DNA of 64,000 bases from NCBI RefSeq assembly GCF_039654945.1, contig NW_027361763.1:28334001-28398000 (forward strand), written 5' to 3'. This DNA is from Dendrobates tinctorius (taxonomy: Eukaryota). Position numbers and translations under genes: made by a program. Below, one piece after another: positions 1 to 64,000 of the stretch. How positions within the stretch are numbered: position 1 is the first letter of the stretch; each line of letters starts with the position of its first letter. The notes under the pieces were generated by a model, which saw only the letters and a program-made list of their open reading frames with translations, was not told the DNA's origin and made no database searches.

Positions 1-551
1 AACTCCCGCCCATTAGCTGCTGCCCCAGAATTGTTTAATTAATTCTTCTCTTGGTTAGACATTGGGCTGCTCCGACCCCTCATCTCCATACAACGTGTAA
101 GTCTGCATGTGTAGCCCATTCACTATCTCCATCCATCCCTCACTCCATCAGGATGGCCGGGCCATCATTGTAAATACACACCTTGGCGCTATATAAAGAT
201 TATTATTATTATACAATGAGGTGTGATTGGATAATTAGAGGAGATCTGATTCATCAGTGTCGTCTTCTTCTCCTGGTCGGTGTCTGCTGTTTCTCACCTC
301 GGCCGAGACGGAGGACAATCTCGGTCACTGTAAGAGATGAAGATGGCGGCAGCTCCGGTGGCTCCAGCCCAACAATCCACATTTGGTGTCAGTTTCTCCA
401 TTGTTCTGTGGGAACCCTTGTGCTCCACATATTGTTCTCAGTTTGACATTTTTCTTTCCTCTTATTCCAGTTCTGATCCTTTATAATGTGATTATTCCGA
501 TCATGAAATCACTTTTTCCTTTATCTAAGCATCAATCCTCCTTATATAACA

Positions 552-805
552 CCAATCCTCCTCAGATCTCACCGATCCTCCTCAGATCTAACCAATCCTC
601 CTCAGATCTCACCAATCCTCCTCAGATCTCACCAATCCTCCTCAGATCTCACCAATCCTCCTCAGATCTCACCAATCCTCCTCAGATCTCACCAGTCCTC
701 CTCAGATCTCACCAATCCTCCTCAGATCTCACCAGTCCTCCTCAGATCTCACCAGTCCTCCTCAGATCTCACCAGTCCTCCTCAGATCTCACCAGTCCTC
801 CTCAG
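552..805. repeat. 20-bp minisatellite (CCTCAGATCTCACCA[A/G]TCCT)n, ~12.5 copies
   Basis: Visible 20-nt period. Confidence 0.95.
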
Positions 806-1212
806 TTCATCAATTCTGATATTTTACAATCATTCTATTCTTGTATTAACCCCATATGAGCCGGTAACCAAGTCTTCGGAATTATATGACACTATACTAC
901 AAAACTACTTACAAAGGATCAGTGGTAAATGTTGGATATTTTTTTCTAATTTCCAGTAAAGATATGGTTTCACGGGAAAAGTGCCAAAATTGACAGGGTA
1001 CACCTTACCTGTGGAATACATACATACCGTAATGTGGAACTACTTTTGTATACAGTGCTGAGTGCCACCATTTTGGTGTCCTTATTTGCACTTTTTATGT
1101 ATGTTATTTTGTATTGTCTTATGTGCCAATAAAGAGTTTTTATACAAGTTTTTTGAAAAACCGCTCCTATGGACCTCCTTTTTCTAAATATGTGATCTCT
1201 GGAGAGGTTTGT

Positions 1213-1416
1213 TAGTAGCTAAGTGAATTTCACTTTGCGAACGAATCAATTGGAGTCTGGGTTTTTGTTCTCCTTCCATTCAGCACTTGACCCATCCATT
1301 TGAACATTTTCACTGCCCCCAGACCCCTTTCCAGGGTTTGAAAGAAAAAAAAATGCTTGACTTTCACATTGACTCCCAAACAAGCACCTCAGCATTTTAG
1401 TCCTCGCTCATCACTA
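1213..1416. mobile_element. Old degenerate hAT-type MITE present in each unit; Harbinger A inserted into the unit-3 copy
   Basis: Right end CGCTCATCACTA resembles the TAG.G.TGAGCG TIR family; left end degenerate; no clear TSD. Confidence 0.35.
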
Positions 1417-1730
1417 GTCTCTACTAATTCCAACCAGAGCGCCCTATAATGATGAGCTTCATCCCCAACATCCCAGTAATATCTACGGTCATTTTTCTGC
1501 TAGAAAGTCAAGTCTAGGAGACTCCTGTGGTGTCTGCTCCTCCCCAGTGTAAAGCTCTTGGCCGGGTGTAGACTTTCCACTTCAGAGCTGCAGGGTAACA
1601 AGTTTCATTCCCCGGGGGCTGATAATGACTGACCTGATAACAAGGGGGCTCTTATGGCCTTGTATGAACAGAAGAACCACCCTGAGGTCCAATGTGCCCT
1701 AGAGGCAAATCTAACATCTACACAGCTTTA

Positions 1731-2171
1731 GGGCGGTTTCACACATCCAGATAATTCTGGTACTGGGAAAACTGGTAACGGAGCGGTCCGTGTGGATACA
1801 TGTGCTATCCGTATTTCCGTGTGTACCATCCGTGTGTGATCCGTGTCCTGTCCGTATGTCCGTGTAGTGAAATAATTGGTTTCAATATTAACCCTATGAC
1901 TCCTAAAAACACACACGGATGGCACACGGACGCCATCCGTGTGCGGTACGTGTTTACACGGACCCATTGACTTGTATTGGTCCATGTGATCTGTGCTGTT
2001 GCACAAAAACGGACATGTCAACGTATTGTGCACACGGACACAGTCCGTGAAAACACGCTGACATCTGCATAGACATATTCATTAGAATGTGTGTCTATGT
2101 GTGTCAGTGTCTCCGGTACGTGAGAAAACTGTCACTACATGTACCGGAGCCACTGACATGTGAAACCGGCC
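1731..2171. mobile_element. PIF/Harbinger-type MITE, 441 bp (also 9928-10368, 49485-49925, 61006-61446; interrupted variant 39503-41937)
   Basis: TIRs GGGCGGTTTCACA / TGTGAAACCGGCC; 3-bp flanks TTA/TTA in unit 3 and TTA/GTA elsewhere; internal CCGTG repeats. Confidence 0.8.
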
Positions 2172-2319
2172 GTACTGAGCCCTTCACTCCCCAAATGTAT
2201 GGAGACCTCTATTGTGTGCTGATTGCTACAACTAGGATGAACCTTTTTAATGCCTTTTTTTTGGGAGGGGAGGTGGTAAGGTGGGGTGTAAAAGTATATT
2301 GGCAAGATTTATATCTTTA

Positions 2320-3294
2320 CTAGATTATGGCCCAATGCTATCGCATCGGGAGGATGCGATAGCATCACACCTCTTGCCATGTTAACCCTCAACACACACA
2401 CTCCTCAACACACACTCCTCTCATCTTTCACCATCTCCACTCACTCTTTCACTCCACATACGACCCCTTCTCTCACTCCGTCTCTCATACTCACGCCGTC
2501 ATCGCCGCTGCTCCACGATCCCCGACATCTTCTTCCGCCGGCGCCATCCTGGATCCAGACGTTGTCCACGCCGGCAACATGTTCTTGCGGCGACGCCATC
2601 TTGAGTATCGTGAAATCCCGCGATAGTCAAGATGGCGTCGCCGGAAGAACATGTCGCCGGCGTGGACGACGTCGGGACCCAAAATGGCGTCGGCGAAATC
2701 TCGCGAGTTTTCGCCGACGCCATTTTGGATCCCGACGTCATTCTCGCCGGCGACATGTTCTTGTGGCGACGCCATCTTGACTATCGCGGGATTTCGCCGA
2801 TCCAAAATGGCGTCGCCGCAAGAACATGTCGCCGGCGTGGACGACATCGGGATCCAAAATGGCGTCGGTGTAATCTCGCGAGATTTCGCGGACGCCATCT
2901 TTTTGGATCCCGAGTCGTCCACGCCAGCGACATGTTCTTGCGGCGACGCCATCTTGAATATCGCGGGATTTCACGAAATCCAAGATGGCGTCGCCGCAAG
3001 AACATGTCGGCGGCCTGGAGAACGTCTGGATCCTGGATCGCGGCGGCAGAGGAAGATGTCGGGGCAGCGACGATGACGGTGTGAGTATGAGAAACGGAGT
3101 GAGAGAAAGGAACTTATGTGGAGTGAAAGAGTGAGTGGACGTGAGTGGAGGTGAAAGGTGAGAGGAGTGTGTGTTGAGGCGGTGTGGTGTGTTGAGGGTT
3201 AACATGTGCGTGTGTGTGTGTGGTGACGTCACCGGTTACAACTGGACGGAAGTTGTTACAACCGGAAGCTGCTTAGGGCATTTATTATTAGAGA
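2320..3294 (-). mobile_element. Non-autonomous Helitron, 975 bp, with palindromic CpG-rich interior
   Basis: Minus strand starts TCTCTAATAATAAA and ends with a hairpin then CTAG. Inserted between A and T with no TSD; clean empty site TATCTTTA|TAAAAG at 42091/42092. Confidence 0.88.
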
Positions 3295-3328
3295 TAAAAG
3301 CTGCTCAATAACTACATCATAAAAAAGT

Positions 3329-4030
3329 TTAACCCCTTCATCTCTGGCCATTTTCCGTTTTTCACTCTCCTTCCCAGAGCCACCATATTTTTCAGATTTT
3401 TCTGCCAACATGGCCGTGTGAAGGCTTATTTTTTTTTTGTAGGAGTAGTTGCATTTTGGAGAAGCATCAATGATTTTACCATATAGTGTAACTAAAAAAA
3501 AAAAAAAAAAAAAAACAGAAAAACAATCCAGCTGCTGTGAAATTGGAAAAAAAAAAAGTGCAATTTTCTCAATTTTTTTTTACCCTGTTCACTAAATGTT
3601 AATACTGACCCCCCGATTATGATTCTCCAGGTCATTACAAGTTCACAGGTGCCAAAGATTTCTAGGTTCTTTTTTTTTAAAATTATTTAAGTGGTGAGAA
3701 AAATCCAAAATTTGTTAGCTTATGCTGCGGTGACCAAACAAAAAAAAAAACAAGAAAAACAAAAAAAAAAAAAAGTAACTGAAGTTGTTAATATTTTTTG
3801 CACTATGCCGTTTACTGATCAGTATAATTCTTTTTATATTTTGATAAAATCGGCCGTTCCTTATACCAATTTTTATTTTTTTATTATTGTTCTATTTTGA
3901 ATGGGCAAAACTTAAATAGGTTTAAAAACTTTTTTTTCTACTTTGAATTTAGCTGTCATGTGCTGGAGAAGATGTCAGCTCAGCGCCGGAGCCCGCATTA
4001 AAGTGGAAGACACGACTTAAAACGTTTTTA
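3329..4030. mobile_element. Probable truncated piggyBac-like non-autonomous element (in each unit)
   Basis: Begins TTAA-CCCCTT, typical of a piggyBac terminus; no matching second end seen, so the right boundary is approximate. Confidence 0.35.
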
Positions 4031-4065
4031 GGAGTGATAAGCATTACAGTGAGACACTTGAGAAC

Positions 4066-4359
4066 TAGTGAAGAGCGAACATCCTGGGATAACGTGTTAT
4101 TGAGCATGCTCAGGTTGTTATCTGAGTATCTTGGGCGTGCTTGAATAATATGTTCGAGTCCCCGGGGCACCGTTTGTCGTGACTTTTAGACAGCAGCCAC
4201 ACATGCGGGATTTCCTGTTTGTGTGTTGCGACTGTCTAACAGCCGCGAGACTTGCAGCGATGGGGACTCCAAACATATTATTCGAACACACCCAAGATAC
4301 TCGGGTAGCACCTCAGCATGCTCAATAACACGTTATCCGAGGACATTCGCTCATCAATA
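4066..4359. mobile_element. hAT-type MITE, ~294 bp, just 3' of noto (also 12243-12536, 43746-44041, 55108-55401, 63323-63616)
   Basis: TIRs TAGTGAAGAGCGAA / TTCGCTCATCAATA with long internal inverted repeat; 8-bp TSD TTGAGAAC/ATGAGAAC. Confidence 0.85.
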
Positions 4360-4428
4360 ATGAGAACGAATTCTAAGAGAAGAGATTGACCACAAAAAGA
4401 TAATTTGGTAATAGAAGTATAAAAAGGT

Positions 4429-4434
4429 TTTATT
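4429..4434 (-). terminator. Putative poly(A) signal AATAAA of noto copy 1 (conserved in all copies)
   Basis: TTTATT on + strand ~200 nt after the stop codon, following a U-rich 3' UTR. Confidence 0.55.
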
Positions 4435-4630
4435 TAAAAGTGTAGAATAAATACCAGTATAAAACATCTGATTTAAATAAAATAAACAAAATATAAAAAT
4501 TGCACTGGTCCTTCACGAGCCACCATAGGGGCTGAGATGTATCATAGAACATTGGGTTGGGAACCCTGTCTGAGTCATATGCCTGTCTGACTCTTCTCTA
4601 ATAGTCCAGAGAAGATAAAGTGGTGGAGAA

Positions 4631-5795
4631 CTACTGATCCACTTCTACCTCATCCTGTCCTTCAATCTTGGTGGGGTCTAGGGATGGTGGTTCTTCGGGA
4701 AGGACTCTAAATTTTGGCAGCGTGGAATTCTTCTGTTCCAGACTTTGCTTTCTCCACTTAATCCGGCGGTTCTGGAACCAGACCTTCACCTGTGAAGAAA
4801 GGAGAAGACGTTGTTGAGAACTGGGATCTGGCAAATATGCGAAACTCTTTAGTTACATCACAGTGACCCAAATTATGAGTGTGAATATATATAGGAAAAT
4901 TCCAAAGCAAATGTGTTCAGCTAAAAAAATACATTGTCAAACCAAAAAGGGCTCAAGTTGAACAACAGTTACAAAGAGCATGTACCGGCTCTTACCTGGG
5001 TTTCTGTGAGGCCAAGTGTGGCAGCCAAGTCCACCCGCTCTGTCCCCACCATATACTGCCGCTTTAGGAATTCCTTCTCCATCCTTTCCAGCTGTTCTGG
5101 AGTGAAAACTGTCCTAAATCTCTTCAGCTTGTGGGATCCTGTGTTGCAGGGCAGAGATCCTATTGGGCAGTTGGTGAAGGACGAATAACCTGGAAGAAGC
5201 AGAAGGTGGCGCTGTCAGAGAAAGAAAGAAAAAAAGAAAGAAAGAAAGAAAAAAAGAAAGACGCTCCATGAACTGGTGCGCACACAGCTACAACTTCTAC
5301 TAGTGAGACAAGATAACTATTCTGATGTGAGAAATACAAGTCTCAGCATTTCTTATCCTGAAGAACAAAAATCCACATCTCTCCTGATCTAACCAACTTT
5401 TTGTAGAGATATTATTAGCGCCAAAAACTAATTATATAGAATTAATATAAGATGAGGAGTGTGGACTCACCTCTGTGGCTGCACAGGGGGTACAGACATC
5501 TGCACCCTCCACTGAAGTGCTGCTGGGGCTGGACATAGCCGGGGAAGGCTGCAGGTTGGCAGACCCACACCGGAAAGTAGGACATGGCCCCATAGGTATA
5601 GCCATGGGGTGCAGGGGGCATCTGCCAGACGGGTTCCTGCAAAATAACTCGGGGTGCCCGTCTGTCCTCCCTGGATAATATAGAGTCTATATCAAAGGCG
5701 TTCCTTGGTCTTGTCTGGTCCTGAATGGCCACTGGCAGAGCAGGAGTCTGATCCAAATGGTGGCCAAGCCTTGGGAAGATGAGACTAGGCTGCAT
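4631..5795 (-). CDS. noto: Not/notochord homeobox protein, copy 1; exons 5795-5471, 5189-4996, 4789-4631; 225 aa
   Basis: GT-AG introns in phase (325+194+159 nt). eh1 motif FDIDSIL. Homeodomain KRFRTVFTPEQLERMEKEFLKRQYMVGTERVDLAATLGLTETQ|VKVWFQNRRIKWRKQS recognised as Xnot/flh class; intron between HD44 and HD45. Confidence 0.93.
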
Positions 5796-5892
5796 GATGG
5801 CTGGGAGAAGGGAAAGTATCCTCAGGTGATTAGAAGTACTTGGAGAAGGTGATCTCTGCTGGAGAATGTAGGGTCCTGAGCTCTGAGCCTCC

Positions 5893-5926
5893 TTATATCC
5901 AGAGCTGGGCTCTGTGAATTGCAAAT
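5893..5926 (-). promoter_or_regulatory. Putative noto core promoter: TATAA box with adjacent octamer-like site (TATA also at 14160-14164, 45558-45562, 56920-56924)
   Basis: GGATATAAGG on the minus strand ~100 nt upstream of the ATG in all four copies; (A/T)TGCAAAT ~25 nt further upstream. Confidence 0.6.
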
Positions 5927-7243
5927 ACACTATTAGCATGCCAATAGCCCAGAGCAGAGATCAGCACTGAGAGTGGAGGAGTGGGCTCGGCACACAGACC
6001 CCACACTGCCCCCGAGAGGAGAGGAAATGGCCACGGAGCAAAGCTTCCTACAGCATCCCCCAGCTGGACCCAAAACCCAGGGTAAACAAGACTCCTGTAA
6101 TGAATCCATAATTAGCGGGAATCGTGTGATGAGTGTAACTATATCTATATATCCACGTGTCTATATACCGACCTGTGATCCACCCGTCCACGGGGCGCAG
6201 GATTCTGTTATCTGCTCATCTATGTATACAGCTCATATTTAGCTGGTAGTTATTAATGGATCTCATATTTCACTGATTATCCACTTATCTATGTATCTAA
6301 CGCTACATCTCACATATTTATTATCTATCATGTTTATCTGTCTATTTATCTCATAACTGTTATCTACTTATTTATGTATCGATCTCCTATTTATCTATTG
6401 CTCTACACCGGCAGAAATAGAAATAATGGATGGATAGAAACTAGACAAAGACGGACTTTATAGGATGTGAGAACAATCTACAGAATTGCTTTAAAAGGCT
6501 AATTATTATTATTATTAATTATTATTATTATCGTTATTATTTATTATTATAGATAGATTCTATATAATTATCTCCAGATCTCCGGCCCCCGCTATAAGTA
6601 GCCGCCTAATATCCTCTGAGGGCAGCGCCCCCGTATGTCTCCATATCTGCTGTTCTCGCCGGTCCTGGTAATTACAGAGAATTGCTCTAATGATACATTA
6701 CACTGAGGAGAGATCCCCAGATCTCAGGAGATCTCCAGGACAAAACACCGAGCAAGAGGCACAAAGTCGCTTTCTACATTGATGAGGATCGAAATGTGTA
6801 ATAACCGGACATTAGACAGATCCATAATGATCTCCTCTCTGCTGCCAGGGTGGGCTCTCCTGGGGACATACCGGGGTCCAGCTCCGAGCCACTTATATTA
6901 GGGATTTTTTAGGGACATATTTTCCATTTCTCTTTATATTCATCCATCTCTTACTTTCTAAATAAATTTCATCATTGAAACATTTTTAGTAAATTGTGAA
7001 ATATCTTTTTTATTTTCTCATTTTCAAAGTAACATTTTTCCTCCTTTATTCTCCCAGACAATAGATGATTGTACAATGTGACACTTACATTTTATTTCTG
7101 TTGTATACATTCAGTAGACGACTTGGAAACAATCAAGTTTTTCACTGGTTTTCTTTTTGCTCCAGTTTCGCTATTTTTTTTTCTTATGACAGAGATCTGA
7201 TATTTTTTACATTTTCACTTTGACAATGTCTTTACACGTATAA

Positions 7244-7501
7244 GGCTGTGTGCACACGTAATTGGAAATGCTGCGGATTTTGAAAAATCCACAGGTCAAA
7301 ATACCTGCAATTTAGCCCTGCGGTTTCATACATCACAATGGTGAAGGTGTGAAACCGCAGCGGAATCCGCACCAAGAATTGACATGCTGCGGATTGTAAC
7401 CCACGGAAAAATCTGCAGCATGTGCACAGCGTTTTTGGTTTTACCATTGAAAACAATGGTACTGTACAACACAGCAGAATCTACACCGTGTGCACAAAGC
7501 C
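7244..7501. mobile_element. Harbinger-type MITE, 258 bp (also 46919-47176, 58322-58579); absent upstream of copy 2
   Basis: TIRs GGCTGTGTGCACAC / GTGTGCACAAAGCC; TAA TSD; empty site with a single TAA at 15507-15509. Confidence 0.9.
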
Positions 7502-8639
7502 TAAGTGACTGGGTTTAATAACAGAGGTGACGTTGTTTCATTTTTATTCCACTTTTCCCCTCATTTTCATGTCCTTCCTACTTCTTACACTTTTTTTGCT
7601 TTACTTGGATTATTGATCATTTTTTATAGCAAGTCACTAGTTTTGCTTTTTGTTCCAGTGAAGTTTTTTCTTTTCTTTTTTATGTCCTTTCCATTTAACA
7701 CATATTTCCTCTCTCTTTGTATCGCTGTCTTCAGTATAATTAATCTCCTGATAACACCAACAAAGGTCAAACTACTCAAATAAAAAACAGCATCAATTAC
7801 ATAACAATAAAAATACAAACAATTACAAAACTGCAGTAAAGGGGGTGAGTGTGTACAGCGCCTGAAGTGGTAATTCATGATCTGTATATCTCATTTCATG
7901 TAGCCTAAACATCACGGTATAATATCAATGTGTTCCGTCTTCCATGGAGAGACACAGTAGAAATAGAAGTAATGCGCATACAAAATACAAGTCGTCAGAC
8001 CCCTCAGGAGAATCACAAAACATCTCCAGCTTTTATTACCTTTATTTGGGTAGTTTGATCTTTGTTGGCGTTTTCTGTTATTCCTTAAAACTCCCGCCCA
8101 TTAGCTGCTGCCCCAGAATTGTTTAATTAATTCTTCTCTTGGTTAGACATTGGGCTGCTCCGACCCCTCATCTCCATACAACGTGTAAGTCTGCATGTGT
8201 AGCCCATTCACTATCTCCATCCATCCCTCACTCCATCAGGATGGCCGGGCCATCATTGTAAATACACACCTTGGCGCTATATAAAGATTATTATTATTAT
8301 ACAATGAGGTGTGATTGGATAATTAGAGGAGATCTGATTCATCAGTGTCGTCTTCTTCTCCTGGTCGGTGTCTGCTGCTTTCTCACCTCGGCCGAGACGG
8401 AGGACAATCTCGGTCACTGTAAGAGATGAAGATGGCGGCAGCTCCGGTGGCTCCAGCCCAACAATCCACATTTGGTGTCAGTTTCTCCATTGTTCTGTGG
8501 GAACCCTTGTGCTCCACATATTGTTCTCAGTTTGACATTTTTCTTTCCTCTTATTCCAGTTCTGATCCTTTATAATGTGATTATTCCGATCATGAAATCA
8601 CTTTTTCCTTTATCTAAGCATCAATCCTCCTTATATAAC

Positions 8640-8995
8640 ACCAATCCTCCTCAGATCTCACCGATCCTCCTCAGATCTCACCGATCCTCCTCAGATCTAA
8701 CCAATCCTCCTCAGATCTCACCAATCCTCCTCAGATCTCACCAATCCTCCTCAGATCTCACCAGTCCTCCTCAGATCTCACCAGTCCTCCTCAGATCTCA
8801 CCAGTCCTCCTCAGATCTCACCAATCCTCCTCAGATCTCACCAATCCTCCTCAGATCTCACCAGTCCTCCTCAGATCTCACCAGTCCTCCTCAGATCTCA
8901 CCAGTCCTCCTCAGATCTCACCAGTCCTCCTCAGATCTCACCAGTCCTCCTCAGATCTCACCAGTCCTCCTCAGATCTCACCAGTCCTCCTCAGT
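8640..8995. repeat. 20-bp minisatellite, ~17.5 copies
   Basis: Visible 20-nt period. Confidence 0.95.
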
Positions 8996-10516
8996 TCATC
9001 AATTCTGATATTTTGCAATCATTCTATTCTTGTATTAACCCCATATGAGCCGGTAACCAAGTCTTCGGAATTATATGACACTATACTACAAAACTACTTA
9101 CAAAGGATCAGTGGTAAATGTTGGATATTTTTTTCTAATTTCCAGTAAAGATATGGTTTCACGGGAAAAGTGCCAAAATTGACAGGGTACACCTTACCTG
9201 TGGAATACATACATACCGTAATGTGGAACTACTTTTGTATACAGTGCTGAGTGCCACCATTTTGGTGTCCTTATTTGCACTTTTTATGCATGTTATTTTG
9301 TATTGTCTTATGTGCCAATAAAGAGTTTTTATGCAAGTTTTTTGAAAAACCGCTCCTATGGACCTCCTTTTTCTAAATATGTGATCTCTGGAGAGGTTTG
9401 TTAGTAGCTAAGTGAATTTCACTTTGCGAACAAATCAATTGGAGTCTGGGTTTTTGTTTTTTGTTCTCCTTCCATTCAGCACTTGACCCATCCATTTGAA
9501 CATTTTCACTGCCCCCAGACCCCTTTCCAGGGTTTTAAAGAAAAAAAAAAGCTTGACTTTCACATTGACTCCCAAACGAGCACCTCAGCATTTTAGTCCT
9601 CGCTCATCACTAGTCTCTACTAATTCCAACCAGAGCGCCCCTATAATGATGAGCTTCATCCCCAACATCCCAGTAATATCTACGGTCACTTTTCTGCTAG
9701 AAAGTCAAGTCTAGGAGACTCCTGTGGTGTCTGCTCCTCCCCAGTGTAAAGCTCTTGGCCGGGTGTGGACCTTCCACTTCAGAGCTGCAGGGTAACAAGT
9801 TTCATTCCCCGGGGGCTGATAATGACTGACCTGATAACAAGGGGCCTCTTATGGCCTTGTATGAACAGAAGAACCACCCTAAGGCCCAATGTGCCCTAGA
9901 GGCAAATCTAACATCTACACAGCTTTAGGGCGGTTTCACACATCCAGATAATTCTGGTACTGGGAAAACTGGTACCGGAGTGGTCCGTGTGGATACGTGT
10001 GCTATCCGTATTTCCGTGTGTACCATCCGTGTGTGATCCGTGTCCTGTCCGTATGTCCGTGTAGTGAAATAATTGGTTTCAATATTAACCCTTTGACTCC
10101 TAAAAACGCACACGGATGGCACACGGACGCCATCCGTGTGCGGTACGTGTTTACACGGACCCATTGACTTGTATTGGTCCATGTGATCTGTGCTGTTGCA
10201 CAAAAACGGACATGTCAGCGTATTGTGCACACGGACACAGTCCGTGAAAACACGCTGACATCTGCATAGACATATTCATTAGAATGTGTGTCTATGTGTG
10301 TCAGTGTCTCCGGTACGTGAGAAAACTGTCACTACATGTACCGGAGCCACTGACATGTGAAACCGGCCGTACTGAGCCCTTCACTCCCCAAATGTATGGA
10401 GACCTCTATTGTGTGCTGATTGCTACAACTAGGATGAACCTTTTTAATGCCTTTTTTTTGGGAGGGGAGGTGGTAAGGTGGGGTGTAAAAGTATATTGGC
10501 AAGATTTATATCTTTA

Positions 10517-11476
10517 CTAGATTATGGCCCGATGCTATGGCATCGGGAGGATGCGATAGCATCAAACCTCTTGCCATGTTAACCCTCAACACACACACTC
10601 CTCAACACACACTCCTCTCATCTTTCACCATCTCCACTCACTCTTTCACTCCACATACGACCCCTTCTCTCACTCCGTCTCTCATACTCACGCCGTCATC
10701 GCCGCAGCTCCACGATCCCCGACATCTTCTTCCGCCGGCGCCATCCTGGATCCAGACGTTGTCCACGCCGGCGACATGTTCTTGCGGCGACGCCATCTTG
10801 AGTATCGTGAAATCCCGCGATAGTCAAGATGGCGTCGCCGGAAGAACATGTCGCCGGCGTGGACGACGTCGGGATCCAAAATGGCGTCGGCGAAATCTCG
10901 CGAGTTTTCGCCGACGCCATTTTGGATCCCGATGTCGTCCTCGCCAGCGACATGTTCTTGCGGCGACGCCATCTTGACTATCGTGGGATTTCGCCGATCC
11001 AAAATGGCGTCGCCGCAAGAACATGTCGCCGGCGTGGACGACATCGGGATCCAAAATGGCGTCGGCGTAATCTTGCGAGATTTCGCGGACGCCATCTTTT
11101 TGGATCCCGAGTCGTCCACGCCAGCGACATGTTCTTGCGGCGACGCCATCTTGAATATCGCGGGATTTCACGAAATCCAAGATGGCGTCGCCGCAAGAAC
11201 ATGTCGGCGGCCTGGAGAACGTCTGGATCCAGGATCGCGGCGGAGGAAGATGTCGGGGCAGCGACGATGACGGTGTGAGTATGAGAAACGGAGTGAGAGA
11301 AAGGAACGTATGTGGAGTGAAAGAGTGAGTGGAGGTGAAAGGTGAGAGGAGTGTGTGTTGAGGTGGTGTGGTGTGTTGAGGGTTAACATGTGCGTGTGTG
11401 TGTGGTGACGTCACCGGTTACAACTGGACGGAAGTTGTTACAACCGGAAGCTGCTTAGGGCATTTATTATTAGAGA
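10517..11476 (-). mobile_element. Helitron copy
   Basis: Same termini and insertion site as 2320-3294. Confidence 0.88.
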
Positions 11477-12807
11477 TAAAAGCTGCTCAATAACTACATT
11501 ATAAAAAAGTTTAACCCCTTCATCTCTGGCCATTTTCCGTTTTTCACTCTCCTTCCCAGAGCCACCATATTTTTCAGATTTTTCTGCCAACATGGCCGTG
11601 TGAAGGCTTATTTTTTTTTTGTAGGAGTAGTTGCATTTTTGAGAAGCATCAATGATTTTACCATATAGTGTAACTAAAAAAAAAAAAAAAAAAACAGAAA
11701 AACAATCCAGCTGCTGTGAAATTGGAAAAAAAAAAAAGTGCAATTTCCTCAATTTTTTTTTACCCAGTTCACTAAATGTTAATACTGACCCCCCATTATG
11801 ATTCTCCAGGTCATTACAAGTTCACAGGTGCCAAAGATTTATAGGTTCTTTTTTTTTTAAATTATTTAAGTGGTGAAAAAAATCCAAAATTTGTCAGCTT
11901 ATGCTGCGGTGACCAAACAAAAAAAAAAACAAGAAAAACAAAAAAAAAAAAGTAACTGAAGTTGTTAATATTTTTTGCACTATGCCGTTTACTGATCAGT
12001 ATAATTCTTTTTATATTTTGATAACATCGGCCGTTCCTTATACCAATTTTTATTTTTTTATTATTGTTCTATTTTGAATGGGCAAAACTTAAATAGGTTT
12101 AAAAACTTTTTTTTCTACTTTGAATTTAGCTGTCATGTGCTGGAGAAGATGTCAGCTCAGCGCCGGAGCCCGCATTAAAGTGGAAGACACGGCTTAAAAC
12201 GTTTTTAGGAGTGATAAGCATTACAGTGAGACACTTGAGAACTAGTGAAGAGCGAACATCCTGGGGTAACGTGTTATCGAGCATGCTCAGGTTGTTATCT
12301 GAGTATCTTGGGCGTGCTTGAATAATATGTTCGAGTCCCCGGGGCACCGTTTGTCGTGACTTTTAGACAGCAGCCACACATGCGGGATTTCCTGTTTGTG
12401 TGTTGCGACTGTCTAACACCCGCGAGACTTGCAGCGATGGGGACTCCAAACATATTATTCGAGCACGCCCAAGATACTCTGGTAGCACCTCAGCATGCTC
12501 AATAACACGTTATCCGAGGACATTCGCTCATCAATAATGAGAACGAATTCTAAGAGAAGAGATTGACCACAAAAAGATAAATTGGTAATATAAGTATAAA
12601 AAGGTTTTATTTAAAAGTGTAGAATAAATACCAGTATAAAACATCTGATTTAAATAAAATAAACAAAATATAAAAATTGCACTGGTCCTTCACGAGCCAC
12701 CATAGGGGCTGACATGTATCATAGAACATTGCGCTGGGAACCCTGTCTGAGTCATATGCCTGTCTGACTCTTCTCTAATAGTCCAGAGAAGATAAAGTGG
12801 TGGAGTT

Positions 12808-14062
12808 CTACTGATCCACTTCTACCTCATCCTGTCCTTCAATCTTGGTGGAGTGTAGGGCTGGTGGTTCTTCGGGAAGGACTCTAAATTTTGACAGCGT
12901 GGCATTCTTCTGTTCCAGACTTTGCTTTCTCCACTTAATCCTGCGGTTCTGGAACCAGACCTTCACCTGTGAAGAAAGGAGAAGACGTTGTTGAGAACTG
13001 GGATCTGGCAAATATGCGAAACTCTTTAGTTACATCACAGTGACCCAAATTATGAGTGTGACTATATATATAGGAAAATTCCAAAGCAAATGTGTTCAGC
13101 TAAAAAAATACATTGTCAAACCAAAAAGGGCTCAAGTTGAACAACAGTTACAAAGAGCATGTACCGGCTCTTACCTGGGTTTCTGTGAGGCCAAGTGTGG
13201 CAGCCAAGTCCACCCGCTCTGTCCCCACCTTATACTGCCGCTTTAGGAATTCCTTCTCCAGCCTTTCCAGCTGTTCTGGAGTGAAAACTGTCCTAAATCT
13301 CTTCAGCTTGTGGGATCCTGTGTTGCAGGGCAGAGATCCTATTGGGCAGTTGGTGAAGGACGAACAACCTGGAAGAAGCANNNNNNNNNNNNNNNNNNNN
13401 NNNNNNNNNNNNNNNNNNNNNNNNNNNNNNNNNNNNNNNNNNNNNNNNNNNNNNNNNNNNNNNNNNNNNNNNNNNNNNNNNNNNNNNNNNNNNNNNNNNN
13501 NNNNNNNNNNNNNNNNNNNNNNNNNNNNNNNNNNNNNNNNNNNNGTGCGCACACAGCTACAACTTCTACTAGTAAGACAAGATAACTATTCTGATGTGAG
13601 AAATACAAGTCTCAGCATTTCTTATCCTGAAGAACAAAAATCCACATCTCTCCTGATCTAACCAACTTTTTGTAGAGATATTATTAGCGCCAAAAACTAA
13701 TTATATAGAATTAATATAAGATGGAGTGTGGACTCACCTCTGTGGCTGCACAGGTGGTCCGGACATCTGCACCCTCCACTGAAGTGCTGCTGGGGCTGGA
13801 CATAGCCGGGGAAGGCTGCAGGTTGGCAGACCCACACCGGAGAGTAGGACATGGCCCCATAGGTATAGCCATGGGGTGCAGGGGGCATCTGCCAGATGGG
13901 TTCCTGCAAAATAACTCGGGGAGCCCGTCTGTCCTCCCTGGATAATATAGAGTCTATATCAAAGGCGTTCCTTGGTCTTGTCTGGTCCTGAATGGCCACT
14001 GGCAGAGCAGGAGTCTGATCCAAATGGTGGCCAAGCCTTGGGAAGATGGGAGAAGGCTGCAT
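12808..14062 (-). CDS. noto: Not homeobox protein, copy 2; exons 14062-13738, 13368-13175, 12966-12808; HD M26K
   Basis: Same exon sizes and splice sites as copy 1, frame open. Intron 1 contains a 163-N gap. Confidence 0.9.
13381..13543. other. 163-N gap in intron 1 of copy 2, at the position of a (GAAA)n tract in the other copies
   Basis: N run; flanks are colinear with copy 1, where the interval is ~74 nt. Confidence 0.95.
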
Positions 14063-16624
14063 GCTGGCTGGGAGAAGGGAAAGTATCCTCTGGTGATTAG
14101 AAGTACCAGGAGAAGGTGATCTCTGCTGGAGAATGTAGGGTCCTGAGCTCTGAGCCTCCTTATATCCAGATCTGGGCTCTGTGAATTGCAAATACACTAT
14201 TAGCATGCCAATAGCCCAGATCAGAGATCAGCACTGAGAGTGGAGGAGCGGGCTCGGCACACAGACCCCACACTGCCCCCGAGAGGAGAGGAAATGGCCA
14301 TGGGGCAAAGCTTCCTACAACCTCCCCCAGCTGGCCCCAAAATCCAGAGGACACAGGACTCCTGTAATGAATCCATAATTAGCGGGAATCGTGTGATGAG
14401 TGTAACTATATATCCACGTGTCTATATACCGACCTGTGATCCACCCGTCCACGGGGCGCAGGATTCTGTTTTCTGCTCATCTATGTATACAGCTCATATT
14501 TAGCTGGTAGTTATTAATGGATCTCATATTTCAATGATTATCGACTTATCTATGTATCTAACGCTACATCTCACATATTTATTATCGATCATGTTTATCT
14601 GTCTATTTATCTCATAACTTATCTACTTATTTATGTATCGATCTCCTATTTATCTATTGTTCTACACCGGCAGAAATAGAAATAATGGATGGATAGAAAC
14701 TAGATAAAGACGGACTTTATAGGATGTGAGAACAATCTATAGAATGGCTTTAAAAGGCTAATTATTATTATTATTTTTATTATTACCGCCTTTCCCAATC
14801 ATTTCCAGATGACATCAGATAAATTGTATATGATTATCTCCAGATCTCCGGCCCCCGCTATCAGTAGCCGCCTAATATCCTCTGAGGGCAGCGCCCCCGT
14901 ATGTCTCCATATCAGCTGTTCTCGCCGGTCCTGGTAATTACAGAGAATTGCTCTAATGATACATTACACTGAGGAGAGATCCCCAGATCTCAGGAGATCT
15001 CCAGGACCAAAACACCGAGCAAGAGGCACAAAGTCGCTTTCTACCTTGATGAGGCGCGAAATGTGTAATAACCGGACATTAGACAGATCCATAATGATCT
15101 CCTCTCTGCTGCCAGGGTGGGCTCTCCTGGGGACATACCGGGGTCCAGCTCCGAGCCCCTTATATTATGGATTTTTTAGGGACATATTTTCCATTTCTCT
15201 TTATATTCATCTTTTACTTTCTAAATAGATTTCATCATTGAAACATTTTTAGTAAATTGTGAAATATCTTTTTTATTTTGTCATTTTCAAAGTAAAATTT
15301 TTCCTCCTTTCTTCTTCCAGACAATAGATGATTGTACAATGTGACACTTACATTTTATTTCTGTTGTATACATTCAGTAGACGACTTTTAAACAACCAAA
15401 GTTATTCACTGGTTTTATTATTTTTGCTGCAGTTTTACTATTTTTTTTCTTATGACAGAGATCTGATATTTTTTACATTTTTACTTTGACAATGTCTTTA
15501 CACGTATAAGTGACTGGGTTTAATAACAGGTGACTTTGTTTTATTTTTATTCCACTTTTTCCCCTCATTTTCATGTCCTTTCAACTTCTTACACTTATTT
15601 TTGCTTTATTTGTATTATTGATAATTTTTTATAGCAATTCACTAGTTTTGCTTTTTTTTCCAGTGAAGTTTTTTCTTTTCTTTTTTATGTCCTTTCCATT
15701 TAACACATATTTCCTCTCTCTTTGTATCGCTGTCTTCAGTATAATTAATCTCCTGATAACACCAACAAAGGTCAAACTACTCAAATAAAAAACAGCATCA
15801 ATTACATAACAATAAAAATACAAACAATTACAAAACTGCAGTAAAGGGGGTGAGTGTGTACAGCGCCTGAAGTGGTAATTCATGATCTGTATATCTCATT
15901 TCATGTAGCCTAAACATCACGGTATAATATCAATGTGTTCCGTCTTCCATGGAGAGACACAGTAGAAATAGAAGTAATGCGCATACAAAATACAAGTCGT
16001 CAGACCCCTCAGGAGAATCACAAAACATCTCCAGCTTTTATTACCTTTATTTGGGTAGTTTGATCTTAGTTGGCGTTTTCTGTTATTCCTTGAAACTCCC
16101 GCCCATTAGCTGCTGCCCCAGAATTGTTTAATTCTTCTCTTGGTTAGACATTGGGCTGCTCCGACCCCTCATCTCCATACAACGTGTAAGTCTGCATGTG
16201 TAGCCCATTCACTATCTCCATCCATCCCTCACTCCCTCAAGATGGCCGGGCCATCATTGTAAATACACACCTTGGCGCTAAATAAAGATTATTATTATTA
16301 TACAATGAGGTGTGATTGGATAATTAGAGGAGATCTGATTAATCAGTGTCGTCTTCTTCTCCTGGTCGGTGTCTGCTGCTTTCTCACCTCGGCCGATACT
16401 GAGGACAATCTCGGTCACTGTAAGAGATGAAGATGGCGGCAGCTCCGGTGGCTCCAGCCCGACAATCCACATTTGGTGTCCGTTCCTCCATTGTTCTGTG
16501 GGAACCCTTGTGCTCCACATATTGTTCTCAGTTTCTGACATTTTTCTTTCCTCTTATTCCAGTTTTGATCTTTCATAATCTGATTATTCCGATCATGAAA
16601 TCAATTTTTCTTTTCTCTAAGCAT

Positions 16625-16715
16625 CAATCCTCCTATCTCACTGATCCTCCTTATTGCTCACTGATCCTCCTCAGATCTCACCAATCCTCCTCAGATCTCA
16701 CCAGTCCTCCTCAGA
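16625..16715. repeat. 20-bp minisatellite, short degenerate version (~4 copies)
   Basis: Same motif with mismatched units. Confidence 0.8.
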
Positions 16716-17558
16716 TTATCACTTCTGATATTTTGCAATCATTCTATTCTTGTATTAAACCCCATATGAACCGGTAACCAAGTCTTCGGAATTATATGAC
16801 ACTATACTATAAAACTACTTACAAAGGATCGGTGGTAGATGTTGGACATTTTTTCTAATTTCCAGTAAAGATATGGCTTCACGGGAAAAGTGCCAAAATT
16901 GACAGGGTACGCCTTACCTGTGGAATAAATACATACCGTAATGTTGAACTACTTTTGTATACAGTGCTGAGTGCCACCATTTTGGTGTCCTTATTTGCAC
17001 TTTTTATGCATGTTATTTTGTATCGCTTTATGTGCCAATAAAGAGTTTTTATACAAGTTTTTTGAAAAACCGCTCCTATGGACCTCCTTTTTTTTGCTCT
17101 GTGAGCTCTGGAGAGGTTTGTTAGTAGCTAAGTGAATTTCACTTTGCGAACGAATCAATAGGAGTCAGGGTTTTTGTTTATGGCCGGAGTCACACTGGCG
17201 AGGAATACGGGTGCGTGAGAGGCGCAAAAAGCACGCATTAGACACGGACAAATGATTCTCTATGGGGTCCCTCGCACCAGCCGTATATTTCTCATCCGTA
17301 TCCTACGCTCAGTGCCAAATCGCAGCATGCTGCGATTGTCAGCGTACTACGCCCGTAGTACGCCAATGCAAGTCAATGGGTGCGCAAAAAATACGGATTA
17401 CACACGGAACACACGTGTGACCTGCGAGCAATACGCAGGTCTTTTGGCTGGTGACAGGAAATGGGCCAATCCATCATCAGGAAGCCTAGAAATGCAAATG
17501 AGCTCAAAAAGCGTTCCAGACATCCAGGAAGTACGCCTCCACGGAGTACAGCAGCAGC

Positions 17559-19325
17559 ATGGCGTCCACATATATTAATGTTGAGATGCTAATTGTGCTG
17601 GTGCAGGAGCGTCCTGAAATATGGGCCCCACGTGATGCAAATTATGCGAACCGGACAAGAAAGGAGACGCCATGGAGGCGCATCTGTCGCCAGATGTACC
17701 ATGACTTTGGTGACAGACCACGTGATGAGCAGCATAAAATTCGTAAGTGCAACCATAAAAACATCATTAACCTTAGCGCGCGCTAAAAAATGATTCTACA
17801 ATCAGCACCCCCCTTCCTGTGCATGTAATTTTATTAGCCTCATGAGGCCGTTACATTTGGATGTGCCACGTGGCTTCACACAGCCATAATTAGGGGTTAA
17901 GCCACAAGCTCCTCATCCTCATAGCCAATAAAATTAGTTTAAGTGTAGCTAATGAGACCCTGTGTATCAGCCCAATTACATATGCCACCATGGGTAGAAC
18001 GCACACCCCAGAAGGCCCCATGCCTAGACTACTGTTAGAAAATGTGACCTCTCAAATATGTGAATTTGACAATATTTCCTGTCACATTGCAGTGGAAGAT
18101 GTGATGAAACGCTGGCGAAGCATCCGGGACCAGTTCCGCCGGGAACGCCAGCAGCGGTCCAGGAGTGGGGATGCTGGACATGTGAAACGAAAAAATATAT
18201 ACTATGACCGGCTGAACTTCCTCGCCCCAATTCTGGATCTGAGACCGTAAGTACATACCTCACACCACATTACACAAATACATTACACAAATACTTTACA
18301 GGGACAAAAATATTGATGTATTTTTGCCTCTGTTCTATTTCATAACAGAACTCAATCCAACCTTACGGATCGAGGAACGGCCTCAGAGGCAGAGCCCATT
18401 ATAGATCCTGTAGGGGATGAGGTGGCTGGCCCATCTTCTCCCCCTACAAGAAGGATGGCTGAAGATGAGGCATCACAAGACCACACAATGGCTGCCCTAC
18501 ACACCACACCACCAGGACGGTCTGCTGCTGCAACCTCACCCATCCTGGAAGAGCCGGGCAACTTGAGCAGCAGCCCAACTGCCCAGATCAGGTCCTCCCC
18601 ACAGGCTGCTCTAGCATCACGGCGAACAAGAAGAAGGCGCCAGGTCACTATTCAAGAGAGCAGGACCAATGTGGACACAGGGGTGCTCAATTATTTGTCC
18701 AGAGTAACTACAGATGATGGGGAGGAGGCCTATGCACGTAGCCTCACCCTTTATCTCCGTGCCCTTACCCGTGAGGTCAGGCTCCGTATTAGGGGATGTA
18801 TTCAGATCCTGCTTGATGCAAGCACCCCCCCCCAATACCCCATATGAGGTTTTTGAATTTCTGGAGAGGTGGCAGCTCTCACCACGAAATTTAATGCGCA
18901 TGAGACCATCCACACAGATGCTTGCTCAAGCAGGGTCTGAACAGCCCCTAATACGTGGGCCAACACCTCAACCCCTTCCTCCCCCTACCCAACCTTCTAT
19001 TCCGCAGCCACAAATGTCTTCCTCAAGCCAACCCCACCAATATGGCCACTTGTACCCACCCAGTGTTGGAGGCTGGTCCCAACCTGGTTGGGGACGATCT
19101 GGCTATCTTGGTGGGTATGAGCCACGGGCCTACCAGAGCCAACAAGAAGCCCCCCACCATCATCATTACTCTGGCCAGTATCCCCAACAGTCCCAGGAGG
19201 CTGGACAATTCCAGCATCATGGGCAACAGTATGGTCCCACACAGGGCGATGTTGGCCACAATGTCCAGCAGCACCCACAGGCTGTTCTTCCACGTTCCCT
19301 TTCCCCAACATATGAGGATTTATGA
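17559..19325 (+). pseudogene. Harbinger A Myb/SANT-like (MADF) protein with BESS-like motif; exons 17559-17742, 18093-18246, 18349-19325; frameshift in poly-C near 18830
   Basis: LIVLVQERPEIW...W..I...KRWRSIRDQFRRE MADF pattern; GT-AG junctions in phase; DGEEAYARSLTLYLRAL...IQILLD BESS-like segment. Confidence 0.82.
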
Positions 19326-22062
19326 TTCTGATGGTTGGAGATGTCCAGTGAGATGTAACTGGTGCTCCTAATCTAAATGAAAAAAGAGTTGTTCTCCTTC
19401 ACCAACATTTAGAACATAATTTAACATTCACATTTTTAAAATATGTTTTCCAAACATATGAAACAATCCATCATGACAGGCAACGCTACCTCACGCCTTT
19501 CAGACAGATATTACATGTGTGTAGAAAAGAGAATATTTAAATGCGCTATACTGTAAAATGAAAAGGATGAAAATACACTACTCACTTGCTAACGCCTAGG
19601 AAAGGCGTGCTGGCCTTAGTGAAGTAGTCACCTTTTTTGTTAGCAATCTCTAGTCAAAAAATTCTAGGCGACCAGCTTTCAGAATACCACGCTCTCTCTA
19701 TGTCTTAACAAGTGAGTTTTGTATTTTCATCCTTTCCAGTATAGCATGCTTAAATATTGTCTGTTCTACAGACAGGTAATATCTGTGTGAAAGCTGTGAG
19801 GTAGCCTTGCCTGTCATGGTGGAATCTTTCTATGATTGGATAACATTATGAGGAAATGTGAGTGTTATCTTGTTTTCTTTATTTTGGTGATGGAGCTCAC
19901 CTTTTGTTGGCAAATCTAGGTTAATCTAGTCATGCAGCAATGTTGTTTTTGACTAATGTTTGTTGCTGTTTTGTTATGTAATGTTCATTTTAGAACAAGT
20001 TAAGGAAGGCACAAAGGGTCATTTTGGCCATTGCCAAATTTGTCTTATGGCAAAATTATGTTTGCCTTTAAGCGAAAAAAAAAAAAAAAGGCAAAACTAA
20101 AAATTTGTCTACTCTAGTTAACGTCTGTGATTTTTCACAATCCCTCACAACATACTAACAGACACCAACCAATGCAATGAAACACTCAAAGAATCATAAA
20201 GGCTTGAGTAATATATATTTTGACACACTTAAAGCAACAAATTCTAACATAGACACAGCATGCTCTCGCCAAGAAGTTGCCCCCTCAGATGAGAAAGTAA
20301 TTAGTGAAGATATCACGCACTTTTAGGCCAGAGAGCGGTCTACGTTGAGGGTTCATAGGTGGTCTCACCCTGCACACATTGTCCGGCCTACGCACAACAC
20401 CATCAGAGGAGGAGCAATCATGTATCCTCGTGAAGTTATGCAGAACAACACAGGCTTTCACAACTTCATTCACATATTGCTCACTCAACTGAATGGCAGA
20501 CTGGAGTACCCACCATTTGGCACAAAGAATCCCAAAGGAACACTCCACCAGTCGCCTAGCACGTGATAGGTGCAAGTTAAAAATTCTGCGCCTGTGGTCA
20601 AGGTTGCGCTGGGGATATGGCCTCATGAAATTGCGCGATAACTGAAAGGCCTCATCTGCCACAAGGACATAAGGGACTGATTGTTCGGGGGAGCCTGGTA
20701 GCTGTCGTGGTGATGGTAGATCCAACTGGTTTGTGCATAGCCGCCGAGCCATTACGGAAGTATTGAAGACTCTAGAGTCTCCCGTCCTTCCATAGGCCCC
20801 AATGTCAACAATAGAGTTGAGCGACTTTTGGTTTTTTAGGGTCGCGTTTCGTTTCGTGAAACCCGACTTTTCCAAAAGTCGGGTCGAGCAAGATCGTCCG
20901 ATTATAGGGAAAAGTCGGGGTCGTCCCGAAACACGAAACCCAATGTAAGTCAATGGGGAATAAAAGTCGGCAGTGAGAGGAGGACAGGAAACACACCAAC
21001 AGTGCCCATTTGAATGCCAAAAGCATCAATTCTTCTTACTTAAGCTTGTCAACCTTAATTAACTTCATAATACAAGTTACGCACTGAAAAATGGGGGTTA
21101 TTTGGCTACAGTTGTGGGGGGGGGGGGAGGGCTGGCTCCAGGTTTTCATGTGCCCTGGGCGAAAGAGCGCCCCTTTAACACATACCACAACTCATCATGC
21201 TCCGATACGGCAGAGAAATAGCGGTATAGTACAATGAAAAATACTTCACTTTTTACATCTCATGACGAGGCCCATCTATTTCTCCATACAGAATCATTGG
21301 TCCCATATAATGTTTGAAACAGTATATGATGAGCTCCACATAATGCTACAGTATATGTTGGTCCCCATGGATGAAGCTCCACTGTCTTATGGGCCCAAAT
21401 AATGCTCCAAACATAATGGGCCCCATTTCTAATTCTCTAGTGTATAATGGGCCCTTTAAATGCTGCTCCAGTGTCTGATGTCCACCTTTGGAATGTTCCA
21501 GTGTATGGTGGGCCCCATCTATCATTCTCCAGAGTATAGTGCTCCCCAAAAATTGCTGTCCCAACATTGAAAACCATGAAATAAGTCTCCTCGCTATGGA
21601 ATCCATGTACTAGTCTGGACTCCTCGTTGTCCCCATCTTCCATCTCACTGCACAGTATTTCAACCTTGCAAGTGCTGTGATCCTGAGCAAGCAGGGGGGG
21701 CCCACTCGTTGGCGACAGCACTGGCACAGGGCCCCTGATAGTACGGTGGTGTGTCTGACGGTGGGTGGGCCAAACCTGCACTTTCATCTGCAGCTTCCTC
21801 TTTGTCACCGTGTAAGATGGAACTGTGTATGGGAAGGGTAACCTGAGTTTCATCAGGGTCAGATTCAGGCCTTGTAGCGTGCGAGGGGAATGTAGTGGTC
21901 TGGGTCAATGTACCAGCAGATTCATCGAGCAGTGGCTGAGCATCAGTGCACTTGTGTCGCCCCCAGGAGTACGATCGCCACAGTGGCATTACCTTCCTCC
22001 TAGGGAGTGTGATGTCATGCTTGGGAGCAACGAACGATCTCTCTAGCAGGTTTAACTGATTG

Positions 22063-22530
22063 GGCGGCGTTATTCCCACGAGTCATGACCCTCCAAACAG
22101 CGTTCATGAAGGCAAAGTGTTTGTTTTACGTGGGCAGTATGGTTGCAAAGCTGAACCTTAAAGGAATGTCCAGAAGGGCACCACCAGGAGTGGAGCCTAC
22201 GGTTAAATTCGACTCCACCTGGGAAACCTCAAACATGCCAGCTACAGAACAGATGCACACATTGCAAGCTTAATTCCGTTAACGAACGAGACTCCGTTAT
22301 GCCCCGCGGTCCGAGTCCGGCTTACTAGAGGGACACGTGAGGCTCTGGAACATGAGATTGGCCAATAACTGGTGTGTCATGCCCTTACATGTCCGTGGCT
22401 GCATGTGCGCTACACTGAAAAGGCCAGCGTTTGTCGCTTACAGGTGCAGATAACCCGCTGAACAACGTTAGTGATGGGGATCACTGATTACATTACCCGC
22501 GAACAATGATTTCCCAGTAAGTGCAGGTCA
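22063..22530 (+). pseudogene. Degenerate, internally deleted 18S rRNA segment carried within the hAT element
   Basis: Colinear blocks recognisable as eukaryotic SSU rRNA: GGCGGCGTTATTCCCA; AGTATGGTTGCAAAGCTGAA; GAAGGGCACCACCAGGAGTGGAGCCT; TAATTCCG.TAACGAACGAGACTC; ATGCCCTTA.ATGTCCG.GGCTGCA; GCGCTACACTGA; TTCCCAGTAAGTGC.GGTCA. Confidence 0.88.
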
Positions 22531-22639
22531 ACCGCAGTTCCGGAATTAGGCCTAACCGTCATTCCTGAAAAAATGAAAAACTTACGTGTGCAAACCACAG
22601 GTGCTGTAGCTTGCTTAACAGCTCGCCAGCCGTTCTCAC

Positions 22640-23760
22640 GCCCAGTATGGATTACACGTGATTGCACAAAGGTTAGAAAGGGTACCGTATCCCCAGATAA
22701 CATGTATGGATAGAGTACACATTCAAAATATGTCTCAGGAGGCAGGCTCAGACGGTGTTAGGCCCAGTATGGATTGCACCAAGGTTAGAAAGGGTACCGT
22801 ATCCCCAGATAACATGTATGGATAGCGTACACATTCAAAATATATGTCTCAGGAGGCAGGCTCAGACGGTGTTAGGCCCAGTATGGATTGCACGTGATTG
22901 CACAAAGGTTAGAAAGGGTACCGTTTCCCCGGATAACATGTATGGATAGCGTACACATTCAAAATATATGTCTCAGGAGGCAGGCTCAGATGGTGTTAGG
23001 CCCAGTATGGATTGCACGTGATTGCACAAAGGTTAGAAAGGGTACCGTTTCCCCGGATAACATGTATGGATAGCGTATACATTCAAAATATATGTCTCAG
23101 GAGGCAGGCTCAGACGGTGTTAGGCCCAGTAAGGGTTGCACGTGATTGCACAAATGTTAGAAAGGGTACCGTTTCCCCGGATAACATGTATGGATAGCGT
23201 ACACATTCAAAATATATGTCTCAGGAGGCAGGCTCAGACGGTGTTAGGCCCAGTATGGATTGCACGTGATTGCACAAATGTTAGAAAGGGTACCGTTTCC
23301 CCGGATAACATGTATGGATAGCGTACACATTCAAAATATATGTCTCAGGAGGCAGGCTCAGACGGTGTTAGGCCCAGTATGGATTGCACGTGATTGCACA
23401 AAGGTTAGAAAGGGTACCGTATCCCCAGATAACATGTATGGATAGCGTACACATTCAAAATATATGTCTCAGGAGGCAGGCTCAGACGGTGTTAGGCCCA
23501 GTATGGATTGCGCGTGATTGCACAAAGGTTAGAAAGGGTACCGTTTCCCCGGATAACATGTATGGATAGCGTACACATTCAAAATAAATGTCTCAGGAGG
23601 CAGGCTCAGACGGTGTTAGGCACAGTATGGATTGCACGTGATTGCACAAAGGTTAGAAAGGGTACCGTATCCCCGGATAACATGTATGGATAGCGTACAC
23701 ATTCAAAATATATGTCTATACATCAGGAGGCAGGCTCAGACGGCGTCAGGCACAGTATGG
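22640..23760. repeat. 124-bp tandem repeat, ~9 copies, 3' of the hAT transposase
   Basis: ORF starts at 22888, 23012, 23136... give the 124-nt period. Confidence 0.95.
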
Positions 23761-24182
23761 ATTTGACGGCCCAGATTACACAGCGGAGGAGCAGGGTGAG
23801 GTAAAGATTGCAAATGCTGGGGCCCTGCCCAAGCAAGGGGGGCCCACTCGTGGGCGTCGGTACTGGCACTGGGCCCCTCATAGTACAGCGGTGTGTCTGA
23901 CGGCGGGTGTGCACCACCACCGTCAGAGACACTTGATTGCACTATGAGGGACCCTGTGCCAGTGCCCGCGCCCAAGAGTCAGCCTACCCACCTGTCCAGG
24001 GCAACGGCACTCGCACGGTGTCGTGCGCTAGGTGGTGACCCCGGCCATGGGGGGGGAGGCAGCACAGTTAGGGAGTTTTAGAAAGTGGCATATGTTGATG
24101 TTGGACATTCAGCTGATGCAAAAGGCGAAATAGGTGAAGTCCCAGGAAGAGGTGGACCAAAGCAAGCCATTTTTCTGTCACC

Positions 24183-27100
24183 CTATGTGTCATCAGGGGA
24201 AGGTGGGACAAAATCCTTGGAAACCCATGCATGGTTCATTTTAATGAAGGTTAGATCATCCACATTTTGGGTTGACAGACGGGTCCTTTTTTCTGTCAGG
24301 ATTGATCCAGCTGCACTGAAGACTCTTTCCGATAGCACACATGCAGCTGGGCAAGCGAGCTCCTGTAAGGCATATTGGGCCAATTCAGGCCAGGTGTCCA
24401 GTTTAGCGGCCCAATAGTCAAAGGGGAATGACCTGTGTGGGAGAACATCGATATGGGAGGAAAAGTAGTTTGTTACCATAGTTGACAACTGCTGTCTCCT
24501 GTCACTTTCCATCGATGCTGTATTACCAGTTGTGTGAGCGGTACTTGAAAAATCAGTCCACAACATTGTCATGAAACCCGTCTCCAACGCCACTTCTGCT
24601 GTGTGCACCACGAACACCTCTGCCAAGCTGCCCCCGGCCCGTACGGCTCGTGTGAGAACCATCACCGCTGCTGTGTGCTGGGAATGCCTCAAGCAACCAA
24701 TTTACCAGAGTTGCTTGTTTATTAGCCAATATTAGGTCAAGGTTCTCCTGTGGCATGATGTTTTGTAATTTGCCTTTATAGCGTGGATCCAGGATGCTGG
24801 CCAACCAGTAGTCGTCATCGTTCATAATTTTGGCAATGCGGGGGTCCCTTTTTAGGATCCGCAAGGCATAATCTGACATGTGGGCCAATGTTCCCGGTGT
24901 CAATGATGCACTGCGAGTGCTGGTTGGAGGAGCACTTTCTGGCAAATCCACATCCCTCCAGTCACGCACAAACCCTGTACCAGACCTTGCCACGCCAACA
25001 TTTTCACTTGCCCCACGAGATGCATCCTCCTCCCCTAAGTAATCATCCCCATCATCATCCTCCTCCTCCTCTTCTTCTTCCTCCACCTCGTCCAGGAGAG
25101 GTCCCTGAGCAGACAATGGCTGAATGTCATCAAGGATTCCCTCCTCATCAACATTGGCTGCAGACGCCTGATCCTTAAGGTGCGTCAAAGTTTGCATGAG
25201 CAGACGCATAAGTGGGATGCTCATGCTTAGGATGGCGTCGTCTGCGCTTACCAGCCGTGTACATTCCTCAAAACACTGAAGGACTTTACAGAGGTCTTTC
25301 AGCTTCGACCACTGCACACCTGTCAACTCCATGTCTGCTCTCAAAGTGCCTGGCCGTGTATCCTCCCACAAATGCATTATGGCCTGCCTCTGCTCGCACA
25401 GCCGCTCCACCATGTGCAGGGTGGAGTTCCACCTTGTTGCAATGTCGATAATGAGGCGGTGGTTGGGAAGGTGGAGCAATCGCTGCAGCTTCTGCATACG
25501 AACGGAGTGTACAGGCGACCGGCGGATGTGCGCGCACAGTCTTCGCACCTTCTGGAGCAGGGCTGTTAACTCCGGATAATTTTTGAGGAAGCACTGCACC
25601 ACCAGGTTCAAGGTGTGAGCCAAGCAAGGTATGTGGCTGAGTTTTGAAAGGGCTATGGCTGCCACAAAATTACGGCCGTTATCACTAACTACCTTGCCTG
25701 CCTCAAGATGTACACTGCCCAGCCATGACTCAGTTTGTCGCTGAAAGTACTCGGCCAGCACCTCGGCGGTGTGTCTGTCGCCCAAACACATCATCTGCAA
25801 CACAGCCTGCTGACGCTTTCCACTAGCTGCTCGATAGGGGGACACATCGTGTGCAACAGTGGCAGCTGCAGATGGAGTGCTCGTACGACTGCGCTCTGTG
25901 GACGAGCTTTCGCTTCTGGAGGAGGAGGAGGAGGAGGAGGAGGAGGGTGGAACGCCTACAGCCAACTGTTTCCTATACTGTGGGCTAGGCAGCACTGTCC
26001 CACCAACGCTGTCCCCTGTGGACCCTGCATCCACCACATTAACCCAGTGCGCAGTGATGGACACGTAACGGCCCTGGCCATGCCGACTGGACCATGCATC
26101 AGTTGTGAGGTGCACCTTTCCGCTCACTGACTGCTTGAGTGCATGGACAATGCGGTCTTTCACATGATGGTGGAGGGCTGGGATGGCTTTGCGAGAGAAG
26201 TGGCAACTGGGTAGGTCATAGCGTGGTACTGCATAGGCCATGAGTTCGCGGAAAGCTGTGCTTTCCACCAACCGAAAGGGCATAATCTCAAACGAGATTA
26301 GTTTGGCAATGTGGGCGTTCAAACCCAGTGTACGCGGATGAGAGACTGAGTACTTTCTTGACCTACTCATAGTGTCTGGGAGGGTGAGCTGGACTTGAGA
26401 GCTGCATATGGTGGAAGTAGCGGTGGACAGGGCGGACTGAGAGAGGGTTGATGATGGTGATGGAGTTGGTATTCTTTCTGATGGCCTAGAATCAGTCTTT
26501 CGTTGATATAACAGTGGGATTCCCTGACTGCTGTGGCCTTGCAACGACACCTCAACATTTGCTGCTGTGCTAACCGGTGGGCTTACAGTATGGGAAACAA
26601 TGTAGCGTTGCTGACTACCTTCGTTGTGATCAGTTACACATGTGGCACTTGAGGTTTGGTGTTGTGTCCACGCTTGCAAGTGCATGCTGGTTAAATGTCT
26701 AAGCATGCAACTGGTATTCAAATTTTTCAGATTTTTCCCTCGGCTAAAGGTCTTTGCGCACTTCTTACAGATAACCTTGGCCTGATCATGAGGATTTTGT
26801 TCAAAAAAGTGCCACACTGCACTCTTCCTACTTTGGCAGACATTTTGCGGCCTAGCACGCTGTGATCTTTTGACCCTCTGGACAAGCTGTCCAGCAACTC
26901 TTTTGATGTTTGGAACCTGTCTTTGGAGTGCTCCGGGCCTGCCAGATAACAGCTGTTGCGATGTCGATGTCTGCTGTGGATGCTCCTCATCTGAGCTATT
27001 GGAAGCAGCACCCTCTTCCCCCAATGGATGCCAATCTGGGTCAACAACTGGGTCATCCATCACCTCCTCTTCTATGTCATGTGCACCTTCCTCTGTGTCA

Positions 27101-27717
27101 CCGTGTATGGTGGTATATTGTGCGGGAAGGGGCACCTGAGTCTCATCAGGGTCAGAATCTGGCTCTGTACACTGCGAGGACAATGTAGTGCTCTGAGTGA
27201 ATGTACCAGCAGAATCATCCATCAGCGGCTGTGCATCAGTGCACTCCATGTCAGATTCATCTTGGCCTGGGTAATTCACCATTTGACTTGATAATCCAGG
27301 CATGGTAAGTGAAAACAGCTCCATGGAGTAATCAGTAGTATGACCTGCGTCATCCTTCAATCTTGGTTGGGGTGAAGGACACAAGGAAAGGTGTGGTTCA
27401 TGAACATGAGCCTCCAATGACGACTCAGTGCTTTTACTTTTTACAACTGAAGAAGAGGAGGCGATAGAGCTGGAGGCTGAGTCAGCAATGTAAGACAAAA
27501 CTTTTTCCTGATGCTCTGGCTTTAAAAGCGGTTTGCCAACTCCTAGAAAACTAAGCGTTCAAGGCCTTATGTAGCCAGACGATGACGCAGGCTCAACACC
27601 TCCTGCATTCGGTCCCATTTTGCTCTTGCCACTACCATCAGATCCACCACCAACACCATCATTACCAGCTGCGAACCCCCGCCAAATTCCACGGCCTCTT
27701 CCACCAGCCTTCCTCAT
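24183..27717 (-). pseudogene. hAT/BED-finger (ZBED-like) transposase; premature TGA at 27559-27561 and frameshift near 24590
   Basis: BED finger SAVWHFF..CKKC..LRHLTSMH; TTDAW, SDNG, CLAH, TRWNS and C-terminal SERVFSAAG..RTRL motifs. Confidence 0.92.
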
Positions 27718-27791
27718 TTTTGGTAGAAATGTAGACAAAATCCAACAAACTATATAGTATGTAAAACAAGGTACAAGGTGTCTATAGGACA

Positions 27792-28319
27792 GGGGAGATT
27801 TTGAATTTCTGCACACACTTTTGGACACTGGACACTTTTGGATTGTGTGAGGCCCACTGATATCTGAGCGCTATGTGACAGGCTCGATGGCACAGCTGTG
27901 ACCAAAGTGACTAGAGGATAAGGGAGATTTTGAATCTCTGCACACACTTTTGGACACTGGACACTTTTGGATTGTGTGAGGCCCAATGAATATCTGAGCG
28001 CTATGTGACAGGCTCGATGGCACAGCTGTGACCTAAGTGACTAGAGGATAAGTGAGATTTTGAATCTCTGCACACACTTTTGGACACTGGACACTTTTGG
28101 ATTGTGTGAGGCCCAATGAATATCTGAGCGCTATGTGACAGGCTCGATGGCACAGCTGTGACCTAAGTGACTAGAGGATAAGGGAGATTTTGAATCTCTG
28201 CACACACTTTTGGACACTGGACACTTTTGGATTGTGTGAGGCCCAATGAATATCTGAGCGCTATGTGACAGGCTCGATGGCACAGCTGTGACCAAAGTGA
28301 CTAGAGGATAAGGGAGATT
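27792..28319. repeat. 130-bp tandem repeat, ~4 copies, 5' of the hAT transposase
   Basis: AG[G/T]GAGATT at 27921, 28051, 28181, 28311. Confidence 0.93.
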
Positions 28320-28580
28320 GGATTGCTTTTAAAAAAGCAGTTTGCGGAGCAGTGGGTAAACAGCAATGCCAGCCTGTCAGGAAGCCTTAGAAGGCAGCCC
28401 AACAACCAACACCACTGATACACCACTATATAGCCTCCCCTTGCACTGGACACACAGTGACTGGTGTGTTGTGCAGGCCAAATCGCTAGCAGCAGAAGCA
28501 GTTTTTTGTCTTCTTCCCTGCCTAACGCTCTCCCTACAGAATCAGCAGCAACCTCTCCCTATGCTAAGATCGGCAGAAGT

Positions 28581-28727
28581 AAGATGGCGGTCGGCGTGCA
28601 CGCCCTTTTATACCCCCTGTGACGCCCACCAAAGCAAGCCAATCACTTGCATGCCCTTCTGAAAGATGGTGGTGACCCCTGCCTATGTCATCACGTTGCC
28701 CACAGTGTCCGTGGATCCTGATTGGCT
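28581..28727 (-). promoter_or_regulatory. Putative hAT transposase promoter (TATAAAA 28612-28606, two CCAAT boxes, YY1-like AAGATGGCGG)
   Basis: Motifs read directly inside the 5' end of the element. Confidence 0.55.
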
Positions 28728-30813
28728 GAAAAAGAGCGCAAAACAAACTTTTGAAACGCGACTTTGGCGCGTAAGTCGCCGACCTCGTGGCCGACCTCAT
28801 CCTAGGGTCGGGTTTCGTTTCATGAAACCCGACTTTGCCAAAAGTCGGTGACTTTTGAAATTTTTCGACCCGTTTCGCTCAACTCTAGTCAACAATTATA
28901 AACTTGTATTGAGGGTCTACCAGAGCCAACAATACAACAGAAAAGTATTGTTTATAATTGAAGAATTGGGAGCCTGAGTTCGGCGGCTTACGCACCCTGA
29001 TATGTTTGCCATCCAGGGCCCCAATACAATTTGGAAACTGGCAGTCCTCCTCAAAGTCCCTTGATATCCTTAACCAGTCTTCCATCCTGGGCTCGGGCAT
29101 GACCACTTGATGGCGTCTTGTCCAGATTTGTGCACATGTAGACCTCACTATGCCTGAAATGGTTGACTTTCCAATGAGAAACTCATGGTGGAGGGCGGCA
29201 TAAGACAGGCCAGTGGACAGGAAGCTGTAGAACAACAGAAATAGTAGTTTAGAATGTCTAAAGTAAAAAAAAATCAGTTACATGCCGACCAAACTTGTTA
29301 GGAAATGAGAGAGAAGAACACACACATATTTGGTGGCACAATGACTAAGTGTTATGCTGGACATATAAGGCCTCTTTCACACATCAGGTTTTCGCCGTCA
29401 GGCGCAATCCGGCGCTTTTGACAGAAACCGGATCCGGCGAAATGCAATGCCGGATCCGGTTTCCCCCCCTTGACTTGCATTTGCGCCGGATCGCGCCGGA
29501 TGGCCATGCGTTTCATCCGGTTTTCGCCGGATCCGGCAATGTGTCGCGATCCTGCGTCTGGAAAAAACGGCTACTGTAACGTTTTTTGTCTCCGGCGAAA
29601 AAGCCGGACACGCCGGATCCGGCGCGTCCGTCTTTTTCACACAATGAAAGCCTATGAGCGCCGCAATGCGCCTGATCCGGCGAAAGCCGGATCCGGTGGC
29701 CGGATCCGTTTTTTTTGGTCTGAGCATGCTCAGTAGCTCTGCCCACAAGACATATATAAAAGCAAGACAGTGGGACCCACAGCCACACCCAACATGCCAC
29801 CCAAGAAAGCAACCAAGCACAGCAGGAGAAGGCAGGAGACCACTGCAGCACCATCAGCACCACCACCACCCCAAATGGAGCAGCAAATGGAACATGCTGA
29901 GGAGGGGAGGCCAGCAGCAGATGAGAGACGATAATTATCAAATCCCCCATTCCTCCAAACTAGGGCTATTGAATATCAAGATATTCATTGGCCCTTTATT
30001 TCTCTTTATTCAACAGCCGCCCAATAGATGCAGCAGCAGCAGCAGCAATGGCAGCAGCTGGAACACCACCCACAGGCATGGAGTGTGGCCACCAGGAAGA
30101 CAGCACATCATCTTCTGGGAGCCCTCCCTCGCATCGTCAGCGTTTGACGGTAAGTTTTTATTTCCAAAATCCATCATCTCTGTAATACATGTCTATTCAT
30201 TGCCTTTTATTTCAAAACAGGATTCACAAGATGAAGAGGAGCTCCCAGAAGAAGAAGGAAGGGGTGGACAGACACCTGGAGTGGGCTCACAATTGGTAAG
30301 TTTTTTGCATCAAACGCAGAAACACAACATCACACTACACACAACACATAGAAAACAATGTTCTGCAGACCACACACAGCAAACAAATGCCTACATCCAA
30401 AGACATAACATTTTTTGTTTTCTTCTCTAGTCTTCCCAATCTGGTGCTCGGCCAAGAGGTCCTCGCAGTGCCTCCCAGGGTCGTCGGCGACAGCAACGCG
30501 GCGGTCACCAGCGTGTAAGTATAAATATTTTTGCTTTGTTTTTTTGCACTTTTTATTTCATTTCTTTTGTGGAGGCTAATTATGTTATTTTTGTCTTTTT
30601 CTTTAACAGCCTTCACAGCGTGCTCCCGACTCTGACGGTGAGGATGGAGGACTCGATGTGGACCACCTCATCGATCTCGTCAGAGAAAGGGAGCCGCTCT
30701 GGAATATGGCTGACCGCCGCCACGCTGACATTATCGTTACCCGACGACTCTGGGAGGAAATCTGTTCGCTCCTTGTGGGCCGCTGGGAGGACCTCGATGT
30801 TCGGGCCCAGTTT

Positions 30814-33800
30814 AATGACTTATGGATATGGGACGGACCCCCACTCCATGTTAAAACCACCATAACTACAGTAAACCTAGGCACCAGAATAAATACACAA
30901 CACATTATTTTTGGTTGTCAAAATGGCCACAGCTTTATTTAAATCACAGGATTAACACAATCTCAGTAGGAGTGAGGTGAAGTGCTAGTACATTGGGATT
31001 GACAAGTACTGCGATATCCCAGCTGTCTGACATACAGAACCAGGCCAGACAGCCATAAAGGGGCGGCACACACTGGCTTGCCATTCAAGCAGAGCCAGTA
31101 AACTTTCAGGGCACCAATGACCCTATTATCCTCACTCCTGTGCTTAACCACTGTGGCCGCCCCTGATTGACGTTACCATTACAACGTCCTTGAGGCTGGC
31201 CACAAAAGCCGAGCCTGTTCACCACCATGAGGTTTTACATCCTCTATTAGTTAAAATGAGTCCACCTTAACTTGCCTGCAACTTCCACCTGACTCCTAAA
31301 CCGCCACCAGAGAGGCCATTTGACACCTTAAATGGACTCGCCCCCACCAACCATGCCTAATAAAGCCATCAACCATTTCTACATGCTATGGAAAGTCTGT
31401 GCACACAAGTAATAAGATTAAAATTCCAGAGCTCCGACAGATTAATTTTATCGATGCCATGCTACCAAGTTATGATCGATTATATGGTAACTACAGCAAA
31501 ATAACAGTTGTTAAACATCCTGCAATGAGGATCCCATAATGGGGAATGTGGAAAGTAAGCCATAATTAAGGTCATAGCCACAATCTGAATACCTGCATAA
31601 TGACATCTGTCATGCCTCAAAAAACTATTATACCGCATGTATTGTAGCCAGCTCTAATAATTCACCAAATCACAGATTTTAGTTCTAGAAACCACCATTA
31701 TTTACAGTAGCTGTGCAGTAAAATGTCTTAAACCCACTTACTATCACTACCCGAAAAGTGATGAACATATCAATAGAAAGATATTATAAATAGGGAGTAA
31801 TTAAAACTATACACAATATAACATCAACATTATAACCGACCATAAAATAACATTCAGAATATCTGGAAGCAGCAATTTAAATAAACCTAAAGCAGAAATA
31901 AAGTCTACAAAGGCATTATTAATAACCTGGCCACGCCATTGTTAATTGTTTTTTATGCACTTGATAACATTTACTGTTGACCTCTCCAACTGGGTCAAAG
32001 GCATTGGGAATAGGCATATTGCCCTTTTTGTTAATGCACTTAATTACTTTACCCTTAGCGGCTCCCACTGGCTCAAGGGCACCGGGAGTAGGCATACTGC
32101 CCTTTGTGTTAATGCACTTGATGATACCCTTAGCCGCTCACACCAGCTCAAGGGCATCGGGAATAGGCATATCGCCCTTCATGTTAATGCACTTGATTAC
32201 TTTACCCTTAGTCACTCCCACTGACTCAAGGGCACACTGATTAGGTACATTGCTCTTCAGTTTTGTGCACTAGATAACTGCATTGTCCAGACGACAACCT
32301 TGTTCTCTTCACCCCTCCAGCCGCCGTCCCTGGCACAGAGGAGCCAATTTCTTCTGTAGGCATGCAAAATATGATTGCCCTGACCCCAGGGACATTACCC
32401 TAACAGGGTCCTAAAAAATATAAATGCTTCTGGAGACCAGGGGGCCATACCTTGATGGTCACCCCTCCATAACAGGGGGCCATACCCGAGATGGTTACCC
32501 CCTCCACACCAGGGGGCCATACACGAGATGGTTACCCTCCACACCAGGGGGCCATACACGAGATGATTACCCCTCAAAACCAGGGTGCCATACCTGAATT
32601 GGTTATCCTTCCAAACCCAGGGGGGGGTCCGCGGCCAGTTTATTAACAAATAACAAACATTTACAATAAGTATTAAATACACAATCATATACGACATGAG
32701 GGGAGGGTTCTTGGAGCCCCAAAAATACTGGCTAAATATTTTGGCAAACACACAAGAGCTTACAAAATCCACGTTACCCACAGCCGTAAACCACCAGCTC
32801 GAGGGCACCAAACATCCCATTCCGGTAAGTCCAACCACCGAAAGCTCCCGGGTAACACCCCGTCCAGAGTTACCCGTCCAGAGCCGTAACCAAAAGCCAG
32901 ATCCAGAATTTTAACTTCCAATTCCTTTTTGCTGATTCAGCATCAACTCCAAGAACCCCACCCAGAGGTCCATACTTAATATGTTTACCCCTACTGACCA
33001 ATTTATAAATAGCTTCCAGGACCCACTAAAAGGAAAACAAATGTTTGTTTTTTTTTTTTTTTAAATTCATGTTCTTATTAAAATAAACATAAAATAAACT
33101 TTAAAGCATAAATCACATTAATACGCTGGGGGGAGTCCTTGAAGCTCCCAAATCTGGTGATTACCAAACATAAAATGTACCAACAATTACACCCAGCTGT
33201 TACCCCCACTAGATTGGGAGCACATAGCCACAAGGGTTCCAACGTTCACTTGAATTTCCTCCACCTTTCACCAGGTCCAGAACCATATTAACTTGCAAAA
33301 AGAGGAATCCATATCCCAATGAATCCCCCAGACCAATTTCTAACCAACTTCTAGGACCCCCCTAACCACCAGGCTCCAGGTAATCCACTCAGGCCTGTGC
33401 CATCTGCCATCTTAAGTAATATAAAATAAGCACTTGGTGAGTATACACTGATCCCCTTTTTTTTTTTTTTTTTTTTTAAGTTATTATTCACACCTTTATT
33501 AAAACAAACATACCATAAAACATCAAAACATAAATAATATTAACACGCTGGTAGGAGTCCTTGAAGCTCCCAAAATCCAGTGATTACCAAACATAAAGTG
33601 AACATAAAATGTACCAACAATTACTCCCAGCCGTTACCCCACCAGCTCGGGAGCACCATAACCACAAGGGTTCTGATGTTCACTTGAATTTCCTGGGGAT
33701 CCGACAAACCCTTGCCAAAACTCCCCTCCACCTTTCACCAGATCCAGAACCATATTGAATTCCAAAAGGAGGAAACCATATCCCAATGGATCCCCCAGAC

Positions 33801-35620
33801 CATATTTAACCAACTTCTGGGACCCCCCCAACCGCACAAAATGTGGGATAATTGAGGGTGAAAAACTCACAGGTTTACAACCAAGGTATACAACAGGTTA
33901 ATAATGGAAAATATCCCATCGTAAGGTCCAGAAATAGACAGAGATGGGCAATGCTGTGTTATATGAGAAGCCGCCTGCTCCTCTACAGCAGTTACAGACT
34001 CTAATCACCGGCTGCGCATAAATGGTAAGAAATATGTAGGTGTAATATAAGCTGCCTGCAGCCATAGGTGTGTGAGCAGAAAACTGCAAGTTCTGTATCC
34101 CAGTCACTCTACTACATACAATTACAACAGACGAGAGACAGGGCTGAAAACTGGGCCCATGATGTGTCCTCCAGAGCAATGTGCAGCCTCACACTAGGAG
34201 TGCCCACTCACTGCCCGCCATGTGCTGAGTTATTAGTGCACACTCACTGCCCGCCATGTGCTGAGTTATTAGTGCCCACTCAAATGTGCCGAGTCACTCA
34301 CCGATTATTTATTTTACACATGATAAAACATAAACCATTCAGGCCTGTTCCATCCACCATCTTAGGTAATATAAAATAAGCTCTTGGTGGGTACACTCTG
34401 ATCATGCAATATATGAGGGGGAGGACTAAAGGCAGCAATCGCTACAGAAATCAAGCACTAAGCTGGAAGTCATGTCCAGGTTATATGTACAGCCAGGAAA
34501 ATGACCTGGAGGCACAGGATGTCTATACCCAGCATGATCCGTATATAGCAGAGTGAGGAGTGATATCATGTATACAGGCCTGTGGTACAGGTGAAGTATA
34601 CAGCACAGGAATAGAGCCTTTACACATATACCACATATAGTGAGTAACCTGGTTACACAGGATCTGCACACCCAGCCTCACAGTGTGTAACAGAGATGAG
34701 GTCACATACAGCTCATCAGACTCCATAACTGGGAAGGGGGGTAATCAGAACACAGCAGGGTCAGTATACAGTGCACTGACATGAAGTGCAGCCTCTCATC
34801 ATCATACATATACCATCCCCCGACTGCTCCTCTCACCATCATACATATACCATCCCCCGACTGCTCCTCTCACCAGTGTCTCTAATACATGTGACTGCCC
34901 AGCTCCACCATAGTAATGGCAGACACTGTATGCGTCCCTGCTCTCTCCTATCATACATAAACCCAGCACTCATGAAGACTCTGTATAATACAGCAGTAAT
35001 GTGGGATATCAGAAATGTCTGCAGGGAGGTCACACAAAAGCTGCCTCTGCAATAAGTGAGGAAACATGGCAGCTACATGAATTTCTGAGGTAATCTTGAT
35101 CCCAGATATGATGTAGGAGCGGATACTACCCTAGTACACACTACACAATGTCTGAGGTGAATGCAGAGTAGTATCAAACATGTCTGCAGGGAGGTCACAC
35201 GGAAGTTATCTCACAGTCTGTGAGGAAAATGCAGCATGCACATGAGGGACATGAATTGCTGAGGTAATATTGGTCCCATACATAATGTAGGAGCTGATAC
35301 TACACTAGTACATGATGTCTGAGGTGAATGTGCTCCTATCATCTGTCGTGTGAGGTGATCTCCCCAGTATTATACTCCCTGAAACTGCAGACATGCTTCC
35401 TCCTGTTCATCCTGTCCAAGAAAGAGGGAAGAGACACAGATTTCCTGCTCTATATAAGCCCCACCCTCCTCACAGTAACTCACCAGGCACAGACATACTG
35501 TGCTTCTTACTCTGAAAGCAACATCACTCTAGCTTAAAAATCTACACTATACCAAAAAGCTGCAGGAGTAAAGGTCCACCCATCCCCAAGTCATGTCCTC
35601 CTCCGCCTATGGCTCCAGTG
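30814..35620 (-). mobile_element. Unclassified 4.8-kb insertion, possibly a non-autonomous DIRS-like element
   Basis: Bounded by GTTT on both sides within the MADF exon; short imperfect inverted repeat near the ends; minus-strand TATA-like site ~35451-35457 and AATAAA at 30939-30934; internal ~35-bp, ~76-bp and ~400-bp repeats. Confidence 0.5.
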
Positions 35621-35666
35621 GTTTCTAGAGCGTAAGTATATACAGTACCGGTTGCTTGATGTAAAC

Positions 35667-35791
35667 CAGTGTTTCCCGAACTCCAGTCCTCGTGGTCCCC
35701 ACGGATCATGTGTTCAGGATTTCTATTTACTATGGAAATCCTGAAAACATGACCCCTGGGGACCATGAGGACTGGAGTTTGGGAAACACTG
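35667..35791. mobile_element. 125-bp hAT (Charlie-like) MITE in an intron of the Harbinger B MADF gene
   Basis: TIRs CAGTGTTTCCC.AACTCCAGTCCTC / GAGGACTGGAGTTTGGGAAACACTG; TSD only partly matched. Confidence 0.7.
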
Positions 35792-38700
35792 ATGTTGTAT
35801 ACTAACCACTCCTTTCTCGTTTCAGGGAACAGAATTGTGAATCGGTGGCGGTCTGTGAGGGATCGTTTCAAGAAGGAGTTCAATAAAGAGATGCGGGCCC
35901 CGAGTGGATCTGGAGGACGCAGGAGCAAGTACAAGTACGCACAAGCCCTGTCGTTCCTCCGGGAAACAATGGTCACTAGAAGGTAAATATTACACACCAC
36001 ATGTGAAAAAAAATGTTAGATGTAACTTTTTTTTTTCAGCCAGGGCCATACCATGTCAGTATTTTAATTGTTTTTTTTTCTCTTTATTCCACAGCACGGT
36101 GAGCAGCACTCGGGAGCCTGCACGATTGGACCCTTCTGAGGCGATCCCTGAGGAGACCGGCACCGAGGGACACTTCGACCGCCCCGGTACATCTGCACCT
36201 TCCCAGCCTTCCCACACATTCGACCCATCTGTCCCATCCACCAGCACAGGAGCATCGTGGCCGCCTACATTACATGAAGCTGCTGGTGAGGAGATCGCTT
36301 TCCCTTTACCCCACCCTTCTGCCCCTGCCACCTCTAGTACACCTGCGGGTACTGGGCGGCAGCGGCAGAGGGGTCAGGAAAAGAGTTATGCGCCAGAGTT
36401 CTTGCATCTGAATGCATCTTTCCAGAACTGTCTAAAAGTCTTGTCAGAGCAAATCTCCGCAGGCTTTCAGCAGATCAACTCCAGCATTCTGGAGGTGAAG
36501 ACACTTCTGCAAACCATGCATTCAGAAGCAAGACCTTCGCCAAACCACACCTTTTTCAGGTCTGTTGTGGAGCGCATGGCAACACTATCTCCTACCCAGC
36601 AGATGCATGTAATGCATTCGTGCCACGGTGCTCTACAGCAGGTTACCTCCCAACCTCCACCTCCCACCACTGTAGTTCCTCCACCTGCACCCCCTCCAGC
36701 CACTTTCCATCCTCCCCCTCCTATTACATCTGCACCCCCTCCAGCCACTTTCCATCCTCCCCCTCCTATTACATCTGCACCCCCTCCAGCCACTTTCCAT
36801 CCTCCCCCTCCTATTACATCTGCACCCCCTCCAGCCACTTTCCATCCTCCCCCTCCTATTACATACCAGCAACCTCACCAGTACCAGCAACCTTCCCAGT
36901 ACCAGCAACCTCCCCAGTACCAGACATCTCCCCACTTCCAGCAACCTGCCCCGTACCAAACTCCTTCCCCGTACCAAACTCCTTCCCCGTACCAAACTCC
37001 TTCCCCGTACCAAACTCCTTCCCCATACAACTTTCCATCAACATCATCTGCTCCTACAGTCCCTGCCCAACCCTCCACTCCACCGCCCACCACCTCTTCT
37101 GCCTCCCACATGTCCACCCATTCTGTAGCTTTTTCCACACCATCACCTCTAACTGTTCCTTCCCCACCACGATCCCAGTCCTCTCTCCACACTCCCATTG
37201 TCGAAGTGTCCCGCAGCCCCTCCAGCAGTATTTCCACCCTACACTACACCGAGTTATAATGTTTTTTTTGTAATAAAAATGCCCATTTGGTTGGTTTCAA
37301 ACCTTTATTAAAAAAGTTTTTTTAACTTTAAAAACAGTTTACACAAAAAAATATTTTAAATAAAAGTTAAATTATTGTTTACACTGGTTGTCTGTCATTT
37401 CTTTCTGCGGCGAAATATGTTTAAAAAAAAGGTTAAATACAGGGTATTTAAAAGGTAAAAAGGTATTCAAAACCAGGTATATAACTGTGGGTAAATTTTA
37501 GCTTTTTGACACAGTTGTGTTCCTGGTTGTGTTTGAAGCAAAGTATTTCACCTGAAAAGTTGTGTTTATTGTTGGTGATTTCCTAACAATGTACACAACT
37601 TTTGTTAAAAGGTGAAATACTTTGCATAAAACACAACCAGGTACACACCTGTGGCCTAAAGGTAAAAATAGTAAGACCATGACAAGATAGCCAACTTTGG
37701 TTGGCAAAGGTATATACTGTTGGTACAGAAGGTACACAAGTTTGGTTAGGGCACAAATCTTTCACACTCTGTCATCCTGCCAGTGTACTCTGCCTTGAGG
37801 TGACAAAGTATAGTGCAAAATTGTCCCTCAAACCGTCACAGAACTTCTAGTGGTAATATTTCCAATGACAACATCCATCTTCGCCAGTAACTTGCTCTTC
37901 TCTCCAACCTGCACTTTCTTCTCTACAACCTGTCAAAGAAGGGCTGTAGGAACATGCTATATCTAGTTTTCCAGTAGCCAATCCCGTTCGGAAGGCCACA
38001 AGGGTCAATTTTAAAAACCAGATCCGGCGTAATCCGTCGAAAAACGGATAGAAAAACGGATGAACCGGATGAGACGGATCCGGTTTTGTCTGTCAAGAAC
38101 AAGACGGATCCGGCAGAAAACCGGATCCGGCACATCAGGTTTTACAAAACATTTGCCGGATCCGGCATTCCGGCACGACGCCGGATCGCGCCTGACGCCG
38201 AAAACCTGATGTGTGAAAGTAGCCTTAGATGTAACATTCTGCTGTGTCCGGTGAAACATATTTTGAGTAAGATGAGGGCATTAAACTTTGTCCAAGAAGG
38301 CCAAAAAACATAAATTAGCACACACATTATGAACATAGAGAATGTGGCTGTGTAGTACATACCGTATTGTGAGTAGAAGTCACTCCTCTGCAGATATGGC
38401 TTTGCGCATCCTTGTGTCCTGAAAGGTTATCCCAGGGTGCACTGTCTCCAAGAGTTGATCAAATGTGGAAATGCTCATGCGACAGTACTGGTAAAATTTC
38501 TCCGGATGCTCCCGCAGAGAAGAATAGAGGCGGTGAAAATGCCCTCTTGTGAGTCGTTGCCTCAAAAGTGGATGGACCCACATGCGTCTCCTCCTCCGCG
38601 GATCCACTATCACAAGATATGGTTGCCCAAAGCGCCGTGACAAAAGCCAGGTAAAGAGAACCTGCTCAGTTGTATTGAATCGCAAACCCTCTGCCATGCT

Positions 38701-39892
38701 GCACAAAGAACACCAACACACCTCGTGAAAGCAAGGTGACAAATGTACAGAATGTAGGCAGCCACCTGTTTCTGAGTGTCTAAATAGGGTGCAGGCTAAT
38801 GATTTAAATTGCTTGCAGGCCTCAAAACCGTTAAATGTCCATTTTGCAAGGCTGCGAGAAAATCTCACCATACGGATGCCACACTGATTACATACGGATG
38901 CAGACATGCGCAAAATACGCGACCTCACCTTGCTTACGGATGACCTACGGAGCACTATTTAGTAGTCATTCATCCGTATTACGCAAGTAAACTACAGACC
39001 GTATTTTGCGCAGATTAGTGTGACTCCAGCCTATTATTCTCCTTCCATTCAGCACTTGACCCATCCAATTGAACATTTTCACTGCCCCCAGACCCCTTTC
39101 CAGGGTTTGACAGAAAAAAGCTTGAATTTCACATTGACTCCCATTATACTCATTACTCGAAACGAGCACTTTAGTCCTCGCTCATCTCTAGTCTCAAGTA
39201 ATTCCAGCCAGAGCGCCCCTATAATGATGAGCTTCATCCCCAACATCCCTGTAATTTCTACGGTCATTTTTCTGCTAGAAAGTCAAGTCCAGGAGACTCC
39301 TGTGGTGTCTGCTCCTCCTCAGTGTAGAGCCATTGGCCGGGTGTGGACCTTCCACTTCAGAGCTGCATGGTAACAAGTTTCATTCCCCGGGGCTGATAAT
39401 GACTGACCTGATAACAAGGGGGCTCTTATGGCCTTGTATGAACAGAAGAACCACCCTGAGGTCCACTGTACCCGAGGCAAATCTAACATCTATACAGCTT
39501 TAGGGCGGTTTCACACATCCAGATAATTCTGGTAGGCCGGGGTCACACTGGCGAGGAATACGGCCGAGTGAGAGGCGCTAAAAGCACGCATTAGACACGG
39601 ACCAATGAGTCTCTATGGGGTCCCTCGCACCAGCCGTATATTTCTCATCCGTATTCTACGGACCGTGCCAATCGCAGCATGCTGCGATTGTCAGCGTACT
39701 ACGGCCGTAATACGCCAATGCAAGTCTATGGGTGCGCAAAAAATACGGATTACACACGGACCACACATGTGACTTGCGAGAAATACGCACCAGGTGTCTT
39801 TTAGCAAAGCCGGCAATTCAGTGCACGATACAGTAAACTCACACTGACAGGTTTAATAAAGAAATGAAAGAATAGATATAGACACATAGAAT

Positions 39893-39941
<49 letters not shown>

Positions 39942-39945
39942 TACA

Positions 39946-41162
39946 CACTCACTGGCCACTTTATTAGGTACACCATGCTAGTAAGGGGTTGGACCCCCTT
40001 TTGCCTTCAGAACTGCCTCAATTCTTCGTGGCAGAGATTCAACAAGGTGCTGGAAGCATTCCTCAGAGATTTTGGACCATATTGACATGATGGCATCACA
40101 CAGTTGGCGCAGATTTGTCGGCTGCACATCCCTGATGCGAATCTCCCGTTCCACCACATCCCAAAGATGCTCTATTGGATTGAGATCTGGTGACTGAGGA
40201 GGCCATTTGAGTACAGTGAACTCATTGTCATGTTCAAGAAACCAATCTGAGATGATTCGAGCTTTATGACATGGCGCATTATCCTGCTGAAAGTAGCCAT
40301 CAGATGTTGGGTACATTGTGGTCATAAAGGGATGGACATGGTCAGCAACAATACTCAGGTAGGCTGTGGCCTTGCAACGATGCTCAATTGGTACCAAGGG
40401 GCCCAAAGAGTGCCAAGAAAAAATTCCCCACACCATGACACCACCACCACCAGCCTGAACCGTTGATACAAGGCAGGATGGATCCATGCTTTCATGTTGT
40501 TTACGCCAAATTCTGACCCTACCATCCGAATGTCGCAGCAGAAATCGAGACTCATCAGACCAGGCAACGTTTTTCCAATCTTCTACTGTCCAATTTCGAT
40601 GAGCTTGTGCAAATTGTAGCCTCAGTTTCCTGTTCTTAGCTGAGAGGAGTGGTACCCAGTGTGGTCTTCTGCTGCTGTAGCCCATCTGCCTCAAAGTTCG
40701 ACGCACTGTGCGTTCAGAGATGCTCTTCTGCCTACCTTGGTTGTAACGGGTGGCAATTTGAGTCACTGTTGCCTTTCTATCAGCTCGAACCAGTCTGCCC
40801 ATTCTCCTCTGACCTCTGGCATCAACAAGGCATTTCCGGCCACAGAACTGCCGCTCACTGGATTTTTTTTCTTTTTCGGACCATTCTCTGTAAACCCTAG
40901 AGATGGTTGTGCGTGAAAATCCCAGTAGATCAGCAGTTTCTGAAATACTCAGACCAGCCCTTCTGGCACCAACAATCATGCCACGTTCAAAGGCACTCAA
41001 ATCACCTTTCTTCCCCATACTGATGCTCGGTTTGAACTGCAGGAGATTGTCTTGACCATGTCTACATGCCTAAATGCACGGAGTTGCCGCCATGTGATTG
41101 GTGATTAGAAATTAAGTCTTAACACACAGTTGGACAGGTGTACCTAATAAAGTGGCCAGTGA

Positions 41163-41165
<3 letters not shown>
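39946..41165 (-). mobile_element. Tc1/mariner DD36E (Incomer-type) element, 1220 bp
   Basis: Perfect 29-bp TIRs CACTCACTGGCCACTTTATTAGGTACACC; inserted in a (TA)n tract. Confidence 0.93.
39978..41018 (-). CDS. Intact Tc1-family transposase, 346 aa, DD36E
   Basis: Paired HTH N-terminus; WSDES, QQDNA and SPDLNPIE motifs; 36 residues between the second D and the E. Confidence 0.92.
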
Positions 41166-41227
<62 letters not shown>

Positions 41228-42162
41228 TCTATATATATGCATTCTATGTGTCTCTATCTATTCTTTGGTTTCTGTTTAGAAACCCTGTCATAGGGCTCCA
41301 TTATACGTCCATTTTGCAAGCCTGCGAGAAAATCTCGCCATACGGATGCCATACGGATTACATACAGATGCTGACATGCGCAAAATACGCAACCACACCT
41401 TGATTACGGATGACATACGGAGCACTGTTTAGGGGTCTGTCATCCGTATTACGCATGTAAAATACTGACCGTATTTTGCGCAGGTTAGTGTGACTCCAGC
41501 CGTACCGGAAAAACCGGTACCGGAGCTGTCTGTATGTCCATGTGGATACGTAGGCCATCCGTGTGTGATCCGTGTGCTCTCCGTATGTCCGTGTGTACCA
41601 TTCGTGTGTGATCCGTATGCTGTCCGTGTAGTGAAATAATTGGTTTCAATATTAACCCTATGACTCCTGAAAACGCACACGGATGGCACACGGACAGCAT
41701 CCGTGTGCGGTACGTGTTTACACGGACCAATTGACTTGTATGGGTCCGTGTGATCCGTTCTGTTGCAAAAAAACGGACAGGTCAGCGTATTTTGCACACG
41801 GACACACGGTCCATGAAAACACGCTGACATCTGCATAGACACACATTCTAATGAGTGTGTCTGTGTGTGTCAGTGTCTCTGGTACGTGAGAAAACTGTCA
41901 CTACACGTACTGGAGCCACTGACGTGTGAAACCGGCCTTACTGAGCCCTTCACTCCCCAAATGTATGGAGACCTCTATTGTGCACTGATTGCTACAACTA
42001 GGAGGAACCTTTTTAATGCCTTTTTTTTTTTTTGGGAGGGGGGGGTGGTAAGGTGGGGTGTAAAAGTATATTGGTAAGATTTATATCTTTATAAAAGCTG
42101 CTCAATAACTACATTTTAAAAAGAGTTTAACCCCTTCATCTCTGGCCATTTTCCGTTTTTCA

Positions 42163-43068
42163 GGCTGTTTGCCCACGTATCGATTTTTAAGCGTTTTTGC
42201 CGCAATTTTCGGCGCGAAAACGCTGCAAAAATGTTTAAAAATTGTGTACAGAACGCCCCCCATGCATTCCTATGGTATTCCGCACATGCTGTGCTTTTTT
42301 CTGTGGTGGAATCGCATTGCGGAAAAAAAAAAAATCGCAGCATGGTCATTCTTTTGTGCGGAATCGCAAAGAATTGCCGCAATTCCGCACCCATAGGAAT
42401 GCATGAGAATCGATGACTTCCCGCATGTGGCTATGCCCACCATGCGGGAAGTTAAGCGTCTCATGTGCGGTTGGTACCCACGGTGTGGAGGAGAGGAGAC
42501 TGTCCTCCAGGCCCTGGGTACCATACCCCTGTAAAAAAAAAGAATAAAAAATAAAAAAAAAATCGGGGTATATTTACCTTCCGACGTCCCGCGCTGCATT
42601 CCCGACCTCAGCGTTCCCAGTAATGCCTTGCGGCAAGGTCCTGTGATGACGTGATCTCGCGAGATCGCTATAGTAACGCGAGACCAACGTCATCACAGGT
42701 CTCGCAAGGCATTACTGGGAACGCTGAGGCCCGGGATGGCAGCGCGGGACGTCGGAAGGTAAATATACCCCGATTTTTTAATAATTTTTAACATTTTATC
42801 TTTTACTACTGATGCTGCATAGGCGGCCTCAATAGTAAAAAGCTGCTCACACTTGTCAAACACTATGTTTGACGAGTGTGACCAACCTGTCAATCACATT
42901 CCAAGCGATGCTTCAAATCGCTTGGAAAGGGCTTGAGAAAATTGCGGCAAAATCGCGAACAGAATCGCGGTAAAATAGCGGTTAAATCGTGCGGAAAAAC
43001 CCGCGCGATTTCTGGGAAGGAGTCCGGTTTTCAATGTGTATTTTAAAAAACTACGTGGGCACATAGCC
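42163..43068. mobile_element. Harbinger-type non-autonomous element, 906 bp, with central palindrome; only in the copy 2-3 spacer
   Basis: TIRs GGCTGTTTGCCCACGTA / TACGTGGGCACATAGCC; TCA TSD; empty TTTTTCACTCTCC in the other units. Confidence 0.9.
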
Positions 43069-44312
43069 TCACTCTCCTTCCCAGAGCCACCATATTTTTC
43101 GGATTTTTCTGCCTACATGGCCGTGTGAAGGCTTTTTTTTTTTTTTTTTTTGTAGGAGTATTTGCACTTTTGAGGAGCATCAATGATTGTACCATATATT
43201 GTAACTTAAAAAAAAAAAACAGAAATAAAATCCAGCTGCTGTGAAATTGGAAAAAAAAAAAAAAGTGCAATTTCTCAATTTTTTTTTTTTACCCTGTTCA
43301 CTAAATGTTAAAACTGACCCCGCATTATGATTCTCCAGCTCATTACAAGTTCGCAGACGCCGAAGATTTATAAGTTCTTTTTTTTTTTTTATTTAAGTGG
43401 TGAAAAAAATCCAAAATTTGTTAGCTTATGTTGCGGTGACCAAACAAAAAAAAAGTAATTCTGAAGTCTATTAATATTTTTTGCACTATGCCGTTTATTG
43501 ATCAGTATAATTCTTTTTATATTTTGATAAAATCGGCCGTTCCTTATACCAATTTTTATTTTTTTATTGTTTTATTTTGAATGGGCAAAACTTAAATATG
43601 TTTAAAAACTTTTTTTTCTACTTTGAAATTAGCTGTCATGTGCTGGAGAAGATGTCAGCTCAGCGCCGGAGCCCGCATTAAAGTGGAAGACACGACTTAA
43701 AACGTTTTTAGGAGTGATAAGCATTACAGTGAGACACTTGAGAACTAGTGAAGAGCGAACATCCTGGGGTAACGTGTTATCGAGCATGCTCAGGTTGTTA
43801 TCTGAGTATCTTGGGCGTGCTTGAATAATATGTTCGAGTCCCCGGGGCACCATTTGTTGCGGCTTTTAGACAGCAGCCACACATGCGGGATTTCCTGTTT
43901 GTGTGTTGCGACTGTCTAACAGCCGCGAGACACTTGCAGCGATGGGGACTCCAAACATATTATTCGAGCACACCCAAGATACTCGGGTAGCACCTCAGCA
44001 TGCTCAATAACACGTTATCCGAGGACATTCGCTCATCAATAATGAGAACTAATTCTAAGAGAAGAGATTGACCACAAAAAGATAATTTGGTAATATAAGT
44101 ATAAAAAGGTTTTATTTAAAAGTGTAGAATAAATACCAGTATAAAACATCTGATTTAAATAAAATAAACAAAATATAAAAATTGCACTGGTCCTTCACGA
44201 GCCACCATAGGGGCTGACATGTATCATAGAACATTGCGCTGGGAACCCTGTCTGAGTCATATGCCTGTCTGACTCTTCTCTAATAGTCCAGAGAAGATAA
44301 AGTGGTGGAGAA

Positions 44313-45460
44313 CTACTGATCCACTTCTACCTCATCCTGTCCTTCAATCTTGGTGGGGTCTAGGGATGGTGGTTCTTCGGGAAGGACTCTAAATTTTGGC
44401 AGCGTGGCATTCTTCTGTTCCAGACTTTGCTTTCTCCACTTAATCCGGCGGTTCTGGAACCAGACCTTCACCTGTGAAGAAAGGAGAAGACGTTGTTGAT
44501 AACTGGGATCTGGCAAATATGTGAAACTCTTTAGTTACATCACAGTGACCCAAATTATGAGTGTGAATATATATTGGAAAATTAGAAAGCAAATGTGTTC
44601 AGCTAAAAAAAAATACATTGTCAAACCAAAAAGGGCTCAAGTTGAACAACAGTTACAAAGAGCATGTACCGGCTCTTACCTGGGTTTCTGTGAGGCCAAG
44701 TGTGGCAGCCAAGTCCACCCGCTCTGTCCCCACCATATACTGCTGCTTTACGAATTCCTTCTCCAGCCTTTCCAGCTGTTCTGGAGTGAAAACTGTCCTA
44801 AATCTCTTCAGCTTGTGGGATCCTGTGTTGCAGGGCAGAGATCCTATTGGGCAGTTGGTGAAGGACGAATAACCTGGAAGAAGCAGAAGGTGGCGCTGTC
44901 AGAGAAAGAAAGAAAGAAAGACGCTCCTTGGACTGGAGAGCACAGACCTACAACTTCTCATAGTGAGATTCAAGATAACTATTCTGATGTGAGAAATACA
45001 AGTCTCAGCAATTCTTATCCTGAAGAACAAAAATCCACATCTCTCCTGATATAACCAACTGTTTGTAGAGATATTATTAGCACCAAAAACTAATTATTAG
45101 ATAGAATTAATATAGCATAAGGAGTGTGGACTCACCTCTGTGGCTGCACAGGGGGTCTGGACATCTGCACCCTCCGCTGAAGTGCTGCTGGGGTTGGACA
45201 TAGCCAGGGAAGGCTGCAGGTTGGCAGAGCCACACTGGAGAGTAGGACATGGCCCCATAGGTATAGCCATGGGGTGCAGGGGGCATCTGCCAGACGGGTT
45301 CCTGCACAATGACTCGGGGAGCCCGTCTGTCCTCCCTGGACAATATCGAGTCTATATCAAAGGCGTTCCTTGGTCTTGTCTGGTCCCGCATGGCCGCTGG
45401 CAGAGCAGGAGTCTGATCCAAATGGTGGCCAAGCCTTGGGAAGATGGGAGTAGGCTGCAT
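44313..45460 (-). CDS. noto: Not homeobox protein, copy 3; exons 45460-45136, 44873-44680, 44471-44313; HD V21/Q23
   Basis: Intact splice sites and frame; homeodomain reads ...EKEFVKQQYMVG... Confidence 0.93.
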
Positions 45461-48316
45461 GATGGCTGCGAGAAGGGAAAGTATCCTCAGGTGATTAGAA
45501 GTTCCAGGAGCAGGTGATCTCTGCTGGAGAATGTAGGGTCCTGAGCTCTGAGCCTCCTTATATCCAGATCTGGGCTCTGTGAAATGCAAATACACTATTA
45601 GCATGCCAATAGCCCAGAGCAGAGATCAGCACTGAGTCGAGGAGTGGGCTCGGCACACAGACCCCACACTGCCCCCGAGAGGAGAGGAAATGGCCACGGA
45701 GCAAAGCTTCCTACAGCCTCCCCCAGCTGGCCCCAAAATCCAGGGGACGCAGGACACCTGTAATGAATCCATAATTAGCGGGAATCGTGTGATGAGTGTA
45801 ACTATATCTATATATCCACGTGTCTATATACCGACCTGTGATCCACCCGTCCACGGGGCGCAGGATTCTGTTATCTGCTCATCTATGTATACAGCTCATA
45901 TTTAGCTGGTAGTTATTAATGGATCTCATATTTCACTGATTATCCACTTATCTATGTATCTAACTCTACATCTCAGATATTTATTATCTATCATGTTTAT
46001 CTGTCTATTTATCTCATAACTGTTATCTACTTATTTATGTATCGATCTCCTATTTATTTATTGTTCTACACCGGCAGAAATAGAAATAATGGATGGATAG
46101 AAACTAGATAAAGATGGACTTTATAGGATGTGAGAACAATCTATAGAATGGCTTTAAAAGGCTAATTATTATTATTATTAATTATTATTATTATTATTAT
46201 TATCATTGTTATTATTTATTATTATAGATAGATTCTATATAATTATCTCCAGATCTCCGGCCCCCGCTATCAGTAGCCGCCTAATATCCTCTGAGGGCAG
46301 CGCCCCCGTGTGTCTCCATATCTGCTGTTCTCGCCGGTCCTGGTAATTACAGAGAATTGCTCTAATGATACATTACACTGAGGAGAGATCCCCAGATCTC
46401 AGGAGATCTCCAGGACCAAAACACCGAGCAAGAGGCACAAAGTCGCTTTCTACATTGGTGAGGCGCGAAATGTGTAATAACCGGACATTAGACAGATCCA
46501 TAATGATCTCCTCTCTGCTGCCAGGGTGGGCTCTCCTGGGGTCATACCGGGGTCCAGCTCCGAGCCCCTTATATTAGGGATTTTTTAGGGACATATTTTC
46601 CATTTCTCTTTATATTCATCCATCTCTTACTTTCTAAATAAATTTCATCATTGAAACATTTTTAGTAAATTGTGAAATATCTTTTTTATTTTCTCATTTT
46701 CAAAGTAAAATTTTTCCTCCTTTATTCTCCCAGACAATAGATGATTGTACAATGTGACACTTACATTTTATTTCTGTTGTATACATTCAGTAGACGACTT
46801 GGAAACAATCAAGCTTTTCACTGGTTTTCTTTTTGCTCCAGTTTTGCTATTTTTTTTCTTATGACAGAGATCTGATATTTTTTACATTTTCACTTTGACA
46901 ATGTCTTTACACGTATAAGGCTGTGTGCACACGTAATTGGAAATGCTGCGGATTTTGAAAAATCCACAGGTCAAAATACCTGCAGTTTAGCCCTGCGGTT
47001 TCATACCTCACAATGGTGAAGGTGTGAAACCGCAGCGGAATCCGCACCAAGAATTGACATGCTGCGGATTGTAACCCACGGAAAAATCTGCAGCATGTGC
47101 ACAGCGTTTTTGGTTTTACCATTGAAAACAATGGTACTGTACAACACAGCAGAATCTACACCGTGTGCACAAAGCCTAAGTGACTGGGTTTAATAACAGA
47201 GGTGACGTTGTTTCATTTTTATTCCACTTTTCCCCTCATTTTCATGTCCTTCCTACTTTTTACACTTTTTTTGCTTTACTTGGATTATTGATCATTTTTT
47301 ATAGCAAGTCACTAGTTTTGCTTTTTGTTCCAGTGAAGTTTTTTCTTTTCTTTCTTATGTCCTTTCCATTTAACACATATTTCCTCTCTCTTTGTATCGC
47401 TGTCTTCAGTATAATTAATCTCCTGATAACACCAACAAAGGTCAAACTACTCAAATAAAAAACAGCATCAATTACATAACAATAAAAATACAAACAATTA
47501 CAAAACTGCAGTAAAGGGGGTAAGTGTGTACAGAGCCTGAAGTGGTAATTCATGATCTGTATATCTCATTTCATGTAGCCTAAACATCACGGTATAATAT
47601 CAATGTGTTCCGTCTTCCATGGAGAGACACAGTAGAAATAGAAGTAATGCGCATACAAAATACAAGTCGTCAGACCCCTCAGGAGAATCACAAAACATCT
47701 CCAGCTTTTATTACCTTTATTTGGGTAGTTTGATCTTTGTTGGCGTTTTCTGTTATTCCTTAAAACTCCCGCCCATTAGCTGCTGCCCCAGAATTGTTTA
47801 ATTAATTCTTCTCTTGGTTAGACATTGGGCTGCTCCGACCCCTCATCTCCATACAACGTGTAAGTCTGCATGTGTAGCCCATTCACTATTTCCATCCATC
47901 CCTCACTCCATCAGGATGGCCGGGCCATCATTGTAAATACACACCTTGGCGCTATATAAAGATTATTATTATTATTATACAATGAGGTGTGATTGGATAA
48001 TTAGAGGAGATCTGATTAATCAGTGTCATCTTCTTCTCCTGGTCGGTGTCTGCTGTTTCTCACCTCGGCCGAGACGGAGGACAATCTCGGTCACTGTAAG
48101 AGATGAAGATGGTGGCAGCTCCGGTGGCTCCAGCCCAACAATCCACATTTGGTGACAGTTCCTCCATTGTTCTGTGGGAACCCTTGTGCTCCACATATTG
48201 TTCTCAGTTTGACATTTTTCTTTCCTCTTATTCCAGTTCTGATCCTTTATAATGTGATTATTCCGATCATGAAATCACTTTTTCCTTTATCTAAGCATCA
48301 ATCCTCCTTATATAAC

Positions 48317-48551
48317 ACCAATCCTCCTCAGATCTCACCGATCCTCCTCAGATCTCACCAATCCTCCTCAGATCTCACCAGTCCTCCTCAGATCTCACCA
48401 GTCCTCCTCAGATCTCACCAGTCCTCCTCAGATCTCACCAGTCCTCCTCAGATCTCACCAGTCCTCCTCAGATCTCACCAGTCCTCCTCAGATCTCACCA
48501 ATCCTCGTCAGATCTCACCAGTCCTCCTCAGATCTCACCAGTCCTCCTCAG
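48317..48551. repeat. 20-bp minisatellite, ~11.5 copies
   Basis: Visible 20-nt period. Confidence 0.95.
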
Positions 48552-50066
48552 TTCATCAATTCTGATATTTTGCAATCATTCTATTCTTGTATTAACCCCA
48601 TATGAGCCGGTAACCAAGTCTTCGGAATTATATGACACTATACTACAAAACTACTTACAAAGGATCAGTGGTAAATGTTGGATATTTTTTTCTAATTTCC
48701 AGTAAAGATATGGTTTCACGGGAAAAGTGCCAAAATTGACAGGGTACACCTTACCTGTGGAATACATACATACCGTAATGTGGAACTACTTTTGTATACA
48801 GTGCTGAGTGCCACCATTTTGGTGTCCTTATTTGCACTTTTTATGCATGTTATTTTGTATTGTCTTATGTGCCAATAAAGAGTTTTTATACAAGTTTTTT
48901 GAAAAACCGCTCCTATGGACCTCCTTTTTCTAAATATGTGATCTCTGGAGAGGTTTGTTAGTAGCTAAGTGAATTTCACTTTGCGAACGAATCAATTGGA
49001 GTCTGGGTTTTTGTTTTTTGTTCTCCTTCCATTCAGCACTTGACCCATCCATTTGAACATTTTCACTGCCCCCAGACCCCTTTCCAGGGTTTTAAAGAAA
49101 AAAAAAAGCTTGACTTTCACATTGACTCCCAAACGAGCACCTCACCATTTTAGTCCTCGCTCATCACTAGTCTCTACTAATTCCAACCAGAGCGCCCCTA
49201 TAATGATGAGCTTCATCCCCAACATCCCAGTAATATCTACGGTCATTTTTCTGCTAGAAAGTCAAGTCTAGGAGACTCCTGTGGTGTCTGCTCCTCCCCA
49301 GTGTAAAGCTCTTGGCCGGGTGTGGACCTTCCACTTCAGAGCTGCAGGGTAACAAGTTTCATTCCCCGGGGGCTGATAATGACTGACCTGATAACAAGGG
49401 GACTCTTATGGCCTTGTATGAACAGAAGAACCACCCTGAGGCCCAATGTGCCCTAGAGGCAAATCTAACATCTGCACAGCTTTAGGGCGGTTTCACACAT
49501 CCAGATAATTCTGGTACTGGGAAAACTGGTACCGGAGTGGTCCGTGTGGATACGTGTGCTATCCGTATTTCCGTGTGTACCATCCGTGTGTGATCCGTGT
49601 CCTGTCCGTATGTCCGTGTAGTGAAATAATTGGTTTCAATATTAACCCTTTGACTCCTAAAAACGCACACGGATGGCACACGGACGCCATCCGTGTGCGG
49701 TACGTGTTTACACGGACCCATTGACTTGTATTGGTCCATGTGATCTGTGCTGTTGCACAAAAACGGACATGTCAACGTATTGTGCACACGGACACAGTCC
49801 GTGAAAACACGCTGACATCTGCATAGACATATTCATTAGAATGTGTGTCTATGTGTGTCAGTGTCTCCGGTACGTGAGAAAACTGTCACTACATGTACCG
49901 GAGCCACTGACATGTGAAACCGGCCGTACTGAGCCCTTCACTCCCCAAATGTATGGAGACCTCTATTGTGTGCTGATTGCTACAACTAGGATGAACCTTT
50001 TTAATGCCTTTTTTTTGGGAGGGGAGGTAAAAGTGTAAAAGTATATTGGCAAGATTTATATCTTTA

Positions 50067-51039
50067 CTAGATTATGGCCCGATGCTATCGCATCGGGAGG
50101 ATGCGATAGCATCACACCTCTTGCCATGTTAACCCTCAACACACACACTCCTCAACACACACTCCTCTCATCTTTCACCATCTCCACTCACTCTTTCACT
50201 CCACATACGACCCCTTCTCTCACTCCGTCTCTCATACTCACGCCGTCATCGCCGCAGCTCCACGATCCCCGACATCTTCTTCCGCCGGCGCCATCCTGGA
50301 TCCAGACGTTGTCCACGCCGGCGACATGTTCTTGCGGCGACGCCATCTTGAGTATCGTGAAATCCCGCGATAGTCAAGATGGCGTCGCCGGAAGAACATG
50401 TCGCCGGCGTGGACGACGTCGGGATCCAAAATGGCGTCGGCGAAATCTCGCGAGTTTTCGCCGACGCCATTTTGGATCCCGACGTCGTCCTCGCCAGCGA
50501 CATGTTCTTGCGGAGACGCCATCTTGACTATCGCGGGATTTCGCCGATCCAAAATGGCGTCGCCGCAAGAACATGTCGCCGGCGTGGACGACATCGGGAT
50601 CCAAAATGACGTCGGCGTAATCTCGCGAGATTTCGCGGACGCCATCTTTTTGGATCCCGAGTCGTCCACGCCAGCGACATGTTCTTGCGGCGACGCCATC
50701 TTGAATATCGCGGGATTTCACGAAATCCAAGATGGCGTCGCCGCAAGAACATGTCGGCGGCCTGGAGAACGTCTGGATCCAGGATCGCGGCGGCGGAGGA
50801 AGATGTCGGGGCAGCGACGATGACGGTGTGAGTATGAGAAACGGAGTGAGAGAAAGGAACTTATGTGGAGTGAAAGAGTGAGTGGACGTGAGTGGAGGTG
50901 AAAGGTGAGAGGAGTGTGTGTTGAGGTGGTGTGGTGTGTTGAGGGTTAACATGTGCGTGTGTGTGCGGTGACGTCACCGGTTACAACTGGACGGAAGTTG
51001 TTACAACCGGAAGCTGCTTAGGGCATTTATTATTAGAGA
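50067..51039 (-). mobile_element. Helitron copy with perfect subterminal hairpin CCCGATGC-N4-GCATCGGG
   Basis: Same termini and insertion site. Confidence 0.88.
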
Positions 51040-51728
51040 TAAAAGCTGCTCAATAACTACATTATAAAAAAGTTTAACCCCTTCATCTCTGGCCATTTTC
51101 CGTTTTTCACTCTCCTTCCCAGAGCCACCATATTTTTCAGATTTTTCTGCCAACATGGCCGTGTGAAGGCTTTTTTTTTTTTTTTGTAGGAGTAGTTGCA
51201 TTTTGGAGAAGCATCAATGATTTTACCATATAGTGTAACTAAAAAAAAAAAAAAAACAGAAAAACAATCCAGCTGCTGTGAAATTGGAAAAAAAAAAAAG
51301 TGCAATTTTCTCAATTTTTTTTTACCCAGTTCACTAAATGTTAATACTGACCCCGCATTATGATTCTCCAGGTCATTACAAGTTCACAGGTGCCAAAGAT
51401 TTCTAGGTTCTTTTTTTTTAAATTATTTAAGTGGTGAGAAAAATCCAAAATTTGTCAGCTTATGCTGCGGTGACCAAACAAAAAAAAAAACAAGAAAAAC
51501 AAAAATCAGTATAATTCTTTTTATATTTTGATAACATCGGCCGTTCCTTATACCAATTTTTATTTTTTTATTATTGTTCTATTTTGAATGGGCAAAACTT
51601 AAATAGGTTTAAAAACTTTTTTTTCTACTTTGAATTTAGCTGTCATGTGCTGGAGAAGATGTCAGCTCAGCGCCGGAGCCCGCATTAAAGTGGAAGACAC
51701 GACTTAAAACGTTTTTAGGAGTGATAAG

Positions 51729-54700
51729 TAGTGTTGAGCATTCCGATACCGCAAGTATCGGGTATCGGCCGATACTTGCTGTATCGGAATTCCGATACCG
51801 ACTTCCGATATTTTTTCAATATCGGAATTCGGCATCGGAATCGGAAGTTCAGTTGATTGACGGCCTGACGTCATCATGATGCGCGGTGTGTGCGCATCAT
51901 GATGCGCCGTCATTTCGGGCCTGCCGGGGGTCTCTGCCGGCCTGCCGGGGGGCTGTGCCGGCCTGCCGGGGGGCTGTGTGGACTGCCCGGGGTGTGTACC
52001 GGCCTGCCGGGGGGCTGTGCCGGCCTGCCGGTGGTCTGTGCACCCTGTGGGGGTCTGTACCGGCCTGCCGGGGGGCTGTGCCGGCCTGCCGGGGGGCTGT
52101 GCCGGCCTGCCGGGGGGCTGTGCTGATGTCCGGGGGTCTGTGCAAGCATCGTCCGATGGGACTACAAGTCCCATCGGGCGATGCCTGCTACCATGACAGT
52201 GATTGACACATTAGCCAATGATGGGACAGTAGTAGTCCCATCATCCGGCTAATGTGTTAAATGTTAAAAAAAAAAAAAAAATACTAAATACATACTACAT
52301 GCATGCTACATACATACTACATGCTACATACATACTACATATATACTACATACATACTACATACATGCTACATACATACTACATGCATGCTACATACATA
52401 CTACATATATACTACATACATGCTACATACATACTGCATGCTACATACATACTACATACATACTACATACATACTACATGCATGCTACATACATACTACA
52501 TATATACTACATGCATGCTACATACATACTACATACTACATACATACTACATACATACTACATACATACTACATGCTACATACATACCACATACATACTA
52601 CATACATACTACATACTACATATATACTACATGCATGCTACATACATACTACATGCTACATACATACCACATATATACTACATACATACAATACATACTA
52701 CATACATACTACATACATACTACATGCATGCTACATACATACTACATGCTACATACATACCACATACATACTACATACATACTACATGCTACATACATAC
52801 TACATATATACTACATGCATGCTACATACATACTACATGCTACATACATACCACATACATACTACATACATACTACATGCTACATACATACTACATATAT
52901 ACTACATGCATGCTACATACATACTACATGCTACATACATACCACATACATACTACATACATACTACATACATACTACATGCTACATACATACTACATAT
53001 ATACTACATGCATGCTACATACATACTACATTTCCCACACAGCAATGGCATAAAGTGAGACTAGGGACTTTTTCTTTTTTAAGTGGCGGAGGAATACAGT
53101 GCGGAAGGATACCTACCTTCCGTCATTGGATTCCTGCAGCCCGTAGAGAACGGCAGCAACAGCTGATGCTGCAGTTCTCTACCCAAGATCGTCGTGGGAC
53201 ACACTCGTGGACTGCTTCGGATCGTGGGTGAGTATTTTTGTGGTTTGTTATGTTAATATTTATTCCGTAGACGACAATGGCTTCGGGGAACAATGTGACA
53301 ACTATTGGTAAGTATGTTACTCTATGTTATATGTACTGTATGTCTATGTATGTATTGTATGAATGTATTGTATGTATGTAGTATATATGTGGTATGTATG
53401 TAGCATGTAGTATGTATGTAGTATGTATGTAGCATGCATGTAGCATGCAGTATGTATGTAGCATGCATGTAGTATATATGTAGTATGTATGTAGCATGTA
53501 GTATGTATGTAGTATGTATGTAGTATGTATGTGGTATGTATGTAGCATGCATGTAGTATATATGTAGTATGTATGTAGCATGTAGTATGTATGTAGTATG
53601 TATGTGGTATGTATGTAGCATGTAGTATGTATGTAGCATGCATGTAGTATATATGTAGTATGTATGTAGCATGTAGTATGTATGTAGTATGTATGTAGTA
53701 TGTATTGTATGTATGTAGTATATATGTGGTATGTATGTAGCATGTAGTATGTATGTAGCATGCATGTAGTATATATGTAGTATGTATGTAGTATGTATGT
53801 GGTATGTATGTAGCATGTATGTATGTAGCATGCATGTAGCATGTATGTAGTATGTAGTATGCATGTAGTATATATGTAGTATGTATGTAGCATGCATGTA
53901 GTATGTATGTAGTATGTATGTAGTATGTATGTAGCATGCAGTATGTATGTAGCATGTATGTAGTATATATGTAGTATGTATGTAGCATGCATGTAGTATG
54001 TATGTAGCATGCATGTAGTATGTATGTAGCATGTATGTAGTATGTATGTAGTATATATGTAGTATGTATGTAGCATGTAGTATGTATGTAGCATGCATGT
54101 AGTATGTATGTAGCATGCATGTAGTATATATGTAGTATGTATGTAGCATGCATGTAGTATATATGTAGTATGTATGTGGTATGTATGTAGCATGTAGTAT
54201 GTATGTAGTATGTATGTAGCATGTAGTATGTATGTAGTATGTATGTAGCATGCATGTAGTATGTATGTAGCATGTATGTAGTATGTATGTAGTATATATG
54301 TAGTATGTATGTAGCATGTAGTATGTATGTAGCATGCATGTAGTATGTATGTAGCATGCATGTAGTATATATGTAGTATGTATGTAGCATGCATGTAGTA
54401 TATATGTAGTATGTATGTGGTATGTATGTAGCATGTAGTATGTATGTAGCATGTAGTATGTAGCATGCATGTAGTATATATGTAGTATGTATGTAGCATG
54501 TAGTATGTATGTAGCATGCATGTAGTATATATGTATGTAGCATGTAGTATGTATGTAGCATGCATGTAGTATGTATGTAGCATGTAATTTTTTTTTTTTT
54601 TTTACATTTAACACATTAGCCGGATGATGGGACTACTACTGTCCCATCATTGGCTAATGTGTCAATCACTGTCATGGTAGCAGGCATCGCCCGATGGGAC

Positions 54701-55075
54701 TTGTAGTCCCATCGGACGATGCCTGCACAGCCCACCGGCAGGCCGGCACAGCCCACCGGCAGGCCGGCACAGCCCCCCGGCAGGCCGGCACAGCCCCCCG
54801 GCAGGCCGGCACAGACCACCGGCAGGCCGGCACAGACCACCGGAGCCTGCACAGACCCCCTGGCAGGCCGGCACAGCCCCCCGAAAGGCCCGTACAGACC
54901 CCAGAGAGGCTGTACAAGGGCAGGAAAGGGTTTTTCTTATTCCGATACCGGAAGTCCCATAGACTTGAATGGGACTTCCGGTATCGGAATCGGCGATACC
55001 GATACTTTTTTTAAAGATCGGCCGATACCATCCGATACGATACTTTGAAGTATCGGACGGTATCGCTCAACTCTA
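51729..55075. mobile_element. Non-autonomous hAT element, 3347 bp, near-palindromic with inverted satellite arms; only in the copy 3-4 spacer
   Basis: TIRs TAGTGTTGAGC / GCTCAACTCTA; perfect 8-bp TSD GTGATAAG; empty site in the other units. Confidence 0.93.
52280..54586. repeat. Compound (CATACATACTA/CATGCTA)n satellite at 52280-53030 and its reverse complement at 53340-54586
   Basis: Read directly from the sequence. Confidence 0.95.
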
Positions 55076-55670
55076 GTGATAAGCATTACAGTGAGACACT
55101 TGAGAACTAGTGAAGAGCGAACATCCTGGGGTAACGTGTTATCGAGCATGCTCAGGTTGTTATCTGAGTATCTTGGGCGTGCTTGAATAATATGTTCGAG
55201 TCCCCGGGGCACCGTTTGTCGCGGCTTTTAGACAGCAGTCACACATGCGGGATTTCCTGTTTGTGTGTTGCGACTGTCTAACAGCCGCGAGACTTGCAGC
55301 GGTGGGGACTCCAAACATATTATTCGAACACACCCAAGATACTCGGGTAGCACCTCAGCATGCTCAATAACACGTTATCCGAGGACATTCGCTCATCAAT
55401 AATGAGAACGAATTCTAAGAGAAGAGATTGACCACAAAAAGATAATTTGGTAAAAAGTATAAAAATGTTTTATTTAAAAGTGTAGAATAAATACCAGTAT
55501 AAAACATCTGATTTAAATAAAATAAACAAAATATAAAAATTGCACTGGTCCTTCACGAGCCACCATAGGGGCTGAGATGTATCATAGAACATTGGGTTGG
55601 GAACCCTGTCTGAGTCATATGCCTGTCTGACTCTTCTCTAATAGTCCAGAGAAGATAAAGTGGTGGAGTT

Positions 55671-56822
55671 CTACTGATCCACTTCTACCTCATCCTGTCC
55701 TTCAATCTTGGTGGGGTCTAGGGATGGTGGTTCTTCGGGAAGGACTCTAAATTTTGGCAGCGTGGAATTCTTCTGTTCCAGACTTTGCTTTCTCCACTTA
55801 ATCCGGCGGTTCTGGAACCAGACCTTCACCTGTGAAGAAAGGAGAAGACGTTGTTGATAACTGGGATCTGGCAAATATGTGAAACTCTTTAGTTACATCA
55901 CAGTGACCCAAATTATGAGTGTGACTATATATAGGAAAATTCCAAAGCAAATGTGTTCAGCTAAAAAAAAATACATTGTCAAACCAAAAAGGGCTCAAGT
56001 TGAACAACAGTTACAAAGAGCATGTACCGGCTCTTACCTGGGTTTCTGTGAGGCCAAGTGTGGCAGCCAAGTCCACCCGCTCTGTCCCCACCATATACTG
56101 CTGCTTTACGAATTCCTTCTCCAGCCTTTCCAGCTGTTCTGGAGTGAAAACTGTCCTAAATCTCTTCAGCTTGTGGGATCCTGTGTTGCAGGGCAGAGAT
56201 CCTATTGGGCAGTTGGTGAAGGACGAATAACCTGGAAGAAGCAGAAGGTGGCGCTGTCAGAGAAAGAAAGAAAGAAAGAAAGACGCTCCTTGGACTGGAG
56301 AGCACAGACCTACAACTTCTCATAGTGAGATTCAAGATAACTATTCTGATGTGAGAAATACAAGTCTCAGCAATTCTTATCCTGAAGAACAAAAATCCAC
56401 ATCTCTCCTGATATAACCAACTGTTTGTAGAGATATTATTAGCACCAAAAACTAATTATTAGATAGAATTAATATAGCATAAGGAGTGTGGACTCACCTC
56501 TGTGGCTGCACAGGGGGTCTGGACATCTGCACCCTCGGCTGAAGTGCTGCTGGGGTTGGACATAGCCAGGGAAGGCTGCAGGTTGGCAGAGCCACACTGG
56601 AGAGTAGGACATGGCCCCATAGGTATAGCCATGGGGTGCAGGGGGCATCTGCCAGACGGGTTCCTGCACAATGACTCGGGGAGCCCGTCTGTCCTCCCTG
56701 GACAATATCGAGTCTATATCAAAGGCGTTCCTTGGTCTTGTCTGGTCCCGCATGGCCGCTGGCAGAGCAGGAGTCTGATCCAAATGGTGGCCAAGCCTTG
56801 GGAAGATGGGAGTAGGCTGCAT
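55671..56822 (-). CDS. noto: Not homeobox protein, copy 4; exons 56822-56498, 56231-56038, 55829-55671
   Basis: Intact splice sites and frame; nearly identical to copy 3. Confidence 0.93.
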
Positions 56823-57160
56823 GATGGCTGCGAGAAGGGAAAGTATCCTCAGGTGATTAGAAGTTCCAGGAGCAGGTGATCTCTGCTGGAGAATGTAGGG
56901 TCCTGAGCTCTGAGCCTCCTTATATCCAGATCTGGGCTCTGTGAAATGCAAATACACAATTAGCATGCCAATAGCCCAGAGCAGAGATCAGCACTGAGTC
57001 GAGGAGTGGGCTCGGCACACAGACCCCACACTGCCCCCGAGAGGAGAGGAAATGGCCATGGGGCAAAGCTTCCTACAACCTCCCAGAGCTGGACCCAAAA
57101 TCCAGAGGACACAGGACACCTGTAATGAATCCATAATTAGCGGGAATCGTGTGATGAGTG

Positions 57161-57201
<41 letters not shown>

Positions 57202-57556
57202 ATATATCCATGTATCTATATACCGACCTGTGATCCACCCGTCCACGGGGTGCAGGATTCTGTTATCTGCTCATCTATGTATACAGCTCATATTTAGCTG
57301 GTAGTTATTAATGGATCTCATATTTCACTGATTATCGACTTATCTATGTATCTAACGCTACATCTCACATATTTATTATCTATCATGTTTATCTGTCTAT
57401 TTATCTCATAACTGTTATCTACTTATTTATGTATCGATCTCCTATTTATTTATTGTTCTACACCGGCAGAAATAGAAATAATGGATGGATAGAAACTAGA
57501 TAAAGACGGACTTTATAGGATGTGAGAACAATCCACAGAATTGCTTTAAAAGGCTA

Positions 57557-57609
<53 letters not shown>

Positions 57610-59717
57610 CGTTATTATTTATTATTATTGATAAATTGTATATGATTATCTCCAGATCTCCGGCCCCCGCTATCAGTAGCCGCCTAATATCCTCTGAGGG
57701 CAGCGCCCCCGTGTGTCTCCATATCTGCTGTTCTCGCCGGTCCTGGTAATTACAGAGAATTGCTCTAATGATACATTACACTGAGGAGAGATCCCCAGAT
57801 CTCAGGAGATCTCCAGGACCAAAACACCGAGCAAGAGGCACAAAGTCGCTTTCTACATTGATGAGGATCGAAATGTGTAATAACCGGACATTAGACAGAT
57901 CCATAATGATCTCCTCTCTGCTGCCAGGGTGGGCTCTCCTGGGGTCATACCGGGGTCCAGCTCTGATCTCCTTATATTATGGATTTTTTAGGGACATATT
58001 TTCCATTTCTCTTTATATTCATCCATCTCTTACTTTCTAAATAAATTTCATCATTGAAACATTTTTAGTAAATTGTGAAATATCTTTTTTATTTTCTCAT
58101 TTTCAAAGTAAAATTTTTCCTCCTTTATTCTCCCAGACAATAGATGATTGTACAATGTGACACTTACATTTTATTTCTGTTGTATACATTCAGTAGACGA
58201 CTTGGAAACAATCAAGCTTTTCACTGGTTTTCTTTTTGCTCCAGTTTTGCTATTTTTTTTCTTATGACAGAGATCTGATATTTTTTACATTTTCACTTTG
58301 ACAATGTCTTTACACGTATAAGGCTATGTGCACACGTAATTGGAAATGCTGCGGATTTTGAAAAATCCACAGGTCAAAATACCTGCGGTTTAGCCCTGCG
58401 GTTTCATACATCACAATGGTGAAGGTGTGAAACCGCAGCGGAATCCGCACCAAGAATTGACATGCTGCGGATTGTAACCCACGGAAAAATCTGCAGCATG
58501 TGCACAGCGTTTTTGGTTTTACCATTGAAAACAATGGTACTGTACAACACAGCAGAATCTACACCGTGTGCACAAAGCCTAAGTGACTGGGTTTAATAAC
58601 AGAGGTGACGTTGTTTCATTTTTATTCCACTTTTCCCCTCATTTTCATGTCCTTCCTACTTTTTACACTTTTTTTGCTTTACTTGGATTATTGATAATTT
58701 TTTATAGCAAGTCACTAGTTTTGCTTTTTGTTCCAGTGAAGTTTTTTCTTTTCTTTTTTATGTCCTTTCCATTTAACACATATTTCCTCTCTCTTTGTAT
58801 CGCTGTCTTCAGTATAATTAATCTCCTGATAACACCAACAAAGGTCAAACTACTCAAATAAAAAACAGCATCAATTACATAACAATAAAAATACAAACAA
58901 TTACAAAACTGCAGTAAAGGGGGTGAGTGTGTACAGCGCCTGAAGTGGTAATTCATGATCTGTATATCTCATTCCATGTAGCCTAAACATCACGGTATAA
59001 TATCAATGTGTTCCGTCTTCCATGGAGAGACACAGTAGAAATAGAAGTAATGCGCATACAAAATACAAGTCGTCAGACCCCTCAGGAGAATCACAAAACA
59101 TCTCCAGCTTTTATTACCTTTATTTGGGTAGTTTGATCTTTGTTGGCGTTTTCTGTTATTCCTTAAAACTCCCGCCCATTAGCTGCTGCCCCAGAATTGT
59201 TTAATTAATTCTTCTCTTGGTTAGACATTGGGCTGCTCCGACCCCTCATCTCCATACAACGTGTAAGTCTGCATGTGTAGCCCATTCACTATCTCCATCC
59301 ATCCCTCACTCCATCAGGATGGCCGGGCCATCATTGTAAATACACACCTTGGCGCTATATAAAGATTATTATTATTATACAATGAGGTGTGATTGGATAA
59401 TTAGAGGAGATCTGATTCATCAGTGTCGTCTTCTTCTCCTGGTCGGTGTCTGCTGCTTTCTCACCTCGGCCGAGACGGAGGACAATCTCGGTCACTGTAA
59501 GAGATGAAGATGGCGGCAGCTCCGGTGGCTCCAGCCCAACAATCCACATTTGGTGTCAGTTTCTCCATTGTTCTGTGGGAACCCTTGTGCTCCACATATT
59601 GTTCTCAGTTTGACATTTTTCTTTCCTCTTATTCCAGTTCTGATCCTTTATAATGTGATTATTCCGATCATGAAATCACTTTTTCCTTTATCTAAGCATC
59701 AATCCTCCTTATATAAC

Positions 59718-60072
59718 ACCAATCCTCCTCAGATCTCACCGATCCTCCTCAGATCTCACCGATCCTCCTCAGATCTAACCAATCCTCCTCAGATCTCACC
59801 AATCCTCCTCAGATCTCACCAATCCTCCTCAGATCTCACCAGTCCTCCTCAGATCTCACCAGTCCTCCTCAGATCTCACCAGTCCTCCTCAGATCTCACC
59901 AATCCTCCTCAGATCTCACCAATCCTCCTCAGATCTCACCAGTCCTCCTCAGATCTCACCAGTCCTCCTCAGATCTCACCAGTCCTCCTCAGATCTCACC
60001 AGTCCTCCTCAGATCTCACCAGTCCTCCTCAGATCTCACCAGTCCTCCTCAGATCTCACCAGTCCTCCTCAG
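59718..60072. repeat. 20-bp minisatellite, ~17.5 copies, same variant pattern as 8640-8995
   Basis: Visible 20-nt period; the overlapping 178-aa ORFs are identical. Confidence 0.95.
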
Positions 60073-61594
60073 TTCATCAATTCTGATATTTTGCAATCAT
60101 TCTATTCTTGTATTAACCCCATATGAGCCGGTAACCAAGTCTTCGGAATTATATGACACTATACTACAAAACTACTTACAAAGGATCAGTGGTAAATGTT
60201 GGATATTTTTTTCTAATTTCCAGTAAAGATATGGTTTCACGGGAAAAGTGCCAAAATTGACAGGGTACACCTTACCTGTGGAATACATACATACCGTAAT
60301 GTGGAACTACTTTTGTATACAGTGCTGAGTGCCACCATTTTGGTGTCCTTATTTGCACTTTTTATGCATGTTATTTTGTATTGTCTTATGTGCCAATAAA
60401 GAGTTTTTATGCAAGTTTTTTGAAAAACCGCTCCTATGGACCTCCTTTTTCTAAATATGTGATCTCTGGAGAGGTTTGTTAGTAGCTAAGTGAATTTCAC
60501 TTTGCGAACAAATCAATTGGAGTCTGGGTTTTTGTTTTTTGTTCTCCTTCCATTCAGCACTTGACCCATCCATTTGAACATTTTCACTGCCCCCAGACCC
60601 CTTTCCAGGGTTTTAAAGAAAAAAAAAAGCTTGACTTTCACATTGACTCCCAAACGAGCACCTCACCATTTTAGTCCTCGCTCATCACTAGTCTCTACTA
60701 ATTCCAACCAGAGCGCCCCTATAATGATGAGCTTCATCCCCAACATCCCAGTAATATCTACGGTCACTTTTCTGCTAGAAAGTCAAGTCTAGGAGACTCC
60801 TGTGGTGTCTGCTCCTCCCCAGTGTAAAGCTCTTGGCCGGGTGTGGACCTTCCACTTCAGAGCTGCAGGGTAACAAGTTTCATTCCCCGGGGGCTGATAA
60901 TGACTGACCTGATAACAAGGGGCCTCTTATGGCCTTGTATGAACAGAAGAACCACCCTAAGGCCCAATGTGCCCTAGAGGCAAATCTAACATCTACACAG
61001 CTTTAGGGCGGTTTCACACATCCAGATAATTCTGGTACTGGGAAAACTGGTACCGGAGTGGTCCGTGTGGATACGTGTGCTATCCGTATTTCCGTGTGTA
61101 CCATCCGTGTGTGATCCGTGTCCTGTCCGTATGTCCGTGTAGTGAAATAATTGGTTTCAATATTAACCCTTTGACTCCTAAAAACGCACACGGATGGCAC
61201 ACGGACGCCATCCGTGTGCGGTACGTGTTTACACGGACCCATTGACTTGTATTGGTCCATGTGATCTGTGCTGTTGCACAAAAACGGACATGTCAGCGTA
61301 TTGTGCACACGGACACAGTCCGTGAAAACACGCTGACATCTGCATAGACATATTCATTAGAATGTGTGTCTATGTGTGTCAGTGTCTCCGGTACGTGAGA
61401 AAACTGTCACTACATGTACCGGAGCCACTGACATGTGAAACCGGCCGTACTGAGCCCTTCACTCCCCAAATGTATGGAGACCTCTATTGTGTGCTGATTG
61501 CTACAACTAGGATGAACCTTTTTAATGCCTTTTTTTTGGGAGGGGAGGTGGTAAGGTGGGGTGTAAAAGTATATTGGCAAGATTTATATCTTTA

Positions 61595-62554
61595 CTAGAT
61601 TATGGCCCGATGCTATGGCATCGGGAGGATGCGATAGCATCACACCTCTTGCCATGTTAACCCTCAACACACACACTCCTCAACACACACTCCTCTCATC
61701 TTTCACCATCTCCACTCACTCTTTCACTCCACATACGACCCCTTCTCTCACTCCGTCTCTCATACTCACGCCGTCATCGCCGCAGCTCCACGATCCCCGA
61801 CATCTTCTTCCGCCGGCGCCATCCTGGATCCAGACGTTGTCCACGCCGGCGACATGTTCTTGCGGCGACGCCATCTTGAGTATCGTGAAATCCCGCGATA
61901 GTCAAGATGGCGTCGCCGGAAGAACATGTCGCCGGCGTGGACGACGTCGGGATCCAAAATGGCGTCGGCGAAATCTCGCGAGTTTTCGCCGACGCCATTT
62001 TGGATCCCGATGTCGTCCTCGCCAGCGACATGTTCTTGCGGCGACGCCATCTTGACTATCGTGGGATTTCGCCGATCCAAAATGGCGTCGCCGCAAGAAC
62101 ATGTCGCCGGCGTGGACGACATCGGGATCCAAAATGGCGTCGGCGTAATCTTGCGAGATTTCGCGGACGCCATCTTTTTGGATCCCGAGTCGTCCACGCC
62201 AGCGACATGTTCTTGCGGCGACGCCATCTTGAATATCGCGGGATTTCACGAAATCCAAGATGGCGTCGCCGCAAGAACATGTCGGCGGCCTGGAGAACGT
62301 CTGGATCCAGGATCGCGGCGGAGGAAGATGTCGGGGCAGCGACGATGACGGTGTGAGTATGAGAAACGGAGTGAGAGAAAGGAACGTATGTGGAGTGAAA
62401 GAGTGAGTGGAGGTGAAAGGTGAGAGGAGTGTGTGTTGAGGTGGTGTGGTGTGTTGAGGGTTAACATGTGCGTGTGTGTGTGGTGACGTCACCGGTTACA
62501 ACTGGACGGAAGTTGTTACAACCGGAAGCTGCTTAGGGCATTTATTATTAGAGA
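61595..62554 (-). mobile_element. Helitron copy
   Basis: Same termini and insertion site. Confidence 0.88.
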
Positions 62555-63887
62555 TAAAAGCTGCTCAATAACTACATTATAAAAAAGTTTAACCCCTTCA
62601 TCTCTGGCCATTTTCCGTTTTTCACTCTCCTTCCCAGAGCCACCATATTTTTCAGATTTTTCTGCCAACATGGCCGTGTGAAGGCTTATTTTTTTTTTGT
62701 AGGAGTAGTTGCATTTTTGAGAAGCATCAATGATTTTACCATATAGTGTAACTAAAAAAAAAAAAAAAAAAAAACAGAAAAACAATCCAGCTGCTGTGAA
62801 ATTGGAAAAAAAAAAAAGTGCAATTTCCTCAATTTTTTTTTACCCAGTTCACTAAATGTTAATACTGACCCCCCATTATGATTCTCCAGGTCATTACAAG
62901 TTCACAGGTGCCAAAGATTTATAGGTTCTTTTTTTTAAAAATTATTTAAGTGGTGAAAAAAATCCAAAATTTGTCAGCTTATGCTGCGGTGACCAAACAA
63001 AAAAAAAAACAAGAAAAACAAAAAAAAAAAAGTAACTGAAGTTGTTAATATTTTTTGCACTATGCCGTTTACTGATCAGTATAATTCTTTTTATATTTTG
63101 ATAAAATCGGCCGTTCCTTATACCAATTTTTATTTTTTTATTATTGTTCTATTTTGAATGGGCAAAACTTAAATAGGTTTAAAAACTTTTTTTTCTACTT
63201 TGAATTTAGCTGTCATGTGCTGGAGAAGACGTCAGCTCAGCGCCGGAGCTCGCATTAAAGTGGAAGACACGGCTTAAAACGTTTTTAGGAGTGATAAGCA
63301 TTACAGTGAGACACTTGAGAACTAGTGAAGAGCGAACATCCTGGGATAACGTGTTATCGAGCATGCTCAGGTTGTTATCTGAGTATCTTGGGCGTGCTTG
63401 AATAATATGTTCGAGTCCCCGGGGCACCGTTTGTCGTGACTTTTAGACAGCAGCCACACATGCGGGATTTCCTGTTTGTGTGTTGCGACTGTCTAACAGC
63501 CGCGAGACTTGCAGCGATGGGGACTCCAAACATATTATTCGAGCACACCCAAGATACTCGGGTAGCACCTCAGCATGCTCAATAACACGTTATCCGAGGA
63601 CATTCGCTCATCAATAATGAGAACGAATTCTAAGAGAAGAGATTGACCACAAAAAGATAAATTGGTAATATAAGTATAAAAAGGTTTTATTTAAAAGTGT
63701 AGAATAAATACCAGTATAAAACATCTGATTTAAATAAAATAAACAAAATATAAAAATTGCACTGGTCCTTCACGAGCCACCATAGGGGCTGACATGTATC
63801 ATAGAACATTGGGTTGGGAACCCTGTCTGAGTCATATGCCTGTCTGACTCTTCTCTAATAGTCCAGAGAAGATAAAGTGGTGGAGTT

Positions 63888-64000
63888 CTACTGATCCACT
63901 TCTACCTCATCCTGTCCTTCAATCTTGGTGGGGTCTAGGGATGGTGGTTCTTCGGGAAGGGCTCTGAGTTTTGACAGCGTGGCATTCTTCTGTTCCAGAC
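63888..64000 (-). CDS. noto: Not homeobox copy 5, 3' part of exon 3 (truncated by window)
   Basis: Translates ...LEQKNATLSKLRALPEEPPSLDPTKIEGQDEVEVDQ*; the 3' UTR matches the other copies. Confidence 0.88.
   Translation of the reverse strand, partial: LEQKNATLSKLRALPEEPPSLDPTKIEGQDEVEVDQ

Follow-up and report, generated by a model that had tools for sequence, protein, structure and literature searches.

The stretch of DNA that we analyzed (the window, 64 kb of the Dendrobates tinctorius genome) contains only Not genes and transposons and is organized into five head-to-tail units of ~8.09 kb (~8.1 kb), with the noto genes on the minus strand. Besides its noto gene, the ~8.1-kb unit holds several fragments of high-copy transposons. 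Four of the genes (A to D) are complete, each with three exons (325, 194, and 159 nt), canonical GT-AG splice sites, and a 225-aa open reading frame (ORF) in which the Pfam Homeodomain is split across exons 2 and 3. A TATA box, an eh1 motif, and a poly(A) signal accompany all four, as an initial reading of the letters alone (the sequence-only reading) had described them. The 275-nt stretch upstream of the genes is 97% identical among the four copies, and the 3' untranslated region (UTR) is 98% identical. The coordinates of all of these features are collected below.

Table 1. Features of the noto array, in window coordinates
Feature	Position	Strand	Remarks
Unit 1	1-8088	-	Self-BLAST
Unit 2	8089-16088	-	Self-BLAST
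Unit 3	16089-16716 + 43069-47763	-	Self-BLAST; split by 26-kb nonrepeat block 16717-43068
Unit 4	47764-51505 + 55075-59166	-	Self-BLAST; split by 3.5-kb insert 51506-55074
Unit 5	59167-64000	-	Self-BLAST; cut by window end
Uninterrupted 8.09-kb repeats (units 1 and 2 and first 628 nt of unit 3)	1-16716	-	Self-BLAST
Remainder of unit 3, split unit 4, unit 5	43069-64000	-	Repeat comparison
Recent segmental reduplication of 6140-12920	57195-64000	-	98.9% identity overall
Gene A	4631-5795; exons 5471-5795, 4996-5189, 4631-4789	-	RefSeq XP_073442909 (P0258) except for annotated N-terminal extension
Gene B	12808-14062; exons 13738-14062, 13175-13368, 12808-12966	-	P0257 (XP_073442910 or XP_073442915)
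Gene C	44313-45460; exons 45136-45460, 44680-44873, 44313-44471	-	P0260 (XP_073442911)
Gene D	55671-56822; exons 56498-56822, 56038-56231, 55671-55829	-	P0179 (XP_073442913)
Gene E, last 113 nt of exon 3	63888-64000	-	Open through stop; rest cut by window end
TATA box GATATAAGG	5891-5899 (A), 14158-14166 (B), 45556-45564 (C), 56918-56926 (D)	-	Invariant in 4/4; ~100 nt upstream of ATG
Poly(A) signal AATAAA	4429-4434 (A), 12606-12611 (B), 44111-44116 (C), 55469-55474 (D)	-	Invariant; ~197 nt past stop
eh1 motif (Groucho-binding type) FDIDSIL, residues 34-40	5676-5696 (gene A)	-	Motif in 4/4 genes
N run (assembly gap or mask)	13381-13544		Gene B intron 1, 12 nt upstream of exon 2 acceptor
Transposon-rich 26-kb nonrepeat block	16717-43068		Interrupts unit 3, replacing about 2.7 kb of it
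Harbinger-type DDE ORF	20285-20953		In 26-kb block
SSU rRNA fragment	22132-22559		In 26-kb block
zf-BED ORF	24553-27498		In 26-kb block
Tc1/mariner transposase	39978-41018		In 26-kb block; 78-nt inverted repeats
Insert of 3.5 kb	51506-55074		Within unit 4

The predicted proteins agree closely with existing gene models. That of gene D is 100% identical to a D. tinctorius RefSeq protein annotated as "homeobox protein not2-like" (XP_073442913), genes B and C likewise have exact RefSeq matches, and gene A differs from its model only by a 48-aa N-terminal extension that starts at an upstream ATG at position 5939. The frame of this extension is open in all copies; nevertheless, we rejected it as the likely start. 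The TATA box falls inside it, which makes the 225-aa form the likelier product, and by hand count on the alignment it has 7 nonsynonymous and 3 synonymous changes. In gene B, the N run is intronic and therefore cannot shift the reading frame. Its flanks are collinear with copy A, where position 5201 corresponds to the base just before the run and 5276 to the one just after it, and copy A has a CTTT-rich tract at the matching place. The RefSeq model that crosses the run encodes the same protein (P0257) as another locus elsewhere in the array, with a gene length of 1255 nt here and 1263 nt there; this agreement is consistent with continuity of the flanks but does not prove it. Gene E ends in SKLRAL, unlike genes A to D; this C terminus had no match among the retrieved D. 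tinctorius proteins, and the index has no called gene at its position.

By sequence comparison, the window proteins classify as true Not/noto orthologues (ANTP class, NK-like). In a search of 5.8 billion proteins, the best matches were all Not, noto, or not2, and the first match in the ESM Atlas was a cluster named "homeobox protein notochord." The Xenopus tropicalis noto cluster includes the characterized X. laevis proteins NOTO (Xnot, NOTO_XENLA; Q06615) and NOT2 (Xnot2, NOT2_XENLA; Q91770), which together with zebrafish floating head and chick Cnot1/Cnot2 belong to the same family as the window genes. The full-length match to X. tropicalis noto scored 247 bits; among PDB entries from other families, single homeodomains reached at most 67 bits and one tandem engrailed fusion chain 85 bits. 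Within the homeodomain, 54 to 56 of the 60 residues are identical to those of X. laevis NOTO and NOT2 and X. tropicalis noto, and the Xenopus NOTO and NOT2 proteins (233 to 236 aa, against 225 aa here) carry the motif FNIDSIL at the same residue number (34) as FDIDSIL in the window proteins. Two best matches with multiple homeodomains (P0001 and P0004) were considered as Not arrays and set aside as unrelated families with fused repeats. In a tree of 70 proteins without a defined non-Not outgroup family, anuran Not proteins broadly track the species phylogeny, the window proteins nest in Hyloidea, and all dendrobatoid Not proteins form one clade (support, 100/100) on a long stem branch (0.32). 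Distant matches named MOX-2-like, EMX2, Hox-A5-like, and Pax-3-B-like were not used as outgroups because these automatic names are inconsistent. The homeodomain identity, the position of the eh1 motif, the protein search, and the tree thus agree with the sequence-only reading, which had assigned the protein to the Not class. Not is a key regulator of the organizer and the notochord, and each copy would, by orthology, encode an eh1-plus-homeodomain protein of the Xnot type that acts as a Groucho-dependent repressor in these tissues.

The tandem array of noto in D. tinctorius is confirmed. Self-BLAST of the window recovered kilobase-scale direct repeats with 94 to 100% identity (E = 0; e.g., 97.6% between 530 to 5201 and 8719 to 13380), and the five ~8.1-kb units bear out the expectation of at least five head-to-tail copies. 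The array was also said to be open at both edges, and so it is: another 225-aa Not gene is annotated ~2.3 kb to the left of window position 1, and gene E runs past the right end. Its designation as a macrosatellite overstates the regularity of the units, as the 26-kb and 3.5-kb inserts break two of the four intervals; the stop-to-stop spacings of genes A to E are 8177, 31505, 11358, and 8217 nt, a clean ~8-kb period in only the first and last. The units are mosaic: the A/B type and the C/D type are ~6% apart in exon 1 and in intron 1 alike, but no more than about 1.5% apart in exons 2 and 3. Within the recently reduplicated segment, sliding identity between ~58.4 to 63.3 kb and ~7.4 to 12.2 kb (about 4.8 kb) reaches 99.6 to 100%.

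These genes are part of a larger family in D. tinctorius, which has about 15 annotated Not genes on one scaffold, known by automatic names only ("not2-like"), and the window array is one young sub-cluster within this older and more dispersed set. The window subtype comprises nine annotated genes plus gene E; seven window-type D. tinctorius proteins form a single clade (100/100) that is sister to Ranitomeya orthologues (90/93), while the older paralogues are 72 to 78% identical and common to Dendrobates and Ranitomeya. Of the EMX1 neighborhood expected for a Noto gene, nothing was among the genes called within 10 kb of the paralogues looked up; the older members and one young-type gene (P0261) had no called neighbor at all within that distance. 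According to automatic annotations, which are the source of the counts in the other species, Ranitomeya imitator has at least 12 to 14 RefSeq Not protein accessions and Phyllobates terribilis has 4 Not genes, whereas the single species of Aromobatidae sampled has one, as do the other frogs sampled with the exception of Spea (two) and possibly Engystomops (two). Among nearly all vertebrates sampled, noto is single copy; X. tropicalis has one gene, X. laevis two homeologues, and the chick two Not genes, compared with the five units in the 64-kb window and the scaffold total of about 15 genes in D. tinctorius. For the other frogs sampled, the view that Not is normally represented by one or two genes stands. 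The window genes form a branch that is specific to D. tinctorius and is the youngest part of an older noto expansion in Dendrobatidae. In the library that we searched for noto or homeobox genes of poison frogs (dendrobatids), no paper mentioned such an expansion, and we know of no report of noto as a clustered gene.

The coding differences among the copies are close to neutral. The four complete genes differ by 34 changes, of which 24 are nonsynonymous and 10 synonymous, a ratio indistinguishable from the neutral expectation of 77% nonsynonymous (p = 0.41); nothing in it points to selection for the retention of individual copies. As the copies are young and have accumulated only these 34 substitutions, their intact ORFs are weak evidence of function. 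The change of the conserved core residue L16 to M in copy A and the K at homeodomain position 26 in copy B also speak against the explanation that follows. We favor a lineage-specific tandem amplification of noto (Xnot, floating head) in D. tinctorius and put the probability of this overall explanation, including the mechanism and function proposed for it, at about three in four. Under it, an ~8.1-kb unit with a compact 1.15-kb three-exon gene, its own TATA promoter, and its own poly(A) signal would have been multiplied head to tail by unequal crossing-over; the units may have become mosaic through gene conversion or further unequal exchange; two of them would have been split by transposons; and a 6.8-kb piece spanning two units appears to have been copied again very recently. 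Each copy, redundant with the others, would follow a birth-and-death pattern and be nearly neutral in its evolution.

This picture has partial counterparts in mammals. Their tandemly amplified and fast-evolving homeobox genes, namely the D4Z4/DUX4 macrosatellite, Rhox, Obox, and the rabbit LEUTX array (PMC8208926), resemble the noto array in having a homeobox ORF in each repeat unit and in the youth of their copies, relaxed constraint, and, probably, gene conversion. D4Z4 differs in that its gene is an intronless retrogene, repeated in tens of regular 3.3-kb units whose number is proven to be polymorphic, whereas the noto genes retain introns and their own promoters and lie in a short array interrupted by transposons. 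Moreover, the gene amplified here is a conserved ANTP-class organizer gene and no PRD-class newcomer. The noto array illustrates how birth-and-death dynamics, typical of young homeobox genes of the PRD class, can also take hold of a conserved gene of the ANTP class.

The copies are probably co-regulated, because their promoters are nearly identical, and would in that case add to noto dosage. Whether selection has maintained them for this purpose, with many identical promoters delivering a large and fast burst of noto at gastrulation, is a separate proposition that we consider unlikely. The 97 to 98% identity of promoters and UTRs, with invariant TATA and AATAAA elements, fits it, but that identity could equally be due to the youth of the copies and gene conversion, and the neutral ratio of coding changes speaks against it. 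The persistence of the expansion across several dendrobatid genera and the shortness of the genes (1.15 kb) are in its favor; against it, noto in Xenopus is a gastrula organizer gene and is not known as one expressed before the mid-blastula transition. A further point for it is that the first genes to be activated in Xenopus are grouped with close relatives, among them Nodal ligands, Siamois, histones, and miR-427 (PMC6593175); the early-zygotic clusters (nodal5/6, nodal3, siamois, mix/bix, and miR-427) resemble the present array in combining tandem close relatives with short genes (PMC6593175). Transcription at or before the mid-blastula transition is established for those clusters. In a search of sequencing runs of any kind, not aimed at RNA in particular, the runs with array sequence were of DNA type only, and the contigs from them aligned to the window had no joints skipping the two introns; three RNA-labelled runs, none identified as an embryo sample, lacked the sampled array words.

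It is likewise doubtful that the dendrobatid expansion as a whole, in which one gene became between 4 and about 15, is adaptive and tied to altered gastrulation, with the young 8-kb array serving as a module of variable copy number that sets the dosage of an organizer repressor. The expansion does fall in a clade that is said to have unusual notochord timing: del Pino and colleagues reportedly found notochord elongation in dendrobatids to be delayed relative to blastopore closure. With its 4- to 15-fold increase in poison frogs alone and its still-active array in D. tinctorius, noto provides a natural experiment in which dosage and redundancy can be studied for an organizer repressor.

Somewhat less probable still is a diversification of the paralogues, in which selection would be driving the copies apart in protein properties or in expression domain (sub- or neofunctionalization). 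In the homeodomain exons, 10 of the 11 differences alter an amino acid, including homeodomain positions 16 (L16M in gene A, a change of a conserved core residue), 21, 23, and 26 (K in gene B), dN/dS is 2.4 for gene A versus gene B, and the older paralogues shared with Ranitomeya would suit such a process. However, both 10:1 and 24:10 are no different from the neutral 77%, neither helix 3 nor the eh1 motif varies among the copies, and divergence is as high in intron 1 as in exon 1, so that the segment owes its divergence to mosaic ancestry rather than to selection at the protein level.

An assembly artefact, in which falsely duplicated haplotypes or mis-joined contigs inflate the copy number, is very improbable: the N run within the array, the 99.6 to 100% identity of the two ~4.8-kb segments, and contig word depths that cannot be calibrated to copy number would accommodate it, but in this assembly of HiFi reads (hifiasm) most units are 1 to 6% apart, far beyond HiFi error, they differ in mosaic pattern and transposon insertions, they comprise more than two sequence types and so cannot be accounted for by two haplotypes, at least two types are present in a second individual, and multiple Not genes occur independently in three other dendrobatid assemblies. 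With a nearly identical block beside the N run, a local duplication introduced by the assembly is conceivable. In a sequencing run of another species (X6), the unit was present at a likeness of at least 90%. The second D. tinctorius sample (X5) yielded contigs carrying exon 1 of the C/D type as well as exon 2 of the A/B type. One contig of this sample has a GT..AG joint on the plus strand (56849 to 57653), which we rejected as splicing, since it lies on the wrong strand and upstream of the gene, and read as a structural variant between copies.

In our reading, the array of homeobox genes in the window consists of true noto orthologues that have genuinely been amplified in tandem. A six-frame scan of the window for the WFQNRR motif recovered the third helices of four homeodomains, each encoded on the minus strand, and sequence reading with BLAST exon mapping placed these in four complete genes (A to D), each with a 225-aa open reading frame (ORF) spread over three exons (325, 194, and 159 nt) that are separated by canonical GT-AG introns. 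The C terminus of a fifth gene (E), cut by the window end, matches no other copy. Invariant in all four complete genes are a TATA box (GATATAAGG) that precedes the ATG by ~100 nt, the engrailed homology 1 (eh1) repressor motif FDIDSIL, and an AATAAA ~197 nt past the stop. Exons 2 and 3 match the Pfam Homeodomain model, which they split at homeodomain position 44/45, and an exhaustive HMMER search returned Not-family proteins as the best single-domain matches to exon 2. Further protein searches were seeded with the nearest full-length match and then with the window's own protein. Compared with the window protein, Xenopus tropicalis noto scores 247 bits; in PDB, the top-scoring single homeodomains from other families reach only 47 to 67 bits and a tandem engrailed fusion chain 85 bits. 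The X. tropicalis noto cluster includes the characterized X. laevis NOTO (Q06615, Xnot) and NOT2 (Q91770); the window homeodomain is identical to these two and to X. tropicalis noto at 54 to 56 of 60 positions, eh1 lies at residue 34 in window and Xenopus Not proteins alike, and the nearest ESM Atlas cluster is named "homeobox protein notochord." Homeodomain identity, eh1 position, cluster membership, and search scores thus agree with the Not/noto assignment of the sequence-only reading, and membership in the Not family is well supported at the sequence level. By orthology, the proteins should be eh1-dependent homeodomain repressors of the organizer and notochord.

RefSeq already lists the window genes with automatically assigned names. 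The retrieved protein P0179 (XP_073442913, "homeobox protein not2-like [Dendrobates tinctorius]") matches gene D at 100% identity, genes B and C correspond to P0257 and P0260, and gene A corresponds to P0258, whose annotation adds a 48-aa N-terminal extension. These matches assign the window to the dyeing poison frog; all of the proteins come from one 29-Mb record of assembly GCA_039654945.1, which was made from HiFi reads with hifiasm (PMC11152451). An in-frame upstream ATG opens this 48-codon extension in all four copies (5796 to 5939 in A; equivalents in B, C, and D), and RefSeq annotates it for gene A, for a further Not protein (P0175), and for the Phyllobates genes. Because the TATA box lies within it and its changes are mostly nonsynonymous, the extension is probably not translated.

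Self-comparison of the window and Tandem Repeats Finder delineated an ~8.09-kb unit repeated head to tail, with units 1 and 2 sharing 97.6% identity. In unit 3, a 26-kb transposon block stands in place of ~2.7 kb of the unit, and the 3.5-kb insert of unit 4 consists mostly of two inverted 11-mer microsatellite blocks. The stop-to-stop gaps between successive Not genes are 8177, 31505, 11358, and 8217 nt. The tandem array with four intact genes that had been claimed is therefore confirmed by self-comparison, exon mapping, and the invariant TATA, eh1, and AATAAA signals; its tandem ~8-kb units stand, but regular spacing does not, clean ~8-kb repeats making up only two of the four intervals. The copy number of the 20-mer minisatellite varies across units from 11.8 to 17.8. 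The GC-rich palindromic element is built from 175-bp repeats (~2.8 copies) and matches its own reverse complement in other units at 86 to 88%.

Genes, repeat units, and other sequence features located in the window
Feature	Position	Strand	Remarks
Unit 1	1-8088		Uninterrupted
Unit 2	8089-16088		Uninterrupted
Unit 3	16089-16716, resuming at 43069		Broken within 20-mer minisatellite
Unit 4	47764-59166		Split by 3.5-kb insert, 51506-55074
Unit 5	59167 to window end		
Gene A	4631-5795	-	3 exons, 225 aa
Gene B	12808-14062	-	3 exons, 225 aa
Gene C	44313-45460	-	3 exons, 225 aa
Gene D	55671-56822	-	3 exons, 225 aa
Gene E	63888-64000		Last 113 nt of exon 3 only; open to stop
20-mer minisatellite (CACCAGTCCTCCTCAGATCT)	533-805, 8639-8994, 48316-48551, 59717-60072		
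GC-rich palindromic element	2378-3206, 10575-11390, 50125-50953, 61653-62468		In every unit
11-mer microsatellite (ATACTACATAC)	52281-53031, 53337-54586		Two large blocks, inverted orientation; bulk of 3.5-kb insert
Inverted 21-mer GC-rich repeats	51918-52123, 54721-54897		Bordering the 11-mer blocks
High-copy transposon pieces in unit	55000-55460, 58234-58695, 59158-59465		Approximate; from contig word depth
222-aa ORF	20285-20953	-	DDE_Tnp_4, PIF/Harbinger-type transposase
Eukaryotic small-subunit rRNA fragment	22132-22559	+	Rfam RF01960, 88 bits, model positions 1118-1666
Tandem repeat, 124-bp unit	22640-23763		8 copies
981-aa uninterrupted ORF	24553-27498	-	BED zinc finger, Pfam E = 1.4e-11
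Tandem repeat, 130-bp unit	27774-28319		4.2 copies
Tandem repeat, 45-bp unit	36685-36864		4 exact copies
Tc1/mariner element	39860-41273		Seemingly intact
Tc1/mariner 346-aa ORF	39978-41018	-	HTH_Tnp_Tc3_2 and DDE_3

The units are mosaic in their identity to one another. Exon 1 and intron 1 are each ~6% diverged between the A/B and C/D sequence types, whereas divergence between these types is only ~0 to 2.5% in exons 2 and 3 and in intron 2; with units A and D compared, ~7.4 to 12.2 kb is 99.6 to 100% identical to ~58.4 to 63.3 kb. This mosaicism accords with unequal exchange and gene conversion between units, together with very recent reduplication of a piece spanning two units. The array most likely arose by unequal crossing-over, and its copies now appear to follow birth-and-death evolution accompanied by gene conversion.

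The run of N's at 13381 to 13544 sits in intron 1 of gene B and leaves exactly 12 nt of intron, AG included, before exon 2, so that the reading frame is unaffected. On both sides, the sequence is collinear with copy A (position 5201 of A directly before the run, 5276 directly after), which carries a CTTT-rich tract at this place. The RefSeq model spanning the run gives P0257, and an identical protein comes from a second locus elsewhere in the array (gene length, 1263 nt versus 1255 nt for gene B), so that exon 1 beyond the run belongs with exons 2 and 3 to a single gene type. The stated length of the run is plausible, and the evidence is consistent with, though not proof of, the continuity of gene B across it.

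Sequencing runs that contain the sequence are of DNA type only: four of one sample, probably the assembly's own, those of a second same-species sample (share, 0.43), and others from two further species. Three RNA-labeled runs of D. tinctorius lacked every sampled word, and contigs of the DNA-type runs on 55000 to 59600 contained no joints at either intron. Run depths are assembler word depths, not convertible to copy number; the transposon pieces within the unit reach 1,000 to 300,000 in four runs, another species among them. In the second individual, exon 1 is present in the C/D form (177 nt matching exactly at 56572 to 56748) and exon 2 in the A/B form (by the letters at 56093 and 56102), and thus at least two gene types exist beyond the assembly. 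At most, an assembly artifact would account for the block of near-identity next to the N run; it does not explain the entire array.

The amplification extends beyond the window. Protein-cluster look-ups of annotated Not proteins recovered 13 distinct proteins in D. tinctorius (16 RefSeq accessions, none outside the 29-Mb record), ~12 in RefSeq for Ranitomeya imitator (14 accessions, with more in an older GenBank annotation), 5 in R. variabilis, 4 in Phyllobates terribilis, and a single gene, annotated twice, in Anomaloglossus (Aromobatidae). The remaining sampled anurans have one per genome, except Spea with two and Engystomops with possibly two. In a maximum-likelihood tree, 70 Not proteins broadly follow anuran phylogeny, and all dendrobatoid sequences fall within Hyloidea as a single clade (100/100) with a long stem (0.32). 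The four Phyllobates genes group together inside Dendrobatidae, and at least two orthology groups are common to Dendrobates and Ranitomeya, e.g., one (100/99) uniting D. tinctorius P0182, P0263, P0184, and P0262 with R. variabilis P0273 and R. imitator P0180. The seven window-type proteins form a clade of D. tinctorius alone (100/100), with one Ranitomeya group as sister (90/93). This pattern marks the window as the youngest, species-lineage-specific burst within an older family expansion. No called gene lies within 10 kb of three older paralogues and one young-type gene (P0261); another window-type gene is found ~2.3 kb left of the window, and another pair elsewhere is spaced by 8137 nt. Tight ~8-kb spacing seems particular to the youngest D. 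tinctorius burst.

Coding changes among genes A to D (24 nonsynonymous and 10 synonymous, with 77% nonsynonymous sites) match neutrality (p = 0.41). Pairwise dN/dS is 0.45 to 0.58 between the two types and 2.4 for A versus B, and the 10:1 nonsynonymous-to-synonymous ratio in the homeodomain exons does not significantly exceed what neutrality predicts. The conserved core residue L16 is M in copy A, and position 26 is K in copy B; helix 3 shows no variation. Given the youth and neutral-like change of the copies, their intact ORFs are weak evidence that each is needed. On a longer time scale, conservation of the homeodomain is clear across all dendrobatid paralogues. The near-identical promoters suggest co-regulation of the copies and, by inference, added noto dosage. 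For the idea of amplified dosage and high early zygotic output raised by the sequence-only reading, Xenopus, in which the first genes to be activated are grouped with their relatives in clusters (PMC6593175), offers a real precedent; the neutral pattern of change lends it no support.

A literature search found no paper on noto expansion in poison frogs, and the genome paper (PMC11152451) mentions neither homeobox genes nor tandem arrays. The noto array adds to an already known kind, that of developmental homeobox genes expanded in tandem. It is notable in that amplification has affected an organizer regulator that is conserved and normally present as a single copy, and also because the timing of notochord formation in the poison-frog clade is reportedly unusual, according to del Pino and colleagues.

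Within the 26-kb block, the 981-aa BED ORF, in which no second Pfam domain was detected, is probably a hAT-type transposase. The small-subunit rRNA fragment and the tandem repeats with 124-, 130-, and 45-bp units also lie in this block. In the Tc1/mariner element, TA-rich, 78-nt inverted repeats that are 94% complementary flank the 346-aa ORF.
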